From NCBI GenBank assembly GCA_964636555.1, contig CAZWRZ010000013.1, positions 116-64,115 on the forward strand: a DNA stretch of 64,000 bases. The letters run 5' to 3'. Source of the stretch: an uncultured Ruminiclostridium sp. GTDB taxonomy: Bacteria; Bacillota; Clostridia; Oscillospirales; Ruminococcaceae. Below are positions 1 through 64,000 of the stretch, piece by piece. How positions within the stretch are numbered: position 1 is the stretch's first letter; the number at the start of each line of letters is the position of its first letter. The notes below the pieces were generated by a model that saw only the letters and a list, made by a program, of their open reading frames with translations, was not told the DNA's origin and did no database searches. The translations under genes and the position numbers were made by a program.

Positions 1-1921
1 CCTGAGAGCCTTCTTGCTGTTTCTGCTCCTCAAATGTTTCATTTTGAACGCTCTCGCCTTCTTGCCTGTCCTGGGCGCTTTGCTTCTTCTGCTCCTCAAA
101 CGTTTCATTTTGAACGCTCTCGTCCTCCTGCTTGTCCTGGGCGCTTTGCTTCTTCTGCTCCTCAAACGTTTCATTCTGAACGCTTTCGCCTTCTTGCTTG
201 TCCTGAGTGCTTTGCATCTTCTGCTCCTCAAACGTTTCATTTTGAACGCTCTCGCCGGCTTGCTTGATTATCGTTTCCACCGCTGCTCCCGAAATGGGTG
301 TAAAGTCGCTCGTCAGATTGCAAGCAGAAGCGTGAGAGCGCATCCAGTAAAGATAAGTCGTACCGGGACGCACCGAAAAATCCCGAAAGCTTTTTGCTGA
401 AGCAACCACTGTACCGATATAAGTGCGTGCTTCGCCGATTTCCATACGGAAAATACGATAACTGGACACACGGCTTACCTTGTCGTCAGGATTCGGCGCA
501 GGCGTCCAAGTAAGTTCCACATGCCCGTCAACATACACTGCCTTGAGATCCGCAGGCGGCAAAACGACGATACCTCGCTTGTCCTCTTCCCAAACTACCT
601 CAGCGCCCTTCGGTATGATGAGGGAGCTGCTCTCCTTCACGCAGCCCGGAATGATGATCTTCTTGGGGTGACTGTCCTGAAAACAGTTTTTGTCCATCGC
701 AGTCACTGTCTTGCCGTTGATGGACGCAGGAACAGTTACAATTTCCTCGTCCAAGCCATAGCCGGTAAGCGTTATGTGATCGCAGTATTCCTTGTAATCC
801 CAACTCCAGGTTGCTCCACGCTTATAGAAGTACAAAAGTAAATACTCATCCAGTATCTGCTCCGTATATTCTCCGAAAGGGAGTGCTCCTATACACTGGT
901 ATATTCTTACGCCTCCGCGGGGATTCATTTCCACCAGAATGGGGCGGCCTTCCTCCGTTATTGCAACATCCCACGACATTTGCTTAAACATGGGTACCTT
1001 AAAGTGAAGCTTTTTGACAAAATCAATCGCCTTATCTACTCCGTAAAGTTTGTGACCGGCAAACTGAAATCCGTCGGGGTGAACATCATACCTCCTGCCA
1101 GAGTGATCAATTCCATAATCCATACATGTTCCGTCTGCGTATACGCCGCAAGCGATACCGCCCTGTGTAAAATTATCCACCTCTGTTCCCTTGCATCCCA
1201 TTCTGAACATAATCGCCAAAACGATTACTTCCTGATTATACAAAAATGTTATAATGCGCAGAGTGTTGACCGAGTCCCCTCCCTTCAGGACAAAACTCTC
1301 GTGAGGCTTGATTATTTTTTCAATAATGAGGTCATCTTTCGTAAATTTGGCAAAGGTTCCCGATATACTTTTTTCGCTATCTCCCTGCCGCAGGAACAAT
1401 ATACCCGTTCCTCCGCCTCCGGGAGTAGGCTTTACAATAAGCTTTTCGTGGCTTTGTAAATATTCCGTTGCAGTGTTTATCGCACCGCCAAGACCGATAA
1501 CATTATAATCCCCGTCATACCATATGCCCTTGATCCGACGCAGCAGCGCCTCGGAGCAGTTTTCTTTTCCAAATAGACATTCGCGGTAGTTTTTATTGTG
1601 AAACGCAGTGTGATAATCGGGGTTGTCATAAAAACGGAACATATAATATGCGTTCAAGCCCTCCCCACAGTACCGCGGGTCAAACTTGCCCGACATATAG
1701 CTGAAATATTCCTGAACCCGCGGGTCATTCTGATACGCAAAGCTGTATTTCCCCCAAAAGTCGTTTACTTGCTTTAGCTGTTCTTCCGTCAGCTTGACGG
1801 GAGGTTCAAGATCGTGTTTTCTCCAGTACTCATCGGTAGCCTTGGTTAATCTCATCACTGCACGATTACGGATCTCTGCATTAACCATGGAATAAATGCG
1901 CTTGGCAATCAAATCATCCAT
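1..1921 (-). CDS. Sugar-transfer-associated ATP-grasp protein fused to a BspA/LRR-like segment, an FN3-like domain and 22-aa repeats (3' end runs off the window)
   Basis: Not in the ORF track (no stop in window). Hand translation from ATG 1921 is open to position 1: MDDLIAKRIY...LIVKP...VNTLRIIT...MFRMG...VDNFTQGG...SWDVAITEEGRPILVEMN (ATP-grasp_ST-like), then VTVPASINGKTVTAMDKNCF, VELTWTPAP...YRIFR...YLYWMRS, then repeats. Confidence 0.8.
   Translation of the reverse strand, partial: MDDLIAKRIYSMVNAEIRNRAVMRLTKATDEYWRKHDLEPPVKLTEEQLKQVNDFWGKYSFAYQNDPRVQEYFSYMSGKFDPRYCGEGLNAYYMFRFYDNPDYHTAFHNKNYRECLFGKENCSEALLRRIKGIWYDGDYNVIGLGGAINTATEYLQSHEKLIVKPTPGGGGTGILFLRQGDSEKSISGTFAKFTKDDLIIEKIIKPHESFVLKGGDSVNTLRIITFLYNQEVIVLAIMFRMGCKGTEVDNFTQGGIACGVYADGTCMDYGIDHSGRRYDVHPDGFQFAGHKLYGVDKAIDFVKKLHFKVPMFKQMSWDVAITEEGRPILVEMNPRGGVRIYQCIGALPFGEYTEQILDEYLLLYFYKRGATWSWDYKEYCDHITLTGYGLDEEIVTVPASINGKTVTAMDKNCFQDSHPKKIIIPGCVKESSSLIIPKGAEVVWEEDKRGIVVLPPADLKAVYVDGHVELTWTPAPNPDDKVSRVSSYRIFRMEIGEARTYIGTVVASAKSFRDFSVRPGTTYLYWMRSHASACNLTSDFTPISGAAVETIIKQAGESVQNETFEEQKMQSTQDKQEGESVQNETFEEQKKQSAQDKQEDESVQNETFEEQKKQSAQDRQEGESVQNETFEEQKQQEGSQ
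21..257 (-). repeat. Coding tandem repeat, 66-bp unit, about 4 copies visible (KQEGESVQNETFEEQKxQSAQD-like)
   Basis: TTCTGCTCCTCAAA recurs at 21, 87, 153 and 219, in frame with the 1921 ORF. Confidence 0.95.
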
Positions 1922-2024
1922 TTTTTTATCCTTTCTTTGCTTGGGGTTTCGCCCTCTGCGAATGGTGATCAAAGGGCGGCGCCCTTTTTACAGCCCCTTT
2001 TATAATATAATTTTTGTACGGTAT

Positions 2025-2666
2025 TTACGCCTTTTGTGCAGTTTTTGCTGTAAGCTTGGGCATTACAAATTTTGCCAAAACCTTTGCAATAGCTGCACCC
2101 ACAATAAAGCTTACGATTGCTTCTACTACTCCGTTTACTCCGACAAATCCTACAAGGAACGCCCAAATCGTGTCAGTTGCGATTCCCCATTCGGTCATTT
2201 TGCCAATAAACGCATCGTTACGCCAAAACAGAATTATAATACTTCCCATAAAAAATACGGTATTCAGCAGCGCAATCGAAAGACTTGATACGGCGTATGA
2301 GAGTATTTTGGTTTTGTCGATATTTCTGAGAGCTTTAAAAATAAGTCCGCCGAAAAAGCCGCAGAGTACGCGGGGAACAAGGCAGATGAGAAATGTAAGT
2401 ACAGGGTTCAGGCTCAACATGAAAACTCCGAACGCAGACATTCCAAAGCATTGGATAAAGCTTGTAATTCCAAATACCCCGCCTAAAATTGCTCCGCATG
2501 CAGGACCTAAAAGTATAGCTCCCACTGCAACAGGAATGGTCATAAAGGTGATTTCGATAATTCCCACCTTCAAGTAACCAATAGGTGTAAATGCGAATAC
2601 TATCAAAATTGCAGTAAGAACTCCCATTTGCACCAGCTTAAGCGTTTTTTCTCTTGTGTTTGACAT
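2025..2666 (-). CDS. ECF transporter S component, PanT-like (pantothenate)
   Basis: Hydrophobic about 213 aa, FTPIGYL...ITFMTIPVAVGAILLGP motif, AGGAGG SD before ATG 2666, directly downstream of coaX. Confidence 0.8.
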   Translation of the reverse strand: MSNTREKTLKLVQMGVLTAILIVFAFTPIGYLKVGIIEITFMTIPVAVGAILLGPACGAILGGVFGITSFIQCFGMSAFGVFMLSLNPVLTFLICLVPRVLCGFFGGLIFKALRNIDKTKILSYAVSSLSIALLNTVFFMGSIIILFWRNDAFIGKMTEWGIATDTIWAFLVGFVGVNGVVEAIVSFIVGAAIAKVLAKFVMPKLTAKTAQKA

Positions 2667-2748
2667 AATAATCCTCCTTTGCTGAAGCCCCCTTATGTCA
2701 GGAGGTGCCTCGCAGGGTTTTATATTTACGGCTTTCGCCGTGACCCTC
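2667..2748 (-). promoter_or_regulatory. Candidate structured cis-regulatory RNA between coaX and the S-component gene
   Basis: AGGGT/ACCCT stem enclosing ACGGC-GAAA-GCCGT; second hairpin holds CCTCCT, complementary to the downstream AGGAGG SD. Confidence 0.4.
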
Positions 2749-3523
2749 ATTTTTTCAAATTCTTGCTGTTTTTATCATAAATAATTTTAAGCCCCTTCAA
2801 AACCAACTGCTTGTCAATAATAAAATCATTCCTGCAATAATCCTTGATAAGCGAGCCGAAACCGCCCGTAACCACTACCGTAGACTTGCCCAGCTGCTCC
2901 TGAAAGCTGTCGATAAAGAAGTCCAGCATACCTGCATGACCGTAAAGGATACCCGAACGCATACAGTCCACGGTATTGGTGCCTATTACGTTAGTTTTTC
3001 CCTCCAAACTTATCATAGGCAGGGACATTGTGCCGCTTGCCAGAGCCTCAAGTGATATCTTTATACCGGGGGCGATAATTCCGCCGATAAACGCGCCGTC
3101 CTTGTTGACCGCATACACCTTTGAAGCAGTACCCAGATCTATTACTATGCAGGGCAGCGGGTATAATTCCCTTGCAGCCGCACCGCCGCAGGCAAGGTCT
3201 GCTCCAAGGGTGGAAGGGTCGTCGATAAGAATGTTAAGTCCTGTCTTGACTCCTGCGCCCACTATAACAGGCTCCACACCGAATACCCTTTTCACCGCCG
3301 CCTTAAGCTGATCCGATACGGGAGGAACTACCGAGGAGATGACCGCCCCCTCGATGTCCGAAATTTTAAGCCCGTAAAGGTTGAAAAGCTGTGCAAGAGT
3401 TACGGCGTACTGGTCTGCCATACGGTTTTTGTCGGTGTCCATGCGGGATTCAAGAACCACCTTGTCACCGTTAAAGATGCCGTAAACGATATTGGTATTT
3501 CCTATGTCAACTGTAAGTATCAT
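2747..3523 (-). CDS. coaX: Type III pantothenate kinase
   Basis: MILTVDIGNTN, LGADL, IVIDLGTA, GGIIAPG, LVLKGL motifs. Confidence 0.95.
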   Translation of the reverse strand: MILTVDIGNTNIVYGIFNGDKVVLESRMDTDKNRMADQYAVTLAQLFNLYGLKISDIEGAVISSVVPPVSDQLKAAVKRVFGVEPVIVGAGVKTGLNILIDDPSTLGADLACGGAAARELYPLPCIVIDLGTASKVYAVNKDGAFIGGIIAPGIKISLEALASGTMSLPMISLEGKTNVIGTNTVDCMRSGILYGHAGMLDFFIDSFQEQLGKSTVVVTGGFGSLIKDYCRNDFIIDKQLVLKGLKIIYDKNSKNLKK

Positions 3524-3529
3524 AAAATT

Positions 3530-6500
3530 TTATCCTTTTTTGTTTCCGTTATTCTTCTTTTCTTTTTCTATTGGGGCATCTTCGCCGTTTTCCTCCGATT
3601 TCTCGGATTCTTTTTCCGAAGCTTCTGCTTTATCGGTGTCCTTTGCCTTCTGCTCGTCTGCAGGTTCGGAAGCTTTGTTACCGGCTGCTTTTTCTTCTTT
3701 TACTTCTTTATCCCGGTTATCGTTTTTTCTGTCTTTTCTATCCTTCGTTATATCGTCATTATCCTTTGCGGCAACGTCCCCGTTCCCGTTTTCGTCATCG
3801 CCGTCAAGCTCCGCAAATTCGTCCTCGTCATATTCGTCGTTGATCTTTCCTTCTCTGTAAAGCTTTCTTTCAGCAAGGTCAGCCTCCTTAAAAGCCTTAA
3901 GTTCAAGGTTAGCCGCTCCGCTGTATATTGTTTGGAGATGTTCGCGGCGGCGTTTTCTGTCCTCGGGATTGCGCTTGAGCCACAGTATTACAAGACCCGC
4001 AAATATGATAATTCCCGCAATGCTGATAATTACTGCAGCAGGATAGCCCGCGGTGGTGAATTTCATTTCTACGGTATGCTCGCCTGCGGTAAGAGGTACG
4101 CAGATAAGGGAATCAACCGTTTCGGTATAGTCGGTTTTAACTCCGTCCACATAAACCTTCCAGCCCTTTTCAACGGGAATGGTGGTGAAGAAGGTCATAT
4201 CTCTGTCGCACTTCACCTTGCTCACTACCTTTGTGGGGGATGCAAGCTCGCAGGTGGTGTCCTTGTTAAGCTCCAGAAGCTCGGTAAGACCCTTCTGCAT
4301 CATTTCATCGCTGCCTATGGCAAATTCCGCTTCACGGAAGTAAAGGTTATCCTTCATAAGGGTAAAGGTCACGTTGATCTTTTCGTCCTTTTTGAATTCG
4401 CCCAGCATTCTCATGTAATTGTTGTCGCCTTCAAAATACTTGCCGATATAGCTGCTGTTGACTCTTACCTCGATTTCTCTTTCATAGGTGGAGGGAAGGT
4501 ACATATACAGCTTTCCGTCCTTGGGCATGGTAAAATCGTAGGAAAGGGAAGCGCTGTTGCTTGTATTTATCTTTTTGTAGCTGTGGTGTTCGTCAGAGGT
4601 GTTTCCCGCGCTGACGTTTGTGGAGTTGAATTCCATATTGGTAATTCTCGAATAGTATTCATAATCCTTGCCGATAAGGGTGTTCAGCAGCTCTGTCTGA
4701 GCGGCGAAGGGGTCGTGTTCGGTAAGGTGCAGCTCTGCCGTTTCCTTTTCTCCCAGATAGCTTATAGGCAGTGCGTATTCGTTTTTCTCAACGGAGATTT
4801 CCTTGCCGTTTCTCAGGTCGGTGGTGGTATTGTTGGCGGTGCTTAATTCATACTTTACGCCGAACAGGCTTGATGTAATAATGGTAGCTCCGCTGTATCT
4901 TGTGTAATGGCTTTTTGCGGTAAAGCCAAGACGCTTCAGCAGATCAATGGGCTTTGCGTTTAAGGTAGAGGAGCTGTGGGAAAGACCGTACATATTTGCC
5001 GCCAAGGGGTCGTTTACGGTGCGGAAGAACAGCTTTTCAATACGGTAAAAGCCGTCATCCTCTTCCTTTATCTCGTTTACCTTGTCTCTCAGGGGAAGAA
5101 TTACGTCCAGATAGCTTGCGCGGTTGGAATAAACTATATCCCTGTGCTGGGTGTAGATCTGTGTAGCGGTGTTGTAAATCGCCTCGCTGCAAATCACGCC
5201 TATGATAATGAAGGAGAAAACGCGGGGGCGGTTTCTGCGGAAATCCATATTGAAGCTTCTTCGCAGCTGCAAAACCACCGCTGTAATTGTAAACAGAATT
5301 ATGATTGCGGGGAGAATGGTGGCAAAGTTATCCAATGTATCTCTGCCGTTGTTCAGGTCTTCTACGAAGTTGTCCGCATTTTCCTGATAGATCATTATGC
5401 CGAACCAAACCAGGGCGGTAACTCCGATAATCTTGGTGTTGATCTCCTTGATACGGTCGAATACCGTAGCCGCAAGCACCGTCATAATAAAGGATATCAT
5501 AAACGAATAGCGGTAGGGCAGCCAGTTGGGCATTTGTCCGCCGTGCCACATCATATCCACAGGGCGGATATACATGGAAAGAACCAGTATCATAAGCACC
5601 GCCGCATAGCCTATTCTTTCGCTGCGTCTTATCTTGTGGCAGAAGAAATAGGATGGAATAAGCAAAACGGTGATAGTACCGCAGTAAAGGAAGGGAAGTC
5701 CCGACATACGGACGGTATCGTAGCTGTTGGGCAGAATTTTGTCAAGCAGCTCGATAAAGGGGAAGTTTTCCTTTAGGCTGTAATCGGGAGTTGAAAAGGA
5801 CAGCTTGCCGTAGGACAGCGACTCGTACACAGGGATCAGCATAAAGGCGGATATCATGACCGCCACTATACCAAGTCCCAGGATCGAAAACGCTATCTTG
5901 AAAAATTTCTCCCTTGCCTCGCTGTTTTTGGTGATGATCATATACAGCATAAAGTAGATTACAGAGAATATGGCAAGCATAAAGCCGATGTAAAAGCAGG
6001 TGACAAAGCCGTAGACCCAAGCGAACATTAGAAGTCTGAATCTTCTCTGGTCTACAAAGCGCTCAATACCCAAGCAAATAATGGGCAGAATCATAACTCC
6101 GTCCAGCCACATGGGGTTCATGGTCTGAACAACAGTATAGGCGCAAAGGGAATAGCAAATGCTGAAAATAACGGTGGAAAGCTTGGTGCATTTTCTTGAG
6201 CGGGAAAGGTAGATTGACATACAAAGTCCGATAGCGCCCACCTTTGTACACATCATAGTCAGCAGTCCGTCAAGGATATGAGCGCGGGGAAACAGCCACA
6301 CGATAAGGTTAAATGGGCTGCCCAGATAGTAGCCGATGATGCCCATCCACTCTCCCGAAAGGTTTCTGCTCCATGAGTAGAAAATACTTTCGTCTCCGTA
6401 CAGAACATCGTACATGTGATCGTAATAATAAACATACTGTCCGTTAAGGTCAAGGGACAGTACGCTCTGTTTTCCCACAGGAAAAACTCCGAAGATAAAG

Positions 6501-6652
6501 TAGCTTGTCAAAAGAATAAGCGCAGGCAGCAGGAAGGACAGCCACATCTGGTTTTCCTTCTTGAAAAAGTGCGCTATTCCGTTTCGGGTGTAGCCCCAAT
6601 ACTCCTTGACTACATCGCCGAAGCCTTTTTTTGCCGCAGCCGTTGAGGTCAT
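3530..6652 (-). CDS. yfhO: YfhO-family polytopic membrane glycosyltransferase with a charged C-terminal tail
   Basis: DLNGQYVYYY, YYLGSPFN, NPMWLDG, WLPYRYSF, TTIPVEKGWKVYVDG motifs; about 150-aa E/K/D-rich tail. Confidence 0.9.
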   Translation of the reverse strand: MTSTAAAKKGFGDVVKEYWGYTRNGIAHFFKKENQMWLSFLLPALILLTSYFIFGVFPVGKQSVLSLDLNGQYVYYYDHMYDVLYGDESIFYSWSRNLSGEWMGIIGYYLGSPFNLIVWLFPRAHILDGLLTMMCTKVGAIGLCMSIYLSRSRKCTKLSTVIFSICYSLCAYTVVQTMNPMWLDGVMILPIICLGIERFVDQRRFRLLMFAWVYGFVTCFYIGFMLAIFSVIYFMLYMIITKNSEAREKFFKIAFSILGLGIVAVMISAFMLIPVYESLSYGKLSFSTPDYSLKENFPFIELLDKILPNSYDTVRMSGLPFLYCGTITVLLIPSYFFCHKIRRSERIGYAAVLMILVLSMYIRPVDMMWHGGQMPNWLPYRYSFMISFIMTVLAATVFDRIKEINTKIIGVTALVWFGIMIYQENADNFVEDLNNGRDTLDNFATILPAIIILFTITAVVLQLRRSFNMDFRRNRPRVFSFIIIGVICSEAIYNTATQIYTQHRDIVYSNRASYLDVILPLRDKVNEIKEEDDGFYRIEKLFFRTVNDPLAANMYGLSHSSSTLNAKPIDLLKRLGFTAKSHYTRYSGATIITSSLFGVKYELSTANNTTTDLRNGKEISVEKNEYALPISYLGEKETAELHLTEHDPFAAQTELLNTLIGKDYEYYSRITNMEFNSTNVSAGNTSDEHHSYKKINTSNSASLSYDFTMPKDGKLYMYLPSTYEREIEVRVNSSYIGKYFEGDNNYMRMLGEFKKDEKINVTFTLMKDNLYFREAEFAIGSDEMMQKGLTELLELNKDTTCELASPTKVVSKVKCDRDMTFFTTIPVEKGWKVYVDGVKTDYTETVDSLICVPLTAGEHTVEMKFTTAGYPAAVIISIAGIIIFAGLVILWLKRNPEDRKRRREHLQTIYSGAANLELKAFKEADLAERKLYREGKINDEYDEDEFAELDGDDENGNGDVAAKDNDDITKDRKDRKNDNRDKEVKEEKAAGNKASEPADEQKAKDTDKAEASEKESEKSEENGEDAPIEKEKKNNGNKKG

Positions 6653-6718
6653 TTTTTCTTTCCTTTCCGAAAAGCCGTTACGGTGAGTTTTTTGCGGCTT
6701 TTCTTTAAGATTCTTGAT

Positions 6719-7122
6719 GGGGCTGTAAAAAGACAGCCCCCTTTATTTTATGCTCTTAAGAAACTTGTGCTGATTTATGGTTCTCTCAAAAAAGTTGTGT
6801 TGATTTGTGGTTCTCTCAGAAAAGTTGTGCTGATTTGTGGTTCTCTCAGGAAAGTTGTGCTGATTTGGGTTCTCTCAAGGCAGTTGGCGGTAATTTACTG
6901 ATTTAAAAAGAATTTCAAAACCGTAAACATTTTAAAATTACTTGAAAAACTGGGTAATTTTAAAATGTTTACTATCCGACCGAGTTTGGAGTTTTTGCTT
7001 GAAAAGCTGGGCAAAAACTCCAAACTCAGTCGATTTTTGAATTTCGTGCTATCAGAACAGTTGTGAGAGTGGAAACCCGCTTTTAGATATGTAGTACAGA
7101 TTTTACGGTTTTTTACAGCCCC
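6719..7122 (+). repeat. Modular intergenic element, family 1 copy A
   Basis: Four 30-bp units (6761-6880); core CTGAT...ATCAG 6898-7055 with perfect 18-bp (6923-6972) and 17-bp (6982-7027) hairpins, both with CTTGAAAARCTGGG loops; 13-bp inverted ends GGGGCTGTAAAAA/TTTTTACAGCCCC. Confidence 0.95.
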
Positions 7123-7289
7123 GCTTTTTGCCTGTTTATATTAAACGAATCACCGTCTGTATTTTCACAGCATAAATTCAATTTCCAATTCGCTTTCGTG
7201 TTCCCGATGCGTCCCAACCGAAAACTTTTGATTATTTGCAGATACTGATATTATATGTCTTTTTTCTCTGCTGCCTTACAAATAAGAAT

Positions 7290-7790
7290 TTATAAAACGC
7301 GTTGGGCTACAACTACGGTATAGTTATCGGTATCATAAGTAATCCCGGTTTCCGTAAAATTGTTTTTATGCCAAAAATGCTCCGATTGAGGATTTCCCTT
7401 TGCCCAGCCAAGCCGAACGCTTGAAAATCCGATATCGGTCAGATAGCAGCACAAATCATCAATAATACCGCTTCCGATTCCGGTGTTTTGGACCGACGCC
7501 GCTGTCATAAAGAATCCTATGAAAGCAGTTTTCTCATCAGGGTATGCCATAATAAGATCCATTACAGCAATCAGCTTGTCTCCTTTGTAGTACCCCACAT
7601 AATATTTATCTGACATTTCTTTGTTTGGAGGCAGAGCCTTCATATCATCAAGAATACTCTGCTCCGTCACAAATGGCGGACAGTATTGATAAAACAAGCC
7701 GTTTTTACTGCACAACAGGTATATATCTTTGACATCCGCTTTATCCATGCGGCGCACATCATAATCATCAGAAAAAAGGGATATATCCAT
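7290..7790 (-). CDS. GNAT family N-acetyltransferase
   Basis: FIGFFM...VQNTGIGS acetyl-CoA motif, VRLGWAKGNPQSEHFWHKNNF. Confidence 0.9.
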   Translation of the reverse strand: MDISLFSDDYDVRRMDKADVKDIYLLCSKNGLFYQYCPPFVTEQSILDDMKALPPNKEMSDKYYVGYYKGDKLIAVMDLIMAYPDEKTAFIGFFMTAASVQNTGIGSGIIDDLCCYLTDIGFSSVRLGWAKGNPQSEHFWHKNNFTETGITYDTDNYTVVVAQRVL

Positions 7791-7971
7791 TTATGTCACC
7801 TTCACAAATCCGATTTGCGGATTACTATACGGTCAATAAAATAATTCACGGCGCAAAGCAAGTTATATATTCATTCCATTCACTTGGGAACCCGAAGTCG
7901 GATTGGAACAAATCCAAAAGCCTCCAATAAATTCTCAAATCCGAATATATTGCATTTCCGACAATAGGGAA

Positions 7972-8883
7972 CTATTTTTCGGAATCGGTATCTATGGAAA
8001 CAATATACCGCGGTCTGCCTTTGATCTCCTCATATATTTTGCTCAGATAATATCCGATGACTCCAAGTGCAAGCATTATAAGTGAGCTTGAAAACAGCAG
8101 TACGGGGATTATGCCGTTTTGTGGTATTCCTTGACACAATCTTACTATCGAAATGATTCCCGTGACTATTGACGCAAACAGGAAAATAAAGCCGAAAACC
8201 GTCACAAGGTGTAAGGGCGCATTTGTAAAGCCGGTGAGGTTTGATATTGCGAATTTAAACAGCTTTTTGAAATTCCACTTGCTTGCTCCCGCATTTCTCG
8301 GAGCAACATTGAACTCTATCTTTGTTGTTTTAAAGCCTACCCATGAGGACAGAGCCCTGTAAAAGGTTATCCTTTCGGGCAGCTCGTTAAGCGCGTCTAT
8401 GACCTGTCTGTCCATAAGCTTATAGTCGCTGGCGCCGTTCATGTCGATGTTGGAGGAGCTTTTCATCATTCCGTAAAAGCTTTTTGCGAAAAATCCGTAA
8501 ATGGGGCTTTCCTTTCCTCTTGAAGCCTTCACTGCTTCAACCACCTGCCAGCCTTGCTTCCACAGATTGTGCATTTCAACCATAAGCTTGGGCGGGTGCT
8601 GCAGATCACAGTCTATAACAACGGCGCAGTCTCCCTTGCAGTGCTTCAAGCCTGCAAAGATCGCCCCTTCCTTGCCGAAATTGCGTGAAAACTTCAAGCC
8701 CCTTACCGATTTGTTCTTTTCTGCAAGACCTTCTATAAGCTCCCAAGTCCTGTCCCGTGAGCCGTCGTCCACGAAAAAAATTTCGCAGTCTATATTATTT
8801 TCTTCCATAATACCGCCTATCACATTGGCGGTATTTTCAATGTTTTCCTCCTCGTTGTAAGAAGGAATTATTATTGACATCAT
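7972..8883 (-). CDS. GT2 polyprenyl-phosphate glycosyltransferase (GtrB/YkcC-like)
   Basis: IIIPSYNEEENI, VDDGSRD, FSRNFGKE, DCDLQHPP, two C-terminal TM helices, RPRY tail. Confidence 0.92.
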   Translation of the reverse strand: MMSIIIPSYNEEENIENTANVIGGIMEENNIDCEIFFVDDGSRDRTWELIEGLAEKNKSVRGLKFSRNFGKEGAIFAGLKHCKGDCAVVIDCDLQHPPKLMVEMHNLWKQGWQVVEAVKASRGKESPIYGFFAKSFYGMMKSSSNIDMNGASDYKLMDRQVIDALNELPERITFYRALSSWVGFKTTKIEFNVAPRNAGASKWNFKKLFKFAISNLTGFTNAPLHLVTVFGFIFLFASIVTGIISIVRLCQGIPQNGIIPVLLFSSSLIMLALGVIGYYLSKIYEEIKGRPRYIVSIDTDSEK

Positions 8884-8919
8884 GGTTTTTTAAATCTCCT
8901 TTTTGAGAAAGCCGTCAGG

Positions 8920-10047
8920 TTACGGTTCCTTAAGCGGCTCAAGAGCCAATCCGCCGCTGACTGTGGTTACATACAGAATGTTTGACGGCTCCGAGGGCTT
9001 TTGCAGGTCAATACTTCCGAAAAACCGTTCTTCAAGTCCCATAAGTCCGCCGTCAAGCCAGCCGCTGACCGTTCTGAACTCCAGATCTACTCCCGAATTT
9101 TCGGGCATAAGCACTTTGATATTTCCCTCATTGCTTTCAAATCTACCCTCTGTTGCATATTCCTTATATGAGCAGAAGATCCCTCCGCTTATAGATGCGG
9201 CGTTTATTTCCCTGTCGGCGCTGTTTATATAAATATTTCCGCTTCTGGTTCGGAGCTTGGTGTAAAGGGAGGGAGTGCCTTCAAGGGTTATGGTGCCGCT
9301 TCCGCTGCTCAGATAAAATTCGCGGTAATCGCTTTCGGGCAGCCACACAGTCATCTTGTAGCCGAACTGATCCCGTGCGAACAGCGAAAGGGTGAAGGAG
9401 TCGTCCTGTGTTATTTTAAGGTAATCCTCGCTGCTTTCCTCCACGATAATGGGCATATCGTTGGCGTATTCCACCAGAATTTCTTCTCCCTCATAGCTTT
9501 TTATCTCAAAATCAAGCCCCGAGGTGCTGATGTACAAGTACTTTGCGGCAGGGAAGGAAAGACTCTCCTTTACCACCGTGCTTTGATAGTCCCTTGCAAT
9601 ATCCGTATAACGAAGCCAGATAAACGCCCCCAAGAAAATAAGGGTGAAAATAAGGCTGATGATCAGAAGCCTTGAAAAGCTGAAATTTGAATATATCCTC
9701 CGCCAGCGCTTGTCTCTCACAGCGGCAATGTATTTGTACAGAAGCCTGACAGAAAAGGGGGAAAATACGCAAAGGAAAAAACCGAGGAACACCCCCGCGC
9801 ACAGCATAAGGGCGCCCGCCGCAGTCAAAGTTACGGGAGAAAGATCCGAAACCACCTTCAAGACCTTTACCGCTCCTGTCATATCGATAATTCCAACGGG
9901 CAGACACAAAAGCCCCGCCGACAAAAGCACCAGAGCCGAGACCGCCAAGGCGAAATTTATGATAAAAAGCGTCAAAAAGCCTGCGGCAGCAGGGATCAGC
10001 AAAATCCTTGCAAGGCAAACTTTAAGGGATCTTTCCCCTTTGTCCAT
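8920..10047 (-). CDS. Membrane protein with a DUF4097-like beta-strand repeat domain
   Basis: Three N-terminal hydrophobic segments, then repeated T/S-SG-x-I beta motifs (SSGSGTI, TRSGNI, SISGGI, TVSGGL). Confidence 0.7.
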   Translation of the reverse strand: MDKGERSLKVCLARILLIPAAAGFLTLFIINFALAVSALVLLSAGLLCLPVGIIDMTGAVKVLKVVSDLSPVTLTAAGALMLCAGVFLGFFLCVFSPFSVRLLYKYIAAVRDKRWRRIYSNFSFSRLLIISLIFTLIFLGAFIWLRYTDIARDYQSTVVKESLSFPAAKYLYISTSGLDFEIKSYEGEEILVEYANDMPIIVEESSEDYLKITQDDSFTLSLFARDQFGYKMTVWLPESDYREFYLSSGSGTITLEGTPSLYTKLRTRSGNIYINSADREINAASISGGIFCSYKEYATEGRFESNEGNIKVLMPENSGVDLEFRTVSGWLDGGLMGLEERFFGSIDLQKPSEPSNILYVTTVSGGLALEPLKEP

Positions 10048-10233
10048 TTTATCTTCCTTATATTTTTGTGTTGTTAAAAGTTGTTTTTCTCAAATGAGCA
10101 TCTTATCTCATTATCTGTATTATTTTATCACAATAGAGTTATAGTGTCAAGGGCTTGTGTTTTGACCTTGCCCTTTTATTGCATATCTTCTATACCTTCA
10201 TTTATCTTTATCTTCGCATATATTTACATATCG

Positions 10234-10557
10234 TCATAAATCCCGCTGTTTTCTCTCCCTTGCCGAAATGCTTACAAGGGTATAAACCATTTGCTGTTGA
10301 TCCTCCGACAGAGTACGCAGCTTTGTGATAAGTGAAAGCTCCTTTGCCGAAAGCTCAAAGCCGTTGCCGCCAAGCAAAAGATCTATGGAAACGCTAAGAG
10401 CCGAGGCTATTCTCCTGATCAGCTCAAAATCGGGCTGACGCTTGTCTTTTATATATCCGTTAAGGGTGGTGGGAGCAATGTTTAAGGTCTTGGCAAATTC
10501 CTTCTGCGTTAAGCTCCGTTCTTCCAGCAGCTCGGATAATCTTTCGCCGAAAGTCAT
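10234..10557 (-). CDS. XRE-family HTH transcriptional regulator
   Basis: MTFGERLSELLEERSLTQKEFAKTLNIAPTTLNGYIKDKRQPD; GGAGG SD before ATG 10557. Confidence 0.92.
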   Translation of the reverse strand: MTFGERLSELLEERSLTQKEFAKTLNIAPTTLNGYIKDKRQPDFELIRRIASALSVSIDLLLGGNGFELSAKELSLITKLRTLSEDQQQMVYTLVSISARERKQRDL

Positions 10558-10895
10558 ACAGTCACCTCCTTTGGTGATGAACAAGATCGTTTGAAACTCA
10601 CATTATACCGAAATCCGCATTTTGCGGATTTTACAATAGACACATTATACAACATGGCGGAAAATATTTTGGCTAAATGCACGAAACGAGGATATTGTTA
10701 TTGACAATACTCAAAATGAGTATTATAATAGGGCAGTGGAAAATGTTTTGGGCAGTTTTTAAAAACCCTTGCAAGTTTTTTTACATAACCCACATAAAAT
10801 CAAAAGTCTTTTCGGGCTTGCTGCAAAATCCGGGAGCTTTTTCTTGCAGGGGCTTTTAAAGGCTGTCCGCATAATAATGTTTAAGGAGAATTCTT

Positions 10896-11267
10896 ATGGA
10901 TAATGTTGTAATTCCCAATGCGCCCGCTGCTGTTTCTCCGGTGGAGACGGTACCTTATACCGCACCCCGTCCGCCTGTTTACGGTGAATATACGCGTATA
11001 ACCTTTGACAGCAAAACGGGCGAAATGGTAAAGGATAAGTATATAAGAAGCAAAGATACTGCCTTTAAGCTGCAGCTGATAGGATTGATTGCAGGCATTT
11101 TGTGCTTTCCTCTTCTTTTTGGATTGGGCGATTTTTATTGCCGCAGAATAGGAAAGGGTTTATTAAAAACATTTACTGCCGGCGGATTTTATGTTTGGGC
11201 AATAATTGATATTATCAAGTCTCACAAGGGCGAGTATAATACCAACGGAAAATGTATTTTACTGTAA
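10896..11267 (+). CDS. TM2-domain membrane protein
   Basis: LFGLGDFYCRRIGKGLLKTFTAGGFYVWAIIDII matches the TM2 pattern; AAGGAG SD. Confidence 0.8.
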   Translation: MDNVVIPNAPAAVSPVETVPYTAPRPPVYGEYTRITFDSKTGEMVKDKYIRSKDTAFKLQLIGLIAGILCFPLLFGLGDFYCRRIGKGLLKTFTAGGFYVWAIIDIIKSHKGEYNTNGKCILL

Positions 11268-11282
11268 ATCGGGAGGAAAGCT

Positions 11283-12071
11283 ATGAATGAAATCTATAAG
11301 GAGTACAGAAACCAAAACAAAGTAGTGCCGTATCTTGATATAATAGCCTATCCCGAGGGGTATGAGGATAACAGTATTCCGCAGCCTGTTTTTTCAAAAT
11401 GGGCGGTTAATATGAAATCCTCGGGAAATGTTGATAAAATGGCTCTTGCGGGAAACGGCTTGAAGGCTTTTGGAGGTGCGGCTCTGGGTCTGTTTTCACT
11501 GACTACTGGAGTCAGCGGTGCAGCAGAAGGCTTTAGTAAGGTTATCAGCGAAGGCGGCAAAGCGATAAATACTGTAAACAACAGTAATGTGTACGCGCTC
11601 GGATCGGCGGCAGATACATTTATAGATTATGAAAAGAATTTTTGGGAGAATTATTATCATCTGATGACCTTTGAGCCCGCCAAGGGAAATTTGGGAGAGG
11701 AACATATAGGAAAAGAAAGCGGACTTTTCTGCTTGGGGCATTGGTTCTATGAAAACGGAGATTATTTTGAGGGAACCCTTTACAACGATGGACAGCGCAG
11801 CGGAATCTTTGTTTTCGCAAACGGTATAAGATACTTCGGCAACATTGCCGACGGATTAAAGATAAGTCATGGCGTTGAGATAACTCCCGACGGCAGCAGA
11901 AAATGCGGATTGTTTGAAAACGGCGAGTTGTCCGTAGGTCTTTTTGAGTCGGAACAGTGCGCTATGTGGGGACAATGGTCCGAGGGAGTTCTCCACGGTC
12001 AGGGCATTGCGCGTTATGCGGATAACAGCGTTTTTGTAGGTCAATGGTCTCACGGACAGCCGGTGCAGTGA
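11283..12071 (+). CDS. MORN-repeat protein with a Gly/Ala-rich N-terminal segment
   Basis: YENGDYFEGTL, FANGIRYFGNI, YADNSVFVGQWSHGQP repeats. Confidence 0.75.
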   Translation: MNEIYKEYRNQNKVVPYLDIIAYPEGYEDNSIPQPVFSKWAVNMKSSGNVDKMALAGNGLKAFGGAALGLFSLTTGVSGAAEGFSKVISEGGKAINTVNNSNVYALGSAADTFIDYEKNFWENYYHLMTFEPAKGNLGEEHIGKESGLFCLGHWFYENGDYFEGTLYNDGQRSGIFVFANGIRYFGNIADGLKISHGVEITPDGSRKCGLFENGELSVGLFESEQCAMWGQWSEGVLHGQGIARYADNSVFVGQWSHGQPVQ

Positions 12072-12072
12072 T

Positions 12073-13149
12073 ATGGAAGAGCTTGAAGAAAAATATAAAA
12101 CAGCAATAGACAAGGCAAACAAAGCCGAAACAGATGAACAGTTCAGCGAGGCGGTCTCCATGCTTATGGAAATATCCGCCGATTATCCGAAAGCCGCCTT
12201 TGAAGTATATGTTGCATTAAAAAGGTGCGGATATACCAAGGAAGCATATTTTTACTTAACGCTTTCCGCGGGACAGGATTATGAAAAAGCGTGTGTGATA
12301 TTGGGGAATTGCCTTGTGCAGGGACAGTATTTTGAAAAGAATGAAGAAGCCGCCAAAAATATTTGGCTGAAATATCCCGAAAATGCGGCAGCGCTGTGCG
12401 GCTTGGGCTGTCTTTATATTATGGGAGAAGAAATATCGCACGATCAGCAAAAAGCAGTAGAATATTTTGCAAAGTCGTCAGGAATGGGATATGCACAGGC
12501 AAGCTATAATATTGCTTTAATGTGTGCGGGAGAAACAGGGCTGCAGCGAAACGAAAAGCAAATGTTTGATTGGCTGAATACCGCAGTTTCTCAGGGAAGC
12601 GGCGACGCTTGTTTTTATGCCGCACAGGAATATTATTCCTTGGGAAAGAAAATGGACGCCATGGGCTGTCTTGTTAAGGGTATGAAATTAGGTCATAAGG
12701 GCTGCGCCGAGGTATGCCCAAAGCTCAGAAAAGAGCTTTCCCGACAGAATACAGTATACCACGGAAAAATATATCAGTCAGCAACAAACGAAGCTGAGTT
12801 TTCATATACGGGTCAGGCGGAGCTTGTTTACCGTACAGAAGCGGAACGTGCGGAGACCATACAGCGCCGCAGTAAGGTGATGGACGCCGCCGCAGCATAT
12901 TCGGGCGGCGGTTTTGTGGATTATGACACGGGCTTTATTATGGACAAGGACGGGAACACGGTTATTGCTGACGAATCCGGCTTTGCTTTTTCCAAAGAAG
13001 GCGCTATGTATTATGATAATGACACAAATTATCTTTTTGGCAGTAGGGGAACCGTATTGTTTGACGAAAATATGCAGTATATGTATGATATGCAGAAATC
13101 AAAGGCGTCAATGATATTTAAGGTAAACGATTTTATCACTGCCACGTAA
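12073..13149 (+). CDS. SEL1-like repeat (TPR) protein with an unassigned C-terminal domain
   Basis: ALCGLGCLYIMGEEISHDQQKAVEYFAKSSGMGYAQASYNIALM and further Sel1 repeats. Confidence 0.85.
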   Translation: MEELEEKYKTAIDKANKAETDEQFSEAVSMLMEISADYPKAAFEVYVALKRCGYTKEAYFYLTLSAGQDYEKACVILGNCLVQGQYFEKNEEAAKNIWLKYPENAAALCGLGCLYIMGEEISHDQQKAVEYFAKSSGMGYAQASYNIALMCAGETGLQRNEKQMFDWLNTAVSQGSGDACFYAAQEYYSLGKKMDAMGCLVKGMKLGHKGCAEVCPKLRKELSRQNTVYHGKIYQSATNEAEFSYTGQAELVYRTEAERAETIQRRSKVMDAAAAYSGGGFVDYDTGFIMDKDGNTVIADESGFAFSKEGAMYYDNDTNYLFGSRGTVLFDENMQYMYDMQKSKASMIFKVNDFITAT

Positions 13150-13188
13150 TTTTGAAAATCCTCAAAAAGGTTTTATAAAGCAAAAAAC

Positions 13189-13230
13189 AAAAGCACCCCG
13201 TTTTAGATTATCGGGGCGCTTTTGTGTTTT
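13189..13230. terminator. Bidirectional intrinsic terminator
   Basis: AAAAGCACCCCG-N11-CGGGGCGCTTTT between convergent genes. Confidence 0.8.
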
Positions 13231-13255
13231 TTATGTACTTCATTCAAAAATTGTT

Positions 13256-14305
13256 TCAGGTGACGATTTTCAAAGCGGAAACCCCGCTTTTCATAACCAT
13301 TTTTCTCAAAAACGGCTGATACATAAAGGGACATTTCAGCACCTTCCCCATAAGCTTCAGTTTAAGAGAAAGAGCGGCTTTGGCGTACCGTTTTTCTATG
13401 CCCTTGTCCCCTTTCAAAAAACATTCCGCCAATAAAAGCGCGCTGTTAATGGCAAAGCTGAACCCTTCAAGAGAGCTTGGACTGATAAAGCCCGCCGCCT
13501 CGCCTATAAGCAGAACGCCGTTTTTACCGCAGACGAAATCCGACATTTTCTTTGGGCGGTACACAAGGCAAGCCTCGGTCTTAACAGGCTCGCCGAATTT
13601 AAAGCCCCATTTTTCGCTTAGCTTTTCCTTTTGCCTTTCAAAGCGTTCACGGCAGTTTTTATGCGGAAATGCTCCGCCGAAAATAAAGTAATCGTCCTTG
13701 CTTATTGACCATGAACAGCAGTCGGAGGTTTCGGGGTCGAAAATACAGGAGTAAAAGGGGTTTGGATTGCTTTCCTTGAACCACTGCTGAATGGCGGTAT
13801 AGCTGCGTATCTTTCTTTTGGGAAAAAAGCTCTTTCTCACAAGAGAGCCTGCTCCGTCAGCCCCCACAACATATTTGGCGGTAACGGTTTTGTCCCCATA
13901 GCTTACGGCAAACCCGCCCCCGACCGCTTTTATTTCCCTTGCCTTGGCAATTATTATATCCGCATTCTGAGGAATGAGCCCTCTCAGCCACAAATCAAAG
14001 CGGTGACGGTCAAGATTCACATAAAACCTTTGATAATGCCGTATAAGTTTGTTTTTCAAATCAATAGTCCTTACCGCAAAGATCTGAGGGTCAACGATAA
14101 CCGATTTGGGCAAGGTTAAATCAAATCTCGCCAAAGCCTTTTGAGCGTCCTCGGAAAGAAGTCCGCCGCAGGGCTTTTTAAAGCTGTCATCGCCGTCGTT
14201 TTTGGGGTCTATTACCGCGATCTTATATTTAGCCGCCAGCAGCCGCGCAAGGGTGCAGCCTGCAGGTCCCGCTCCGATAATCGCTATATCGTAATCTGTT
14301 TGCAT
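13256..14305 (-). CDS. FAD-dependent oxidoreductase, geranylgeranyl-reductase/CbrA-like
   Basis: DIAIIGAGPAG, KPCGGLLS, VVGADGAGS, LIGEAAGFISPSSLEG; likely start MQTDYD at 14305. Confidence 0.8.
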   Translation of the reverse strand: MQTDYDIAIIGAGPAGCTLARLLAAKYKIAVIDPKNDGDDSFKKPCGGLLSEDAQKALARFDLTLPKSVIVDPQIFAVRTIDLKNKLIRHYQRFYVNLDRHRFDLWLRGLIPQNADIIIAKAREIKAVGGGFAVSYGDKTVTAKYVVGADGAGSLVRKSFFPKRKIRSYTAIQQWFKESNPNPFYSCIFDPETSDCCSWSISKDDYFIFGGAFPHKNCRERFERQKEKLSEKWGFKFGEPVKTEACLVYRPKKMSDFVCGKNGVLLIGEAAGFISPSSLEGFSFAINSALLLAECFLKGDKGIEKRYAKAALSLKLKLMGKVLKCPFMYQPFLRKMVMKSGVSALKIVT

Positions 14306-14354
14306 TTTCTTTTTTCCTCTTGACAAAGGGTTTATTTTAAGGTATAATATAAAC

Positions 14355-14448
14355 ATAAAAAGAGGGCGGCAGGCAGTGCCTCCGCTTCTGAACAGTTAAT
14401 ATCTTTTAATAACTGCCTAAGGCGTCAACATTAGGGCAGTTATTTTTT
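14355..14448 (+). ncRNA. Antisense antitoxin RNA of type I TA module 1
   Basis: TTGACA(14320)-17-TATAAT(14343); terminator AATAACTGCC...GGCAGTTATTTTTT overlapping the toxin stop on the other strand. Confidence 0.75.
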
Positions 14449-14544
14449 ATTACTCTTGAAGTACCCAAGAGCAAGAAAAACTACTGTAACAACTTCTATC
14501 AAAAGAGACAGAAGCTGAAGTAACTCATTTAATGTTATGTATAT
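14440..14544 (-). CDS. Type I toxin-like hydrophobic peptide 1 (34 aa, ATA where the paralog has ATG)
   Basis: (I/M)YITLNELLQLLSLLIEVVTVVFLALGYFKSNKK; GGGGGTGA SD; promoter -35 14715-14720, -10 14692-14697; colinear with peptide 3. Confidence 0.7.
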   Translation of the reverse strand: MYITLNELLQLLSLLIEVVTVVFLALGYFKSNKK

Positions 14545-14745
14545 TTCTCTCACCCCCTTTCAGTAATAGTATAGGATATTTGCGTGCTGTTCCAAGGAAC
14601 AGCGTTATTACTGATCAGAAGCTTTAAAAACAATTACCCGCCGCCTGAGGTTCGCCCTCGGTGGTACTCCCTGAAACGGTTTCCCAAGGCTATTATAATA
14701 TAATTTTCACAGTTTGTCAAATTGTGTCAAGGCATAAGGAGCGAT

Positions 14746-15210
14746 ATGGAACAGGCTTTTTACAAAACAAAATTCGGCAATATCAAAATAGAATATGAGG
14801 GCAATATGCTGTTTTCATTAAAGACCGTTGGGGAAGCTTCGGGGAATGGCTTGAGAACAGAGTTTACCGATAAGGTTTTCACACAACTCGAGGAGTATTT
14901 CATCGGAACAAGAAAAAGCTTTGACATACCCTACAGGCTCACGGGAACGGAGTTTCAGCTAAAGGTATGGCGGGAGCTGGAAAAAATACCCTACGGAAAT
15001 ACCAAAACATACAAGGAAATTGCGGACGGCATAGGGAGGAGCAAGGCAGTAAGAGCGGTAGGAAGCGCCTGCGGTAAAAATCCTGCTTGGATAATAGTCC
15101 CATGTCACCGGGTGATTGGTTCCGACGGAAAACTGACAGGTTATGCAGGCGGTGTTGATATGAAGGGAGAACTGCTTGAAATAGAGAAGCATAGTTCCGC
15201 AAATAATTGA
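14746..15210 (+). CDS. ogt: Methylated-DNA--protein-cysteine methyltransferase
   Basis: GTEFQLKVW, IPYG, AVRAVGSACGKNP, PCHRV active site. Confidence 0.95.
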   Translation: MEQAFYKTKFGNIKIEYEGNMLFSLKTVGEASGNGLRTEFTDKVFTQLEEYFIGTRKSFDIPYRLTGTEFQLKVWRELEKIPYGNTKTYKEIADGIGRSKAVRAVGSACGKNPAWIIVPCHRVIGSDGKLTGYAGGVDMKGELLEIEKHSSANN

Positions 15211-15327
15211 CAAATTTTGAAATTAGGGATATAATTATAAACGAGGAAACCAAAGACGATAGGCGGTTAATAATGCTCCCGGACAGCAAGAAACATCATG
15301 CGCTGTCTTAAAAAGGGGGTGATAGGA

Positions 15328-15429
15328 ATGGGCTATTACATAACTATGTCTGATTTGATTCAGATGTTGACGCTTATATGCGTGATAATAGAACTGATAC
15401 TATCTATTCGCAAGAATACAAAAAAATAA
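15328..15429 (+). CDS. Type I toxin-like hydrophobic peptide 2 (33 aa)
   Basis: MGYYITMSDLIQMLTLICVIIELILSIRKNTKK; GGGGGTGA SD; promoter TTGACA(15207)-17-TATAAT(15230). Confidence 0.8.
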   Translation: MGYYITMSDLIQMLTLICVIIELILSIRKNTKK

Positions 15430-15505
15430 TCGCCTCAACTTGCAACTAAGGGCGATTATTTTTATTTAAAAACGTTCAAGGGAGCAACCGTCTATCGGTT
15501 TCCTC
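15421..15505 (-). ncRNA. Antisense antitoxin RNA of type I TA module 2
   Basis: Minus-strand TTGACT(15534-15539)-16-TATAAT(15512-15517); terminator AATAATCGCC...GGCGATTATTTTTT. Confidence 0.72.
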
Positions 15506-15554
15506 TTTTTTATTATAGTATCTTTTCGAAAAAAGTCAAGTGCTTTTCAGAAAA

Positions 15555-16550
15555 TCAAGACCCCGCCCTGCTTTTATCCTCCGACAAAATATCCAGCCAA
15601 TCCTCGGGAAATCCCAGCATAGACAGCTCCACAACCTCCTTGTAATCAAAATAAAGCCTTCTGAACTGCCTTAAAAAGCCGTCGCGCCACTTAAAGGGCT
15701 GCCTGTAAAGCTCCTTCATAACGAGTATGTACTCAAAAACCGTACCCTCGCTTGAATGAAGATCTCCCATTTCCCAATCGTAAAGTCTGTGATAGTGGGC
15801 GCAGTGATTGCGGAAATCAGACATCTTATGCAGCTTCATTTCCAGATCGCCCGAAGAGGTGTTGTAGTGTTTTTTCGATATATCCATTTTGTCGCCGGGC
15901 TTCAGATCCGCATAGAACATATTCAAGCCGCCGAAGCTGAACAACTCCATTATTACCCACAGAGGGAACTGTCCAGCGTGCTTTCTCAGATAGTGCTGCA
16001 CCATTTCGCTGTCCTCGTTGCTTTCCACCAGCCTGCTTATGCGGGACAGGAAGGATTTGTGATTATGGACATGGCTGAAGGTTTCCGGGCTGAGATATCC
16101 CGTTGCACCGTACTTTATGGCATGATAGTTGGAGCAGTGGGCGCGGAAGGCAATCTCTATTTCCTCTAAGGTTCCCATTAAAAGAGAACGCAGTTTGCGG
16201 TCAAAGTCGTAAACAAGCAGAACCTCGTTGAATTTTGTGCCCTCTCTGTACTTGCCGTCCTTCTGCAAATACAGCGAAAAATAGTGAGCCAAGCGGAAGT
16301 AATTTATGTTGGTAAGGGTTTCAAGAGCAAACTCCTCGTCCTCAACGATACAGCCTCTTTCTTTCAGCTTTGCAAGCTGCTCCGCGACGGTGGCGGGGAG
16401 CTTTGCTCTCGGATCCTTTTTGGGATTTTTGTTTTTTGCGGTTATTTCCCTTTGCTCGTGATCCCTTGTATAGTCTTCTTCTCTGACTTGTTTCTGCCGA
16501 GGCTGATTTTTGGGATTGCCTGTTGGTCGGTTGTTGTAGCCCTTGCTCAT
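15555..16550 (-). CDS. Abi-family (Abi_2/AbiD/AbiF-like) HEPN protein
   Basis: EQLAKLKERG...INYFRL...VYDFDRKLR...LEEIEIAFR, PLWVIMELFSFG, intact HEPN RNHCAH. Confidence 0.88.
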   Translation of the reverse strand: MSKGYNNRPTGNPKNQPRQKQVREEDYTRDHEQREITAKNKNPKKDPRAKLPATVAEQLAKLKERGCIVEDEEFALETLTNINYFRLAHYFSLYLQKDGKYREGTKFNEVLLVYDFDRKLRSLLMGTLEEIEIAFRAHCSNYHAIKYGATGYLSPETFSHVHNHKSFLSRISRLVESNEDSEMVQHYLRKHAGQFPLWVIMELFSFGGLNMFYADLKPGDKMDISKKHYNTSSGDLEMKLHKMSDFRNHCAHYHRLYDWEMGDLHSSEGTVFEYILVMKELYRQPFKWRDGFLRQFRRLYFDYKEVVELSMLGFPEDWLDILSEDKSRAGS

Positions 16551-16574
16551 AATTGCTCCTGATTTGTGTTTGGT

Positions 16575-16895
16575 GTTTTAGGAAAGTTGTGCTGATTTGG
16601 GTTCTCTCAAGAAAGTTGTGTTGATTTATGCCCGCTCTTCGGGAAGTTGGCGGTGATTTACTGATTTAAAAGAATTTCAAAATTCTTAAAATAAAGACTC
16701 CATGCCGCAAGCGGCATTCTGCTTTATTTTAAGAACCGGTCAGAATTTTCGTTGAAAATTCTGACGCTTTTTGAAATTCGTGCTATCAAGAAAGTTGCGG
16801 GAGTGGTGATCCGCTCTTCGGAATTTTGTGCTGATTTTTACTGCTCTTTTAGGGAAGTTGTGTGAATAGATGCCCGCTTTTAGCAGATGTTGCAC
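16575..16895 (+). repeat. Modular intergenic element, family 1 copy B
   Basis: Same outer frame (16661-16789) with different inner hairpins (TTCTTAAAATAAAG stem with nested ATGCCGCAAGCGGCAT; GTCAGAATTTTC-GTT-GAAAATTCTGAC); about 30-bp units on both sides. Confidence 0.92.
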
Positions 16896-17570
16896 TTATT
16901 TAATATTTTCCGCCGTATTTGGTCTTTTAACGTCTACCACAAAGCTCGTATCCGACATTAGCTTCAGCAGATCATCCGTGCCGTGTTCTATCTTGTACTC
17001 CATTTCCTCGCGGTAAATAGGAATAAGCTGATAAAAGTTGACGGGGTCGCCGCCCGGAAGAGTGCAGGTGTTGCTTTCGCCGACCATGGGATCAATAAGC
17101 AGTGCGCCGCAAAATTCGGTGTTATCTGCATAAGCGCCCTGATTATCCACCGAATGTCCCCAGCCTAACCATGTGTCGCAGGCAATAGGCAGCCTTGCGG
17201 TGCTTTTCAGAAGCCGAATGGGCCAATACCACTTTTCGTCCTTTTCGGGTATTACCCAATCGGTCGGAAGAGTGATGAGCAGCTCCGCTCTTTCCAGCTT
17301 ATACTCCGCCAATTCGGGAGGAACATTCATTTTATGCGCCCCCATTCCCATAGTGACCAAGGTGTAGTAATTCCTGTCCCCAGCAGGGGGAATAAACAAT
17401 ATATCAACATGAATATCGGGCGACACTATTTCGTGAAATACGTTGTTGAATTCGCCGAAGCTTTGGCTGACAAAGCTGTCAACAGTCTCCATTTCCTCTT
17501 GGCTGTACATTTCGGGAGCCATGCCGTCGGAATGCTCATTGCTTTTCTTTTTTCCGCCAAACAGTTTCAT
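16896..17570 (-). CDS. Suppressor-of-fused (SUFU) domain protein
   Basis: HEIVSPDIHVDI, YTLVTMGMGAHKMNVP, RAELLITLP, WLGWGH, FYQLIPIYREE. Confidence 0.88.
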   Translation of the reverse strand: MKLFGGKKKSNEHSDGMAPEMYSQEEMETVDSFVSQSFGEFNNVFHEIVSPDIHVDILFIPPAGDRNYYTLVTMGMGAHKMNVPPELAEYKLERAELLITLPTDWVIPEKDEKWYWPIRLLKSTARLPIACDTWLGWGHSVDNQGAYADNTEFCGALLIDPMVGESNTCTLPGGDPVNFYQLIPIYREEMEYKIEHGTDDLLKLMSDTSFVVDVKRPNTAENIK

Positions 17571-17574
17571 AGTT

Positions 17575-18237
17575 TTAAAATACGCTCCTTCTTTCGGGAT
17601 TGACACAGTAAACCAGATCCAGATTTTTTCTCAGCCCTTTAAAAAGCTGTTCTCCGCCGTGTTCTTTTCTGTACCTGATCTCCTCTCTGAACAGCGGGAT
17701 AAATTGGAAAAACTTCACGCTGCTGCCGTCCGAAAGCTTGCACAGACTGCTGTCCTCGGAAATGTCCACCTCGGGTTCAACAAGCAGCGCACCCATAAAT
17801 TTATTGAGCGGGTCGTAATACTTGGGCATCTCAATAACCGGAAATTCGCCGAAGCAGCAGTCCTTTTCCGCTGCCAGCTTTGCCGCATCTCTCAGCAAAT
17901 GCAGCGGCCAATATATCTCCTCGGTTTTTTCGTCCAAGGGCCAGTTCTTGTCAAGGGTGAGAATTAACTCAATTCTGTCGTGAAAATCCGCTTTAGCGTT
18001 CAAAGGTACGCTTGCAGGGGGATTTATCTTATGTGCGCCCAAGCCCGTTGTTACCAACGTGTAAAATGGCTTGGCGAAATTCGGCGGAATTATGGCGATA
18101 TCGGGATGAACGCCGGAGGAGGAGTAGTCACGGTAAAATGACTTTGTTTTTCCGTAGTGCTTTTTGATATACTTTTTCAATATATCGCTGTCCTTGTTGG
18201 AATAAAGCTCCTGTATGCCGGTTTCTTCTGTGCTCAT
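17575..18237 (-). CDS. Second, divergent SUFU-domain protein
   Basis: VHPDIAIIPP, YTLVTTGLGAHKINPP, RIELILTL, YWPLHLL, FFQFIPLFREE. Confidence 0.82.
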   Translation of the reverse strand: MSTEETGIQELYSNKDSDILKKYIKKHYGKTKSFYRDYSSSGVHPDIAIIPPNFAKPFYTLVTTGLGAHKINPPASVPLNAKADFHDRIELILTLDKNWPLDEKTEEIYWPLHLLRDAAKLAAEKDCCFGEFPVIEMPKYYDPLNKFMGALLVEPEVDISEDSSLCKLSDGSSVKFFQFIPLFREEIRYRKEHGGEQLFKGLRKNLDLVYCVNPERRSVF

Positions 18238-18309
18238 AATGATGTCCTTTCGTGTCTTGGGGGTTGCTGATTGTAAAAAAATCGGGAAAGCAGCAAATCA
18301 GCGGTTCAT

Positions 18310-19524
18310 TTACGCTTTCTTTATCTTCATCATGCTCTTTTTGCCTTTTTTAACAACAACATAATCCTTTATTTCGATCATCTCTGCGGGATCGGCAATC
18401 TTTTTGTCGTCAACGCTTGCTCCGCCCTGCTGAATAACCGTTCTTGCGTCGCGTTTTGACGGACACAAGCCCGACTTTACCAACAAGTCCGCAATGTTTA
18501 TCTTATCCTCTGTCAGATCCTCGGGGGCGAGAACATATTCGGGCATATTGTCGCTTACACCCTTTCCGCCGAACAGCGCCTTGGCTGCTTCCAGAGCCTT
18601 GTTTGCTTCCTCCTCGCCGTGTACCAGCTTGGTGAGCTCAAAGGCAAGTATCTCCTTGGCTCTGTTAAGCTGACTGCCTTCCCAGCTTTCCATAGCCTGT
18701 ATTTCCTCAACAGGCAGGAAGGTCAGCATTTTAAGGCACTTTATAACGTCAGCGTCCGCCACGTTTCTCCAATACTGGAAAAATTCGTAGGGAGGAGTTT
18801 TTTCGGGGTCAAGCCACACTGCGCCCTTTTCCGTCTTGCCCATTTTCTTGCCCTCGCTGTTGAGCAGCAGAGTAATGGTCATAGCGTGAGCGTCTTTGCC
18901 CAGCTTCTTTCTGATAAGCTCGGTACCGCCCAGCATATTCGCCCACTGGTCGTCGCCGCCGAACTGCATATTGCAGCCGTATTTCTGGAACAGCATGTAA
19001 AAGTCGTAGCTCTGCATTATCATATAGTTAAATTCAAGGAAGGTCAGACCTCTTTCCATTCTCTGCTTGTAGCATTCAAAGGTGAGCATTTTGTTTACCG
19101 AAAAGCAAGCGCCCACTTCTCTCAGAACATCTACATAGTTAAGGTTCAGAAGCCAATCCGCATTGTTCACCATAAGCGCCTTATCGTCGGAAAAATCGAT
19201 AAAGCGGGACATCTGCTTTTTAAAGCACTCGATGTTATGGTCTATATCCTCCTTGGTGAGCATTTTTCTCATATCCGATTTGCCCGAGGGGTCGCCTATC
19301 ATACCCGTTCCGCCGCCCAAAAGAGCTATGGGCTTGTTGCCCGCCATTTGCAGTCTCTTCATAAGGCACAGCGCCATAAAGTGACCTACATGGAGACTGT
19401 CGGCGGTGGGGTCAAAGCCGATATAAAATGTGGCTTTGCCCTCGTTTATCATCTTGCTTACTTCTTCCTCGTCGGTTACTTGTGCAATAAGTCCTCTTGC
19501 AACTAATTCGTCATACAGTTTCAT
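18310..19524 (-). CDS. tyrS: Tyrosine--tRNA ligase
   Basis: [13 protein letters not shown] (HIGH), [13 protein letters not shown] (KMSKS), C-terminal S4-like domain. Confidence 0.97.
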
Positions 19525-19571
19525 TTTGTTCTCCTATTATTTTTATTTTAGTGTATTTTGTTTGTTTGAAT

Positions 19572-20036
19572 TTACAGCTTTTTCTCCATAAGCAGCTTAT
19601 CTTCAAAAAAGCCCATTTCCCTGTCAAAGGCAACTGCCTCTGTGTTATCGGAGTTTACTATAAGTCTTACACAATCGCATTGTATGGAGCGTGCCGCATC
19701 ACATACCTTGTCCATAAGCTCTCTGCCTATGCCCTGTCTCCGTGCATTTTCCGCAACGGAAAACTGATTGATATGGCATATCCTGCGGGGAGTTTCATCG
19801 GGCTGGGTGGTATTGAACGCCTTAAACACCACATAGCCGTCTACTCCCTTTTCTCCCTGATGTACAAGGGTTATCCATTCGTCGCTGTTCAGTATATCGG
19901 TCATATTGTCACGGTAAAGACTTTCGTTCTCGGGAATGCAGAATGCTTCCGGCTTCAGCCTGACATGGTGCTCATGCAGCTCCTTGTACAATGCGCAAAG
20001 CTGTTCAAGATCGCTCATTTCGGCTACTCTTATCAT
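19572..20036 (-). CDS. GNAT family N-acetyltransferase
   Basis: FSVAENARRQGIGRELM, NTEAVAF. Confidence 0.9.
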   Translation of the reverse strand: MIRVAEMSDLEQLCALYKELHEHHVRLKPEAFCIPENESLYRDNMTDILNSDEWITLVHQGEKGVDGYVVFKAFNTTQPDETPRRICHINQFSVAENARRQGIGRELMDKVCDAARSIQCDCVRLIVNSDNTEAVAFDREMGFFEDKLLMEKKL

Positions 20037-20052
20037 AAATGCTCCTTTCAGC

Positions 20053-20511
20053 TCAGATACTCTGAGCCATAATTATTGTTCTGGGTAAAAGACCTATTTT
20101 TTCATAAAAGCTTCTTGCGTTTTCGTTTTCGGCGTCAACACCAAGCCGGACTGCGTTACAGCCCATTTCCTTTGCATACTCTTTAATGCCTTCAAAAAGC
20201 TTTTTCCCGATCCCTTTATGCCTTTCCCTTTCATCAACGCCAAAGCAGTCGATAAAGCACACTCTTCCCGATACCTTTTCTTCGCCGTTTACCTCAATAA
20301 TTCTGAAAAGGGCGTAGGCGTCGGCGGTTCCGTTGTCGTTTATCAAAATCACAGAATTGCTGTCCGCCAAAATTTCCGAGATCTTCTCCTCAAAAAATTC
20401 CTCTCTTGGCATAATGTGCTTGTGGGGAGCAATCTTGCAGTGATATTGATGAAGCTGCTTAAAAAGCCTTACTATTTGTTCTTTATCTTCAAAATTTGCC
20501 TTTCTTATCAT
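20053..20511 (-). CDS. GNAT family N-acetyltransferase (paralog of 19572-20036)
   Basis: Start MIRKANFED with GAAGGAG SD; FGVDERERHKGIGKKLF, NENARSFYEKIG. Confidence 0.9.
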   Translation of the reverse strand: MIRKANFEDKEQIVRLFKQLHQYHCKIAPHKHIMPREEFFEEKISEILADSNSVILINDNGTADAYALFRIIEVNGEEKVSGRVCFIDCFGVDERERHKGIGKKLFEGIKEYAKEMGCNAVRLGVDAENENARSFYEKIGLLPRTIIMAQSI

Positions 20512-20523
20512 AAATACTCCTTC

Positions 20524-20686
20524 AGAACCTGTCTTCACAAGATATTGCACGCGTCTTTTCGGCAAATTTTGCCGCGTACCGCGTTGGAAAGCCTTGAAAT
20601 ACGTCAAGTATTCCTGCGGCTTTCCGCCTTGTCCTCGACAAAATTTGCTCGAAAATGCATGCACAAATCTTGTGAAGACAGGTTCT
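20524..20686. mobile_element. 163-bp palindromic MITE-like element, family 2 copy 1
   Basis: Perfect 20-bp terminal inverted repeats AGAACCTGTCTTCACAAGAT (20524-20543/20667-20686); internal TTGAAATAC-N5-GTATTCCTGCGG; no clear target duplication. Confidence 0.75.
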
Positions 20687-20799
20687 TATAATTATTTTTC
20701 GGAGCATTTACCGTAATCGATGGAATTTTTGACAAATTCCACTGATAACACCTTCTTTCAAGTTTATATCTTTTTATATAATTTTTATATCATTCTTCA

Positions 20800-21140
20800 A
20801 CAAAACCCCCCAACAGAAAAATCTGTCGGAGGGCGAATCAACTCGCGGTACCACCTCGGTTTACGGCAAAAGCCGCCTCATTAACGGCGGGAATTTCAAA
20901 GGAGCTTTGATTTTTCAAAAATCAAAAATATTCCTCACCGCTTTAAGCTGTAACGGGCTTACCCGTATTTTGCTATTGCAATGCCTTTATCGGGCTGTTA
21001 TCGGCAAGCCACGGCACCCTTTCTCACAAAATCACTCGGAAATGTATTTCGCCGCCTTACGCCGCCCTTTTCCACCTGCCAAGGGCTCTCTGTGGGTTTA
21101 TCTCGGTTACTTCTTTTCCTCATCGTTTTACTGTGTATTA
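20800..21140 (-). promoter_or_regulatory. T-box riboswitch, Tyr specifier
   Basis: AGAGA and GGTGGAA stem I motifs, GAAA-TAC-A specifier (21044-21046), T-box GAGGTGGTACCGCG (20844-20857), terminator with U tract; promoter TTGACA(21169-21174)-17-TAAACT. Confidence 0.92.
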
Positions 21141-21260
21141 AACTTAGTTTATCATAAAAGTGAACTTTTGTCAACATGGACTATAAAATTTGGCGATTTT
21201 TATATTGCAAAATGCCTTATGAAATGTTATACTGATATTAAAACAAAAAGGGGGTATGAC

Positions 21261-22010
21261 ATGACCGCAGAAAAAACCACCCCAAAACGTTACCGCCATG
21301 AAATGAAATACATAATAAACAGCGGATACTATCACATTCTCCGCAGCAGACTGAAAGCGGCAATGAAGCCCGATCCACACGGAGACAACGGCGTTTATCG
21401 GATCACAAGCCTTTATTTTGACGATATTTTCCGCACAGCCTATAACGATAAGCTTTTGGGACTTGACGTGAGAAAGAAATACCGAGTCAGGTATTACAGC
21501 CTGTCCCCCTCGGTGATACGACTTGAGGTCAAGGAAAAGAAGGGGGAAATGGTCTGCAAAAGAAGTGTCCCTTTGAGCTATGAGGAATACCAAAACATGC
21601 TGGAAGGCAATGCGGAGTTTTTCAATAAGGAAAGCTTTAGCGGCACTGCAGGCGAGGAGTTTTATATATCTAACAATCTCACCGCCCTTTCTCCCGCCGT
21701 ATTGGTGGACTATGTAAGGGAAGCGTACATCTGCCCCGCTGGAAATGTGCGCATAACCTTTGACAGCAGTCTGAAAACCTCTCTTCACGCCGATCCTTTA
21801 GGCGCTTTGGGCAAAGGTGCGGATTTTATAAATGTCTTTAACGGCGGCGAAATAATATTGGAGGTAAAGTACGACAGCTTTATTCCCTCCTATATTCAGG
21901 AGTTGTTAAGCGGAGTGCCTTTAACAAGGGAATCCGTATCAAAATTTGTTTTATGCAGCGATAAGCTGACGGAGGTGTCAAAATGCAGTTACTGTCAAAA
22001 AATATCTTAG
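21261..22010 (+). CDS. VTC (polyphosphate polymerase) domain protein
   Basis: RHEMKY, YRITSLYFDD, RKKYRVRYY, IRLEVKEK, VDYVREAY, VRITFD, ILEVKY, SKF. Confidence 0.9.
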   Translation: MTAEKTTPKRYRHEMKYIINSGYYHILRSRLKAAMKPDPHGDNGVYRITSLYFDDIFRTAYNDKLLGLDVRKKYRVRYYSLSPSVIRLEVKEKKGEMVCKRSVPLSYEEYQNMLEGNAEFFNKESFSGTAGEEFYISNNLTALSPAVLVDYVREAYICPAGNVRITFDSSLKTSLHADPLGALGKGADFINVFNGGEIILEVKYDSFIPSYIQELLSGVPLTRESVSKFVLCSDKLTEVSKCSYCQKIS

Positions 22011-22666
22011 AGCAATTAGGCGAAAGCTTTGATCTTTCAAATCAGCTTGCCAATCTTTCCCTGCCTCATATTCTGGTGTCGATGGGGGCTGCCGCTGTCT
22101 GCGGTATTATTATCTATCTTGTGTACCGTTTCTTTTACAGAGGAGTGGTGTACAGCGACAATTTCAACATTCTGCTTATAATGATAACGGTCATTACTTC
22201 CTTTATCATAATGACCATAAGTGCAAATATAGTGCTGTCTCTCGGTATGGTGGGCGCGCTGTCTATCGTCCGTTTCCGTTCGGCGGTAAAGGATCCTCTC
22301 GATATCGGTTTTCTGTTCTGGGGCATTGCCTCGGGTCTGACCTGCGGAGCGGGGCTGTATTTCGTTTCCTTGGTGGGAACGGTGCTTATTGCGGTTTTGT
22401 ATATTGTACTCCATTTCTGCAAAAAGGAAAAGAAAAGCTATCTTTTGATCCTGCGCTACTCCGACAGTGCCGAGGAGCAGGTAAATTCCATGCTGTCGGG
22501 AATGAAATACAAGCTTAAGAGCAAGACCCTTTCGGGAGAGGAAACAGAGCTGACTATCGAGATAAAGGTAAACAAAAACGACACCTCCGAAGCGGCAAGA
22601 TTCAAGACTGTCAACGGGGTCAAGGGCGTTACCTTGCTGGAATACAGCGGAGAATATATGAATTGA
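21983..22666 (+). CDS. DUF4956 membrane protein
   Basis: SLGMVGALSIVRFRSAVKDPLDIGFLFWGIASGL. Confidence 0.92.
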   Translation: MQLLSKNILEQLGESFDLSNQLANLSLPHILVSMGAAAVCGIIIYLVYRFFYRGVVYSDNFNILLIMITVITSFIIMTISANIVLSLGMVGALSIVRFRSAVKDPLDIGFLFWGIASGLTCGAGLYFVSLVGTVLIAVLYIVLHFCKKEKKSYLLILRYSDSAEEQVNSMLSGMKYKLKSKTLSGEETELTIEIKVNKNDTSEAARFKTVNGVKGVTLLEYSGEYMN

Positions 22667-22680
22667 TTTTTTAAAATAAT

Positions 22681-22710
22681 GAGGGCTGTAAAAAATGCAG
22701 CCCTTTTTAA
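22681..22710. terminator. Bidirectional terminator hairpin
   Basis: AGGGCTGTAAAAAATGCAGCCCTTTTT between convergent genes. Confidence 0.75.
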
Positions 22711-23081
22711 TTCACTCCAAACACTCCCCCAACCGCTCCAACTATCCAGCACACCAAGGCTTTCCCGATAAATCCGCCAAAAGAGACGTCCCCAAAGGCA
22801 ACGCCAAGCACAAGACTTATCAGCAGCAGCCCGCTGCCACAAAGCAAGCCCTGTTTTATTCCCTCGCGTTTTTTCTGCTTACCCAAAGCAAACCCGCCCG
22901 CAAAGCAGCCAAAGGACAGTGCCAGCAAGCCTAAAAAGTAACTCCATTCCACAGGAAACTGCATTATCCACATAATAAGCGAAAGGAACAAAAGCACAGC
23001 AAGGCACACCGCTCCCCCTACGGCAAGCGACAGCAAAAAGGGCAGAAACAGGTGCCTTTTCAGCGATTTAAATTTTTTCAT
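22707..23081 (-). CDS. TIGR04086-like small membrane protein
   Basis: Four TM helices, GGFALGK...KREGIKQGLLCG, GAVGGVFGVN end. Confidence 0.8.
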   Translation of the reverse strand: MKKFKSLKRHLFLPFLLSLAVGGAVCLAVLLFLSLIMWIMQFPVEWSYFLGLLALSFGCFAGGFALGKQKKREGIKQGLLCGSGLLLISLVLGVAFGDVSFGGFIGKALVCWIVGAVGGVFGVN

Positions 23082-23169
23082 AATTCCCCCAAATTTTTTG
23101 ATAGAATGTCTTGTACATTTTATGCAGGTTGGGGGAATTTATGTTTTTGCAAAGTGAAAGAATGTTTAG

Positions 23170-23533
23170 CTTATTTTATGCTCCCAAGAAACTTGTGCTG
23201 ATTTATAGTTCTCTCAGGAAAGCTGGCGGTAATTTGCTGATTTAAACAGAATTTCAAAACCGACAAGATTTAAAAGATTTCCGGTACTAATCCCTTTTAA
23301 AACTGTGGGATTAGTACGAAAAGCTGGGAAATTTTTAAATCTTGTCTATCTAACTGAGTTCGAATTTTTTGCTTGAAAAATTGGGCAAAAATCCGAACTC
23401 AGTTGATTTTTGAAATTCGTGCTGTCAGGGCAGTTGTGCTGATCGGCATCCGCTTTTAGAAGGCTTGTGCCGATTTTTTACCGTTCTGTTAAGAAACTTG
23501 ATATAAAATAGGGGCTGTCTTTTTTACAGCCCC
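23170..23533 (+). repeat. Modular intergenic element, family 1 copy C
   Basis: Core 23237-23428; hairpin 1 has an extra GTACTAATCCC/GGGATTAGTAC hairpin inserted in its loop; GGGGCTGT palindrome at the right end. Confidence 0.93.
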
Positions 23534-23547
23534 TTTTATATTACACT

Positions 23548-24984
23548 TTACTTCTCCCCCAAATACTCCGCCAGCATTAAATCCACTATACGTCCGTAGC
23601 TCTTAGTGCCGTCCGTCTGATTGTTTGCTTTTAGGTAAGTATCATTCACCACAGAAGAAACCTTATAGGTCACCTTCTTCTGATAAGGCGACCAATATTC
23701 GTTCCTGTAAGCATATTCGTTAAGAATTACCGAGGACAGCTTTCCGCATACCTCATAGTATTCCTCGCTTGAAACCGCTCCGTGCAGTGCGTTAAGCGCG
23801 TAGGTCAATGCGCCTAAATATCCGCTGTATCTGAAATAAGTGCTTTCGCTTTCACGGCACGCCATAAATGCGATAAAGTTTGCCTCATCTTCACGGATAA
23901 AGCCGCTTAAATGGCTCAGCTCGTGGCAAGCGGTAAAGCCTTGCGAGGATACGGGCATTGCCTGGTTGAAGTTTGCCTCTACCGTAACGGGGAAGTATAT
24001 CCCCGCTAAGTTGAAGCTTGACATAAGATCGGAGCAAAGCACTCCCTTTGGCTGGGGGTAGTAGGTTTTAAGCACCTCGTACTTTTCGCCCAAGCTTTCC
24101 ATTGCCTTCACTGCATATTTGTTGAAGTCCCAAGGCTTAACGGGTCTGCCTTCGCCGTCAAGATCCACCCTTTCGGCGATCTCATTGGCTTGGTCTATCA
24201 GATAAAGGGTAAGCTCCTTAAGTTCATCGGCGGTATATTCCCTTAAAGTAAGTCCGCTGTACTGCGAAAAGGGTGTGCGGTTATAGCCCACAAGACAGTT
24301 GAAGGTAACCGTGAGAAACAGCGCCGCCGCAATAACCTCCGCCCAAGAAAATCCGTTAAGGAACGCCTTTATTCGCCGCCCCTTGTGCTTTACCGTATGT
24401 CTGACAAGGAAAACCAGTCCCGTCAACGCTCCCGCAATTACAAGCACCACAAGGATTTCAGCGCAGGAAAAGGGAAATACTCCCCAAATACGTGAGCCTA
24501 TCCCCGAAAAAACAGGGTAAACGTTAAAGCAGAACCAATCCGCAAAATCCCGGCTTGCCCTGCTGATAAACAGCACCAATAGCGCAGCTGCCAAAACGGC
24601 TCCCGCAATGATATGACGGGAAAGGTTCAGCTTAACGGGCTTTTTTTCCTCCGCCTTAATAATATCGGGAGCAATAAACTCGCCCTCTGCCGTTTCCTGC
24701 GGGTTTTCATAGGCGGGTATTATGTCGGCGGCATTTATGTTGTTTTCGGTATTTTCCGCAGCTCCCTCGAGGGGATTTATTAGGTCGGAATGGCTGTTTT
24801 CCTTGTGTTTTTCTTCAACCGGAATTGCGGTAAGAGCAATATTGCCGTCCGCGACTTTTTCTTCAACCAATTTTATGTTTGCGGCACTGTTTTCCTCATT
24901 GCTTACAGGGACGTTTCCCGAAAGCTTTTCCGTTCCTGCCTTAGCGTCGGCAGCTTTTCTGCTGTTTTTACTTTTTCCCGACAT
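23548..24984 (-). CDS. DUF3810-family membrane protein (zincin-like HExxH) with an acidic N-terminal extension
   Basis: GIYFPVTVEANFN, FTACHELSHLSGFIREDEANFIAF, SYGRIVDLML. Confidence 0.88.
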   Translation of the reverse strand: MSGKSKNSRKAADAKAGTEKLSGNVPVSNEENSAANIKLVEEKVADGNIALTAIPVEEKHKENSHSDLINPLEGAAENTENNINAADIIPAYENPQETAEGEFIAPDIIKAEEKKPVKLNLSRHIIAGAVLAAALLVLFISRASRDFADWFCFNVYPVFSGIGSRIWGVFPFSCAEILVVLVIAGALTGLVFLVRHTVKHKGRRIKAFLNGFSWAEVIAAALFLTVTFNCLVGYNRTPFSQYSGLTLREYTADELKELTLYLIDQANEIAERVDLDGEGRPVKPWDFNKYAVKAMESLGEKYEVLKTYYPQPKGVLCSDLMSSFNLAGIYFPVTVEANFNQAMPVSSQGFTACHELSHLSGFIREDEANFIAFMACRESESTYFRYSGYLGALTYALNALHGAVSSEEYYEVCGKLSSVILNEYAYRNEYWSPYQKKVTYKVSSVVNDTYLKANNQTDGTKSYGRIVDLMLAEYLGEK

Positions 24985-25015
24985 CTGAATCTCCTTTAAT
25001 TGGGATTATTTTGGC

Positions 25016-26365
25016 TTATTCAATTACTCCGATTCCGCAAAGTCCGTAGGATAAACCTTTCTCGCTTGGAGCTATTTTAATTTCCACAGTATGCTGCCCT
25101 CCGTTTCCGCTCCATGCTAAATCAGCCTCGGGATTGCCCCAGCCGCCCGATTTGTTTGAAGGAAGGGTATTCGCAAGCTCGCCGTCAACGTATACCTCTG
25201 CGTCCGCAAAGCCGGCGGAATTGTTGCATCTGAATACCAAAAACAGAGTTTTAAAATCGGCTGTAAAGGTAAGGGAAGCCCCTTCCTTTCCTCTGTATGT
25301 CCAGCCGTTTTTAAAGGTGGCAATTACATTATCCGTCTCGTCAAAGCCCTCAACCTTGGTAACGTTCATCTGATCTCTTTCCAAAAGCTTTACCTCGGAA
25401 TACTCGGTACTGTTAAGCGCCGTATCGGGAATAGCCGAGGGTTCGGGAGCGTCCTCTGCCTGAGCCTTTTCGTTGACCTTGTTGATGTAATTCATAATAA
25501 AGTCCTTAACAAGCTCGTGACCCCAGATATTAGGGTGGGACTGATCATCGGAATACTTGGTCCACTCCATAAGACCTGCGTCAAACATAGGGTTAATGGC
25601 ATTTCCTACGCTTACCATGGGAAGGTTGTAGTGTTCGCCTATGGCAGACATGTGTTCCTGACAGGAATATCTGTTTTCCAGAACGGTAAACAGCAGCGCA
25701 ACGGCAGGGTTGTTTTCCTTTTCAAGGCACTTCTTGACAAGGCTTTCGTAGCAATCCTTGTACATCTGATCTGTTCCGTCGTTGACTGCAAATTCTATAA
25801 ATACGATATCGGGGGTGTAATCTTTAAAAAGATCTCTCTCGGCTCTTACAACTCCCAGAATAGAGGGAGTGCCGCTAAGCCCCGCATTGACATAGTTGAT
25901 CTTGGTATTGGGGAACATTTCGCAAAGAGCGTTGTAGGTAAGCTTTGCCCAGCAAGCGTCGGCGCCTGCGGTAAGTCCCTCGGTGATAGAGCCGCCGATA
26001 AAGCCAACGGTGATTTCTTCTCCTGCCTGAGCCTTTTTCAGCACCCTTGCCATACGGGAGGTATCGCCCTCGGTCATAAAGCTGTGCTCGATCATGTATT
26101 CTCTTTGCTGCTCCTCGGTGAGGTTTTTGTCGGGGAGGTCTTTGTTGTCGGTGCCGTTATTGTTGTCCTCGGTATTATCGCCGCTGTTGTCATCTGTGCT
26201 GCTGCCTTCTCCTTCGGTAACCGAGCCTTCGCCGGTTGCGGCAACGGTATCGGAGCCGTTATTTTCGGAGGTGTTAGAGGGAGTACCTGCCCCGCCGTCA
26301 CAGCCGCTTGTTAAAAGCAGCGCGGCGGCGAGGGTCAGTGTTATAAGTCTTTTTTTCATATTCAT
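25016..26365 (-). CDS. SGNH/GDSL hydrolase family lipoprotein
   Basis: Lipobox LTSGC, FIGGSITEG, NAGLSG, EFAVND, DQSHPN catalytic blocks. Confidence 0.88.
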   Translation of the reverse strand: MNMKKRLITLTLAAALLLTSGCDGGAGTPSNTSENNGSDTVAATGEGSVTEGEGSSTDDNSGDNTEDNNNGTDNKDLPDKNLTEEQQREYMIEHSFMTEGDTSRMARVLKKAQAGEEITVGFIGGSITEGLTAGADACWAKLTYNALCEMFPNTKINYVNAGLSGTPSILGVVRAERDLFKDYTPDIVFIEFAVNDGTDQMYKDCYESLVKKCLEKENNPAVALLFTVLENRYSCQEHMSAIGEHYNLPMVSVGNAINPMFDAGLMEWTKYSDDQSHPNIWGHELVKDFIMNYINKVNEKAQAEDAPEPSAIPDTALNSTEYSEVKLLERDQMNVTKVEGFDETDNVIATFKNGWTYRGKEGASLTFTADFKTLFLVFRCNNSAGFADAEVYVDGELANTLPSNKSGGWGNPEADLAWSGNGGQHTVEIKIAPSEKGLSYGLCGIGVIE

Positions 26366-26433
26366 GTATTTGTCCTTTCCAAAGAGGCAGTCTTTTGTTA
26401 AGCCTCGATTTTGCTTTGTTTTGAGTTTGTCTG

Positions 26434-26673
26434 TTATGAATAAAAGTAACGGTTTATATCCTCCTCGGACATACCGTTCTTGCGGAGCATTTCTATGATC
26501 AATATTCTTTCTTCTGCTCTTCCTTCGTTCTTAGCATGAGCAATAGCGGAAATATCGTCTCTGAGCCACTTTTCTCTAAGTCTTGCCATTTCTCTGACCT
26601 TTTCGTCCTCGCTCATTTCGTGAAGTATTACCACTGCTTTATTTATTTCGGGTACGCAGGTTTCCTTTTGCAT
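26434..26673 (-). CDS. Stand-alone duplicate of the Rpn C-terminal domain (79 aa)
   Basis: MQKETCVPEINKAVV... nearly identical to the last about 99 aa of the upstream gene; own GAGGAG SD. Confidence 0.8.
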   Translation of the reverse strand: MQKETCVPEINKAVVILHEMSEDEKVREMARLREKWLRDDISAIAHAKNEGRAEERILIIEMLRKNGMSEEDINRYFYS

Positions 26674-26687
26674 AATAATGCTCCTCA

Positions 26688-27533
26688 TTATGAATAAAAG
26701 TAACGCTTTATATCTTCTTCAGTCATGCCGTTCTTGCGAAGCATTTCTATGATCGATATTCTTTCTTCTGCTCTTCCTTCTGCTTTTCCTTCTGCTCTTC
26801 CTTCCGCTCTTCCTTCCGCTCTTCCTTCCGCTTTTCCTTCGTTCTTAGCATGAGCAATAGCGGAAATATCGTCTCTGAGCCACTTTTCTCTAAGTCTTGC
26901 CATTTCTCTGACCTTTTCGTCCTCGCTCATTTCGTGAAGTATCACTACTGCTTTATTTATTTCGGGTACGCCGGTTTCCTTAAGCATAGTCAATTCCTCC
27001 TCTGTTTCCGCATTTAACAGCTGTAACCATAATTCCTTGCGGTTGTTTTTGTTGATATTTTTATTTACCTTTTTCAGTTCAAAGAAAAGCAAAGCGCACT
27101 TTTCTGTCAGCACTTCATGTCTTTTTGTTTCCAAAAGCTTAAAGGTAGAATAAGCCTCATCACATTCAAATAAATTAAAATTCAGTATATTTATGCAGAC
27201 CGTCTGCTTTAATTCGGTATAGGGATCGCCTTTTTTAAGCTCATCGGAGTACAGCTTGGACCAATAGAACAAGGTTCTGTCCTTATAATCGCCTTTGTTT
27301 TGCATCTGAAGCTCCACATTGACAATCTTTTCGTCCACCATCATCTTGATGTCCAGCTGTCCCTGCTTTCCCTCGTAATAGGCGGGCAGTAATTCGGGAT
27401 TAAGAACCTCTAAATTCTGGATCCCGCCTTTGGGGATATCAAGAAGTGCACCGATGAAATCCGTAAGGACATCAAGGTCGCTTAAAAACAGTTTTTTGAA
27501 GATTATGTCCAGCTTTGCGCTTATTACGTCCAT
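26688..27533 (-). CDS. Rpn-family PD-(D/E)XK nuclease (so-called transposase_31) with GRAE repeats
   Basis: KLDIIFKKLF, LDIKMMVDEKIVNVELQ, RTLFYWSKLY, YTELKQTVCINIL, FFELKK, EGRAEG repeats. Confidence 0.92.
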   Translation of the reverse strand: MDVISAKLDIIFKKLFLSDLDVLTDFIGALLDIPKGGIQNLEVLNPELLPAYYEGKQGQLDIKMMVDEKIVNVELQMQNKGDYKDRTLFYWSKLYSDELKKGDPYTELKQTVCINILNFNLFECDEAYSTFKLLETKRHEVLTEKCALLFFELKKVNKNINKNNRKELWLQLLNAETEEELTMLKETGVPEINKAVVILHEMSEDEKVREMARLREKWLRDDISAIAHAKNEGKAEGRAEGRAEGRAEGKAEGRAEERISIIEMLRKNGMTEEDIKRYFYS

Positions 27534-27677
27534 TATACCGTTACCGCCTTTATGTGTATATCTATATTCTAACATTTTTAAGGCGCAATGTCAAATAAAA
27601 AAGCCGCCGTAAAAAAGGAAAAAACATCCTTTTGCGGCAGCTTGGTTTTATATGAATGATATGGCGGAAAACTTGGT

Positions 27678-28025
27678 TTATTTTACCTCGTCATGCACAG
27701 TCCTGTTTTCGATAATAGCGGAGCGCAGTACGCGGAGACGTGTTCTGTCGCTGCCTGTTTCAATAAGAACGGTATCCTCCTTAACGGAAAGCACGCGTCC
27801 GATAATTCCGCCGGAGGTAACTACCTCGTCGGCAACCTGAAGATTGTCCAGCATTTCCTTCATTTTCTTGGAACGCTTTTTCTCGGGGCGGATAAGTAAA
27901 AAGTAGAAGATAACGATCATCAGAACGATAGGCAGCACAGTGGTAAGCAAGGTTACTGCCATGCCGGGTTCTGCTGCGGTTGAATTGTCGGTGGTATTGA
28001 CCAAAAGGCTGTAAAGCTGACTCAT
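27678..28025 (-). CDS. yajC: Preprotein translocase subunit YajC
   Basis: FYFLLIRPEKKR, LQVADEVVTSGGIIGRV. Confidence 0.92.
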   Translation of the reverse strand: MSQLYSLLVNTTDNSTAAEPGMAVTLLTTVLPIVLMIVIFYFLLIRPEKKRSKKMKEMLDNLQVADEVVTSGGIIGRVLSVKEDTVLIETGSDRTRLRVLRSAIIENRTVHDEVK

Positions 28026-28214
28026 ATTTTGTTTCCTTTCTTTTTGCGAATTTCTTTTCTTTTTTAACTGTAATGTACTGCGGATTATACTTATGGATTT
28101 TTAAAAATTTTTGTCCGCTGTAACTATTATACAGTTTAAACCGATAAAATGCAAGTAAAATTTGTGCTTTATTTTAAAATAGTGTGTGAAAACCGTTTTT
28201 GTATTTTATTTCTC

Positions 28215-28243
28215 TTGACTTATAGATAAAAATAAAGTACAAT
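28215..28243 (+). promoter_or_regulatory. Probable sigma-A promoter for rpe
   Basis: TTGACT-17-TACAAT. Confidence 0.6.
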
Positions 28244-28290
28244 ATAAAAAGGAATGTAATACTAATTCTCAATAAAAATAAGACAAATCC

Positions 28291-28386
28291 GGCGGGCAGG
28301 GCGTTTCTGATCAAGGAAGTCCCGACGCAGGAATATGCGGATATTTCAAGTCGGGCTGACGCAGAGCAGGGACGCCCCGGTCGCCC
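28291..28386. repeat. Short palindromic element related to family 2
   Basis: GGGCGTTTCTG/CAGGGACGCCC arms; GCAGGAATA-N6-TATTTCAAG is the reverse complement of the family 2 core motif. Confidence 0.6.
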
Positions 28387-28426
28387 AATTTGGCTGATTT
28401 TTATTGAAATTTAGTATAAATAAAGA

Positions 28427-28661
28427 CTTCACTCTCTAAAAGCGGGCTCCTAATCGCACAACCGTCTTGATAGCACGAATTTCAAAAATTGTTCGAGGTT
28501 AGAGTTTTTGCCCGGCTTTTCAAGCAAAAGCTCTAACCTCGGACGGATAGTAAACTTATTTTTTATAATTTCCCATCTTTTCGTACTAATCCCACAGTTT
28601 AAAAGAAATTAGTACAGGGAATCTATAAAAATAAGTTTACGGTTTTGAAATTCTTTTCAAT
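28427..28661 (-). repeat. Modular intergenic element, family 1 copy D (truncated at the rpe RBS)
   Basis: TGATAGCACGAATTTCAAAAA...TTTTGAAATTCTTTT with copy-C-type nested hairpin; abuts AAGGAG at 28662. Confidence 0.9.
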
Positions 28662-28676
28662 AAGGAGTTGATAAGC

Positions 28677-29315
28677 TTGAATATTAAAGTCAGCGCATCT
28701 ATTTTGAACTCGGATTTGTCCGCTATCGGTGCGGAAGCCGCAAGAGCCGATGCCGCAGGTGCGGATTGGATACATTTTGACGTTATGGACGGGCATTTTG
28801 TGGAAAACATAAGCTACGGCGCTCCCGTTCAGAAAACTCTGAGCAAAAGATACTTTATCGATACTCATCTTATGGTGACCCACCCTCACACGCAAATCGG
28901 TCTTTTTGCCGAAAGCGGTTCAAATATGATAACTTTCCACATCGAAAGTGAAAGCGACGCAGATCATACCATAAACAAGATCCACCGCGCAGGACTTATG
29001 GCGGGACTTGCCGTAAAGCCTGCCACTCCTGTGGAAAGCGTATTTCCTTACCTGGAAAAAATCGAGATGATATTGATCATGACCGTTGAGCCGGGCTCCG
29101 GCGGACAGGAATTTTTAAGCTACACCTTGCCAAAGATAAAAGAAGTAAGAAAAAAAGCTGATGAGGTGAACCCAAGCCTGATGATAGAGGTTGACGGCGG
29201 AATAACGGACGAAACCGCTCCTCTTGTAAAAAAGGCGGGGGCTGACGTTCTGGTGTGCGGAAGCTATCTTTTTAAAGCCAAGGACATGTACAGAGCTTTA
29301 CATGCATTAAAATAA
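28677..29315 (+). CDS. rpe: Ribulose-phosphate 3-epimerase
   Basis: SASIL, HFDVMDGHFV, DTHLMV, MTVEPG, IEVDGGI; TTG 28677 fits the SD spacing better than 28668. Confidence 0.95.
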   Translation: MNIKVSASILNSDLSAIGAEAARADAAGADWIHFDVMDGHFVENISYGAPVQKTLSKRYFIDTHLMVTHPHTQIGLFAESGSNMITFHIESESDADHTINKIHRAGLMAGLAVKPATPVESVFPYLEKIEMILIMTVEPGSGGQEFLSYTLPKIKEVRKKADEVNPSLMIEVDGGITDETAPLVKKAGADVLVCGSYLFKAKDMYRALHALK

Positions 29316-29340
29316 TATTCATAAACATCATTTTTAAAAG

Positions 29341-30006
29341 TCAGAAAAATCTCAGACAAAGCTCTGCGGCATTTTCTCCCACAAGCTCCCCGAAATGCTC
29401 CTGAGTGTAGGCGGCAATAAGCTCGCTGCTTGTGACGGTGCCGTATTCCCTTAATATTCTTGTAAGCCTGCCCGAGCAGGTGTTGAGCGGGGTCAGAGCC
29501 AAGCGGTAGCAGATATGGTTTGAAAAAAGCTTTGAGCTGAATTTCATTCCCGATTTCCGTTCCGTTTCAAGACGTCGGCACAGCTTTCCCAGCTGTTCTC
29601 CCGAATCGGTTTCAAAAATTATGGGCGATGCCTCGGCTTGTCTGTCCAACAGCTGTGAGTCTTGACCGGAGGAATGTCCTTTGTTTGCGGTCTGCGTGCT
29701 TTCCTGTGCGCTTTCGGCTCTTGGCTTTCTTTTGGGTCTGCCGCGGTTTAAGGCGCTCAGATATACCATACAGCCTCCGTTTGCGGAGGGGAACGCCTCC
29801 ACCAAAAGCCTGCTTTCCTCCTCCAACAGTTCTGCCGCCATGGCTGCGGTTTTGGGTGAGGCGCCCTTTTCGATAAGCCGTTCCAGAACCTTGCGGCAGT
29901 CGGTGTTTTGTTTCGACAGGGCTTCATAGCAAACTCGGCTTTCCTTCATATCTTCTTCGGTCAGGGTAAGCTTTAAGGTGGTTTCGGAGAGAATGTCTAT
30001 CTTCAT
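29341..30006 (-). CDS. mecA: MecA-like ClpC adaptor protein
   Basis: MKIDILSETTLKLTLTEEDM N-terminus, LLVEAFP...GGCMVYLS, EYG...AYTQEH C-terminus. Confidence 0.65.
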   Translation of the reverse strand: MKIDILSETTLKLTLTEEDMKESRVCYEALSKQNTDCRKVLERLIEKGASPKTAAMAAELLEEESRLLVEAFPSANGGCMVYLSALNRGRPKRKPRAESAQESTQTANKGHSSGQDSQLLDRQAEASPIIFETDSGEQLGKLCRRLETERKSGMKFSSKLFSNHICYRLALTPLNTCSGRLTRILREYGTVTSSELIAAYTQEHFGELVGENAAELCLRFF

Positions 30007-30132
30007 ACAATTTCCTTTCTGATTTTTTGATAAATTTTCGGTATTTTCTTATGATAATTGATAATTATGATATTTCCGCAGAATTTGCGTTAACTTTTAT
30101 TTTGATTTTTTCTGATATTTTAAAGAGGTAAT

Positions 30133-31377
30133 ATGTCAAGTTATAACAATCACTCCCTTTCCCTGACTGACAGCAGGCTCGAGGAAGGGGCGGAGGAACC
30201 TTCTCTTAAGGCAAAAAGGAGCTTTTTGGGAAGAAAATATCACTCGGTTTACGGCGACCAGCTGGTGTGCCTTTGCGCTCTGCTTATTATGTCGGTGTGG
30301 CGCTGGGGCTTAAGGGCGCTGGTTATATGTCTTGTAAGCCTTGTTACGTCGGTGTTTGCCGATTGGCTCTGCTGTAAAATGACCAAAAAGGTCTACAACC
30401 CCAAGGACGCTTCAACCTTTGTCAGCGGCTTGTGCCTTGGTCTTTTGATGCCTGCCGCCATAGCTTACCGCTATGTAGTATTCGGGTCGGCTTTGGCTAT
30501 GGGCGTTAAGCATATTTTCGGCGGAAAGAACAACTACGTTTTCAACCCCGCTTGCTTAAGCTACGCCTTTCTGGCTATCTGCTGGCCTTCTCATGTGCTT
30601 ATGTTCCCCAATGCGGGAGAGCAGATCCCGGTGTTTGAAGCATACAGCGGCACTCTTTCCACAGGACTTGAGGGCTATCTTATACAGCTGGGCGCGGCAA
30701 AGACAATATCACTGTCCGATCTGCTGTTAGGCAACTTCTTGGGACCGATCGGAACAACTCATGTGCTTGTTCTGGCGGTGTGCGGAATTTGCCTTATGTG
30801 CAGACGCGCATTGTCGCCCACTGTTACTTTTGTGTCCTTCGGAGTGTTTTTGGCGCTGTCCTTCCTGTCCTCCTCCTACGAAAATTTCTACAATGCTATA
30901 ATTATTGAGATAATAGGCGGAAATATTCTTTTCGGACTGCTCTTTCTTGCCAGTGATCCTCAGACCTCGCCCCAAACCTTTCTCGGTAAGATATATTACG
31001 GAATGATAATAGGTATTCTGCTGGTTATATTCAGAATTATGACAAAAACCGAGTCCAGCTTTGTTTATGTGCTGCTTATCGCCAATGCGGTATCGCTGCA
31101 TATTGACCTTTTTGCCGAAAATACAATCAAAGGGGTCAAATTTGCGGTCAAGTGGATGAAGAATTCCTCGGGCAGCTTTGAAAGAGTGCGCAATGAGGCG
31201 CAGCAGGACAAGCCTGTTACCAAAAAAGCCTTAGGAGATACTCAGGAAATTATTTTACCTCCCGTAAACTATAATATGCCCGCGGTGGACAACAAGATCA
31301 TAAAAGCCTCAAAAAAGCCGCCGAAAATTGTCAAGGGCAAGGATAATATACCTGTAAGAAAAGATAACAAAAAGTAA
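30133..31377 (+). CDS. RnfD/NqrB-like membrane protein lacking the FMN motif
   Basis: GLLMP, KHIFGGKNNYVFNPA, LLGNFLGPIGTT, GGNILFGLLFLASDPQTSP, GKIYYG, VLLIAN; the SGAT/TGAT position reads YSGTL. Confidence 0.88.
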   Translation: MSSYNNHSLSLTDSRLEEGAEEPSLKAKRSFLGRKYHSVYGDQLVCLCALLIMSVWRWGLRALVICLVSLVTSVFADWLCCKMTKKVYNPKDASTFVSGLCLGLLMPAAIAYRYVVFGSALAMGVKHIFGGKNNYVFNPACLSYAFLAICWPSHVLMFPNAGEQIPVFEAYSGTLSTGLEGYLIQLGAAKTISLSDLLLGNFLGPIGTTHVLVLAVCGICLMCRRALSPTVTFVSFGVFLALSFLSSSYENFYNAIIIEIIGGNILFGLLFLASDPQTSPQTFLGKIYYGMIIGILLVIFRIMTKTESSFVYVLLIANAVSLHIDLFAENTIKGVKFAVKWMKNSSGSFERVRNEAQQDKPVTKKALGDTQEIILPPVNYNMPAVDNKIIKASKKPPKIVKGKDNIPVRKDNKK

Positions 31378-31433
31378 TCGGATAAGAGCAATCAAAATCA
31401 ATTCAAAGAAATTGTAAAATCAGAGGAAAAAAG

Positions 31434-32051
31434 ATGTCAAAATCACCTGTCAAATTAAGGGACGGAATTATAAAACAGAATATTGTGCTGATGAGCGGAC
31501 TTTTTGCAGGTCCCGTTATCGGCGCGGCTGCCACTTGGGAAAGCTCTCTCGCTCTGTGCTTTGTTTTTTCCTTGGTGACAATTCTGTCGGTGGGACTGTG
31601 CCGTTTGCTGCCCAAGAAAATCACCTTTGCGGTAAGAATAGTTCTTTACGCTCTTGTCTCAACTGTCGTTTACATTCCCGTTATGTTTCTTGCGGGGCTT
31701 ATCTTCCCAAGTGAGCTTCTGGACAGCATAGCCCTTTATTGTATTTTATCCGTCACCAACCCGCTTATTATGTCAAAGACCGAAAGCCGATTTTTCCTTC
31801 GTCCTCCCCTTATGATGTATAAGGACGTTTTGGGCTTTGTGCTGGGCTTTGATCTGTCCTGTATCCTGATAGGCTCAATAAGAGATATTTTTACCGATCA
31901 GATGATAGCAAACACTATTATAAGAATTCCGCTGCAGCTGCCTGCAATGGACAAAATGTACTGCGGATTTATTTTAGTGGGCATTCTGGCCGGGCTTTCC
32001 CGTTTTATCTACACCAAAATCAATAAAAAAAGACATAATAAAGCAAATTGA
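31434..32051 (+). CDS. RnfE-like membrane protein, Fe-S cysteines absent
   Basis: GIIKQN...LFAGP (usually LGLCP), VTNPLIMSKTE (usually VNCIILGRAE), GSIRDIF. Confidence 0.82.
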   Translation: MSKSPVKLRDGIIKQNIVLMSGLFAGPVIGAAATWESSLALCFVFSLVTILSVGLCRLLPKKITFAVRIVLYALVSTVVYIPVMFLAGLIFPSELLDSIALYCILSVTNPLIMSKTESRFFLRPPLMMYKDVLGFVLGFDLSCILIGSIRDIFTDQMIANTIIRIPLQLPAMDKMYCGFILVGILAGLSRFIYTKINKKRHNKAN

Positions 32052-32082
32052 CTTGTACAATAATTATATAAGGATATAATAA

Positions 32083-32667
32083 ATGGAAACAGTTTTTTCA
32101 AGACTTCTCACCGCCGCATTATTGGGTATATTCATAGAAAACGCCGCCTTTGAGCGCGCCCTTGGCATAAACGTACTGCTGTATGCCGCGCGGAAAAAGG
32201 AAAACCTTTTAGGCATCTTTGTTGGTGTAATTTACGTTACCACTCTTTCCTCGGCTTTTACTTGCCTTATCGACAGATATCTGTCGGATTGGGCATACTA
32301 TAGTATGCTTTTGCCTTTTATGTATATTTTCGTAATCGGCGCAGTATACCTTGCAACCCTTTTGGCACTGTGGAAATTTTTTCCCTCGGTTTTCAAAAAG
32401 GTAAAAAAATATGTTCACGTTTCGGTATTCAACAGCGCGGTTTTAGGCGCTTTGTTTATACAAAGCCAGATTGGCGGTACCTTTGCCAGCTATATAGGCT
32501 ACGGTTTCGGTACCGGCATAGGCTTTTTATTGGCAGGCTATCTTCTTTATGCCGCAGAGGACAGACTGAATTCTCCCTCCGTTCCTGCGTCTTTCAGAGG
32601 TATGCCCATTACTATGATCTATATCGGGGTTATCTCCTTGGCGTTAAGCGCTTTCTGGGGAAAATAA
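32083..32667 (+). CDS. RnfA-like membrane protein, Fe-S cysteines absent
   Basis: EN...LGINVLL (usually LGICPFL), FNSAVLG (usually TNCAVLG), VPASFRGMPITMI. Confidence 0.85.
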   Translation: METVFSRLLTAALLGIFIENAAFERALGINVLLYAARKKENLLGIFVGVIYVTTLSSAFTCLIDRYLSDWAYYSMLLPFMYIFVIGAVYLATLLALWKFFPSVFKKVKKYVHVSVFNSAVLGALFIQSQIGGTFASYIGYGFGTGIGFLLAGYLLYAAEDRLNSPSVPASFRGMPITMIYIGVISLALSAFWGK

Positions 32668-32753
32668 CCGTTTATTTATATGCACATTGGGCTTCATTAT
32701 TTTCCGATGAAGGTTCTTTCGGTGTGTTTTGTTCATAAAAGAGGTTTATAAAT

Positions 32754-33956
32754 ATGAATAATAAGAAAAACATTAAGATAAAACGCAGCAAGGGCAGACT
32801 GTACAAGAAAAGACGTACCCCTGCCAAAACCGCCATAGAAACCATTGTTTTCGTACTGCTGGCAGGAGGGCTCATATATGTGGGCTACACGGCGGCAGGA
32901 CCGCTGATAAACTATATACAGAGCGGGGGCAGCTCGGGCACCGTAACAAGCTGGACTCCCGACGAAAGCAGTCTTAACGGCAGCCAAGGGGGAAATTCCG
33001 AAGATCCGGGAGCGGTCACATCGGAGATCACCACACAGTCCCAAGAGGCAAGCAGCATAGGCACCTATTTGCTTTCCCAAAATGCCCTTAAGAGCAAGGA
33101 CGCACTGAACAGCGCTCTTGATTCCGCAAAAAACTCGGGCTTCGGCATAGTTCTGATACCCTTGAAGGACGATTCGGGTACAATATTGTATAAATCACAG
33201 ATAGATTATATCACCAATATCAAGGAGCTGGTAACGGGCACTCTGTCCGCCAAGGACATTGCCGATTCGGTGAAGGCTAAGGGGCTTGTTCCCAAGGCGG
33301 TCATTCCCACACTGCTTGACAAAACCTCGCCCGATTATGTCAGCGATACAGGCTATTATTTTGCGGACAGCCCAGATATAAGCTGGTACGACAAGGCTCC
33401 CGACAACGGCGGAAAGCGGTGGGTAGACCCATACCGCGCAGGCTCGAAGAAATACTATTCCGATATTGTCAAGGAGCTGAAAACAGCGGGCTTTGAGGAA
33501 ATAGCCTTATCCGAGCTGAGATATCCCGATCTGCACGACAGCGATGAACCCCGTTTGGGCAGCAATTTCTTTACCGCTGACAGATACAAGGGACTTTCCG
33601 AATTATATCAAGGCTGTTATACCGCTTCGGACAAAAAGGCGGCGGTTTCGGTGAATATCAAGGACGTTCTGGACGGCAAGGGACAAAGCTTTTCCAAAAC
33701 TGCCGAAATATTGGCTGACAAGAGCTTTTCGGGCAAGGTTTTCTTGACGGTTAATCTTGCGGATTTCGGAGAAACGCTGGAGCTGGCGCAGGGAAATCCT
33801 CTCACTCTTCCCAAGGACGCGGCGGAAAAGGCTGAGGCGCTTATAGGAAAGGCAAGCGAGTATATCGGAACCAATGTTACCGTTGTTCCCGTTATCAACG
33901 GGGCAGGTATGAGTATGGAGGATCTGGTTAAGTGCTATAAGGAGATTACGCCTTAA
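32754..33956 (+). CDS. Membrane-anchored putative glycoside-hydrolase-like (DUF4015-like) protein
   Basis: Basic N-terminus, one TM helix, S/T linker; LIPLKDDSG, RWVDPY, GFEEIALSELRYP. Confidence 0.7.
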   Translation: MNNKKNIKIKRSKGRLYKKRRTPAKTAIETIVFVLLAGGLIYVGYTAAGPLINYIQSGGSSGTVTSWTPDESSLNGSQGGNSEDPGAVTSEITTQSQEASSIGTYLLSQNALKSKDALNSALDSAKNSGFGIVLIPLKDDSGTILYKSQIDYITNIKELVTGTLSAKDIADSVKAKGLVPKAVIPTLLDKTSPDYVSDTGYYFADSPDISWYDKAPDNGGKRWVDPYRAGSKKYYSDIVKELKTAGFEEIALSELRYPDLHDSDEPRLGSNFFTADRYKGLSELYQGCYTASDKKAAVSVNIKDVLDGKGQSFSKTAEILADKSFSGKVFLTVNLADFGETLELAQGNPLTLPKDAAEKAEALIGKASEYIGTNVTVVPVINGAGMSMEDLVKCYKEITP

Positions 33957-33992
33957 AGATTTATAAACCTCGTTTTAAAAAGCAGGAGAGAA

Positions 33993-34355
33993 ATGAAAGA
34001 AATAAACAGACACAGGCTTATCAGTGCCTTTTTCGGAGCATTTTACGGCATATTCGGCGCGCTTGGTTTTTTCTGCCTTGGAAATTTGTACATTATGGCA
34101 GTATTTCATGAAAGCCGCAGATATCCGAATCTTTATCCTTTCTGCCTCGCGTTCGGAATGATATCTTTTGTCTTATGCGTTGTAGCGTTATGCGGAAATG
34201 TTTATTATAGCTGTAATAGAAAATGTGTAAATAATGAAGGAAAAAAGATCGGGTCAATGTCAGGAATTGCTGTTGAGATCGCTGCCGCAATTTTGTTTTT
34301 TGTTATTGGCTGTATGGCTATAGATATGGTTTACAGTGCTGTTGCACAAGGATAA
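33993..34355 (+). CDS. Hypothetical three-TM membrane protein
   Basis: 120-aa ORF with AGGAG SD and three hydrophobic segments. Confidence 0.7.
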   Translation: MKEINRHRLISAFFGAFYGIFGALGFFCLGNLYIMAVFHESRRYPNLYPFCLAFGMISFVLCVVALCGNVYYSCNRKCVNNEGKKIGSMSGIAVEIAAAILFFVIGCMAIDMVYSAVAQG

Positions 34356-34398
34356 AAAACCATTGCTGCTTGCAGCGGTAAACCGATAAAAATAAAAA

Positions 34399-34780
34399 GG
34401 GGCTGTAAAAATCAGCCTCTAATTTTTTTACAAGATTTTAAAAGAAATGTAAAAATCAACACAACGCCCCATAAAAGCGGTGAAAAATTATCACTTGTTT
34501 CCTTAAAGGCGGGTTACCATTCTCACAACTTTTCTGATAGCACGAATTTCAAAAATCGACTGAGTTTGGAGTTTTTGCCCAGCTTTTCAAGCAAAAAATC
34601 CAAACTCGGTCGGATAGTAAAGATTTTAAAATTTCCCAGTTTTTAAAGAAATTTTAAAATGTTTACGGTTTTGAAATTATTTTTAAATCAGCAAATTACC
34701 GCTAACTTCTCTGAGAGAACCATAAAATCAGCACAAGTTTTTTAGAACATAAATAAAGGGACTGCCTTTTTGACAGTCCC
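34399..34780 (-). repeat. Modular intergenic element, family 1 copy E
   Basis: Near reverse-complement copy of the A core (34534-34691); GGGGCTGT-type palindromes at both ends. Confidence 0.93.
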
Positions 34781-34803
34781 TTTGTATTTATATGAGATTA
34801 TAT

Positions 34804-36162
34804 TTAATGATTCTCAGTAAGCACAATATCAAAAGTATGCTCCTCATAAGAGGTTTGAGAGAAGTAACCGCCGGTGACCTTCACGGGACGTACCACCTTT
34901 ACGGTGATCTTATCTCCCGCCTTCATACCCTTGGTTATTTCCTGCACGTCCTCAACAGCCGTTACAGCTTCGCCGTTTACTTCAACGATAATGTCGTTGA
35001 CTTTAAGCTCACTCTGCGCAACGGGAGCGCTCTGATCGATCTCAACCACAAGCAGTCCTGCCGCCGCGCCGCTGTACTGACTTACCTGCTGAGTGGTAAT
35101 GCCCAGAACAGGTCTGCCCTTTACAAAGCCGTAGTTTATCAGATCGCTGATAATAGGCTTGGCTTCGTTAATGGTAATTGCAAAGCCCAAGTTTTCGATA
35201 CTGCTGTCGGAAGCAACTATCTTGGAGTTTACTATTCCGATCACATTGCCGTACATATCGAACAATCCGCCGCCCGAGTTGCCGGGGTTGATAGCCGCAT
35301 CAGTCTGAATGGAGCTTAAAACATAGCCCTTTTCGGAGGTGTAGCGGTTAAGTCCCGAAATATATCCGCCTGTAAGGGTCTTGGAAAGTCCTGCGGGGTT
35401 GCCGATTGCGCATACCTGCTGACCGATGTTGAGCTGGTCGCTGTTGCCCAGAGGAACTGCGGTGTAAGGATTGCTTCTGGAAATTTTGAGCACCGCAAGG
35501 TCGGTTGCCTGATCCTTGCCTATCAAAACCGCTTCGACCTCTTCGTCCTTGCTGTATTTATCCTCAACGGTAACGGTAAGCTTTGCAGCACCTCTTACAA
35601 CGTGCTCGTTGGTAACGATATAGCCGTCGGTGGTGAAGATAACTCCGCTTCCCACGCCGCTTTTGGTGTATTCGCCGTCGGTGTTGTACTCGCTCTTAAC
35701 ATAATTGGAAACAATTACGATGCTCTCGTTGACCGCCTTGTAAAGCTCCTCATAGTCATACTTTGTGGTGGTGTTCATTGCCGCCATATTGGATAAGCCC
35801 GAAAGGTCGTTGTTTACGGGATTTTCGGGAGCAACGTGGGGAGGCTGGGTGACTTCTTCCCTTTGGGTCTCCTCGGGCTGCTTCTGATCGTCGCCGCCGT
35901 TGTTGGGCATATCGTCGTCAACAACAGTGTTGTTCATTCTGCCGGCAAGGTAGGAGCCGCCGAAACCGCTTGCTCCGCCCACAACCATTGCTCCTAACAG
36001 CAGGAAGGTGATCAAAGCTCCGCTTACCTTTTTCTTTTTGGGAGGTTTATTGTTGTTGTCGGGCTGTCCGTTGTAATCGCCGTAGGGGTTTCCGTACTGA
36101 TTGTTTACGGCGTTGGGGTCGGTGGTGTAGTATTGCTGAGGGTAGTTATTATTGTCATACAT
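34804..36162 (-). CDS. htrA: HtrA/DegP-like serine protease with PDZ domain
   Basis: TM anchor, TNEHVV, DLAVLKI, TDAAINPGNSGG triad, C-terminal PDZ. Confidence 0.93.
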   Translation of the reverse strand: MYDNNNYPQQYYTTDPNAVNNQYGNPYGDYNGQPDNNNKPPKKKKVSGALITFLLLGAMVVGGASGFGGSYLAGRMNNTVVDDDMPNNGGDDQKQPEETQREEVTQPPHVAPENPVNNDLSGLSNMAAMNTTTKYDYEELYKAVNESIVIVSNYVKSEYNTDGEYTKSGVGSGVIFTTDGYIVTNEHVVRGAAKLTVTVEDKYSKDEEVEAVLIGKDQATDLAVLKISRSNPYTAVPLGNSDQLNIGQQVCAIGNPAGLSKTLTGGYISGLNRYTSEKGYVLSSIQTDAAINPGNSGGGLFDMYGNVIGIVNSKIVASDSSIENLGFAITINEAKPIISDLINYGFVKGRPVLGITTQQVSQYSGAAAGLLVVEIDQSAPVAQSELKVNDIIVEVNGEAVTAVEDVQEITKGMKAGDKITVKVVRPVKVTGGYFSQTSYEEHTFDIVLTENH

Positions 36163-36301
36163 AAGGATTGCTTCCTTTCCGTAAGAAATTATGTTTTTTG
36201 CTCTCTATGCTTAGATTATAATTTCCCTTTGTGAAAAAAATGTGTCCGAAAATTTATGTTATAAAGAAAAACAAAAGACAAATTTAAAAAAATGCTGATA
36301 A

Positions 36302-37669
36302 TTATTCACAGCCCAAGGCAATTCCGCATTCAATTCTCTTTTGCTGTAATTTGCAGGCAAGAGAATTGGGTATCTGCACATCTCCCTCATATTGGAAGGA
36401 ATTGGCGTTGCAGCCGCCCGAGCAGTAGAACCTTGCCCAGCAGTCAGAACAGCCCTTTTTGCTGTAAATGTGGGTTTTGGCAAAATAATCCTTCATGCCC
36501 TTGTCAACGGTACCTTCAAATATATTGCCCATTTTCCACCGGTCCATTCCTACAAATTGGTGACAGGGGAAAATTTCTCCGTCGGGAGTAACGGCAACAT
36601 ATTCGTTTCCGCAGCCGCAGCCTCTCAATCTTTTGATTGCGCAAGGACCTTGGTTCAGATCTATCTTGAAGTGGAAAAAGTTGAATCTGCCCGGATCTTT
36701 TTCCATTATCTCATAAAGTCTTTCATACTCTTTGTAGATAACAGGCAGATCTTCTTCCGTCAGAGCGTAGGGAAATTTTGAATCGGTGACTACGGGCTCT
36801 ACCGACAGCTGCTTAAAGCCCAGATCTGCAAAATGGAGAATATCGTTGGCAAAATCCAGATTGTATTTGGTAAATGTACCTCTTATATAGTAGTCGGTGC
36901 GTCCTTCTTTGGTTCTGCCCTCAACAAGCTTTTTGAATTTGGGGACGATTATGTCATAGCTGCCCTTGTGATTGGGGGTGAAGCGTATCCTGTCGTTTAC
37001 TTCCTTTCTGCCGTCAAGGGAAAGGACACAGTTGGACATTTCGCGGTTGATGTACTCTATCTTTTCATCATCAAGCAGCATTCCGTTGGTGGTAATGGTA
37101 AAGCGGAAGTTTTTTCCGTGCTGCTTTTCGATACTTCTTGCATAGTCTACTGTAGAAGTTACGGTGTCCCACGCCATAAGGGGCTCTCCGCCGAAAAAGT
37201 CTACCTCTAAATTTTCTCTGCCAAAGGATTTTTCTATAAGGAAATCAATAGCTTTTTTGCCCACCTCAACGGGCATCAGCTTTCGTCCCGTTCCGAAATC
37301 TCCCGTTTCGGCAAAGCAGTATTCGCACCGCAGATTGCAGTCGTGGGAAACGTGCAGGCACATTGCCTTAATGGGAGAGTTAAGGGTCTTGTCGGCAAAT
37401 TGGCGGTATTCGTCCTCCGAGAACAGGCACTTGTCCTTGTACAGCTGTTCCAGCTCTTCAAGACATTCGGCAATATCGGTTTTATTGTATTGGGGAAGCT
37501 TTTCCGCCAGCTCCTCGGCGGTTACACCCAAATTATCGGCGTTGGGTTCCGGGCAGATATGATCCAGCATCTGAAAGATCATCTCGTCTACAAGATGAAC
37601 TCCGCCGCTGTTGACGTCGAGAACGATGTATTTTTCGCCTTGCTTGTATTTATGTATTCTTGTTTCCAA
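36302..37669 (-). CDS. scfB: SCIFF/ranthipeptide radical SAM maturase
   Basis: CNLRCEYC, VDFFGGEPL, SPASM cysteines, adjacent precursor gene. Confidence 0.95.
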   Translation of the reverse strand: METRIHKYKQGEKYIVLDVNSGGVHLVDEMIFQMLDHICPEPNADNLGVTAEELAEKLPQYNKTDIAECLEELEQLYKDKCLFSEDEYRQFADKTLNSPIKAMCLHVSHDCNLRCEYCFAETGDFGTGRKLMPVEVGKKAIDFLIEKSFGRENLEVDFFGGEPLMAWDTVTSTVDYARSIEKQHGKNFRFTITTNGMLLDDEKIEYINREMSNCVLSLDGRKEVNDRIRFTPNHKGSYDIIVPKFKKLVEGRTKEGRTDYYIRGTFTKYNLDFANDILHFADLGFKQLSVEPVVTDSKFPYALTEEDLPVIYKEYERLYEIMEKDPGRFNFFHFKIDLNQGPCAIKRLRGCGCGNEYVAVTPDGEIFPCHQFVGMDRWKMGNIFEGTVDKGMKDYFAKTHIYSKKGCSDCWARFYCSGGCNANSFQYEGDVQIPNSLACKLQQKRIECGIALGCE

Positions 37670-37699
37670 TTTTGTGTCCTCGCTTGTGATATATAAAAT

Positions 37700-38120
37700 T
37701 TTTTTAATTCTCTCAAAAAACTTGTGCTGAATTGCAGTTCTCTTAGGGAAGTTGTGCCGGTTTTGGTTCTCTCAGAAAAGTTGTGCGAATGGAAGCCCGC
37801 TTTTTGGGAAACTTGTACGAATAGAGACCCGCTTTTAAGGAAAGTTGGCGGTAATTTACTGATTTAAAAAGAATTTCAAAATTCACCAAAAAGACAATCC
37901 GCTCCGCCTTGCTCCGCTCCTCGTCTTTTTGGGAACCGGACGAAATTGAAAATTCCAGACTTCCGTAGGAAGTCATAGCCTTCTTTGAAATTCGTGCTAT
38001 CAGGGCAGTTGTGCTGTTAGGAAACCGCTTTTAGGAAAGCTGTGCTGCCGGGAAACCCGCTCTTAGTGGTGTTGTGCTGATTTTCCAATAATAAAGGGGC
38101 TGATTATCACAGCCCCTTTA
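37700..38120 (+). repeat. Modular intergenic element, family 1 copy F
   Basis: Four upstream and three downstream about 30-bp units; core 37859-38003 with a (GCTCC)n loop; ends in the GGGGCTG...CAGCCCC hairpin. Confidence 0.92.
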
Positions 38121-38132
38121 CCTTAAAATCAA

Positions 38133-38276
38133 TTACTTGTTAGCCTCGCAAGTCTGATTAGCAACGGTGCAAGAGGTCTTGCAAGCGGACTGGCAAGAGG
38201 TCTGGCACTTGCCGCAGCCGCCCTTTGCCGCTGTTTCCTTAAGGTTAGCCTTGTTTACTGTTTTAATATGCTTCAT
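38133..38276 (-). CDS. scfA: Six-cysteine SCIFF precursor peptide (47 aa)
   Basis: Hand translated: MKHIKTVNKANLKETAAKGGCGKCQTSCQSACKTSCTVANQTCEANK; AAGGAG SD. Confidence 0.96.
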   Translation of the reverse strand: MKHIKTVNKANLKETAAKGGCGKCQTSCQSACKTSCTVANQTCEANK

Positions 38277-38445
38277 AGTCAGTTCTCCTTTCATGAGTAT
38301 CGGGTATAGTGCTATTGCATTACATTATAGCATATAAAATGATAATTTGCAAGAGATTGACGAAAAAAACTGCCGTGAATAAGACTATTGAAAATCATCA
38401 AAACTTATGCTAAAATAAAACAAGTTTAAAAAGAGGTGTTAATAA

Positions 38446-39066
38446 ATGTCCATATTTGATATATTCAAGCAGATAGAAAAAGAAAAGCCCCCGCAAGCTC
38501 CCATAGAATACATCATAGCAGGTCTGGGAAATCCCGGAACGCAGTATGAGGACACCCGCCACAACTGCGGTTTTATGGCTGCGGAAACTATTGCGGAGGA
38601 GCATAGCATTGAGATAAAAAGGCTGAAATTCAAATCCCTTACCGCCGAGGTACAGCTTGGGGGCAAGCGGTGTCTTTTAATGAAGCCCTCTACCTTTATG
38701 AATAACAGCGGGGAAGCGGTAGAAGAAGCGGCAAGCTTTTACAAAATTTCGCCCGAAAACATAATTGTTATATATGATGATATAAATCTTGACGTGGGAA
38801 AAATGAGAATACGCTCAAAGGGCAGTGACGGCGGTCACAACGGAATGAAAAGCATAATACTGCACCTGAACAGCGACAATTTCCCCCGAATCAGAATAGG
38901 CGTGGGCAAAAAGCCCCACACCGACTATAATTTAGCCGATTGGGTGCTGTCGAGGTTTACCAAAGAAGAGGGGGCATTGTTAGAGCCTGCTTTTAAAAAT
39001 GCGTCTAAGGCGGCGGAGCTGATTATCGAGGGTAAGATAGCTGAAGCTATGAATAAGTTTAACTAA
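38446..39066 (+). CDS. pth: Peptidyl-tRNA hydrolase
   Basis: GLGNPG, TRHNCGF, KPSTFMNNSG, YDDI, GGHNGMKS. Confidence 0.96.
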   Translation: MSIFDIFKQIEKEKPPQAPIEYIIAGLGNPGTQYEDTRHNCGFMAAETIAEEHSIEIKRLKFKSLTAEVQLGGKRCLLMKPSTFMNNSGEAVEEAASFYKISPENIIVIYDDINLDVGKMRIRSKGSDGGHNGMKSIILHLNSDNFPRIRIGVGKKPHTDYNLADWVLSRFTKEEGALLEPAFKNASKAAELIIEGKIAEAMNKFN

Positions 39067-39087
39067 AAGGTACAAGCGGAGGAAAAT

Positions 39088-39777
39088 ATGTCGGAATTTT
39101 CACCCATAGCATACTTACACAGCGACTTTCCCGAAAAATTCGGACTGCCAAGACAAAGCGGACTTGTAAATTCTCTTAAATCTTATATAGTATTTGAACC
39201 GCAATACCGTGTAAGGGAAGCGTTCAGAGGGTTGGAGGAATACTCACATATTTGGATTTTGTGGGAATTTTCGGAAAGTGAGAGGAAAGAGGGAAAGAGC
39301 TGGTCGCCCACCGTCCGCCCGCCCAAGCTGGGAGGGAACAAGCGCATGGGAGTTTTTGCCACACGTTCTCCTTTCAGACCAAACCCAATAGCAATGTCGG
39401 CGGTGAAGCTGGAGAAGATTGATTTTAACTGTCCAAACGCTCCCGTGCTTGTGGTAAGCGGGGCTGATATTATGGACAACACGCCGATTTTGGATATAAA
39501 GCCCTATCTTGCATACACAGATTCTTATCCCGATGCTCTTTCGGGGTTTGCACTTGCGGAGAGGGAAGGAGCATTAAGGGTAGAAGCGCCGGACGAGCTT
39601 CTGAAAAAGATTCCTGAGGAGAAAAGGGAAGGGCTAAGGGATATTTTGAAACAAGACCCAAGACCCGCCTATCAGGAGAATCCCGAACGAGTTTATGTAA
39701 TGGAGTTTGGGGAGTTTGAGGTATTTTTTAAGGTGGACGAAGAAGTGCTGACGGTGACAGAAATCAAGAAGATATAA
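39088..39777 (+). CDS. trmO: tRNA t6A37 N6-methyltransferase TrmO/TsaA
   Basis: KFGLPRQSG, PTVRPPKLGGNKRMGVFATRSPFRPNPI, DIKPY. Confidence 0.93.
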   Translation: MSEFSPIAYLHSDFPEKFGLPRQSGLVNSLKSYIVFEPQYRVREAFRGLEEYSHIWILWEFSESERKEGKSWSPTVRPPKLGGNKRMGVFATRSPFRPNPIAMSAVKLEKIDFNCPNAPVLVVSGADIMDNTPILDIKPYLAYTDSYPDALSGFALAEREGALRVEAPDELLKKIPEEKREGLRDILKQDPRPAYQENPERVYVMEFGEFEVFFKVDEEVLTVTEIKKI

Positions 39778-40200
39778 AAGCACAGCTTTTTCAAGGGTGT
39801 GCAAAAATAGCACAACACCTCTAAGAGCGGTGAAAAATTATCACCTGTTTCCCTAAAAGCGGGCTTCCACTTTCACAACTGCTCTGATAGCACGAATTTC
39901 AAAAATCCGCACTCAGTTAGATAGACAAGATTTAAAAATTTCCCAGTTTTTCAAGAAATTTTTAAATCTTGTCGGTTTTGAAATTCTTTTTTAAATCAGC
40001 CAATTACCGCCAATTTTACTTAAAAGCGGGCTTCCGCTCGCACAACTTCCCTGAGAGCCCCAAAAATTAGCGCAGCATTCCTAAAAGCGAGTTTCCGACA
40101 ACACGACTTCCCTAAGAGAGCCAAATCAGCAAACTTTCATAAAAGAGCCGTAACATTAGGCGCAACATTTTTAAGAGCAATAAAACTCGCACTGTCAAAA
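39778..40200 (-). repeat. Modular intergenic element, family 1 copy G (second hairpin deleted)
   Basis: Core 39884-39999 keeps only hairpin 1; long run of about 30-bp units follows. Confidence 0.92.
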
Positions 40201-40269
40201 TGCACAAAATATTTATAAAAATCCCAAAAAATTTCTACACACAAAAACTCCCATTTTTTCAAAAAAATG

Positions 40270-40737
40270 TTGTAAAACCGCCGGCGATGTAGTATAATAA
40301 CCTTTGCACGATTGCGGATCGGTATGTCCGATTATGCCTAAAAAGGCATAAGACAAGCGTGCGGCACTGCTTGATAATGCGTTGAAGCCGTAGGTTGCGT
40401 TTGCCGTGACTTATAACCTATTCCACGGTAAAACGGGAATTTCGGCGGAGTATGTCCGGTTTAAAATCGGGCGAAAATAAAGCATTACAAGACCGTTCCA
40501 ATAAAAACAGGCGTTCGGAAAGCAAGGGAAGGACCCGCAAAGGCGGATACCCCCTAAAAGAATTTTTCCGAGCGAGTTTTACGGAAAAGGTTGAAACACT
40601 CGGTTGCGTGTGCTTTATGGCGAGAGAGTTTCAAGGCTTCGGGCTGCTTGCGTTAGCCTGAAAAATAAAACCTCCGCTTATCACTGCATTTATGCAGATG
40701 CTTTCACAATTCATTCTATGAAAGGAGTTAAGGAAAC
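40270..40737 (+). promoter_or_regulatory. S10 operon promoter and about 430-nt structured leader
   Basis: TTGTAA(40270)-17-TATAAT(40293); several hairpins and long-range CTTGATAATGC/GCATTACAAG pairing. Confidence 0.65.
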
Positions 40738-41049
40738 ATGGCAGTTAAGGAAAAAGTCAGAGTTAAGGTAAAGGGCTATGACCACACTGTTGTTGACGCT
40801 GCTGCTGCAAAGATCGTTGAGACCGCTAAGCGCACAGGTTCAAGAACCGCAGGTCCCGTGCCCCTTCCCACAGACAAGGAAGTTGTTACCATTCTCCGTG
40901 CCGTACACAAGTACAAGGACAGCCGTGAGCAGTTCGAACAGAGAACTCACAAGCGTCTTATTGATGTGATCCGTCCCACCAACAAGACTATCGAAGCTCT
41001 TCAGTCTCTCGAACTTCCCGCAGGCGTTGAAATTTCCATGGATATCTGA
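40738..41049 (+). CDS. rpsJ: 30S ribosomal protein S10
   Basis: [25 protein letters not shown]. Confidence 0.98.
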
Positions 41050-41271
41050 TTCCATAGTAAAGGCGATGATATCCAAGGTTGATGATCGAATTGGATAAAC
41101 AGACCTCAGAAATTTCAAGAATGTGTTAAGTAAGCGGCATTACTTCGGAAAATATCGGAAGTTACTCCCGAAAAACCGAAAGCTGTTTACCTCTAACCAA
41201 GGCAGATACGCTGCACTTGGTCAAGTTGCTTCTTATGAGGCAACCAATAGCCAATGAAAGGAAAGGTCAAA

Positions 41272-41904
41272 ATGACAAAAGGTTTAATCGCTAAGAAAAT
41301 CGGTATGACCCAGATTTTCGACGAGAACGGCAAGGTCGTTCCCGTAACAGTTGTTGAAGCAGGTCCTTGCGTTGTTGTTCAGAAGAAAACCGCCCTCAAC
41401 GACGGCTACGACGCAGTTCAGCTGGGCTTCGGCGACATCTCCCCCAAGGGCGTAAACAAGCCCCGGCAGGGACATTTCAAGAAGAATGACGTAGCGTTCA
41501 AGAGATTCCTTAAGGAATTCAGACTTGACGATACAAGCGCAGTAAACGTGGGAGACATTCTCAAGGCTGACGTGTTCGCAGCAGGCGACGTTATCGACGT
41601 TAAGGGCACCAGCAAGGGTAAAGGCTTTCAGGGCGCTATCAAAAGACACAACCAGCACAGACTTAAAGAAACTCACGGTACAGGCCCCGTCCACAGAGAA
41701 GCGGGCTCCATGGGCGCTTGCTCCAGCCCTTCCAGAATCTTCAAGGGCAAGGGTATGGCAGGTCACATGGGTGCAGAGACTGTTACCGTTCAGAATCTTG
41801 TTGTAGTGAAGGTTGACGCAGAAAACAATCTTATCGCAATCAAGGGTGCTGTTCCCGGTCCCAAGGGCGGACTGGTATGCCTCACCGATGCGGTCAAGGC
41901 TTAA
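41272..41904 (+). CDS. rplC: 50S ribosomal protein L3
   Basis: [30 protein letters not shown]. Confidence 0.98.
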
Positions 41905-41920
41905 GGGAGGAGGATTTATT

Positions 41921-42544
41921 ATGTCAAAGGTATCTGTATATGATATGAACGGCAATGCTGTCTCCGAACTTGAACTGAATGACGCAGTTTTCGGAATCGA
42001 GCCCAGTGAATACGCTATGCATCAGGCAGTTGTAAACTACCTTGCAAATCAGCGTCACGGAACACAGTCCACACTGACAAGAACCGAAGTCAGCGGCGGC
42101 GGCAGAAAGCCCTGGAGACAGAAGGGCACAGGTCACGCAAGACAAGGCTCAACCAGAAGCCCTCAGTGGCGTCACGGCGGAGTTGCTCTCGGACCTAAGC
42201 CCAGAAGCTACAGCTACACATTAAATAAAAAGGTAAAGAGACTGGCTCTCCTTTCCGCTCTGTCCTCAAAGGCACAGGAAAACGAAGTTGTTGTTGTTGA
42301 CAGCATCACTGTTGACGGCTACAAGACCAAGACCATCGTTAATATGTTAAAGGCTCTCGGCGTAGACGGCAAGGCTCTTATCGTGCTTGACGGCGTAGAC
42401 GGACAGGTTATCAAGAGCGCAGCCAATATCCCCGGAGTAAAGACAACTCAGGTAAATACCCTGAATGTCTATGACATTCTCAACTATGACAAGTTCGTTG
42501 TAGTAAAGAATGCAGTTGCAAAAATCGAGGAGGTATATGCATAA
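41921..42544 (+). CDS. rplD: 50S ribosomal protein L4
   Basis: [19 protein letters not shown]. Confidence 0.98.
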
Positions 42545-42843
42545 TGGAAAAGACAGTACACGATATTATCATTCGTCCCATTATCACCGAAGCTTCCGTT
42601 GACGCTTTGGCAGACAGAAAATATACCTTCGAGGTAGCTAAGGACGCTAACAAGATCGAAATAAAGAAGGCTGTTGAGCAGCTTTTCAAGGACGTTAAGG
42701 TTGCAAAGGTAAACACCATGAACGTTCGCGGCAAAAAGAAGAGAATGGGCAGAAACGAGGGCTACACCACTGCTTGGAAGAAAGCAATAGTAACAGTTAC
42801 CCCCGATTCCAAGACCATTGAGATCTTCGACGGTATGATTTAA
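42544..42843 (+). CDS. rplW: 50S ribosomal protein L23
   Basis: [22 protein letters not shown]. Confidence 0.98.
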
Positions 42844-42860
42844 GTAAGGAGTTGAGTTAA

Positions 42861-43694
42861 ATGGCTATAAAAGCTTATAAGCCCACGACCCCCGGTCGCA
42901 GAGGCATGACGGTAATTGATTACAGCGGTTTATCCAAGGTTGCTCCCGAAAAGAGTCTGCTTGATACCGTCAAGAACAAATCAGGCCGCAACAGCTACGG
43001 CAGAATCACCGTAAGACATAAGGGCGGCGCTAACAGAAGAAAGTACAGAATCATTGATTTCAAGAGAAACAAGACAGGCGTTGACGCTGAGGTTATGACT
43101 CTTGAATATGATCCTAACAGAACCGCATTTATCGCACTTGTTAAGTATGAGGACGGCGAGAAGAGATACATTCTTGCTCCCGAAGGACTTAAGGTTGGCG
43201 ATAAGGTAAGAGCGGGAGCTGACGCTGATATCAAGCCCGGCAACGCTCTCCCTATGGCAAATATCCCCGTAGGTACCGTTATCCACAATGTTGAGCTTCA
43301 CCCCGGCAAGGGCGCACAGCTTGTACGCTCCGCAGGAAATATGGCTCAGCTTATGGCTAAGGAAAACGGATATGCTTTGGTAAGACTTCCCAGCGGCGAG
43401 CTTCGCAACGTTCCCGAAAACTGCTTCGCCACTATCGGTGTTGTTTCCAACGCAGACCACGCTAACGTAAACATCGGTAAAGCCGGACGTACACGTCACA
43501 TGGGTATCAGACCTACCGTAAGAGGTTCCGTAATGAACCCTAACGACCACCCTCACGGCGGTGGTGAAGGTAAGTCTCCTGTCGGCAGACCCGGACCTGT
43601 TACCCCTTGGGGCAAGCCCGCTATGGGACATAAGACCCGCAAGAACAAGAACAGCTCCGATAAGTTCATCGTTAGAAGAAGAAACGGAAAGTAA
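42861..43694 (+). CDS. rplB: 50S ribosomal protein L2
   Basis: [26 protein letters not shown]. Confidence 0.98.
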
Positions 43695-43832
43695 TTTATT
43701 AAAAACACTTAAAAATTCATTCCGATTGTTAATAAGCGTTGCGGCGGCTGCCTGAAATTACCCTTAAGCATTTAAGGAAAAGGCGGAGAGTAAGACCGCA
43801 GTGCGTTAACTTGCAGTTGAAAGGATAATAAT

Positions 43833-44108
43833 ATGAGCAGAAGTATCAAGAAGGGACCTTATGTGCAGGAAGCTCTCTACAAGAGAGTTCTGGCCATGAA
43901 TGAGGCAGGCGAGAAGAAGGTTCTCAAAACATGGAGCCGTTCAAGCACAATTTTCCCTGATTTCGTTGGACACACTTTCGCAGTTCATGACGGAAGAAAG
44001 CATATTCCCGTATACGTTACCGAGGATATGGTAGGCCATAAATTAGGCGAGTTTGCTCCCACAAGAACCTTTAAGGGTCACGTAGGAAGCAAGACAACTA
44101 AGAAGTAA
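43833..44108 (+). CDS. rpsS: 30S ribosomal protein S19
   Basis: [28 protein letters not shown]. Confidence 0.98.
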
Positions 44109-44122
44109 GGAGGAGTAGCATA

Positions 44123-44458
44123 ATGGAGGCAAGAGCAGAACTCAAGCATGTTCGTATTTCGCCCCGCAAGGTGAAGATCGTGCTTGATCTTATCAGAAAC
44201 AAGCCCTGCGATGTAGCTATGGCTACCTTAAAGCTGACACCCAAGGCTGCCAGCGAGCCGCTTATGAAGCTTCTCAAGTCTGCAATGGCTAATGCGGAAA
44301 ACAATCATAATATGGACGTAGGAAGCTGCTATGTTTCAGAGTGCTGGTGCGGCGAGGGTGTTACCCTTAAGAGAATCAGACCTGTATCAAAGGGAAGAGC
44401 GCACCGCATATTAAAGAGAACATCCAACATCGTTTTGGTTGTCAAGGAAGCAGAGTAA
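44123..44458 (+). CDS. rplV: 50S ribosomal protein L22
   Basis: RISPRKV, SAMANAENN, RAHRILKRTS. Confidence 0.98.
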   Translation: MEARAELKHVRISPRKVKIVLDLIRNKPCDVAMATLKLTPKAASEPLMKLLKSAMANAENNHNMDVGSCYVSECWCGEGVTLKRIRPVSKGRAHRILKRTSNIVLVVKEAE

Positions 44459-44470
44459 GGGAGGATAACA

Positions 44471-45232
44471 ATGGGACAAAAGGTTAATCCACACGGTATA
44501 AGAGTGGGTATTATCAAAGATTGGGATTCTCGCTGGTTTGCGGGCAAGGCAACCTTTGGCGACACTCTGGTGGAAGATGTAAAAATTCGTGAGTTTTTGA
44601 AGAAAAAGCTCTATAAGGCGGGCATTCCCGATATCGAGATCGAGCGTGACGCCGCTAAGGTAAAGGTTCACATTCACTGCGCAAAGCCCGGTATGGTTAT
44701 CGGACAGAAGGGCGCAGAGATCGAAAAGCTCAGAGCAGAGCTTGAAAAGATGACTAAGGGCAAGCCCGTAAACATCAATATCATCGAGGTAAAGAACCCC
44801 GATATGAACGCACAGCTTATCGCAGAGAACATCGCTTCTCAGCTTGAAGGCCGTGTAAGCTTCAGAAGAGCTATGAAGTCCTGCATCGGACGCACAATGA
44901 AGTGCGGCGCTAAGGGAATCAAGACTCAGGTAAGCGGAAGACTTGGCGGTGCCGAAATCGCACGTACCGAGAGCTACCATGAGGGAACAATTCCTCTGCA
45001 GACACTCCGTGCAGATATTGATTACGGCGTAGCAAGAGCAAGCACCACTTACGGTATAATCGGCGTTAAGGTTTGGCTGTACAAGGGCGAAGTTCTTAAG
45101 GGCGAGATCGGCAAGGAAAGAAACACCGAAAAGCCCGCAAGAAAACCCCGTGAGAGAGGCGACCGTGAAAACAGGGGCGAGAGAAGAAATTACAGACCCC
45201 GTGCAGAGAAAAAAGAGGGGGGTAATGTATAA
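44471..45232 (+). CDS. rpsC: 30S ribosomal protein S3
   Basis: [30 protein letters not shown]. Confidence 0.98.
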
Positions 45233-45654
45233 TGCTGCTTCCAAAGAGAGTTAAGCACCGCAGAGTGCAGAGAGGTCGTATGACCGGTAAGGCAACACGA
45301 GGCAACGTAGTATGCTACGGTGATTTCGGTTTGCAGGCTCAGGAGCCCGCTTGGATCACCAGCAACCAGATAGAAGCTGCCCGTATCGCAATGACCCGTT
45401 ATATCAAGCGTGGTGGTCAGGTTTGGATCAAGATTTTCCCCGATATGCCCGTTACCAAGAAGCCTATGGGAACACGTATGGGTTCCGGTAAAGGTGCACC
45501 CGAATATTGGGTAGCGGTTGTAAAGCCCGGCAGAGTAATGTTTGAAATTGCAGGGGTAAGCGAAGAGGTTGCAAGAGAGGCTATGCGTCTCGCTATGCAC
45601 AAGCTTCCCATTAAGTGCAAGTTCGTAAAGAAGGAAGAAGGAGGCGAGCAGTAA
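45232..45654 (+). CDS. rplP: 50S ribosomal protein L16
   Basis: [22 protein letters not shown]. Confidence 0.98.
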
Positions 45655-45857
45655 TGAAGGTTACAAAGGAAATCAGAGAGTTAAGCGTAGAAGAGCTTGA
45701 CAAAAGAGAAGCTGAGCTTAAAGAAGAGCTGTTCAACCTTCGCTTTCAGCTTGCCGTTAACCGTCTTGAAAATCCTATGAGGATCAAGGCTGTTAAGAAG
45801 GAAATCGCAGTAGTAAAAACGATCCGCCGTCAGCGCGAGATCAAAGCAAATAATTGA
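45654..45857 (+). CDS. rpmC: 50S ribosomal protein L29
   Basis: [16 protein letters not shown]; ATG overlaps the rplP stop. Confidence 0.97.
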
Positions 45858-45874
45858 GAGGGGAGGAACGAACC

Positions 45875-46138
45875 TTGGAAAACACCGAAAGAAATTTAAG
45901 AAAAACAAGAGTTGGCGTTGTAGTAAGCAACAAAATGGACAAGACCATCGTGGTTGCTCTGAAGGATAACGTTCGCCACCCCTTGTACAAGAAGATCATC
46001 AAGCGCACAATCAAGCTTAAAGCACACGACGAAAAGAACGAGTGCGGCGTAGGCGACAAGGTAAAGATCATGGAAACAAGACCTCTGTCCAAGGACAAGA
46101 GATGGAGACTTGTAGAAGTGCTTGAAAAGAGCAAGTAA
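45875..46138 (+). CDS. rpsQ: 30S ribosomal protein S17
   Basis: [22 protein letters not shown]; TTG start. Confidence 0.97.
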
Positions 46139-46162
46139 TAACGGAAGGAGATTGTATAAACT

Positions 46163-46531
46163 ATGATACAAATGCAGACACGCCTTAAAGTAGCTGATAA
46201 CACCGGCGCAAAAGAGCTTATGTGTATCAGAGTGCTGGGCGGAACACGCAGAAAGTACGCCAATATCGGAGACGTAGTTGTAGCTTCCGTTAAGAAGGCT
46301 GCTCCCGGCGGCACTGTTAAGAAGGGCGACGTTGTTAAGTGCGTTATCGTCCGCAGTGCAACAGGCGTAAGAAGAGACGACGGCACATACATTCGTTTTG
46401 ACGAAAATGCCGCAGTTCTCATCAAGGAAGATAAAAACCCCAGAGGAACCCGTATTTTCGGACCTGTGGCAAGAGAGCTCCGTGATAAGGAATATATGAA
46501 GATCCTTTCCCTTGCTCCCGAAGTACTTTAA
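46163..46531 (+). CDS. rplN: 50S ribosomal protein L14
   Basis: [21 protein letters not shown]. Confidence 0.98.
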
Positions 46532-46549
46532 GTTGAAGGAGGAGCAGGA

Positions 46550-46864
46550 ATGAATACTTTACATGTTAAAAAAGGCGACGAAGTAATGATAATTTCCGGC
46601 AAGGACAAGGGCAAAAAAGGCAAAGTGCTTGAAGTGTCCCCCTCCGAAGGCAAGGTTATCGTAGAAGGCAGAAACATGGTAACCAAGCATGTCAAGGCTA
46701 CCAAGCCCGGTCAGGCTTCCGGTATAGTTAAGGCAGAAGGTCCTCTTTACGCCTGCAAGGTAATGCCCGTTTGCCCCAAGTGCAACAAGGCTACCAGAGT
46801 AGGTCACAAAGTAGAGGGCAACAAGAAGGTAAGAGTTTGCAAGCATTGCGGTGCAGCTTTATAA
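46550..46864 (+). CDS. rplX: 50S ribosomal protein L24
   Basis: HVKKGDEVMIISGKDKGKKG (KOW). Confidence 0.98.
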   Translation: MNTLHVKKGDEVMIISGKDKGKKGKVLEVSPSEGKVIVEGRNMVTKHVKATKPGQASGIVKAEGPLYACKVMPVCPKCNKATRVGHKVEGNKKVRVCKHCGAAL

Positions 46865-46879
46865 TTGAGAGACAATTAT

Positions 46880-47170
46880 TTTAAGCATACAAATTCAAGC
46901 AAACTTTACTGACAGCACGAATTTCAAAAAGGACGAAATTTTCAATTTCGTCCGGTTCCAGAAAATAAAGAGGAATGGAGCGGAATGAAATGAAGCGGAA
47001 TGGATCTTTATTTTTGGAATTTTGAAATTCTTTTCAAATCAGTAAATTACCACCAACATTTTTGAGAAAACCCCAAAATGAGAAAACATTTTTGGGAGAA
47101 CCAAAAATGAGCCAACATTTTTGAGAGAACCCAAAATCGAAAAAACTTTTCTGGGAGACCTCAAAACCTA
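46880..47170 (-). repeat. Modular intergenic element, family 1 copy H (inside the spc operon)
   Basis: Core 46909-47042 of B/F type with a GGA-rich loop, then four AACATTTTTGAGAGAACC-type units. Confidence 0.9.
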
Positions 47171-47234
47171 TTGACCGATGAAAAGGCAGGATAAAGTAAC
47201 TTCCTGCTGTCATCAGTGAGGAGATTTAAAGAAT

Positions 47235-47774
47235 ATGTCAACAATGAGAACCTATTATAAGGAAACCGTTGCTCCCGCACTGTTCAAGAAGTTTAACTAC
47301 AAGAGCGTTATGCAGATCCCCAAGCTGGACAAGATCGTAGTAAACGTAGCTTGCGGCGAGGCAAAGGACGATCACAAGAAGATCGACGCTATTATGGCAG
47401 ATCTTTCCGCCATCACAGGACAGAAGCCCGTAATATGCAAGGCTAAAAAGGCTATCGCAAACTTCAAGCTTCGTGAGGGCAACATCATCGGAGTTAAGGT
47501 AACCTTAAGAGGCGAAACAATGTACGAATTTTTGGATCGTTTCTTTAACGTTGCACTGCCCCGTGTTCGTGACTTCAGAGGTATCAACCCCAACAGCTTT
47601 GACGGCAGAGGCAATTACAGCGTAGGCGTTAAGGAGCAGTTGATTTTCCCTGAAATTGATTACGAAAAAATCGACAAGATTCGCGGTATGGACATCAACT
47701 TTGTAACCACCGCCAAGACTGACGAAGAAGCAAGAGAGCTTTTGAGCCTTATGGGCGCTCCCTTCTCCAAGTAA
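47235..47774 (+). CDS. rplE: 50S ribosomal protein L5
   Basis: [25 protein letters not shown]. Confidence 0.98.
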
Positions 47775-47790
47775 TGAAAGGAAAATATAA

Positions 47791-47976
47791 ATGGCTAAAA
47801 CAGCAATGATTCAAAAGCAGCAGCGTCCTGCAAAGTTTTCCACAAGAGCTTACAACAGATGCAAGCTTTGCGGAAGACCCCATGCTTACCTCCGTAAGTA
47901 CGGAATTTGCAGAATCTGTTTTAGAGAGCTTGCTTACAAGGGTCAGATCCCCGGCGTCAAGAAAGCAAGCTGGTAA
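47791..47976 (+). CDS. rpsN: 30S ribosomal protein S14, zinc-binding type Z
   Basis: CKLC...CRIC, 61 aa. Confidence 0.98.
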
Positions 47977-48280
47977 GATTTTCGCAAGGGGTGTGGCACT
48001 TGTGAAGCACCGGAGCTTGCAAAGCGTAACCATGCAGGCGAAAAAACCGCAAGGAAAAAGCAGGCAGGCGAAATTCCCCCCAAACGAAAAGAAATATCCC
48101 GAAACGGCAAGAGCAGAGCAGGCGGGTAAACTTGACGCAGACGGTCAGAAGAGAAAATCTATGACCGCCCCTTAATGCAAATGCTAACTACCGATTTAGA
48201 ACTCTGAGAATCAGGAGGATTTCCTTTTAACAAGGGAAGAAGGCACAAAGCCCCTCCGACGGAAAGGAATGGTCAAAAAG

Positions 48281-48679
48281 ATGCAGATCACCGATACTAT
48301 CGCAGATATGCTCACCAGAATACGCAATGCCAATTCGGCAAAGCATCCTTCTGTTGATATTCCCTGCTCCAATATGAAAAAGCAGATCGCACAGATTCTC
48401 GTAGACGAAGGTTATATCAAGAACTTCCGCGTTATCGAGGACAACAAGCAGGGCGTCATCAGAATCACTCTCAAATATACCGAGAACAAGCAGCAGGTCA
48501 TCACCGGACTGCGCAGAGTCAGCAAACCCGGTTTAAGAATTTATTCAAACAGCAAGGATATGCCTAAGGTAATGAAGGGCTTGGGAATTGCAATAGTTTC
48601 CACCTCCAAGGGCGTTATGACCGACAGAGCGGCAAGAGCGGCTCACGTTGGCGGCGAAGTCCTTGCGTTTGTATGGTAA
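48281..48679 (+). CDS. rpsH: 30S ribosomal protein S8
   Basis: [28 protein letters not shown]. Confidence 0.98.
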
Positions 48680-48692
48680 GGAGGAACAGAAT

Positions 48693-49238
48693 ATGTCAAG
48701 AATTGGTAGAGCGCCTATTACTGTTCCTGCAGGCGTTGAAGTTACGGTTGACGGCAGCGCAGTTACAGTAAAAGGACCTAAGGGTACACTTACAAAAGAA
48801 TTCAAGCCACAGATGAAGATCACCGTTGACGCAGGTGTGGTTCATGTTACCCGTCCCGACGACGAGGCAGAGAACCGCGCGCTTCACGGACTTACAAGAA
48901 CCCTTATCCACAATATGATCGAAGGCGTTACAAACGGATTTTCCAAGGCTTTGGAAATCAACGGCGTCGGCTACAGATGCCAGAAGAACGGTAAGGATCT
49001 TAACCTTACACTGGGCTTCTCTCACCCCGTAGTTGTTTCCGATACAGAGGACATCACCATTGAAGCTCCTCAGCCCAACCAGATCATAATCAAGGGTATC
49101 GACAAGCAGAAGGTAGGCCAGTTTGCAGCAGAGGTTCGCAGCATCCGTCCTCCCGAACCCTATAAGGGCAAGGGCATCAAGTATGCTGACGAAGTGATCC
49201 GCCGCAAGGAAGGCAAAGCCGCTAAGGGCAAAAAGTAA
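48693..49238 (+). CDS. rplF: 50S ribosomal protein L6
   Basis: [19 protein letters not shown]. Confidence 0.98.
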
Positions 49239-49252
49239 GGGGTGAATGAGAA

Positions 49253-49612
49253 ATGATAAAAATAATTGATAAAAAGGCTAACAGAGTTAAGCGTCATATC
49301 AGAGTACGCGCAAAGATCAGCGGTACTCCCGATTGCCCCCGTCTTAATGTTTTCCGTTCCGCAAAGCACATCTATGCACAGCTTATAGACGATACCAAGG
49401 GCGTTACTCTCTGCTCCGCTTCCACACTGGAAAAGGGCTTTGAGGGCTTCGGCGGCAACGCAGAGGCAGCCAAGAAGGTAGGTCAGAAATTGGCTGAAAG
49501 AGCTAAGGACAAGGGAATAAACGATGTAGTTTTCGACCGTTCCGGCTATGTATATCACGGCAGAGTAGCGGCGCTTGCAGAAGGCGCTCGTGAAGGCGGA
49601 CTGAATTTCTAA
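49253..49612 (+). CDS. rplR: 50S ribosomal protein L18
   Basis: [21 protein letters not shown]. Confidence 0.98.
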
Positions 49613-49631
49613 GAATAGGAGGAAAAAGATT

Positions 49632-50132
49632 TTGGCACTTATAGACGCATCAAAATTGGAGCTTTCCGAAAAGGTTGTAGCCATCAACAGAGTAAGCAAG
49701 ACTGTTCAGGGCGGACGTATCATGAAGTTCAGCGCACTTGTTGTAGTAGGCGACGGCAACGGAATCGTAGGCTTTGGCTTGGGAAAGTCAAACGAAGTTC
49801 CCGACGCTATCCGCAAGGGAATCGAGGACGCCAAGAAAAACCTTGTTAAAATATCTCTTAAGGGAACCACAATTCCTCATGAGGTAGTCGGCAAGTTCGG
49901 CGCAGGCGCAGTTCTTATGAAGCCCGCTCCCGAAGGTACCGGCGTTATCGCAGGCGGTCCTGTCCGTTCCGTTATCGAAATGGCAGGCATCAAGAACATC
50001 AGAACAAAGTCCCTTCGCTCCAACAATCCCTGCAACGTGGTAAGAGCTACCATGGCGGGACTGACATCTTTAAGAGATGCAGAGCAGGTTGCAGCCCTCA
50101 GAGGCAAGACCGTTAAGGAAATTTTTAACTAA
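49632..50132 (+). CDS. rpsE: 30S ribosomal protein S5
   Basis: [20 protein letters not shown]; TTG start. Confidence 0.98.
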
Positions 50133-50133
50133 A

Positions 50134-50317
50134 GGAACATGTTCTCATAGAATCGGCGCACGTCTTTTTGGCGAAATTTTCCGCACTCTTCGTCAAAGAA
50201 TCCCTTGCGACTTTTTCAAAGTCGCTGAAATACATTAAGTATTCCTGCGGATTTTTTCCTTGATTGCGAAAAATTTCACTCAAAAATCCGCACACCGCTT
50301 CTACAAGAACAAGTTCC
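50134..50317. mobile_element. About 184-bp palindromic MITE-like element, family 2 copy 2 (between rpsE and rpmD)
   Basis: Imperfect terminal IR GGAACATGTTCTCATAGAA/TTCTACAAGAACAAGTTCC; shares TGAAATAC-N5-GTATTCCTGCGG with 20524-20686. Confidence 0.72.
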
Positions 50318-50335
50318 GTGAAAGGAGCCACTGAA

Positions 50336-50512
50336 ATGGCAAAGAAAATCAAGCTGGTTAAATCTTTGATCGGTCGTAAAAAAAGTCATATCGCTACCGC
50401 ACACTCCTTGGGACTTCGTAAGATAAACGATGTGACGGTACAGCCCGACAATGCGGCAACCAACGGAAAAATCAAAGAAATAAGCTATTTAATCGAGGTT
50501 ACAGAGGATTAA
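50336..50512 (+). CDS. rpmD: 50S ribosomal protein L30
   Basis: [17 protein letters not shown]; AAAGGAG SD. Confidence 0.96.
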
Positions 50513-50543
50513 AATCATCAAGAATAAGGAGGTGTAACTAAAC

Positions 50544-50990
50544 ATGAAGCTACACGAATTATCTCCCGCTCCCGGTTCCGTTAAGGACGTAAAGCGCATA
50601 GGCAGAGGTCACGGCTCAGGTCAAGGCAAGACTGCCGGCAAGGGACACAAGGGACAGTGGGCACGTTCAGGCGGCGGAGTTAAGCCCGGCTTTGAAGGCG
50701 GTCAGACAAAGCTTGCAATGCGTATCCCTAAGCGCGGATTTAACAATAAGAATTTCGCCACCGTATATGCTACCGTTAACGTAAGCGATCTGGAAAGAAA
50801 GTTTGAAAGCGGTGCAGTCGTTGACGAGGCAGCTATCGTTGAGGCGGGTCTTCTGAAAAAGACCTTTGACGGAGTAAAGATCCTCGGCAGAGGCGAAATT
50901 ACAAAATCCCTCACTGTAAAGGTTGCAAAGTTTTCCGAGAGCGCAAAATCCAAAATTGAAAGCGCAGGCGGAAAGGCTGAGGTGATCTGA
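50544..50990 (+). CDS. rplO: 50S ribosomal protein L15
   Basis: [24 protein letters not shown]. Confidence 0.98.
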
Positions 50991-52303
50991 TGTTTGAAGT
51001 TTTCCGAAATGCATGGAAATTAGCTGATTTGAGGAAAAAAATTCTTTACACATTGTTCATCATAGTAATATTCCGTTTTGGCGCAAGCATATTCGTTCCC
51101 TTCTTAAACTCGACAATGATCGCAGGTACTCTGGGTATGAACTCAAGCGACGGAAACCTGTTCTCCTACTGGGATCAGATGACCGGCGGCTCACTGAGCA
51201 AGGGTACATTGTTCGCAATGTCCATTACCCCCTATATCAACGCTTCGATCATTGTACAGCTTTTAACGGTGGCTATAAAACCATTGGAAAGGCTGGCTAA
51301 GGAAGGCGAAGAGGGAAGAAAAAAGCTCAATAAGATCAACAAGTATGTTGCTCTGGGCTTGGCTATCTTCCAGGCAGTAGCTTTCTATATCACCCTGAGA
51401 AACGGCGGCGTAGTAAAATACACCAGCGGATTCAGCGGAGTTTTGGCGGCAATAACCATTGTTGCGTGCTTCGTAGCGGGTGCTTCACTGATTATATGGC
51501 TCGGCGACCAGATAAGTGAAAAGGGTATCGGAAACGGAATCTCAATGATACTTTTCGCAGGTATTGTTTCGAGAATGCCCGGAGATATCTACGGACTTAT
51601 TATGACAATTAAAACAGGCGGAATCAAGAACGCTATCCTCGTTCCCATTATCCTTCTCATCTATGTAGGAATGATCACTTTGGTCGTTCTTATGACCAAT
51701 GCGGAAAGAAAAATTCCCGTACAGTACGCAAAGCGTGTTGTTGGAAGAAAGATGTACGGCGGTCAGTCCAGCTACATTCCTATCAAGGTAGCTATGACAG
51801 GCGTTATGCCCATTATCTTCGCAATGTCCATCATGTCATTGCCTTCCACTATCTGCTTCTTCTTCGGAATCAAGGGCGACTACACCAGCGGCCACAATTT
51901 CTGGGAAGGCTTCGTAAGATTGTTCAGCACATCAAGCTGGCTGTATGCGGTGCTTTACTTCCTGCTTATCATCGGCTTTAACTATTTCTATGTTGCAATT
52001 ACCTTTAATCCTATTCAGATCGCCAACGATCTGAAGAAAAACAACGGCGCTATCCCCGGTTACAGACCCGGACAGCCCACAGCGGATTTCATAAACAATT
52101 CTCTTACAAAGATAACACTTATCGGAGCACTGTTCCTTGGCTTTGTCGCAATATTCCCCATTATATTCCAGAATATTTCGGGAATTACGGGACTGTCCTT
52201 GGGCGGTACCACGATCCTTATCGTTGTAGGCGTTGCGCTTGAAACCGTTCGTTCTATCGAAAGCCAGATGATGATGCGTCATCACAAGGGCTTCCTTGAA
52301 TGA
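50990..52303 (+). CDS. secY: Preprotein translocase subunit SecY
   Basis: SITPYINASII, GIGNGIS, IPVQYAKR, IPGYRPG, GGTTILIVVGV. Confidence 0.98.
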   Translation: MFEVFRNAWKLADLRKKILYTLFIIVIFRFGASIFVPFLNSTMIAGTLGMNSSDGNLFSYWDQMTGGSLSKGTLFAMSITPYINASIIVQLLTVAIKPLERLAKEGEEGRKKLNKINKYVALGLAIFQAVAFYITLRNGGVVKYTSGFSGVLAAITIVACFVAGASLIIWLGDQISEKGIGNGISMILFAGIVSRMPGDIYGLIMTIKTGGIKNAILVPIILLIYVGMITLVVLMTNAERKIPVQYAKRVVGRKMYGGQSSYIPIKVAMTGVMPIIFAMSIMSLPSTICFFFGIKGDYTSGHNFWEGFVRLFSTSSWLYAVLYFLLIIGFNYFYVAITFNPIQIANDLKKNNGAIPGYRPGQPTADFINNSLTKITLIGALFLGFVAIFPIIFQNISGITGLSLGGTTILIVVGVALETVRSIESQMMMRHHKGFLE

Positions 52304-52350
52304 TAATCGACAATCGTAAGAAAACAATAAAGGAAAGGGAAGTAGCTTTT

Positions 52351-52989
52351 ATGAATGTTATTTTTTTAGGCGCTCCCGGCGCAGGCAAAGGTACAATGGC
52401 AGAGATCGTAACTGCCAAGTTAGGTATCCCCTCCATTTCCACAGGCAACATTCTCCGTGAGGCAAAGGCTAAGGGAACTCCCGCAGGTCTTGCCGCAAAG
52501 GAGTATATGGACAAGGGCGCTCTGGTGCCTGACGACGTGGTTATCGGAGTTCTGAAGGACAGGATCGCGCAGGACGACTGCAAGAAGGGCTTTATCCTTG
52601 ACGGCTTCCCCAGAACGGTGGAGCAGGCAGAGGCTCTTGATAAAATGGGAGTTACCATTGATAAAGTTATCGAGATCGACATTGCCGACGAAAAGATAAT
52701 CGCCCGTATCGCAGGCAGAAGGGTCTGCACCAATTCCAAGTGCGGTGCTTCCTATCATATTCAGAACAAGCCTACCAAGGCAGAGGGCGTATGCGACCTC
52801 TGCGGATCAAAGGTTGAGGCTCGTGTGGATGACCAGCCCGATGTAGTTTTGTCAAGACTTGAGACATATCATGAGAAAACTGCTCCCTTAAAGGGATATT
52901 ACGAAAAGAAGGGCATTCTTGTTACCGTAAAGGGCGAGGACGGAATCGACGCAACCGCAAAGCCTATATTGGAAGCATTGCAGGGCTAA
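52351..52989 (+). CDS. adk: Adenylate kinase (Zn-binding lid)
   Basis: GAPGAGKGT, LDGFPRT, four-Cys lid. Confidence 0.98.
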   Translation: MNVIFLGAPGAGKGTMAEIVTAKLGIPSISTGNILREAKAKGTPAGLAAKEYMDKGALVPDDVVIGVLKDRIAQDDCKKGFILDGFPRTVEQAEALDKMGVTIDKVIEIDIADEKIIARIAGRRVCTNSKCGASYHIQNKPTKAEGVCDLCGSKVEARVDDQPDVVLSRLETYHEKTAPLKGYYEKKGILVTVKGEDGIDATAKPILEALQG

Positions 52990-52998
52990 GAGGTCAAG

Positions 52999-53754
52999 AT
53001 GATTCAAGTTAAATCGGCGGCGGAAATTGCTAAGATGATCAAAGCGGGTCAGTTGGCAGCAAGAGCCTTGGAGTATGCGGGCAAAAACGCAGTGGTGGGA
53101 ATTTCCACTTGGGAGCTTGACAGATTGGTTAACGAATTTGTTATCTCACACGGCGGACACTCTCCCTGCAAGGGCTACGGGGGTTTCCCCGGACACAACT
53201 GCTACTCCGTAAACCAAGAGCTTATCCACGGAATTCCCTCCAAAAAGAAAATTCTCAAGGAGGGGGACATTCTTTCCTGTGATATAGTGGCGGAGCTGGA
53301 CGGCTATATGGGCGACAACACCAAAACCTTCAGGATAGGACAGGTAAGCGAGTCTAAGGAAAGGCTTTTGCAGGCAACGGAATCAGCTCTTTACAAGGGT
53401 ATTGAGCAAGCGGTAAAGGGCAACAGAGTAGGCGATATCAGCCATGCTATCCAGAGCGCCGTTGAAGGCGCAGGCTATTTCGTGGTGAAAAAGTACATCG
53501 GTCACGGAATAGGAAAGGAAATGCACGAGGATCCCGAGGTTCCCAATTTCGGAAAAGCGGGAAGGGGACCGAGACTGGTACCGGGTATGACTATTGCTAT
53601 TGAGCCGATGGTCAACGAAACCACCGAAAATGTCAAGATATTAAGCGACAACTGGACGGTGGTGGAGGCAAACGGAAATATGTCCGCCCACTTTGAGCAT
53701 ACCGTTCTCATTACCGAGGATAAACCCCTGATACTGACGCTTGCATGCGGTTAA
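52999..53754 (+). CDS. map: Methionine aminopeptidase type I
   Basis: HGIP, GDNTKT, GHGIG, IEPM, SAHFEHT. Confidence 0.97.
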   Translation: MIQVKSAAEIAKMIKAGQLAARALEYAGKNAVVGISTWELDRLVNEFVISHGGHSPCKGYGGFPGHNCYSVNQELIHGIPSKKKILKEGDILSCDIVAELDGYMGDNTKTFRIGQVSESKERLLQATESALYKGIEQAVKGNRVGDISHAIQSAVEGAGYFVVKKYIGHGIGKEMHEDPEVPNFGKAGRGPRLVPGMTIAIEPMVNETTENVKILSDNWTVVEANGNMSAHFEHTVLITEDKPLILTLACG

Positions 53755-53784
53755 GCGGAAATTCGGTATCCCAAGAAAAAAGCT

Positions 53785-54042
53785 ATGGAATTTGAAACAG
53801 GCACTGTGGTCATCAGCAAGGCAGGACGCGACAAGGGCTATTTTATGGCAGTTGTGGGCAGAGAGGGTGGAAATCTTCTTGTGGCTGACGGAAAAGAACG
53901 TCCGCTGAGCAGACCCAAAAAGAAAAATCCCAAGCACCTGCAAAAAACCAACCGAAAGGTTGATTTGGAGCAGCTAACCGATAAAAAGCTCAGAACCCTT
54001 TTGGGGACTATGGGCAGATTAGAGGAAAAAGGGCAAGCTTGA
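53785..54042 (+). CDS. KOW-domain RNA-binding protein (L14e-like)
   Basis: GTVVISKAGRDKG, KKKNPKHL; usual position between map and infA. Confidence 0.9.
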   Translation: MEFETGTVVISKAGRDKGYFMAVVGREGGNLLVADGKERPLSRPKKKNPKHLQKTNRKVDLEQLTDKKLRTLLGTMGRLEEKGQA

Positions 54043-54202
54043 AGCAATGTATGGCAGGCGTCAGAAATTGCCGTTTGCCGTAAAACATTCTCGACGGATA
54101 TCTACAAAATAATTACGCTTTATAGTGTAAAATAGTTTCAAGATGTCTAATGCGGCAAAGCATTTAGCCGTGAATTTCCTCCAAGGAAAGGAAGAACACA
54201 GT

Positions 54203-54421
54203 TTGTCCAAGGAAGATGTTATCGAAGTTGAAGGTGTAATTCAGGAGGCGCTGCCAAATGCGACCTTTAAGGTAAAGCTTTCCAACGGTCATGAAATACT
54301 GGCTCACGTAAGCGGAAAGCTTCGTATGAATTACATCAGAATTCTGCCGGGAGATAAGGTAACTATTGAAATGTCGCCTTATGATCTGTCAAAGGGCAGA
54401 ATCACATGGAGAGCAAAGTAA
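54203..54421 (+). CDS. infA: Translation initiation factor IF-1
   Basis: [34 protein letters not shown]; TTG start. Confidence 0.97.
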
Positions 54422-54463
54422 TTTGCTTGAAACCCTTAAGCCTTAGGAAAGGAAGTAATCGAA

Positions 54464-54577
54464 ATGAAAGTAAGACCTTCAGTAAAGCCCATGTGCGACA
54501 AGTGCAAGGTTATTAAGCGCAAGGGCAGAGTAATGGTAATCTGCAAAGATCCTAAGCATAAACAAAGACAGGGCTAA
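54464..54577 (+). CDS. rpmJ: 50S ribosomal protein L36
   Basis: Hand translated: [37 protein letters not shown]. Confidence 0.98.
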
Positions 54578-54603
54578 TCCCTGAGAAAGGAAAGGTTTAC
54601 AGT

Positions 54604-54972
54604 ATGGCAAGAATCGCCGGTGTGGATCTGCCCAAGGAAAAGCGCGTAGAAATCGGCTTGACCTATGTATTTGGTATCGGCAGAAAATCCGCAAATGATA
54701 TTTTGGCAGCAGCAGGCGTTAACCCCGACACTCGCGTTAAGGACTTGACCGATGACGAGGAAGCAAAGATCCGTGAGGTTATCGACCAGCACTACCATGT
54801 AGAGGGTGACCTCCGCCGTGAGGTTGCAATGAACATCAAGCGTCTGGTTGAAATCAACTGCTACCGCGGTGTCCGTCACAGAAAGGGACTCCCCGTAAGA
54901 GGACAGAGAACCAAGACCAACGCAAGAACCCGCAAAGGTCCCGCAAAGACTATTGCAAACAAGAAGAAGTAA
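54604..54972 (+). CDS. rpsM: 30S ribosomal protein S13
   Basis: [25 protein letters not shown]. Confidence 0.98.
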
Positions 54973-55032
54973 GAGTGAGTTTTTAAGGCTGATACGCAGA
55001 AAACTCCCGTTTTACAGAAAGGAAAAATATAA

Positions 55033-55437
55033 ATGGCAGCTAACAAGGCTAACGTTAAAAAGGCAGGCGTACGCCGCCGCGACCGTAAGAACATCGAAAA
55101 CGGCTCGGCGCATATCCAGTCCACTTTTAACAATACAATCGTTACTATCACAGACCTTCAGGGCAACACCCTGTCATGGGCAAGCGCAGGCGGCTTGGGC
55201 TTCAGAGGAAACAGAAAGTCCACTCCCTTCGCAGCTCAGTCCGCAGCCGAAACAGCAGCTAAGGCAGCTATGGTTCACGGCTTAAAGACCGTTGAGGTAT
55301 ACGTAAAGGGACCCGGAGCAGGCCGTGAAGCAGCTATCAGAGCGCTTTCCACAGCAGGCTTGGAGGTAAGAATGATCAAGGACGTTACCCCCATTCCCCA
55401 CAACGGATGCCGCCCTCCCAAGAGGAGAAGAGTGTAG
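55033..55437 (+). CDS. rpsK: 30S ribosomal protein S11
   Basis: [24 protein letters not shown]. Confidence 0.98.
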
Positions 55438-55562
55438 TTTTTAATAATGAGCGTCGTTGCTCATTGTCGGACGAGGCAGGGCTTATAATCCTTACCGAGT
55501 GTCCGATACGGAGGACAATGCTGCACATTGTCCCGAACTTTAAATAAACGGAGGAATTTATA

Positions 55563-56159
55563 ATGGCAGTAGATAAAACACCTGTGCTTAAAAGATGCAA
55601 GGCATTGGGAATCAGCCCCGCAGTTCTGGGCTACAGCAAGGAAACCAACAGAAAGGGCAACGGAAATCCCCGCAAGAAGGTTTCCGAATACGGAATGCAG
55701 CTGAGAGAAAAGCAGAAGCTGAAATTCATTTACGGCGTACTTGAAAAGCAGTTCCATCATTACTATGAAATGGCTATCAAGGAAGAGGGCGTAGCAGGTG
55801 AAAACCTTATCAGACTTCTTGAATCCCGCCTTGACAACGTAGTATTCAGAATGGGCATGGCAATAACCCGCCGCGAAGCAAGACAGCTTGTTGGTCACGG
55901 TCACTTTACCGTAAACGGCAAGAGAGTTGATATCCCTTCCTACAAGGTAAAGGCAGGAGATGTTGTAGCTCTTTCCGAAAGAAGCAAGAAAAGCCCTAAG
56001 TTTGCTCAGATCGCCGAGGCAACCAACGGCAGACTTATCCCTGTTTGGCTCGATATGAACAAGGAAGAGTCCAAAGCAGTTGTTACCCGTCTTCCTCAGA
56101 GAGATGAACTTGATTTCGAGATCGAAGAGCAGCTCGTAATCGAATTGTACTCCAAATAA
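55563..56159 (+). CDS. rpsD: 30S ribosomal protein S4
   Basis: SEYGMQLREKQK, LESRLDNVV, ARQLVGHGH. Confidence 0.98.
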   Translation: MAVDKTPVLKRCKALGISPAVLGYSKETNRKGNGNPRKKVSEYGMQLREKQKLKFIYGVLEKQFHHYYEMAIKEEGVAGENLIRLLESRLDNVVFRMGMAITRREARQLVGHGHFTVNGKRVDIPSYKVKAGDVVALSERSKKSPKFAQIAEATNGRLIPVWLDMNKEESKAVVTRLPQRDELDFEIEEQLVIELYSK

Positions 56160-56358
56160 TAATTTATTTGACGAGGTATTCAGGTTATTTAAGACGGTAT
56201 ACTTGGTGCGATTATTTTTAATTTACAATCATCAGCATCGTAATTTAAAATTAACCGGGGCTGCACAGCCCAATGATTCCCTGACGGGGATCCCTGAGCA
56301 TACAATGAAGCGATCTGTTCTGTAAGGAACGGATCACAACAGCAGGAGGGTTTACAGA

Positions 56359-57315
56359 ATGCTTGAAAAAATAGAAAAGCCGGAAATTGAAATCGTTAAG
56401 AAGAGCAACGACGGTAAATACAGTATGTTTACCTTAGAGCCTTTGGAAAGCGGTTTCGGCAACACCATAGGCAACAGCCTTAGGCGTGTTTTGCTCTCCT
56501 CATTGCCCGGAGTTGCGGTTACAAGCGTCAAAATCGACGGGGTACAGCACGAGTTTTCCACTGTTCCCGGAGTCAAGGAAGATGTAACCGAGATAATCCT
56601 TAATGTTAAGGGCTTAATAGCAAAGATGTTCGGTGAAACTCCCAAAACCGTATATATTGAGGCGGAAGGCGAGTGCGAGGTAACTGCCGGCGATATAAAG
56701 ACCGACAGCGAGATAGAAATTCTTGATCCCGGCATGCACATTGCCACTCTTACTGCGGGCGCAAAGCTCAATATGGAGTTGACCTTCGACAGAGGCAGAG
56801 GTTATGTAAGCGCAGAAAAGAACAAGCAGCTTATGGTACAGCCTCCTATCGGTATAATTGCGGTAGACAGCATATATACGCCTGTTCTTAAGGTAAATTA
56901 CACGGTTGAAAACACCCGTGTGGGACAGCGTATCGATTATGACAAGCTTATTTTAGAGGTTTGGACTGACGGCACGACAACAGCCAAGGAAGCGGTAAGC
57001 TATGCGGCAAAATTCCTTTGTCAGCATCTCCAGCCCTTTGTTGAGCTGTCCGACGAGGTCAGCCAGCCTGAGCTTATGGTGGAAAAGGACGACAAGAGCA
57101 AGGATAAGATCCTTGAAAAGACTATTGAGGATCTGGAGCTTTCCGTTCGTTCCTTCAACTGCCTGAAGCGCGCCAACATCAACACCGTTGAGGACTTGAT
57201 CTCCAAGTCTCCCGAGGAAATGATGAAGGTTCGTAATTTGGGCAAGAAATCCTTCGACGAGGTCAACGCTAAGCTTAAGGAACTGGGCTTTGCACTGGCT
57301 GAGCCTGAGGAGTAA
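56359..57315 (+). CDS. rpoA: RNA polymerase alpha subunit
   Basis: [40 protein letters not shown]. Confidence 0.98.
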
Positions 57316-57350
57316 TTTACTGACACTCTTACAGAAAGGAGTAAAAGCAA

Positions 57351-57683
57351 ATGAGAAAACTTGGAAGAACAAGTGACCATAGAAAAGCAATGCTCAGAGC
57401 AATGGTAACATTTTTGCTGGAAAACGGCAAGATCGAGACCACCGTTACAAGAGCAAAGGAAGTAAAGAGCGAAGCTGAGAAGATGATCACCCTCGGTAAG
57501 AACGAAGATCTTCACAGCAAGCGTCAGGTATATTCCTACATCACCAAGGAGGCAGTCAGCAAAAAACTTTTTGACGAGATTGCTCCCAAGTATAAGGACG
57601 TTAAGGGCGGCTATACCAGAATCGTAAAGATCGGACCCCGCCGCGGAGACGCAGCTGAAATGGCTATCATTGAGCTGGTTTGA
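57351..57683 (+). CDS. rplQ: 50S ribosomal protein L17
   Basis: [25 protein letters not shown]. Confidence 0.98.
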
Positions 57684-57706
57684 TTTCCTTATTGTAACTA
57701 AAAACA

Positions 57707-57735
57707 GCAGCCGTCTTTTGGGCGGCTGCTTTTGT
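57707..57735 (+). terminator. Intrinsic terminator of the alpha operon
   Basis: GCAGCCGTC-TTTT-GGGCGGCTGC followed by TTTT. Confidence 0.85.
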
Positions 57736-57811
57736 TGTGGGCGATATTGCTTTTTCAAATTTTCGGTATGGAGCTGTTGACAAAGAAAAGAAAAAGCAGT
57801 ATAATAAAATA

Positions 57812-57900
57812 AAAGAGGGGCAACAGGTGTTGTCACTCCCGATTTAAGTTATGAAAAATAACCGACTTTCGTTTTGGACACGGGAAGGCGGTTATTTTTT
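57812..57900 (+). ncRNA. Antisense antitoxin RNA of type I TA module 3
   Basis: TTGACA(57777)-17-TATAAT(57800); AATAACCG...CGGTTATTTTTT terminator overlapping the toxin stop. Confidence 0.78.
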
Positions 57901-57996
57901 ATTGTTTTTAAAAGTACTAAAAACAAGGAAACATACACCGATGACTTCACATAAAAGTAAAAGTATCTGAATCAAATCTGATAACGATATGTACAT
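57892..57996 (-). CDS. Type I toxin-like hydrophobic peptide 3 (34 aa)
   Basis: MYISLSDLIQILLLLCEVIGVCFLVFSTFKNNKK; AGGGGGTG SD; promoter -35 58148-58153, -10 58125-58130. Confidence 0.82.
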   Translation of the reverse strand: MYISLSDLIQILLLLCEVIGVCFLVFSTFKNNKK

Positions 57997-58205
57997 TCCC
58001 CCACCCCCTTTTTATGGCAAAGTGTTTCCACCTTGCACGGGAGTGTTATTAACAATCACCTATCGCCCACCTGAGGTTTATCCCCTCTTAGGTGAGGTCA
58101 CCCAAGAGGGTTTCCTCAGTATCTATTATATATTGTTATTGGCATTTTGTCAAATTTTAGATATTAAGCTGTTGACAAATTGATGAAACAGGTGTAAAAT
58201 TAAAA

Positions 58206-58295
58206 TATTAAATGTTATGTACATCTCCTAATTAAAGGAGAATCACCCTCAATAACCGCCATTGTACTCTAAAGCACAATGGCGGTTATTTCTTT
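58206..58295 (+). ncRNA. Candidate trans-acting sRNA complementary to toxin translation-initiation regions
   Basis: TTGACA(58172)-17-TAAAAT(58195); AATGTTATGTACAT and TCACCCTC seeds split by a CTCCT/AGGAG hairpin; 15-bp terminator stem 58251-58290. Confidence 0.6.
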
Positions 58296-58305
58296 ACACC
58301 CATAC

Positions 58306-58557
58306 TTAAAACAAAACAATCGCCAAAACAACACCTCCAGCCAGCAAAACACACCCCAAAACAATAAGCCCGATTTTAACTCTTCGTCTTTTATTGAACC
58401 CGTCCATTCTTACTGCCGACAACAGCCTTTGAGCGTTTTCGTTCAGCTGGCTCTGGTCGGCGTTCATTTTTTCAGGCCTTAAAAACAAGATCGCTCTGTC
58501 AAAAAACTCGTTTTCTGTATTCTTTATCTCCAAAATAAGCTTGTTGACCCCTCGCAT
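58306..58557 (-). CDS. Hypothetical protein with a C-terminal TM anchor
   Basis: 83 aa, GGAGG SD, hydrophobic tail. Confidence 0.75.
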   Translation of the reverse strand: MRGVNKLILEIKNTENEFFDRAILFLRPEKMNADQSQLNENAQRLLSAVRMDGFNKRRRVKIGLIVLGCVLLAGGVVLAIVLF

Positions 58558-58638
58558 TTTTATTCCTCCGATTATTTTTTTGATAAGCTATCAATATTTT
58601 ACTGATTGTATTATTGGATAAATCAGGGAAATTATACC

Positions 58639-59073
58639 GTTTTCCACAGGTTTTCCCGTGGAAAATGCGGAAAACTGACCTTTTTAACTGACTTTGACTA
58701 ATTTTTCTGTGGAAAACTTCGTGGAAAAAGCTGAAAACCCTTAATCCAAGCCTAAAATTTCTTCACGGGTTTTTGAACGATAATTTACCGAAATTTACTT
58801 AAAGATAGATTCTTTTATCCGAGGAAAATGAAAATTACTTTATTATAGAAAATAATGCTTAAATGATTTCTGTCCGATTACGATTTAAAGCCTTTTGTAA
58901 AATTCAACAAAATGATAAATAAACGGCATAATATACTTAACGTGTATTATGCCGTTTACAATCTGTAAAATCCTGTTTTCCACAGGTTTTCCCGTGGAAA
59001 GTGTGGAAAAGTCGGGGTTTTCACTGATTTTTACTGTCCAAACTGTGGAAAAGTCGGTGGAAAATGTTGAAAA
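58639..59073. promoter_or_regulatory. DnaA-box-like cluster (two groups flanking an AT-rich spacer)
   Basis: Five perfect TTWTNCACA matches (58640, 58708, 58976, 59002, 59044) plus several 1-mismatch boxes; 26-bp direct repeat at 58639 and 58975. Confidence 0.7.
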
Positions 59074-59168
59074 TGGCTTGAATAATGCAAAAATCAAGGT
59101 TGAAAAATTATCGGATATTCCACCGTATTTGTTGCTGAAAGTTCGTTTTTACAAAGATGATTATATTG

Positions 59169-61031
59169 TTATTCAAACTGCGAATTATACAGCTTGCTGT
59201 AAAAGCCTCCCATTTCCATAAGCTGTTCATGGCTTCCCTGCTCCGTTATTGTTCCGCCCTGCATAACAACAATTCTGTCCGCGTTCTTGACGGTGGAAAG
59301 TCTGTGAGCGATAACAAAGCAGGTGCGCCCTTTCATAAGCCTGTTCATAGCCTCCTGTATCTTTATTTCCGTTCTTGAATCCACATTTGAGGTCGCCTCG
59401 TCCAGAATCAGCATAGAGGCATCGGAAAGCATTGCTCTTGCCACGGTAATAAGCTGTTTTTGTCCCTTGGAAATATTGATGCCGTCATCGGACAAAACCG
59501 TGTCATAGCCTTGGGGCAGTGAGCGGATAAAGGAATCGATCCTTGCAGCCTTAGCCGCCTGCTCCACCTGTTCCCGTGTGGCATTATCACTGCCGTAGGC
59601 TATGTTTTCAAAAACGGTTCCGTGGAAAAGCCAAGTGTCCTGCAATACCATAGTGTAGGCTTTTCTGAGGGATTTACGAGTGATTTGGTTTATGCTTGTT
59701 CCGTCAACGGTTATTTCTCCCTTGTCGGTGTCGTAAAATCTCATAAGCAGGTTAATAACCGTAGTTTTTCCCGTACCTGTGGGACCCACTATTGCAATGG
59801 TTTCTCCCGATTTTGCCGCAACGGAAATATCTCTTAGTATGGTTTTTTCGGGTGTGTAGCCGAAGGTGATGTTCTTCAGTTCCACATTTCCCTCTGTTTT
59901 GTTTAAGGGCAATGCCGCAGGTTCGTCTGCTTTTTCAGGAGCCTCGTCCATAACGGCGAAAATTCTTCTTGCAGCGGAAAAGGCGGACTGAAATTCACTG
60001 AACAGATTGGCAAATTCGTTTATGGGACCCGCAAACTTTCTTGAATACTGCACAAACTGCGCCACTCCTCCGAGGGTGATAAAGAAAACTCCTCCCGCCT
60101 GCACCGCTCCGCTTTGAGAAAACATATACAGTATTCCGCCCAAAATCATTACCAGTGAAATGGAAAGATTGTTGATGAAGTTTACCGCAGGACCCAGCAT
60201 TGCGCCGTAGTATTCCGCGTCATAGTAGGCGTTCATGGTGTCGTTGTTGCGCTTATCAAAGCGGTTGGTGATTTCTCCCTCTCTGTCATAAGCCTGAATG
60301 GTGCCTGCACCTGTGAGCATTTCCTCCGCATAGCCGTTAAGCTCGCCTAATTTTCTTGAACGCTTGCTGAAAAGAGGTCTGACATGTCTTGCACGGAACC
60401 GTGTAAAGATGATCGAAGCGGGTACCGTAAGAGCAAATACCAGAATGAGAGGCTTGGATATCTGCCACATAAAGACAAGAGCGCCCAAAACCGTATAGAT
60501 ACTTGTCATTACTTGAACCAGATCCTGTGAAAGGGAAGCGTTAACGGTATCTATATCGTAGGAGATACGGCTGATGATATCTCCCGCGGCATGAGTGTCA
60601 AAATAGCTTACGGGAAGGGTAGTGAGTTTTTCAAAAAGCTGTTTCCTCATATTGTAAACTATCTTCTGGCTGATAACTGTCATAAGAATTGCCAAAAGAT
60701 AGCTTAGAACTGCCGCGCCTGCATAGCATATCAGCATTTTCACAACACACTGCCACACTGTGGGAAAATCCACTCCCCCCTCTGCGGAAATTGCGTCTAT
60801 GGCGTTTCCCGAATACAAAGGTCCCAGCAAGGAAAGCTGATTGGACAGCAAGGTCAGTATTATAGCCGGCAAAAACAGCTGCCAATGCTGCAAAATATAT
60901 TTTCCCAGCCTTTTTAATACGGTTTTGGTTTCCTTAAACTCCGCCTTTTTTTCCTCCCTGCTTTTTGGGGCGATTCCGGCGGGGCTTGGTTTGTGTGTAT
61001 TTTTCTCTGAAATTTTGTTTGTCTTATTCAA
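59169..61031 (-). CDS. ABC exporter, fused permease/ATPase (heterodimer partner 2)
   Basis: GPTGTGKT, SKGQKQ, LILDEATS, IAHRLST; TTG start overlapping the upstream gene. Confidence 0.93.
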   Translation of the reverse strand: MNKTNKISEKNTHKPSPAGIAPKSREEKKAEFKETKTVLKRLGKYILQHWQLFLPAIILTLLSNQLSLLGPLYSGNAIDAISAEGGVDFPTVWQCVVKMLICYAGAAVLSYLLAILMTVISQKIVYNMRKQLFEKLTTLPVSYFDTHAAGDIISRISYDIDTVNASLSQDLVQVMTSIYTVLGALVFMWQISKPLILVFALTVPASIIFTRFRARHVRPLFSKRSRKLGELNGYAEEMLTGAGTIQAYDREGEITNRFDKRNNDTMNAYYDAEYYGAMLGPAVNFINNLSISLVMILGGILYMFSQSGAVQAGGVFFITLGGVAQFVQYSRKFAGPINEFANLFSEFQSAFSAARRIFAVMDEAPEKADEPAALPLNKTEGNVELKNITFGYTPEKTILRDISVAAKSGETIAIVGPTGTGKTTVINLLMRFYDTDKGEITVDGTSINQITRKSLRKAYTMVLQDTWLFHGTVFENIAYGSDNATREQVEQAAKAARIDSFIRSLPQGYDTVLSDDGINISKGQKQLITVARAMLSDASMLILDEATSNVDSRTEIKIQEAMNRLMKGRTCFVIAHRLSTVKNADRIVVMQGGTITEQGSHEQLMEMGGFYSKLYNSQFE

Positions 61032-62748
61032 GGAAAGCACCTCCCATCTGGGAATCGCTGATCTCCCTGTATTCGGGGCAGGAGCTTATTAAGCTGTCAT
61101 GGTTTCCCATTCCTATTATCTTACCTTCCTCCAGAACAAGTATCAGATCACAGTCCTTGACCGAGCTTACCCTTTGAGCAACGGTGATAACTGTCATATT
61201 TTCACAGCTTTCCTTCAAGGCTTTACGCAAAGCCGCGTCTGTTTTATAGTCAAGGGCGGAGGAGCTGTCGTCAAGTATGAGTATTTCGGGCTGTGCCGCC
61301 AATGCCCTTGAAATCAGAAGCCTTTGCTTTTGTCCTCCCGAAATATTGGTGCCTTTTTGTGATAATAGGTGACCGTAACCGCTTTCAAGCTCCGAAATAA
61401 AGCCGTCCGCCTGCGCAATTTTGGCGGCGTCTTTTATCTGTTCCTCCGAAAGCTCTCTGCCGAATCTGATGTTTTCTTCCACCGTGTCGGAGTAAAGGAA
61501 ATCGTTCTGCATGGCGGTGCCGAACATCCCGTATAATTTTTCCTTTGGGATTGTTCGGATATCCCGACCGCCTATTCTTATACCGCCGCTGTTTACATCA
61601 TAAAAACGAAGCAGCAGTTTTATAATGGTAGACTTTCCGCTTCCAGTAGGACCTATAATGCCCAAGGAACCGCCCTTCTTTACCGAAAAGCTGATGTCTT
61701 CAAGATTGTTTTGGGTGCCGTTGTAGGAAAACCTCACGTTGTCAAAAACGATAAAGCCGTTGTCCTCGTGAGGGGGAAAATCCTCCTCGGACTCAACCTT
61801 TAAATCGGACTGTGTGTTTATTACCTCGGAAATTCTTTTTGCGGAAGCCTCGCATTTGGTATACATTATAAAAATTCTCGTAACAGACATCATAGCCATG
61901 GAAATAAGGGTAAAATACTGCATAAAGGCAATGACCGTTTCCGCGTCGGAGGTGTGGTTTGCAACACGGGAGGCGCTGATAGCCACAACAGCCACAATAC
62001 CCATATTCATCAACAGGGTCATAATGGGGTTAACCGCTCCCATGGTTATACCCGCTTTTCTTTCCGCCTTTGAAAGTCCGCTGTTGACGCTGTCGTAACG
62101 CTTATGCTCATATTCGGTCTTGGACAGAGCCTTGATAACACGAATTCCGCCTGCGTCCTCTCTCACCACTCTTATCATTCTGTCCACCGCCTGCTGTACC
62201 TTTATATAAAGGGGAACGCCTTTTCGGGAAATAAAGTATACCGTCACGAAAATAAAGGGCAGTATAGCCAGCATGGCAAGAGCAAGGTAGCTGTCCATAA
62301 TAAGAGTAATTATCATTCCCCCTACAAGGAGAATAGGCGCGCGTACTCCAAGCCTTTGCATCATACCCACAAACTGGTGAACGTTGTAGGTATCGGTGGT
62401 GATACGGGATTCGAGGGAGGGAATAGTAAATCTGTCCCTTTGAGCCGCACTTAAATGCAAGGTTGCTTCAAACAGCTCGTGCCGCACCGTTTCGGAAAAG
62501 TTTCTTGCCGTCAGCGCCGCCATTCGGTTGGCTGCCGTGTTGCAGATAAAGGCGGCAGCGGCGCAGAAAACCATTACCCCGCCCCAGAAGATAATAAGCT
62601 TTATATCCTCTCTGTAAACTACGCTTTTCAGAATGTAGCTCAATATGTAGGGAAGAGCAAGCTCTATTACCGTGCCTGTTATTTTTATTGTAAGTCCTAT
62701 TCCCATTCGGGGGAAGTTGGGTCTCAGATATTTTATAAGGTCTTTCAT
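61024..62748 (-). CDS. ABC exporter, fused permease/ATPase (heterodimer partner 1, degenerate site)
   Basis: GPTGSGKS, SGGQKQ, LILDDSSSALD, VAQRVSS. Confidence 0.93.
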   Translation of the reverse strand: MKDLIKYLRPNFPRMGIGLTIKITGTVIELALPYILSYILKSVVYREDIKLIIFWGGVMVFCAAAAFICNTAANRMAALTARNFSETVRHELFEATLHLSAAQRDRFTIPSLESRITTDTYNVHQFVGMMQRLGVRAPILLVGGMIITLIMDSYLALAMLAILPFIFVTVYFISRKGVPLYIKVQQAVDRMIRVVREDAGGIRVIKALSKTEYEHKRYDSVNSGLSKAERKAGITMGAVNPIMTLLMNMGIVAVVAISASRVANHTSDAETVIAFMQYFTLISMAMMSVTRIFIMYTKCEASAKRISEVINTQSDLKVESEEDFPPHEDNGFIVFDNVRFSYNGTQNNLEDISFSVKKGGSLGIIGPTGSGKSTIIKLLLRFYDVNSGGIRIGGRDIRTIPKEKLYGMFGTAMQNDFLYSDTVEENIRFGRELSEEQIKDAAKIAQADGFISELESGYGHLLSQKGTNISGGQKQRLLISRALAAQPEILILDDSSSALDYKTDAALRKALKESCENMTVITVAQRVSSVKDCDLILVLEEGKIIGMGNHDSLISSCPEYREISDSQMGGAFLE

Positions 62749-62844
62749 TTTTCCTTCTTCTTTTTCTGTAATCAAACTGCAAAAATAGCACATACCCTGT
62801 AAAGGATAATGTGCTAAAATTGCTGAACTTGCTAAAGCTAAAGT

Positions 62845-64000
62845 TTAATATTCCGCATTACCAACTGTTCTGGGGAATGGAATAGCGTCTCTGATATTTC
62901 CCACGGCAGTGATGTACATTATAAGCCGCTCAAAGCCCAAGCCGAAGCCCGCATGCTTGCAGCCGCCGAAGCGTCTTAAATCCAGATACCAGCTGTAATC
63001 CTCTTCCTTAAGTCCCAGCTCCTCCATTCTCTTCAAAAGAACGTCAAGTCTTTCCTCACGCTGGCTGCCGCCGATTATTTCTCCAACTCCGGGAACTAAC
63101 AGGTCTACCGCCGCAACGGTTTTTCCGTCGTCGTTCTGACGCATATAGAAAGCTTTGATCTCCTTGGGATAATCGGTAACGAACAGGGGCTTTTTGAATA
63201 CCTGCTCCGTTAAAAATCTTTCATGTTCCGTCTGTAAATCTGCGCCCCAATAAACGGGATATTTAAACTGATCCTTATGCTTTTCAAGAATTTCCACCGC
63301 CTCGGTGTAGGTCACCTTTGCAAAGTCGCTGTTAACTATGTCCGTAAGACGGTTAATAAGCTCCTTGTCGTAAAAGTCGTTAAAGAACTTCATTTCATCG
63401 GGGCATTTTTCAAGAACCGTTTTTAAAACGTACTTTATCATATCCCTTGCCAAGTCCATATCGTCCTGCAGATCGGCAAAAGCAATTTCAGGCTCGATCA
63501 TCCAGAATTCTGCGGCGTGGCGGGTGGTGTTGGAGTTTTCGGCTCTGAAGGTGGGACCGAAGGTGTAAATGCTGCCGAAAGCCATAGCCATAGCCTCGCC
63601 CTCAAGCTGTCCCGAAACTGTTAAGCTGGCGGGCTTTCCAAAAAAGTCCTTGGAATAGTCTATTTTGCCGTCCTCCGTTTTGGGGAGATTTTCGGGGTCG
63701 AGAGTGGAAACTCTGAACATCTCTCCCGCACCCTCGCAGTCGCTGGCGGTGATTATGGGAGTGTTAACATACACAAAGCCTCTTTCGTTAAAAAAGCTGT
63801 GAATGGCAAAGGCGGCAACGCTTCTGACTCTCAGAACTGCTCCTATGGTGTTGGTTCTTGCTCTTAAATGGGCAATGGTGCGGAGATATTCAAGGGTATG
63901 GCGCTTTTTCTGCAATGGGTAATCCGAAGGGGCAAGCCCGTCCACGGTTACCTCCAAAGCATGAATTTCAAAGGGCTGCTTTGCTTCGGGGGTAAGAAGC
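62845..64000 (-). CDS. asnS: Asparagine--tRNA ligase (5' end outside the window)
   Basis: [42 protein letters not shown]. Confidence 0.97.

Follow-up and report, generated by a model that had tools for sequence, protein, structure and literature searches.

BOX elements of Streptococcus pneumoniae and S. suis, organized as boxA-boxB(n)-boxC, and the repeat described here are both modular, noncoding intergenic repeats of Firmicutes in which conserved end modules pair and tandem module number varies between strains; BOX is co-transcribed, as our repeat probably is, and a tight RNA fold is predicted for both. For BOX, no clear target duplication has been found either, and loss of boxB units by slippage or unequal crossing-over has been described (PMC3049150). 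The present repeat differs in that its tandem units lie outside a paired clamp, which holds interchangeable hairpins; the one clamp serves two unrelated sets of hairpins, there is no depletion between co-transcribed genes, orientation is locked to transcription (48:4), and density is several-fold higher, at about one copy per 8 kb. The bcr1 repeat of the Bacillus cereus group (~155 bp) is transcribed, has two stem-loops kept by compensatory changes, and lies between direct repeats of 5 bp (PMC3184786). Both it and our repeat are interspersed in Firmicutes, with a distribution that is not conserved between close strains; however, bcr1 has no flanking minisatellite and no exchangeable or nested modules, whereas no flanking direct repeats were seen here.

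REP/BIME/REPIN sequences (Enterobacteria and Pseudomonas; RAYT associated), like our repeat, form intergenic palindrome-linker mosaics in hundreds of copies. They occur within operons, affect mRNA stability or attenuation, and carry no classical MITE signature (PMC3184786, PMC3116915); our repeat also occurs within operons and also has no such signature. REP is a G+C-rich palindrome of 20 to 40 bp with a GTAG or CGTC tag (PMC3733652), whereas the stems here are A+T rich, 12 to 22 bp, and untagged; BIMEs alternate REP orientation, whereas all modules here are co-oriented, and no RAYT gene was found. The likeness to REPINs, offered as an analogy only by an earlier sequence-only reading of this DNA, thus breaks down on the features that define a REP. 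In Porphyromonas gingivalis, the BrickBuilt MITE, an intergenic element restricted to that species, combines a minisatellite of 23-nt units with leader and tail subunits (PMC4596501), and our repeat is similarly a restricted intergenic element combining a minisatellite with other subunits; however, BrickBuilt has small inverted-repeat ends, ~19 copies, and bidirectional promoter activity, and it has no clamped hairpin core, covarying stems, or reported orientation lock.

Cleavage by RNase III is known for Correia elements, and ERIC introduces a site for RNase E (PMC3049150, PMC3184786). Correia/NIME sequences (Neisseria) and ERIC (Enterobacteria) are co-transcribed and structured, as our repeat is presumed to be; their effect depends on orientation, and NIMEs form mosaic arrays, as here. 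They differ in having defined terminal inverted repeats (and, for Correia, target duplications), in being single units rather than clamp-plus-array composites, and in belonging to a different phylum. In Clostridium cellulolyticum, intergenic stem-loops set the relative stability of mRNA segments and cistron stoichiometry by selective RNA processing and stabilization (PMC4423207). This is the effect that we propose below; those stem-loops, however, are locus specific and do not constitute a dispersed family with shared sequence.

Abundance and distribution of the repeat

The window (the whole 64-kb stretch of DNA analyzed) contains exactly eight copies, which occupy ~2.7 kb, or 4% of its length. 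The count is based on a covariance model derived from related copies and run without filters on the window; the copies scored 138, 109, 82, 55, 50, 43, 26, and 25 bits, with no other match above 18 bits. The frame motif TTAAAAAGAATTTCAAAA (≤3 mismatches) occurs nine times (0.5 expected), eight of the nine being reported sites, and the frame motif AGTTGGCGGTAATTTA occurs seven times (0.8 expected). The eight copies recovered by the covariance model are those that the sequence-only reading had listed.

That reading had also proposed a high copy number, and related genomes bear this out. Exact matches to a 19-mer of the clamp number at least ~100, on at least 68 loci, in JAAVIE01, a syntenic Oscillospiraceae metagenome-assembled genome (MAG), and the 19-mer is carried by two further Oscillospiraceae/Clostridia MAGs; two matches outside this group were rejected as chance matches. 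A covariance-model census yielded ~100 distinct copies in 564 kb of loci, and in gut metagenomes the depth of clamp k-mers is 30 to 150 times that of the flanks. Paralogous copies are only 66 to 81% identical over ~400 bp, with their stems nevertheless paired, and no near-identical paralogues were found. The proposal that the repeat belongs to no named family also holds: an Rfam search gave no match, even at an E value of ≤10, the plasmid, phage, and viral-contig collections contained no match to it, and its sequence strings were not found in the literature. It is a very abundant, noncoding, and apparently undescribed repeat of an uncultured gut Clostridia lineage.

Overall architecture

On the sense strand, each copy consists of zero to a few U2 units (CTAAAAGCGGGnTTCCAnTCGCACAACTT, 29 to 32 nt), a core, TAAATTACCGCCAACTT, and further U2 or U1 (CTGAGAGAACCACAAATCAGCACAACTT) units, the last of which often reach up to the ribosome-binding site (RBS) of the next gene. 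The core arms CTGAT-AGCAC-GAATTTCAAAA and TTTTGAAATTC-TTTTTAA-ATCAG pair to form a clamp, which encloses 0 to 5 interchangeable, nearly perfect hairpin modules that can be swapped, nested in one another's loops, or flipped. The clamp itself lies within a same-sense array of 29- to 32-bp units that share the word ATCAGCACAACTT; the conserved word of the arrays is 13 nt long, and the words are degenerate. The word (A)TCAGCACAACTT terminates every module, whether U1, U2, or core, in one orientation, and composites start and finish at the same unit phase. Sequence is invariant in the clamp, linkers, and loops but variable in the stems, and cores that are nearly identical differ chiefly in the hairpin 1 central loop.

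The same clamp closes two unrelated hairpin sets, type I in copies A, C, D, E, and G and type II in B, F, and H, which is the split recognized from the letters alone. The outer frame described for all eight copies has the motifs as given, except that copy D is without the outer left frame AGTTGGCGG...CTGAT; the hairpins described as one or two of 13 to 18 bp are present, but their stems span 12 to 22 bp, with 1 to 3 hairpins per core in the window and 0 to 5 in relatives. The arrays of ~30-bp units around the core are likewise confirmed by TRF and by unit matches, which in the window lie only beside cores (39 matches, 37 of them inside the eight elements; shuffles gave 0 to 3). A polarity can now be added to this description: units flank the core on both sides, but one subtype occurs 35 times 3′ of the core and once 5′. 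Small unit arrays without a core are found at five loci. No open reading frame of at least 100 amino acids lies wholly within any of the eight window copies, and there is no transposase inside them, as had been stated.

All copies in the window are composite except D, which is a short form. Element A (6751 to 7090, minus strand; 50 bits) runs from a U2 unit (7058 to 7086) through a type I core with two hairpins (6898 to 7055) to four U1 units (6762 to 6879), with a hairpin GGGGCTGT..ACAGCCCC adjoining at 6720 to 6750; its neighbors are a GNAT gene (7290 to 7790, minus) and yfhO (3530 to 6652, minus). Element B (16556 to 16890, minus; 138 bits) has a type II core (16661 to 16789) with units on both sides and occupies the whole spacer between a SUFU-domain gene (16896 to 17606, minus) and Abi_2 (15555 to 16550, minus), its last unit running into the RBS of the latter. 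Element C (23170 to 23505, minus) comes after a terminator hairpin (23512 to 23532); units flank its type I core (23237 to 23428) on both sides, and a third hairpin is nested within the loop of the second. Element D (28436 to 28665, plus) comprises a U2 unit (28436 to 28464) and a type I core with a nested hairpin; its 3′ clamp is cut after TTTTGAAATTCTTTT and continues into the AGGAG RBS of rpe (28668). Element E (34440 to 34752, plus), with units on both sides of a type I core (34534 to 34691), is placed between both terminators of a convergent gene pair. Element F (37692 to 38090, minus; 82 bits) has a type II core (37859 to 38003), three units 5′ and five units 3′ of it, and an extra 5′ hairpin, GACTTCC-TACG-GGAAGTC; it separates a SCIFF-like peptide gene (38133 to 38294, minus) from its radical-SAM/SPASM partner (36302 to 37669, minus). 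Element G (39790 to 40195, plus; 55 bits), between trmO and the S10 leader, has a single-hairpin type I core (39884 to 39998) with about three units 5′ and about six 3′. Element H (46867 to 47171, plus; 109 bits) lies inside the spc operon, between rplX (46550 to 46864) and rplE (47235 to 47774), and consists of a degenerate unit, a type II core (46909 to 47042), and four U1-like units.

Covariation of the stems

In the type II alignment (33 copies), 99.0% of the cells are paired, compared with 89.5% after shuffling, and both sides have changed at 20 of 41 pairs. Such both-side changes fill 123 cells against 31 in shuffled alignments, a value reached in 0 of 500 shuffles, and sliding the partners as a control left 1 to 15. 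The type I alignment (18 copies) shows both-side changes at 18 of 56 pairs. This strong covariation in both types, for which the sequence-only reading had named a check, indicates that the stem structure is maintained and that the repeat is built to fold, as predicted from the alignments, as a stack of hairpins. Wobble pairs are asymmetric in type II (G-U 21 on the sense strand and 5 on the antisense strand, P = 0.0025) and symmetric in type I (21 and 20). Outside one conserved pair, G-U pairs make up only ~1% of the cells, and one hairpin class also occurs flipped; both features are typical of DNA-level palindromes, so in this respect the stems look DNA-like.

Orientation follows local transcription

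Element orientation tracks local transcription and not replication. Where the flanking ORFs are co-directional, 48 elements are oriented with the genes and 4 against them, and of the matches whose flanking genes oppose the locally prevailing direction, 12 of 12 keep to the flanking genes. Each strand of the window carries four copies, each along its own genes, including F in a minus-strand island. This lock was absent from the earlier account; moreover, the strand on which the frame had been written is antisense to the flanking genes, and the functional strand is its reverse complement. Occupied spacers resemble all spacers (62% versus 74% co-directional, P = 0.05). Copies occupy the 21-nt pth-trmO spacer, the rplX-rplE junction, and the gap separating SCIFF from its maturase, all places where the genes that follow have to remain expressed, which argues from context for co-transcription. 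In unstranded contigs of metatranscriptome X25, depth over the elements is 100 to 900×, a value that copy number or contaminating DNA could explain equally well.

Turnover at orthologous sites

Copies are gained, lost, truncated, and reassorted between close relatives, and unit number shifts in register. For at least seven orthologous sites, one relative has a copy where another has none; one of these sites lies in the spc ribosomal operon. E and F are absent from the orthologous JAAVIE01 sites (L021 for E), and three sites are filled only in JAAVIE01. The H site is empty in the aligned loci L078, L080, and L081 and in runs X26 to X28, and the same 82-bp rplX-rplE spacer as at the empty site is found in L082 to L084 and L087; L079 has one 29-nt unit fewer, deleted in register, and in X3 and X4 the unit array is missing and the inner hairpin differs. 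The core type is swapped at G and H, the G ortholog (JAAVIE01 L022:2876-3002) having a type II core. The JAAVIE01 ortholog of A keeps only the 5′ part and is thus a deletion derivative. In the JAAVIE01 ortholog of C (L076), the type I core carries another hairpin-B subtype and is accompanied by a second, oppositely oriented core; in the D ortholog in L076, hairpin A has undergone a compensatory change from G-C to A-U.

The empty alleles sought at orthologous loci therefore exist, but no target-site duplication was seen at the filled and empty sites compared. No terminal inverted repeats were found at composite ends, no multicopy ORF among the loci, and no HUH (RAYT/IS200) or other IS partner, the co-occurrence of which had been put forward as a check, in ~650 kb of sequence; we know of no insertion sequence with ends similar to those of this repeat. 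Because target-site duplications, terminal inverted repeats, a transposase, and near-identical paralogues were all missing, mobility is deduced from presence and absence only. Close relatives have no copy at the same sites, which speaks against the element being essential at any given locus. Copy number, empty alleles, and stem covariation together support the earlier proposal of a high-copy, nonautonomous element or structured RNA.

Origin and possible function

We favor, at a probability of roughly 70%, a new lineage-specific mosaic repeat akin to BOX, BIME, and bcr1, which is small, noncoding, nonautonomous, co-transcribed with host mRNAs, and folded as RNA. We infer its mode of spread and its effect on the host as follows. 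Recombination or gene conversion from copy to copy, anchored in the conserved clamp and the unit words, would be the main source of turnover, with slippage within arrays contributing, and new sites may be seeded by an enzyme acting in trans. Since copies lie within operons in one orientation, they are presumably transcribed in host mRNAs and fold into a compact multihelix RNA. Effects of co-transcribed repeats are documented for BOX, BIME, ERIC, and Correia (PMC3049150), and by analogy the element RNA would likely act as an exonuclease barrier; its perfect 20- to 22-bp duplexes could be RNase III substrates, and it may partly attenuate transcription. The stability or dosage of neighboring cistrons could thereby be uncoupled, and selection would purge the opposite orientation.

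It is possible, although doubtful, that the elements are domesticated cis-acting RNAs kept by the host as operon “punctuation,” their spread being secondary, and that a dedicated RNA-binding protein or RNase reads the invariant clamp, the conserved loops of 14 nt (CCCAGYTTTTCAAG), or the apical loops rich in GGAG, so that processing, stability, or translation of neighboring cistrons is set. The transcription-locked orientation, the 3′ ends that directly abut ribosome-binding sites, and the tolerance of G-U on the type II sense strand would fit such a role, as would invariant clamp, linkers, and loops beside variable stems that remain paired despite 20 to 30% paralogue divergence, and the confinement of differences between near-identical cores mainly to the hairpin 1 central loop. 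However, close relatives have no copy at these sites, even within the spc operon, which is essential; cores of the two types substitute for one another at one locus, and the similarity of occupied spacers to all spacers (62% versus 74% co-directional) shows no tie to particular genes; no candidate binding protein was identified.

Another alternative is a single-strand-DNA hairpin element, REPIN- or PATE-like, in which an HUH enzyme (Y1/RAYT, IS200/IS605 type) would recognize hairpins on one strand and move or nest modules into single-stranded DNA, including existing hairpin loops. Almost purely Watson-Crick, perfect stems whatever their sequence, modules nested in loops, a flipped hairpin, and strand-specific wobble tolerance agree with this, and transposases of this class are not expected to leave a target-site duplication, of which none was seen; a gene's sense strand is its nontemplate strand, single stranded in transcription, and its exposure may account for the strand lock. 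Such an origin nevertheless seems unlikely: IS200/IS605 elements orient with replication, whereas these copies follow local genes even against their neighborhood (12 of 12) and split 4:4 in the window; neither a GTAG or CGTC tag nor a G+C-rich 20- to 40-bp REP is present, no Y1 gene was noticed in the window and no multicopy ORF in the loci, and sequence is conserved only in the clamp and words, neither of which is a subterminal hairpin. Integron-like arrays, with (A)TCAGCACAACTT as the site at which a site-specific recombinase inserts, excises, and exchanges noncoding cassettes, would explain the one 3′ word and orientation of all modules, the constant unit phase at composite ends, the variation in module number and type at one locus between strains, core exchange at orthologous sites, and the five core-less arrays. 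We consider them improbable, as the elements have no linked recombinase, ordinary slippage or unequal crossing-over would yield the in-register loss of one unit, the units range from 29 to 32 nt with degenerate words, and more than 100 dispersed sites are involved rather than one platform. Least probable, and in our judgment very hard to sustain, is a DNA-level host function in which the ~30-bp period (about three helical turns) phases protein-binding sites or the units serve as oriented Chi-like signals, for AGCGG-like short motifs are frequent by chance and the clamp and covarying hairpins would be left unexplained. In its favor are the regular period of 29 to 32 bp with a conserved 13-nt word and the presence of AAAAGCGGG on the U2 sense strand; Firmicute Chi sites include AGCGG and GAAGCGG, and the AAGCGG contained in U2 is the basis of the Chi-like proposal. 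Orientation, however, tracks transcription and not the replichore, with the window copies divided 4:4 between the strands.

Modular anatomy of the repeat

The repeat occurs eight times in the window, as copies A (6751 to 7090, minus strand), B (16556 to 16890, minus), C (23170 to 23505, minus), D (28436 to 28665, plus), E (34440 to 34752, plus), F (37692 to 38090, minus), G (39790 to 40195, plus), and H (46867 to 47171, plus). The sequence-only reading had written it on a strand that proves to be antisense to the neighboring genes; we describe it on the reverse complement of that strand, here called sense. From 5' to 3', a full copy is composed of zero to about four tandem units of subtype U2 (CTAAAAGCGGGcTTCCAtTCGCACAACTT), a 5' clamp arm (CTGAT-AGCAC-GAATTTCAAAA), hairpin modules, and a 3' clamp arm (TTTTGAAATTC-TTTTTAA-ATCAG), which is followed by TAAATTACCGCCAACTT and then by more U2 units or by units of subtype U1 (CTGAGAGAACCACAAATCAGCACAACTT); every module ends in the common word (A)TCAGCACAACTT. 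Together, the clamp arms are an imperfect inverted repeat (21 to 23 nt) that frames the core. The composites of core and units measure about 230 to 410 bp in the window, their cores have 28 to 42% G+C (window, about 45%), and no open reading frame (ORF) of at least 100 amino acids lies wholly inside an element there.

The type I core, found in A, C, D, E, and G, contains one or two long A+T-rich hairpins of 18 to 22 bp, whose stems vary in sequence and whose 14-nt loop (CCCAGYTTTTCAAG) is conserved. The type II core (B, F, and H) runs from a 12- to 13-bp hairpin with a hypervariable central loop through CGG to a 14-bp stem, which is capped by a GGAG-rich internal loop and a small GC helix. Optional modules (GACTTCC-TGCG-GGAAGTC, GTACTAATCCC...GGGATTAGTAC, GCAGC-TTT-GCTGC, GTACTTCTCGGC-TTG-CCGAGAAGTAC, and a branched insert of 70 nt) precede the core hairpins, separate them, or sit nested within their loops; one hairpin class is also known in a flipped form, and a minimal clamp encloses only 9 nt. 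A recurrent short form, exemplified by D, by a copy in a related metagenome-assembled genome (MAG; L027:1430), and by the allele of H in sequencing runs X3 and X4, stops directly after TTTTGAAATTCTTTT and abuts the Shine-Dalgarno sequence of the next gene.

Reading of the eight loci confirmed the initial description of a shared frame with two unrelated internal hairpin sets and arrays of ~30-bp units, with some amendments. The stems are 12 to 22 bp long rather than 13 to 18 bp, and the outer frame, said to be common to all copies, holds for all except D, which lacks its left part. The core was also said to interrupt the unit array; units do lie on both of its sides, but the array has a polarity, U1 being found 35 times on the 3' side of the core and once on the 5' side, and U2 72 times on the 5' side and 40 times on the 3' side.

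A hairpin-rich insert of ~220 bp in the syntenic Oscillospiraceae MAG JAAVIE01 (L022:6709-6930, corresponding to the rplB-rpsS spacer at 43740 to 43806 of the window) carries hairpins, e.g., GTACTTTGACGCTTTGCGTCAAAGTAC, that resemble some of the optional modules and stand without a clamp. Judged by sequence likeness, the carrier genomes may hold a broader stock of hairpin modules.

Copy number and phylogenetic range

The inner frame motif TTAAAAAGAATTTCAAAA, at up to three mismatches, occurs nine times in the window against 0.5 expected, eight of these being the reported sites, and the outer motif AGTTGGCGGTAATTTA occurs seven times against 0.8 expected. An unfiltered covariance model of related copies likewise recovered exactly the eight copies that had been reported, with scores of 138 (B), 109 (H), 82 (F), 55 (G), 50 (A), 43 (E), 26 (D), and 25 (C) bits, and the next best match scored 18 bits. 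A Hamming scan with two consensus forms of the unit gave 39 matches in the window, 37 of them inside the eight elements (0 to 3 in shuffled sequence), indicating that units occur only beside cores; arrays of ~30-bp units were also reported by TRF. With ~2.7 kb in total, the eight composites make up 4% of the window; about one in every seven or eight intergenic spacers is occupied.

A species-level scan with a 19-mer of the clamp, covering one genome per species, listed at least 77 loci. Among those listed, 68 belong to JAAVIE01, with at least about 100 exact matches, and others to the uncultured Clostridia MAG CANEHP01 and the Oscillospiraceae UBA11956; the two listed matches outside the group, in RUG13924 (L005) and in an Acidobacteriaceae MAG (L009), were judged to be chance matches. 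A census with the covariance model found ~100 distinct copies in 564 kb of related loci, many of them truncated where a contig stops, which would follow from assemblies breaking at the repeat. In gut metagenomes, clamp k-mers are 30 to 150 times deeper than the flanking single-copy sequence. Since JAAVIE01 is syntenic with the window at 78 to 97% nucleotide identity, the two could be compared locus by locus.

Conserved base pairing

In an alignment of 33 type II cores, 99.0% of the pair cells hold standard pairs, against 89.5% after shuffling, and 20 of the 41 pairs show changes on both sides. These changes fill 123 cells where 31 are expected, a number reached by none of 500 shuffles, and only 1 to 15 such cells were seen when the 3' partners were slid by 1 to 3 columns as a control. 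Among 18 type I cores, 18 of 56 pairs have changed on both sides, with few breaks. The stems of both types therefore covary, which bears out the supposition of a conserved structure. The 11 bp of the inner clamp are nearly invariant in sequence, with one compensated change from C-G to A-U that is seen twice.

Near-identical paralogues, sought in order to define the ends of the element, were not found above ~81% identity over ~400 bp; the paralogous copies are only 66 to 81% identical over this length, and the near-perfect pairing is therefore not simply a product of recent copying. Because the orthologous sites of C, G, and H carry different hairpin subtypes or even the other core type, much of the apparent compensation is probably due to the exchange of whole modules, and not to mutations accumulated one by one in situ. 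G-U pairs make up only ~1% of cells, one conserved pair apart, a scarcity that resembles palindromic DNA more than most functional RNAs.

Orientation relative to genes and replication

The orientation of the repeat is locked to the direction of the neighboring genes. Among cores between co-directional ORFs in the window and the related loci, the strand written at first is antisense in 48 and sense in 4. Copies A, B, C, G, and H each lie between co-directional genes with the sense strand following them, and the sense side of D abuts the ribosome-binding site of rpe. Copy F follows a minus-strand island within a plus-strand region, formed by a SCIFF-type peptide gene and its radical-SAM/SPASM partner. 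Such islands speak against an orientation linked to replication: with the local majority gene orientation taken as a proxy for replication direction, the copies whose flanking genes oppose that majority still follow their flanking genes in 12 of 12 cases. Furthermore, the window copies are split four to four between the two directions, and, barring an origin or terminus at ~28 kb, the window belongs to one replichore. Replication was therefore rejected as the determinant.

It is the clamp arms, linkers, loops, and units that give a copy its orientation; its stems, being palindromic, have none. A comparison of minimum free energies and G-U pairs at first favored the originally written strand for type I, but this proved to be an artifact: on that strand, each type I loop would be closed by two conserved T-G pairs. 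In a recount restricted to interior pairs and distinct sequence contexts, with both strands treated symmetrically, type II has 21 interior wobble pairs on the sense strand and 5 on the antisense strand (P = 0.0025), and type I has 21 and 20 (not significant). The outer clamp pair on the sense strand alternates between C-G and U-G. Selection acting on the sense strand as a single strand, either RNA or non-template DNA, thus has moderate support.

An intrinsic terminator has a G+C-rich stem that runs straight into a U tract where a transcription unit ends; the repeat presents, in both orientations, an A+U-rich hairpin followed by T4-5. A scan of 34.3 to 47.3 kb with a terminator consensus, not decisive for either orientation, flagged a single core hairpin, which belongs to H and lies on the antisense strand, and none in E, F, or G; operon-internal copies cannot be efficient terminators in the sense direction.

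Gain, loss, and reshuffling at orthologous sites

The empty alleles that mobility would predict exist at orthologous loci, for instance at the sites of E, F, and H. The H site (rplX-rplE) is filled in the window and in one related locus (L079) and is empty in three aligned relatives (L078, L080, and L081); in L082 to L084 and L087, the rplX-rplE spacer has the same short length of 82 bp. All these contigs encode an identical L5 protein. In relatives from runs X26 to X28 the site is again empty, a skip of 316 bp being replaced by 28 nt. The L079 copy has exactly one 29-nt unit fewer than H, and in the strains of X3 and X4 the unit array is missing altogether and the inner hairpin is a different one. 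Copies E and F are absent at the orthologous sites of JAAVIE01, which has elements at sites unoccupied in the window, between an rnfD-like gene and rnf genes (window 31367 to 31423), upstream of pth (38373 to 38386), and in the 21-nt pth-trmO spacer (39069 to 39078). Copy A is common to both genomes and mostly deleted in JAAVIE01.

No target-site duplication, the other expected mark of mobility, is visible at the filled/empty junctions in six comparisons, in which 2 to 3 bp could escape and boundaries are blurred by divergence. The composite starts (...AATCAGCACAAC) and ends (CTGAGAGAA...) in the same unit phase. At the F site, the empty allele has CACATACCACTAA where the first unit of the filled allele reads CACAACACCACTAA, which hints at microhomology at this junction.

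Co-directional, convergent, and divergent spacers account for 62%, 23%, and 15% of the occupied ones and for 74%, 12%, and 14% of the unoccupied ones (P = 0.05); operon-internal sites are therefore not avoided.

Search for a mobilizing partner

Neither a multicopy ORF family (in the window and the related loci L001 to L079) nor a pair of clamp arms 0.4 to 6 kb apart, as an autonomous parent would show, was detected, so that no autonomous parent was found there. A Pfam scan of 40 window proteins gave one transposase-type gene, a PDDEXK_2/Rpn-like gene near D (26688 to 27575), which varies between genomes but is not linked to the elements. No RAYT (Y1 HUH) gene, which in REP systems usually has REPs at its flanks, was noticed in the 64-kb window and ~560 kb of related MAG fragments. 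For the arrival of copies at new sites, an enzyme acting on single-stranded DNA hairpins, a recombinase specific for the word, and a domesticated host function compete as explanations.

The PDDEXK_2 gene (minus strand; Rpn/YhgA-like "transposase") contains an in-frame 12-bp tandem repeat (26760 to 26840) encoding (A/K)EGR repeats, and a partial duplicate of its C terminus lies downstream (26437 to 26655). Only its first 28 codons are left at the orthologous site of JAAVIE01, and a 60%-identical copy lies at another place in that MAG (L051).

Relation to known repeats

That the repeat belongs to no named family is sustained by Rfam, the other collections, and the literature alike. At the gathering thresholds of Rfam 15, only the T-box and the S10-Clostridia leader present in the window pass, and no family passes on the elements, including HEARO/omega-RNA, group II intron domains, OLE, ROOL, and clostridial motifs. 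At an E value of ≤10, the matches overlapping elements (nqrA-II, 25 bits against a threshold of 55; mir-203, 19.8 against 65; SSRC8_2, 19.5 against 72) are nothing credible. BLASTN against plasmid and phage collections and a scan of viral contigs gave no match, and hence no sign in these collections of carriage by a mobile genetic element; literature searches by keyword and by exact sequence string retrieved no description of the repeat. A CRISPR array, which would have a leader, identical repeats with unique spacers between them, and usually cas genes, was rejected, as the "spacers" fall into two recurring classes and arrays of one to six units stand at >100 dispersed sites; no cas gene is present in the window.

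By kind, the repeat belongs with BOX, BIME/REP, bcr1, Correia/NIME, ERIC, and BrickBuilt elements (PMC3049150, PMC3184786, PMC3116915, PMC3733652, PMC4596501), but it departs from each compared kind in the features that define it. Like MITEs, it is small, A+T-rich, non-coding, multicopy, mostly intergenic, and highly base paired, with a strong fold. However, MITE insertions are flanked by a target-site duplication, which is not visible here, and the composites are present or absent as wholes whose ends are direct-repeat units, the imperfect inverted repeat of the clamp arms lying around the core; without target duplication or clear terminal repeats of the mobile unit, neither a classical MITE nor bcr1 is fitted. 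The ~155-bp bcr1 is flanked by 5-bp direct repeats and folds as two stem-loops, which compensatory changes preserve; a compensated double stem-loop is also found here, whereas no flanking direct repeats are seen and the composite architecture differs. REP sequences are G+C-rich imperfect palindromes of 20 to 40 bp with a GTAG or CGTC tag at one end (PMC3733652); compared with REP, BIME, and REPIN, the present stems are A+T-rich, variable, and 12 to 22 bp long, with no conserved GTAG or CGTC at the base. BOX, compared by architecture, has zero to n tandem boxB modules between pairing boxA and boxC ends, whereas here the hairpins lie inside the paired ends and the tandem units outside, on both sides. 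What sets the repeat apart is a single invariant clamp that accommodates two unrelated hairpin sets, both exchangeable and nestable, together with unit arrays that are polar and delimited by the word, a very high density, free entry into spacers within operons, and an orientation locked nearly absolutely to transcription. The family is of moderate to good interest for work on bacterial repeats and RNA and is not categorically new.

Possible action and significance

The repeat is dispersed, abundant, lineage restricted, non-coding, and modular, with maintained stems and rapid turnover at orthologous sites. Because copies in operon spacers (spc operon, pth-trmO, and SCIFF-maturase) precede genes that need expression, they would be transcribed through in sense and could fold into a clamp-closed helix bundle. 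In the X25 metatranscriptome, the elements are covered at 100- to 900-fold depth on unstranded contigs, a depth confounded by copy number. The opposite orientation may be counterselected, possibly because a reversed core ends in a hairpin and T5 (one such in H was flagged by the terminator scan) or because, in the G/U-rich units, Shine-Dalgarno-like sequences would stand ahead of start codons. By analogy with other cotranscribed repeats, the RNA probably acts as an exonuclease barrier, and its perfect 20- to 22-bp duplexes are potential substrates of RNase III, as Correia elements are reported to be (PMC3049150). The outcome would be an uncoupling of the fates of adjacent cistrons, such as intergenic stem-loops bring about in Clostridium cellulolyticum (PMC4423207). 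The diversity at each site could arise through gene conversion from one copy to another, with the clamp and words as anchors, and through slippage within arrays, which has been described for boxB (PMC3049150).

A more far-reaching reading, to which we give only about one chance in ten, is that the family is not mere selfish DNA but a genome-wide set of exchangeable non-coding cassettes (clamp, plug-in hairpins, and word-delimited units), whose insertion, rearrangement, and excision at the 13-nt word or in hairpin loops would be the task of a dedicated enzyme, and whose RNA would be read by a specific protein or RNase, so that module swaps re-tune operon stoichiometry. To our knowledge, no bacterial system of RNA-read, enzyme-shuffled non-coding cassettes has been described.

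One repeat makes up ~4% of a genome stretch, including spacers of ribosomal-protein and RiPP operons. The orientation lock, the covarying stems with an invariant clamp, and the coexistence of filled and empty operon alleles in gut communities make it exceptionally well suited, as a natural experiment, to the question of whether dispersed repeats in bacteria behave as parasites or as regulators. In practice, the repeat breaks short-read MAG assemblies, with many copies at contig ends, may be misannotated as CRISPR-like or small-RNA features, and could serve as a strain-typing marker for this uncultured Oscillospiraceae clade; if the RNA-level effect is true, it would offer a portable stabilizer or insulator module for clostridial operons.

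Other features of the window and its relatives

Terminator-like hairpins of the form GGGCTG-loop-CAGCCC with near-identical stems occur four times in the window (6720 to 6739, 22683 to 22703, 23512 to 23532, and 38097 to 38115; 0.02 expected) and in 20 of the 87 related loci, often directly adjoining repeat elements; they may represent one type of terminator in common use or make up another small family of repeats. The SCIFF-type six-cysteine peptide gene (38133 to 38294, minus strand; ...GGCGKCQTSCQSACKTSCTVANQTCEANK) and the radical-SAM/SPASM maturase gene (36302 to 37669, minus) have element F and a hairpin resembling a terminator between them. Between a GNAT gene and element A, ~100 nt (7095 to 7200) are almost identical in JAAVIE01 (L004), against 83 to 85% identity in the neighboring coding DNA, and may represent a conserved 3' untranslated region or RNA element; a further ~75 nt (~7205 to 7280) are missing from JAAVIE01. 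The purine-rich rpsN-rpsH spacer (47977 to 48269), which has no relation to the repeat family, spans 292 bp here and 122 to 274 bp in relatives with an identical L5 protein (L080 and L084).

A T-box leader (20826 to 21132, minus strand; 102 bits) is followed by two GNAT genes (20053 to 20664 and 19572 to 20036) and then tyrS (18310 to 19524), an order of genes not usually seen with a T-box-controlled synthetase. Upstream of yajC (27678 to 28025, minus), a long, G+C-rich, and apparently structured region (28040 to 28430) could be a leader; its part from ~28040 is 84% identical to JAAVIE01 up to 28278, where the aligned block ends, and it has no Rfam match. Ten DnaA-box-like 9-mers (TTWTCCACA, up to one mismatch), five of them perfect (TTTTCCACA), lie at 58640 to 59073 in two clusters flanking an A+T-rich stretch (58760 to 58940), compared with about one per kb in the rest of the window. 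By sequence, this region looks like an oriC or a DnaA-box cluster; against oriC, the flanking genes converge (rplQ on the plus strand, ABC transporter genes on the minus strand), and the 40 window proteins scanned do not include a dnaA product. Finally, a 66-bp tandem repeat at 14 to 266 (3.8 copies, 89% matches) lies within long ORFs.

Follow-up and report, generated by a model that had tools for sequence, protein, structure and literature searches.

Elements derived from IS200/IS605, like REPINs, are oriented with the replication fork (lagging-strand template) or form inverted doublets. MIRUs are said to be oriented with transcription, an observation attributed to Supply et al. in 1997. These short tandem units lie in operon spacers and beside start codons and are thought to have minimal impact downstream (PMC12548453). 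The BOX elements of Streptococcus pneumoniae are non-coding boxA-boxB(n)-boxC composites with variable tandem subunits and extensive hairpins; they number about 100 or more in a genome, extend operon transcripts at the 5' or 3' end and are over-represented between convergent genes (PMC3049150). The same paper presents ERIC/IRU and Correia elements (Enterobacteria, Neisseria) as hairpin-forming and co-transcribed, with orientation-dependent effects of ERIC on mRNA (PMC3049150). In the Bacillus cereus group, bcr1-bcr3 are MITE-like and often occupy untranslated regions or operon spacers, and about half of the copies lie in mRNAs (PMC3446304).

The small mobile hairpin repeat described here is a non-autonomous, modular element of a gut Oscillospiraceae clade. 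The family resembles other bacterial intergenic repeats; its type is known, and the family itself is new. No match or earlier description was found in Rfam, viral contigs or the literature, and Rfam models gave no gathering-score match over the elements in the window, only generic hairpin hits far below threshold. Its orientation bias, its independence of the replichore, its mobility and its placement inside operons are established. The molecular reason for the bias is unproven, and we offer candidate causes only.

Copies in the window and element architecture

In the window, by which we mean the whole 64-kb stretch of DNA analysed, a search for CTGATAGCACGAATTTCAAAAA allowing at most one mismatch returned 8 matches where 0.01 were expected, confirming the eight copies, A to H, at the positions claimed in the preliminary description. 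In all 8 copies, TTTTGAAATTC is found 107-191 nt downstream of CTGATAGCACGAATTTCAAAAA on the same strand. About 4% of the window belongs to the family, which has a copy every 8 kb or so there, and a related MAG has more than 100 copies. The copies and associated features, with flanking genes in the window identified by Pfam, are as follows.

6719-7092, minus: copy A, class I composite (core 6906-7055; CTGATAGCACGAATTTCAAAAA match at 7055, minus), with four to five ~30-nt units on the 3' side of the core; flanked by GNAT (7290-7790, minus) and YfhO (3530-6652, minus)
16578-16870, minus: copy B, class II composite (core 16668-16789; match at 16789, minus), whose final unit extends into an AGGAG ribosome-binding site; flanked by SUFU-like (16896-17606, minus) and Abi_2 (15555-16550, minus)
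23171-23537, minus: copy C, class I composite (core 23245-23428; match at 23428, minus), with a nested hairpin within loop 2; flanked by DUF3810 (23548-24984, minus) and DUF3792 (22707-23081, minus)
23510-23534: terminator of the gene upstream of copy C, preceding the copy
28215-28243, plus: promoter-like TTGACT-17-TACAAT, upstream of D and rpe
28434-28668, plus: copy D, class I composite (core 28467-28657; match at 28467, plus), containing a nested hairpin but lacking 3' units, its end abutting AAGGAG, the rpe ribosome-binding site; flanked divergently by yajC (minus) and rpe (plus)
34449-34743, plus: copy E, class I composite (core 34534-34683; match at 34534, plus), between convergent genes
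34398-34420 and 34755-34783: terminator-like hairpins on either side of copy E
37708-38084, minus: copy F, class II composite (core 37867-38003; match at 38003, minus), with an additional 5' hairpin; flanked by the SCIFF peptide gene (38133-38294, minus) and its radical-SAM-SPASM maturase (36302-37669, minus)
39803-40200, plus: copy G, short class I core (39884-39990; match at 39884, plus), flanked by units on its two sides, with repeat coverage to 40057 and degenerate units by eye to ~40200; flanked by trmO/TrmO (39088-39777, plus) and the S10 leader with rpsJ (plus)
46880-47170, plus: copy H, class II composite (core 46909-47034; match at 46909, plus), with units to about 47170; inside the ribosomal-protein operon, between rplX (46550-46864, plus) and rplE (47235-47774, plus)

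The minimal unit, of ~120-150 nt, starts with a head, CACAACTnnnCTGATAGCAC, that resembles a ~30-nt unit, and ends with a TTTT(T)AAAT tail. Terminal inverted repeats are present, as in MITEs, here placed inside the asymmetric head and tail: between the arms of a perfect 11-nt inverted repeat, GAATTTCAAAA / TTTTGAAATTC, lie one to three Watson-Crick hairpins, and this repeat together with an outer CTGAT...ATCAG is found in every complete copy. The core hairpin stems differ between copies by compensatory change, and hairpin modules are swapped or nested between copies. The palindromic core is flanked by stacks of directional ~30-nt units, CACAACTTTYCTNAGAGAACCNNAAATCAG, whose number varies from 0 to more than 6 per side of the conserved frame, giving a modular, BOX-like build. 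The conserved asymmetric parts are the head, the tail, the CGGTTC or GATAG linkers and the CCCAGYTTTTCAAG loops. There are two core classes, I and II, and a near-identical subfamily, IIa, which is probably recent. Five hits to the pattern (L005, L009, L028, L040 and L061) came from unrelated taxa, lacked element structure and were excluded as chance.

Mobility and operon placement

The hairpin repeat is variably present or absent at orthologous sites. Copy H is missing from rplX-rplE in ~94%-identical relatives, which have 28 nt there instead, and in the MAG additional copies occupy the rnfD-rnfE and pth-trmO spacers and the SCIFF-pth promoter region, whose counterparts in the window are short and empty. 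No target-site duplication of the kind left by MITEs was seen in three filled/empty comparisons (pth-trmO, SCIFF-pth and rplX-rplE), at which 8-20 nt of the empty site were replaced. One copy lies upstream of the -35 box of the pth promoter and is therefore probably outside any transcript.

Copies H (rplX/rplE) and F (SCIFF/maturase) are intra-operonic. As had been claimed, B, G and H begin near a stop codon, their units starting ~5-25 nt past it. More widely, among the matches listed in co-oriented contexts, the median distance from the stop codon to the composite is 25 nt, and that from the composite to the start codon ~45 nt; 23/42 such copies leave <55 nt before the start codon, and 14/42 leave <30 nt before and <60 nt after the composite. 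At seven or more genes the 3' core is flush with AAGGAG-N6-11-ATG. An element fitted so tightly between stop codon and ribosome-binding site is necessarily transcribed within the operon mRNA. No consistent -35/-10 pair was found inside the element on either strand. Pieces of the element are present in a metatranscriptome assembly, the contigs of which are directionless and may derive from other copies; no reads from this organism were present in four raw RNA runs.

Orientation relative to genes

Pfam identification of the flanking genes bore out the placement of A, B, C and F among minus-strand genes and of G and H among plus-strand genes, as well as the convergent setting of E. These six copies lie between co-oriented genes and are sense with both neighbors (6/6). 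Copy D had been counted as a seventh, downstream of an rpe promoter. The promoter-like site at 28215-28243 would put this copy in the rpe 5' leader, and D is probably sense-transcribed, but its divergent context is formally uninformative. Because D is divergent and E convergent, the window count is 6/6 (two-sided 1/32) and the earlier 7/7 (two-sided 1/64) does not stand.

A wider tally was run on the window and related MAGs (at least 114 copies, mainly from a related species and not from the window's own genome), with genes at the MAG loci called by an ORF and codon-score caller that made ~2 errors in 75 window calls relative to Pfam. Between co-oriented genes, 47 copies were sense and 5 antisense among the matches listed (p=1.3e-9), far from 50:50 and upholding the proposal that orientation follows local gene direction, not chromosome strand. 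Among the same listed matches, the bias was found at the MAG loci alone (41 sense, 5 antisense; p=4e-8), in the JAAVIE01 MAG alone (40 co-oriented, 4 anti-oriented), in both core classes (15:1 for class I, 26:3 for class II) and in subfamily IIa (6 co-oriented, 0 anti-oriented).

Other contexts behaved differently among the matches listed: in divergent settings the nearer co-oriented start was favored (9/12), whereas in convergent settings the nearer gene was preferred in 7/15, which is no bias. Convergent contexts were themselves enriched at element-bearing sites (14/73 vs. 22/365 among the matches listed). The anti-oriented copies sat in longer residual spacers (59-616 nt vs. a median of 99 nt; p=0.013), and 4/5 lay between genes unrelated in function, contrasts that have little power because only 5 anti-oriented copies are among the matches listed. 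One exception, L076 (plsC/dagK), occupies a tight spacer.

Orientation relative to replication

If replication direction set the orientation, the correlation with genes would be secondary, since in Firmicutes most genes run in the direction of replication. The window itself mimics a divergence point, with A-C on the minus strand left of ~28 kb and D, E, G and H on the plus strand to the right, and the 47/52 co-oriented copies among the matches listed exceed an assumed 80% leading-strand gene fraction only mildly (p=0.037). Nevertheless, this reading is largely refuted, and we give it scarcely any credence. Among the matches listed, neighboring copies no more than 8 kb apart had the same or opposite orientation in a ratio of 18:16, in keeping with the earlier claim that the replichore is not tracked; the 16/34 opposite pairs compare with ~18% expected at 90% fidelity (p=1e-4). 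Where flanking genes oppose the rest of their locus, the copy sided with the flanking genes in 7/7 cases among the matches listed. In the window, orientation switches three times, and copy F and its two genes are inverted relative to E, G and H within the ribosomal-protein-operon block. Near 28 kb there is neither a dnaA gene nor a DnaA-box cluster; the sole DnaA-box cluster (58.6-59.05 kb) is unlikely to be oriC because it lies at a convergence point. Whole-window GC skew tracks gene strand, and GC skew at four-fold sites was unusable for assigning the replichore, being dominated by the codon bias of highly expressed genes.

Source of the bias

The suggestion that insertion or selection acts through RNA or exposed single-stranded DNA was retained in part: the evidence leans to selection, rather than insertion, as the source of the bias, and to selection on transcripts that continue into the downstream gene. 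Selection on the hairpins as sense RNA was not supported, and a sense-specific RNA structure was rejected for want of strand asymmetry in folding. Mean folding energies were equal (-59.6 kcal/mol sense, -59.7 antisense), G-U pairs were not enriched in the sense strand (129, vs. 178 antisense), and covariation was almost purely Watson-Crick.

We favor, with a probability of roughly 55%, a reading in which the ~9:1 co-orientation arises after insertion by purging of harmful antisense copies. The element is inserted into or lost from intergenic DNA, often the short gap that separates a stop codon from the following ribosome-binding site, only a few bases long. Antisense copies read through into the downstream gene would lower its expression and be purged, while sense copies would be tolerated. 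We lean to selection because the spacers of anti-oriented copies are longer and because convergent sites are both unbiased and over-represented. The most concrete candidate cause is that the antisense strand presents a hairpin followed directly by TTTTTGAAATTC, a signal that a simple scan did not find in the sense strand. In that scan, terminator-like sites were flagged in 58/92 cores antisense and 2/92 sense among the matches listed, a thin asymmetry that hinges on T5 versus T4 and on stem quality; antisense sites were predicted in A, B and H. A d'Aubenton-Carafa-type score was below 0 in both orientations and only somewhat higher antisense (59/84 among the matches listed, p=0.003). As the score is weak in both orientations, we do not claim the antisense strand as a proven terminator. 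A second candidate cause is the sequence that comes to lie ahead of the ribosome-binding site: it is rich in A/U and C/A when the element is sense, and rich in G/U, with CUCUC tracts, when it is antisense.

Copies might instead be retained for a positive RNA-level function of the sense strand, such as an intercistronic processing or stability module, a protein-binding array of ~30-nt units, an A/U-rich translation enhancer or a portable ribosome-binding-site context. The high conservation of head, tail, linkers and CCCAGYTTTTCAAG loops, the abutment of the 3' core on the ribosome-binding site at many genes, the intra-operon copies and the element sequences in the metatranscriptome assembly would all suit such a role. 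We nonetheless think it unlikely: orthologous sites fare well without a copy, copies are free to vary in unit number and hairpin content, the sense strand has no folding advantage, contexts offering only 3' ends (convergent) are unbiased, and no Rfam family was matched. It is distinctly unlikely, in our judgment, that orientation is set at insertion by strand-specific mobilization using the single-stranded non-template DNA of transcribed regions, whether through a single-strand transposase of the HUH/Y1 type or by an RNA-templated route. This is consistent with the absence of target duplication and replacement of few bases at three filled/empty sites, with the asymmetric ends and subterminal hairpins, and with the 6:0 co-orientation of the probably recent IIa subfamily among the matches listed. 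Yet the copy upstream of the pth -35 box is probably untranscribed, the nearer gene is not preferred in convergent contexts, anti-oriented copies exist, at sites roomy enough for separate transcription units, and known single-strand transposons track the replication fork, which the hairpin repeat does not. That transcription itself fixes orientation at insertion, by strand-specific, duplication-free mobilization via the exposed non-template strand (single-strand DNA or RNA-templated), seems to us quite improbable; if true, the family would be a non-autonomous bacterial repeat that takes its cue from gene direction and not fork direction.

Significance and comparison with known repeats

The hairpin repeat lies inside essential operons, and metagenome assemblies break at its copies. 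Its recognition aids the annotation of Oscillospiraceae, where it accounts for long spacers that seem "empty", for small ORFs called in error and for contig ends, and it is a marker for strain typing. It also provides a natural experiment on which intercistronic sequences a Firmicute operon tolerates. The clean split of gene from replication direction is useful for the biology of bacterial repeats, if not unprecedented.

With IS200/IS605-derived elements and REP/REPIN-RAYT the hairpin repeat shares hairpins, asymmetric ends and the lack of a target duplication, but not an orientation tied to replication (18:16 for neighbors among the matches listed). Like bcr1-bcr3, it is found in a Firmicute at operon-spacer sites; those repeats are unrelated in sequence and simple in architecture, whereas the hairpin repeat is composite. 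ERIC/IRU and Correia elements are likewise hairpin-forming and co-transcribed with genes, but are single-module inverted repeats without unit arrays and are not known to show a strong genome-wide sense bias; Correia elements, moreover, create target duplications and the hairpin repeat does not.

Short tandem units, location in operon spacers and orientation with transcription (47:5 among the matches listed) are MIRU-like. Unlike the hairpin repeat, MIRUs have no palindromic core and contain a small ORF that is translationally coupled to the neighboring genes by overlapping their stop and start codons, whereas no frame is open through the composite here. A coupled ORF was rejected because open stretches ending near the downstream start run to 0-32 codons and never span the composite; 16/42 copies among the matches listed lack any stop codon close to the downstream start.

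With BOX the hairpin repeat has in common the composite, modular and non-coding build, the variable tandem subunits, the extensive hairpins, the copy number, the transcription together with operons and the enrichment between convergent genes. No sequence relationship is evident. A ~90% sense bias between co-oriented genes does not figure in the passages on orientation searched in the BOX paper (PMC3049150), and the hairpin repeat differs further in having ~30-nt units that flank a palindromic core on both sides and in its uncultured Oscillospiraceae host.

The repeat and its copies in the window

The 22-mer CTGATAGCACGAATTTCAAAAA matches the window eight times with at most one mismatch, against 0.01 matches expected, and every copy carries TTTTGAAATTC on the same strand, 107-191 nt downstream. 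These eight copies of an intergenic hairpin repeat, A to H, are listed with their flanking genes.

Copies of the repeat in the window: position, strand and flanking genes (Pfam searches of the flanking ORFs)
A: 7055, minus; GNAT upstream, YfhO downstream, both minus
B: 16789, minus; SUFU-like upstream, Abi_2 downstream, both minus
C: 23428, minus; DUF3810 upstream, DUF3792 downstream, both minus
D: 28467, plus; yajC (minus) and rpe (plus), divergent
E: 34534, plus; hypothetical (plus) and HtrA (minus), convergent
F: 38003, minus; SCIFF peptide upstream, radical-SAM-SPASM maturase downstream, both minus
G: 39884, plus; TrmO upstream, S10 leader and rpsJ downstream, both plus
H: 46909, plus; rplX upstream, rplE downstream, both plus

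All copies share a frame consisting of a head (CACAACTnnnCTGATAGCAC), a perfect 11-nt inverted repeat (GAATTTCAAAA / TTTTGAAATTC) and a tail (TTTT(T)AAATCAG(T/C)AAATTACCGCC). Two core classes fill this frame. In class I, GATAG links two long hairpins whose CCCAGYTTTTCAAG loops are conserved; class II begins with a 12-bp hairpin, which CGGTTC separates from a long hairpin with a GC-rich tip. Additional hairpins are nested within loops or attached 5', and directional units of ~30 nt (CACAACTTTYCTNAGAGAACCNNAAATCAG or an ACCGCCAAST variant) are stacked on either side, from none to more than six, to form composites; in the window, units were found only adjoining cores. The stems covary, with double changes in 21 of 41 pairs in class II and 17 of 51 in class I, and almost no one-sided changes in either. 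No Rfam family matches the element, no viral contig carries the core, and we found no description of it in the literature.

A small second hairpin, GTACTAATCCCACAGTTTTAAAAGGGATTAGTAC, is nested in class I loop 2 at 23296-23339 and 28561-28604, class II cores of a related metagenome-assembled genome (MAG; loci L071, L070) contain a nested insert of ~66 nt, CCTCAGGGACGAGGCATTGTCTGCCCAAAGCGTTGACAGGACGTCAACGCCCAAAGCAGACA, and some copies carry the loop motif CCCAGCTTTTCAAG in inverted form as well; hairpin modules thus nest in, or invert within, each other.

Orientation relative to genes

The preliminary description held that the copies point with the genes around them, and in the window this was borne out for all six informative copies. 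Its chance value of 1/64 should be 1/32, since the divergent copy D, for which either orientation is sense to one gene, is not countable. Copy D lies downstream of a TTGACT-17-TACAAT site (28215-28243), its 3' end flush with the ribosome-binding site, and is probably within the rpe leader. In the region upstream of rpe, a GC-rich structured segment of ~130 nt (28270-28400) separates this promoter from copy D; it is a candidate leader or riboswitch-like element with no match at the Rfam gathering score.

The sample was enlarged by scanning contigs of related genomes with TGAYAGCACGAAWTTCAAA, which yielded at least 78 loci, nearly all from JAAVIE01, an Oscillospiraceae MAG that shares synteny and ~85% nucleotide identity with the window, and a few from two other MAGs; five matches in unrelated taxa were chance matches and were excluded. 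Gene calling combined ORF detection with a codon score trained on long ORFs, and made ~2 errors in 75 calls in the window as judged by Pfam. Removal of duplicate loci left 114 copies.

Context of the 114 copies (window and matches listed)
Co-oriented flanking genes, sense: 47
Co-oriented flanking genes, antisense: 5
Convergent: 15
Divergent: 12
Contig edge: 35

Gene co-orientation is thereby confirmed and strengthened: between co-oriented genes the sense:antisense ratio is 47:5 (p=1.3e-9; window and matches listed). Among the matches listed, it is 41:5 for the MAG loci without the window (p=4e-8), 40:4 for JAAVIE01 by itself, 15:1 for class I and 26:3 for class II. For each of the five antisense copies, Pfam searches confirmed the genes on either side.

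Orientation also tracks genes rather than the chromosome strand, as the preliminary description had it, or the replichore. For an element bound to the replichore, changes of orientation within 8 kb should hardly ever occur; among the matches listed, neighboring copies less than 8 kb apart formed 18 pairs of the same orientation and 16 of opposite orientation (p=1e-4 against a generous 18% switching rate). In all 7 cases in which both flanking genes run against the remainder of the locus, the copy takes the direction of those two genes. Copies A to H themselves read - - - + + - + +, three switches in 64 kb, with copy F and its two genes inverted within the block carrying the ribosomal-protein operon. 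At four-fold sites, GC skew was dominated by codon bias and so did not define a replichore, and there were no DnaA-box clusters at the window's 28-kb divergence.

Five DnaA-box-like sites (TTTTCCACA) occur in 420 nt at 58634-59052, within two ~66-nt repeats that each carry the palindrome TTTTCCACAGG...CCCGTGGAAAA, in a 1.5-kb non-coding stretch past rplQ at a gene convergence point. This is unlikely to be oriC; it could represent a cluster of DnaA boxes or a further family of repeats. At the left edge (14-266), a 121-nt stretch in three tandem copies with 66-nt spacing, inside a long minus-strand ORF (2-1972), looks like a coding tandem repeat.

Placement and mobility

Between co-oriented genes, composites start a median of 25 nt past the upstream stop codon and end a median of ~45 nt ahead of the next start codon; in 23 of 42 such copies the gap to the start codon is under 55 nt, and 14 of the 42 leave no space for either a terminator or a promoter. 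The tail directly abuts AAGGAG-N6-11-ATG at no fewer than seven different genes. From these tight spacers we infer that many copies lie inside operons, where sense transcription through them is unavoidable.

Copy H is absent from the rplX-rplE spacer of a ~94%-identical relative (mouse-gut assemblies), which has 28 nt in place of 316 nt. In the MAG, copies occupy the SCIFF-pth promoter region, the 21-nt pth-trmO spacer and the rnfD-rnfE-like spacer, all three of them short and free of the element in the window; conversely, the copy E site in the MAG is without a full copy. The smallest insertion, at pth-trmO, is a bare frame with no extra units. Target duplication was absent at every junction compared, a few bases being replaced instead. 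In the copy H region (46855-47172), contigs of several gut metagenome and metatranscriptome assemblies stop within the element, at 47007-47068, indicating that the repeat fragments assemblies of this clade.

Origin of the orientation bias

The preliminary description proposed that insertion or selection acts through RNA or through transcription-exposed single-stranded DNA. The hairpins themselves are ruled out as the orientation-sensitive part by equal folding energy (-59.6 kcal/mol sense, -59.7 antisense) and by the lack of sense-strand G-U enrichment (129 sense vs 178 antisense). The asymmetric parts are the head, tail, linkers, loops and units. Read antisense, the element has TTTTTGAAATTC directly after the first hairpin; a pattern scan found terminator-like sites in copies A, B and H on the antisense strand only, and hairpin-plus-TTTTTGAAATTC-type sites in 58 of 92 cores antisense versus 2 of 92 sense. 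A graded score of the d'Aubenton-Carafa type was weak in both orientations and higher antisense in 59 of 84 cores. This antisense signal is a candidate cause of the bias. The sequence ahead of the ribosome-binding site also differs, being A/U- and C/A-rich in sense and G/U-rich with CUCUC tracts in antisense.

Terminator-like hairpins with a near-identical stem (GGGGCTGT...ACAGCCCC or GGGACTGT...), often flanked by CATAAAATAA, occur at either composite end and in either direction (window 6719-6740, 22681-22705, 23510-23534, 34398-34420, 34755-34783 and ~38090-38120; MAG locus L076, 7134-7160), and could constitute a terminator module that is recurrent or mobile.

As an inferred mechanism behind the bias, selection would act on transcripts running into the downstream gene. 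Four observations favor it: (i) the five antisense copies have roomier free spacers (59-616 nt, compared with a 99-nt median; p=0.013); (ii) at convergent sites, where there is no downstream gene, orientation is random relative to the nearer gene (7/15); (iii) in 9 of 12 divergent sites, the copy is co-oriented with the gene whose start codon is nearer; and (iv) convergent sites are enriched among element-bearing spacers (14/73 vs 22/365), an over-representation likewise described for pneumococcal repeats (PMC3049150). Four of the five antisense copies lie between unrelated genes; flanking pairs are integrase and solute-binding protein, hydrogenase-MCP and prs, CAP and an IS110 fragment, and dnaA and GNAT. 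The dnaA region of JAAVIE01 (L048, 2754-6353) holds three copies in 3.5 kb, one of them antisense, 23 nt past the dnaA stop codon. Alternatively, orientation may be controlled at insertion, which would fit the junctions without duplications, the asymmetric element ends and the 6:0 sense:antisense ratio of the probably recent IIa subfamily. The interpretation in the preliminary description is supported in part, with the evidence leaning toward selection on read-through transcripts rather than on the hairpins.

Comparison with known repeats

A classical MITE is ruled out by the absence of target duplication, and a known RNA family by the lack of an Rfam model. The orientation of IS200/IS605-type elements is tied to replication direction; those elements track the replichore, whereas the element described here does not. 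A MIRU-like mechanism is ruled out since there is no coupled small ORF. As a composite, co-transcribed repeat, the element nevertheless resembles MIRU of mycobacteria (PMC12548453), bcr1-3 of the Bacillus cereus group (PMC3446304) and BOX of pneumococci (PMC3049150), as well as ERIC, a co-transcribed repeat with orientation-dependent effects (PMC3049150). While belonging to none of these families, the element works like known composite, co-transcribed repeats.

Follow-up and report, generated by a model that had tools for sequence, protein, structure and literature searches.

Introduction

Is a short candidate RNA gene that stands back to back with a type I toxin gene a second antitoxin, acting in trans on a family of toxins, or is it the debris of a decayed toxin-antitoxin (TA) module? 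This question is raised by the spacer between rplQ and ORF83 in a 64,000-nucleotide stretch of DNA from an uncultured Ruminiclostridium sp. (contig CAZWRZ010000013.1), which was analyzed as a whole and is referred to here as the window. The two genes are convergent (rplQ, 57351-57683, plus strand; ORF83, 58306-58557, minus strand, a gene for an 83-aa tail-anchored membrane protein), and the 622 nt between them hold TA module 3. A sequence-only reading of this DNA had proposed that a second RNA of about 90 nt, encoded next to module 3, is the master antitoxin of a two-tier system that covers three dispersed toxin paralogs.

ORF83 itself is a conserved protein of 81-85 aa with a C-terminal membrane anchor and 47 homolog clusters; it matches no Pfam, NCBIfam or PHROG family, and in some relatives it adjoins gltB, not rplQ. 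Its homologs, together with the MAG records in which related toxins occur, indicate an uncultured gut bacterium of the Oscillospiraceae/Ruminococcaceae. Upstream of ORF83, at 58640-59060, there is a cluster of DnaA-box-like motifs, comprising five TTTTCCACA and several CGTGGAAAA variants, arranged in two similar blocks (GTTTTCCACAGGTTTTCCCGTGGAAA...); the rest of the window holds at most 2 such motifs per kb. This stretch could be a DnaA-box cluster or a DnaA-regulated promoter.

Organization of Module 3

Module 3 is made up of the following features.

57777..57805, plus strand: promoter of the cis antitoxin, TTGACA-17-TATAAT, 12/12, kept in relatives
57812..57902, plus strand: AT3, predicted cis antitoxin RNA (~90 nt), with a 5' hairpin carrying the anti-SD-like UCACUCCC (57833-57840), followed by the terminator
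57851..57900, both strands: hairpin, bidirectional terminator common to AT3 and the toxin 3 mRNA
57892..57996, minus strand: toxin 3 ORF, 34 aa, MYISLSDLIQILLLLCEVIGVCFLVFSTFKNNKK, with paralogs and homologs found
57997..58118, minus strand: toxin 3 5' UTR (~120 nt), with the SD GGGGGUGG (58008..58001) and an internal anti-SD CACUCCC (58045..58039)
58125..58153, minus strand: toxin 3 promoter, TTGACA-17-TATAAT, 12/12, back to back with the promoter at 58172-58200

As the sequence-only reading had it, module 3 has the look of a type I TA module: its promoters converge, one bidirectional terminator serves both transcripts, and its peptide of 34 aa is hydrophobic with a KK tail. The toxin 3 peptide ends in KNNKK at its C-terminus. 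The terminator at 57851..57900, ~50 nt, is the sole cis overlap between AT3 and the toxin 3 mRNA, and the 5' domain of AT3 is identical in relatives at 35-37 of 39 positions. In the predicted fold of the toxin 3 mRNA, the SD is base-paired to the upstream CACUCCC, that is, it is already sequestered.

Paralogous Modules and the Toxin Family

Two further modules of the same kind lie in the window.

14320..14720, both strands: module 1, with antitoxin promoter 14320-14348 (plus), toxin 1 ORF 14544..14440 (minus) and toxin promoter 14720..14692 (minus)
15207..15539, both strands: module 2, with toxin promoter 15207-15235 (plus), toxin 2 ORF 15328-15429 (plus) and antitoxin promoter 15539..15512 (minus)

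The toxin is present in three copies of 33-34 aa, all with a TM-like core and KK tail and preceded by a GGGGGUG SD and a 12/12 promoter. At the sequence level, a convergent 12/12 promoter and a common terminator make the two RNAs overlap by ~50 nt in each of the three modules, as in relatives. Toxin 1 has ATA (14542-14544, minus strand), where its paralogs and its ortholog at locus L005 have ATG. The lone in-frame start of toxin 1 is a GTG within the SD. An identical ATG-to-ATA change is found in the toxin 2 ortholog of L077 (~1331-1333), and start-codon loss looks like a recurrent silencing route for these toxins.

Each cis antitoxin carries an anti-SD-like stretch, and the AT3 copy, UCACUCCC (57833-57840), is invariant in relatives; because of this stretch, the cis antitoxins may act on the ribosome-binding site too. 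The cis antitoxins (57812-57841, 14355-14390 and 15505..15470) and the 5' ends of the toxin mRNAs open with a similar same-sense GAGG..hairpin..CUCCC.

The toxins match no Pfam, NCBIfam or PHROG family, and neither Pfam nor NCBIfam gives an Fst/Ldr family match at E <= 10. A profile built from the three toxins retrieved 27 clusters at 50% identity from 1.84 billion representative proteins, and toxin-profile scans of genome and metagenome collections yielded just 7 and 5 loci, respectively; at none of these 7 + 5 loci does an anti-TIR unit adjoin the toxin. Related modules, some of them tandem, occur in Oscillospiraceae, Ruminococcus and Ruminiclostridium MAGs, and a tblastn search of plasmid and phage records with the consensus toxin gave no match. 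The three modules thus represent a putative type I toxin family of gut Oscillospiraceae that has gone unannotated and, judged by sequence, stands outside every described family. Whole TA modules are tandemly duplicated, in near-identical copies, at L006 (3095-3313) and L081 (1-560).

A Second Candidate Unit Beside Module 3

Between the toxin 3 promoter and ORF83 lies a further unit with the following parts.

58172..58200, plus strand: promoter of the second RNA, TTGACA-17-TAAAAT, 11/12, a paralog of the antitoxin promoter
58207..58296, plus strand: sRNA2, predicted RNA of ~90 nt, with seed 1 (58211-58224), a mini-hairpin (58225-58240), seed 2 (58243-58250), a terminator and a U-rich tail
58251..58290, hairpin without assigned strand: ATAACCGCC...GGCGGTTAT, of the module-terminator type, 15 nt from the stop of the convergent ORF83

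The promoter of the second RNA is divergent from that of toxin 3, and their -35 boxes (58172-58177, plus strand, and 58153..58148, minus strand) are separated by 18 bp. With at most one mismatch, TTGACA-N17-TATAAT occurs at just 9 sites on both strands of the window (128 kb), and 6 of these 9 fall in the three TA modules. The hairpin has 15 bp and a predicted energy of -22.8 kcal/mol; it is followed by UUUCUUU on the plus strand, the U-tract on the minus strand is poor (UUAUUGAGG), and it probably ends transcripts of both strands. A simple terminator scan missed it, presumably since an A.C mismatch gives the loop an apparent length above 8. The whole 90-nt sRNA2 is predicted to fold at -30.5 kcal/mol with a CUCCU/AGGAG mini-hairpin and a free 5' end. 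Thus far the sequence-only reading was accurate: the divergent promoter at 58172-58200 and the terminator that it had assigned to a ~90-nt RNA are present, and so, in the predicted fold, is the mini-hairpin that it had placed between the seeds.

Self-comparison of the window reveals only one such chimeric unit. Searches of Rfam at the gathering score and at E <= 10 returned nothing relevant for it, the weak matches being at chance level; the OrzO-P match, located elsewhere, scored 18 bits where the gathering score is 60. Elsewhere in the window, Rfam matches comprise a T-box leader (20826-21132, minus strand) and an S10-Clostridia ribosomal protein leader (40374-40477, plus strand). Two other strong promoters, at 10150 and 10701, were considered as a fourth module and rejected, as an ordinary XRE-type regulator lies between them. 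The idea that the hairpin preserves a "KK-stop" remnant of one more toxin gene was likewise dropped, since the likeness is that of the T-run of any terminator. The palindrome ATGTACAT is present in both the toxin 3 start (57989-57996) and seed 1 (58217-58224), and therefore each RNA could pair with itself or with a second copy there.

Pairing with Toxin Start Regions

On recount, the base-pair numbers of the sequence-only reading proved exact. Seed 1 pairs with toxin 1 over 11 bp (UACAUAACAUU), with toxin 2 over 8 bp (UACAUAAC, position +9 to +16) and with toxin 3 over 9 bp (AUGUACAUA), and UCACCCUC forms 8 bp with each toxin SD, including G.U pairs (5-6 Watson-Crick). The pairing of sRNA2 spans the SD and codons 1-5 of the toxins. 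The duplex energies for toxins 1, 2 and 3 are -26.4, -25.0 and -28.9 kcal/mol, against a shuffle mean of -14 to -17 kcal/mol; in 1000 dinucleotide shuffles, 1, 17 and 6, respectively, do as well. Among 73 other start regions in the window the best value is -22.3 kcal/mol, and none reaches those of the toxins.

When the cost of opening the full 5' UTR structure is counted, pairing goes mostly through the start-codon seed, and the net gain is -12 to -13 kcal/mol versus -7 to -8 in shuffles; this net binding energy is matched by 5-14 of 200 shuffled controls (2-7%). For AT3, which has just the 8-nt anti-SD motif, the duplex with the toxin 3 TIR comes to -17.8 kcal/mol, the background being -13 +/- 3. 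Overall, the pairing of the two seeds with the SD and first codons of all three paralogs exceeds chance. An exact 15-mer search with seed 1 in viral contigs gave 44 matches, all of them set aside as unrelated coding sequence by context.

Origin of the Unit and Forms of the Locus in Relatives

The body of sRNA2 coincides with a remnant of a toxin gene on the opposite strand.

58150..58250, minus strand: toxin-gene relic, with the SD-like GAGGGUGA, an insert of ~13 nt and an ATG at 58224 opening MYITFN..., 24 codons

In a self-BLAST of the window, 58146-58207 aligns at 77% with 57751-57811, the region of the antitoxin promoter, and self-comparison identifies 58207-58227 as antisense to the opening codons of toxin 1. 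Read on the minus strand, the relic consists of GAGGGUGA, ~13 nt extra and then ATG TAC ATA ACA..., which correspond to the toxin SD and first 8 codons; because of the insertion, the relic SD is 18 nt from the ATG. Judging from these homologies, the unit 58172-58296 is a chimera left over from a further copy of the type I TA module, inserted with module 3.

Syntenic loci, gathered via ORF83 homologs, take several forms. The chimera is kept in L016, L019, L025, L082 and L083, where the minus strand reads GGGGGUGA, 17 nt and MYITLSDLM, and then runs directly into an antitoxin-type promoter. Variant X3 keeps the relic too, and the ORF83 proteins of relic-keeping variants are 82-92% identical to that of the window where measured. 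A second form (L010-12, L013-15 and contigs of runs X4, X5, X6 and X11) has an intact antitoxin promoter, antitoxin, terminator and toxin codons ~8-34 set directly on the same hairpin; in L013 this truncated module is seen contiguously. In runs X3, X4, X5 and X11, the sequence past 58181 is an intact antitoxin promoter and antitoxin with a 5'-truncated toxin. The truncated module follows a complete one in X4, X5 and X11 and is therefore a second, tandem module. In L010-L015 the hairpin is kept beside ORF83 though the seeds are deleted. In addition, L086 has no module and an 88-nt spacer, L022-24 have a 217-aa gene at the rplQ/ORF83 position, L031 has a 198-aa gene with module debris, and in L001 a terminator-type hairpin immediately precedes the SD of a full-length toxin. 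The rplQ/ORF83 spacer (57684-58305) is an insertion hot spot for the gain, duplication and decay of modules.

In view of the syntenic states in relatives and the homology of the pieces, the simplest history would be that a second module once adjoined module 3 and that its toxin was killed by different deletions in different lineages. In the lineage of the window, a deletion would have fused the antitoxin promoter, close to its start site, with the beginning of the toxin gene in antisense, running from codon 9 back to codon 1 and on to the SD. The 3' part of the fused unit would be a module-type hairpin that also ends ORF83. As the alternative to a functional RNA, the sequence-only reading had named a decayed fourth toxin gene; it was right about the origin, the seeds being the antisense of the relic SD and codons, but such an origin does not exclude an RNA from the plus strand.

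Conservation of the Element

Between the window and L016, the seeds defined by the sequence-only reading, which were taken as an a priori class, are identical at 20/22 positions and the rest of the 5' domain at 16/38 (Fisher p = 0.0003). In the comparison with the L016 group, the conserved parts are the -35, seed 1 (13/14), seed 2 (6-7/8) and both terminator arms (13-14/14), and the diverged parts are the promoter spacer (8-10/17), the leader (5/20), the inter-seed spacer (11/18), the loop (5/12) and the tail. All versions agree in the 12 nt of the relic that are antisense to codons 1-4; in the live toxin 3 gene, these codons are identical at just 8-9/12 positions. Of the 5 SNPs in the RNA of the X3 variant, none affects a seed and one turns a C-G of the stem into U-G.

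The promoter has fared differently. It is near-consensus in the window and apparently in X3 as well, but in L016, L019, L025, L082 and L083 the -10 is TGTAAT, with G at the key second position, and a promoter scan of these five variants did not call it while calling the two neighboring 12/12 promoters. Strains with an apparently intact toxin 3 (ORF without indels) have a different remnant at this position and no seeds, and the element is therefore dispensable. At this locus, at least five other sequence variants retain the relic; the toxin loci examined elsewhere lack such a unit.

RNAalifold detected no compensatory pairs or covariation in six versions, of which only about two are independent. 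The conservation of the seeds mirrors that of the SD and MYIT in the live toxins, and could therefore be explained by gene conversion or shared ancestry instead of selection acting on the RNA; the resemblance of codons 5-7 of the two versions to different live alleles (TFN versus TLS) suggests gene conversion. The toxin 3 ORF shares ~58-64% nucleotide identity with those of L016 and L019 (peptides MYISLSDL.., MYVTFNDL.. and MYLTLTDL..), whereas its flanks (antitoxin 5' domain, distal 5' UTR and promoters) are 80-97% identical. This divergence relative to the flanks suggests allele swapping or diversifying selection on the peptide.

Expression

RNA runs that bear the same organism label contain nothing from the region. 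In one metatranscriptome, contigs from relatives cover rpoA, rplQ, the antitoxin and, weakly, the toxin, and none reaches 58102-58397; a run search with the element sequence alone found no run. No public run holds RNA of this strain, and therefore the expression of sRNA2 is judged on the quality of its promoter and terminator only.

Possible Function of the Second Unit

The reading that accounts best for these data, and to which we give about an even chance of being correct, is that sRNA2 is an expressed, accessory anti-start-site RNA that arose from module decay in this strain. The DNA itself shows its starting points, namely what each piece is homologous to, which forms relatives carry at this position and what the RNA could pair with; from the sequence we further infer that sRNA2 is transcribed and represses the toxins. 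The near-consensus promoter and strong hairpin would yield an RNA of ~90 nt, and its single-stranded 5' 44 nt would pair with the SD and start-codon region of the paralogous toxin mRNAs, best with those of toxins 1 and 3. This pairing would hinder 30S binding at the toxin start sites. Both par RNA II and Sok block initiation through start-region pairing. sRNA2 would be an accessory, redundant, trans-acting antitoxin beside the cis antitoxins, and would not be required. A precedent is orphan orzP, which was left after toxin loss and is still expressed in E. coli MG1655 (PMC11264685). Several observations count against this reading: the RNA searches yielded nothing from the element, five variants have a TGTAAT -10, strains with an apparently intact toxin 3 do without the seeds, the versions show no compensatory changes, the seed conservation has other possible causes, the SD is sequestered in the predicted toxin 3 mRNA, and 2-7% of shuffled controls attain the net binding energy. 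A bolder form of this proposal, which we regard as tentative and somewhat unlikely, is that toxin-gene decay has made a new kind of antitoxin, in which a reversed ribosome-binding site and first codons serve as a trans RNA against the whole family. If this is true, sRNA2 matches the most conserved part of the toxin family and would therefore protect against any paralog, including newly arriving copies.

The main rival, a serious possibility that nevertheless falls short of an even chance, is an inert fossil: debris of the neighboring module, with a hairpin kept for ORF83 termination and a fading promoter, any RNA from which would have no effect on the toxins. Several observations favor it: the position is highly plastic, L086 lacking any module and L022 and L031 carrying other genes, two deletion products keep different toxin parts (codons 1-9 here; ~8-34 in L013 and X4), the -10 has mutated to TGTAAT in five related sequence variants, the hairpin persists next to ORF83 where the seeds are gone, and the six versions show no covariation and the element no RNA matches. 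It accords less well with the near-consensus promoter of the window and apparently X3, with differences between versions that avoid exactly the seeds and the terminator stem, with relic codons 1-4 that are more conserved than those of the live toxin 3, and with the survival of the relic through ORF83 divergence down to 82%. A dedicated master trans antitoxin, needed to silence all three dispersed toxins as the sequence-only reading had proposed, is distinctly unlikely. Complementarity beyond chance to the SD and start region of all three paralogs, the single such unit in the window and a divergent layout like that of istR, ohsC, orz and agrB (PMC4147584) speak for it. Yet every module comes with a cis antitoxin of its own, whose conserved 5' domain holds an anti-SD motif, toxin 1 lacks an ATG, toxin modules elsewhere (L001-L007 and L077-L081) have no such partner, other strains apparently keep toxin 3 without the seeds, and the promoter, with its TGTAAT -10 in five variants, is decayed in most relatives. 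An obligatory role is unlikely because of these cis antitoxins, the missing start codon of toxin 1, the partnerless family loci and the relatives that lack the element, and the two-tier proposal emerges weakened. Finally, the minus strand might be the relevant one, with read-through from ORF83 giving a short hydrophobic peptide (24 aa here) and the plus-strand RNA acting as its cis antisense. The ORF at 58224..58150 does begin with MYIT like the toxins, after the SD-like GAGGGUGA, and the poor minus-strand U-tract of the hairpin makes read-through conceivable; but the length of the peptide and its sequence past codon 4 are not conserved (24 aa here; >50 aa in the L016 type), the SD is 18 nt from the ATG, and there is no promoter of its own, which makes this explanation extremely improbable.

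Comparison with Known Type I Systems

Judged by layout, the toxin family is closest to par (RNA I/RNA II) among type I systems. As in par of pAD1 from Enterococcus faecalis (Fst RNA I/RNA II), the toxin and antitoxin RNAs converge on a common bidirectional terminator (PMC4147584), and in par repression consists of pairing over the ribosome-binding region of the toxin (PMC4147584). The differences are that the toxin here has no match to the Fst Pfam family and that par RNA II alone carries both the terminator overlap and the anti-TIR repeats, whereas here the cis antitoxin carries the overlap and a separate, divergent unit the clear anti-TIR sequence. According to a 2014 review, all Gram-positive type I systems described by then overlap at their 3' ends (PMC4147584). 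In Bacillus txpA/RatA and bsrG/SR4, the 3' overlap is ~75-120 nt long and extends into the toxin ORF (PMC4147584), whereas that of module 3 is ~50 nt and comprises essentially the terminator and 9 nt of the ORF.

In its short sRNA gene placed back to back with a toxin promoter, and in its limited complementarity, the second unit resembles IstR-1/tisB, OhsC/shoB, Orz/zor and AgrB/dinQ of E. coli (PMC4147584). However, IstR-1, OhsC, Orz and AgrB pair within a long 5' UTR, off the start site (PMC4147584), whereas sRNA2 would cover the SD and codons 1-5; unlike them, it coexists with a 3'-overlapping cis antitoxin, in a Clostridia genome, and has no Rfam match. Orphan orzP, found at "orz-only" loci of E. 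coli, is likewise an antitoxin-type RNA gene that remains after toxin loss (PMC11264685), but it is an intact antitoxin and is transcribed, whereas the body of the predicted sRNA2 is a piece of toxin gene read backwards.

Described cases in which a single antitoxin affects more than one toxin are limited to cis overlap (PMC5848175) and weak cross-regulation (PMC6393307). In B. subtilis, the type I antitoxin SR6 (yonT/yoyJ) serves two adjacent genes through cis overlap (PMC5848175); in S. aureus, paralogous SprF/SprG pairs show weak cross-regulation at the RNA level, and SprF neutralizes only its cognate toxin (PMC6393307). Unlike the proposed sRNA2, neither SR6 nor SprF is a TIR-directed trans RNA for dispersed paralogs.

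Implications

The rplQ/ORF83 hot spot lets the gain, duplication and decay of TA modules be followed strain by strain. If the bolder proposal is true, sRNA2 would be the first case, among Gram-positive type I systems, of a trans-encoded and TIR-directed antitoxin that accompanies one in cis. If sRNA2 is made and active, it would extend those systems by an antitoxin that is encoded in trans and aimed at the start site. It would also illustrate a simple birth route for regulatory RNAs, in which a deletion puts the start region of a dead toxin behind an antitoxin promoter, and it would show how a genome with a multi-copy toxin could gain cross-protection.
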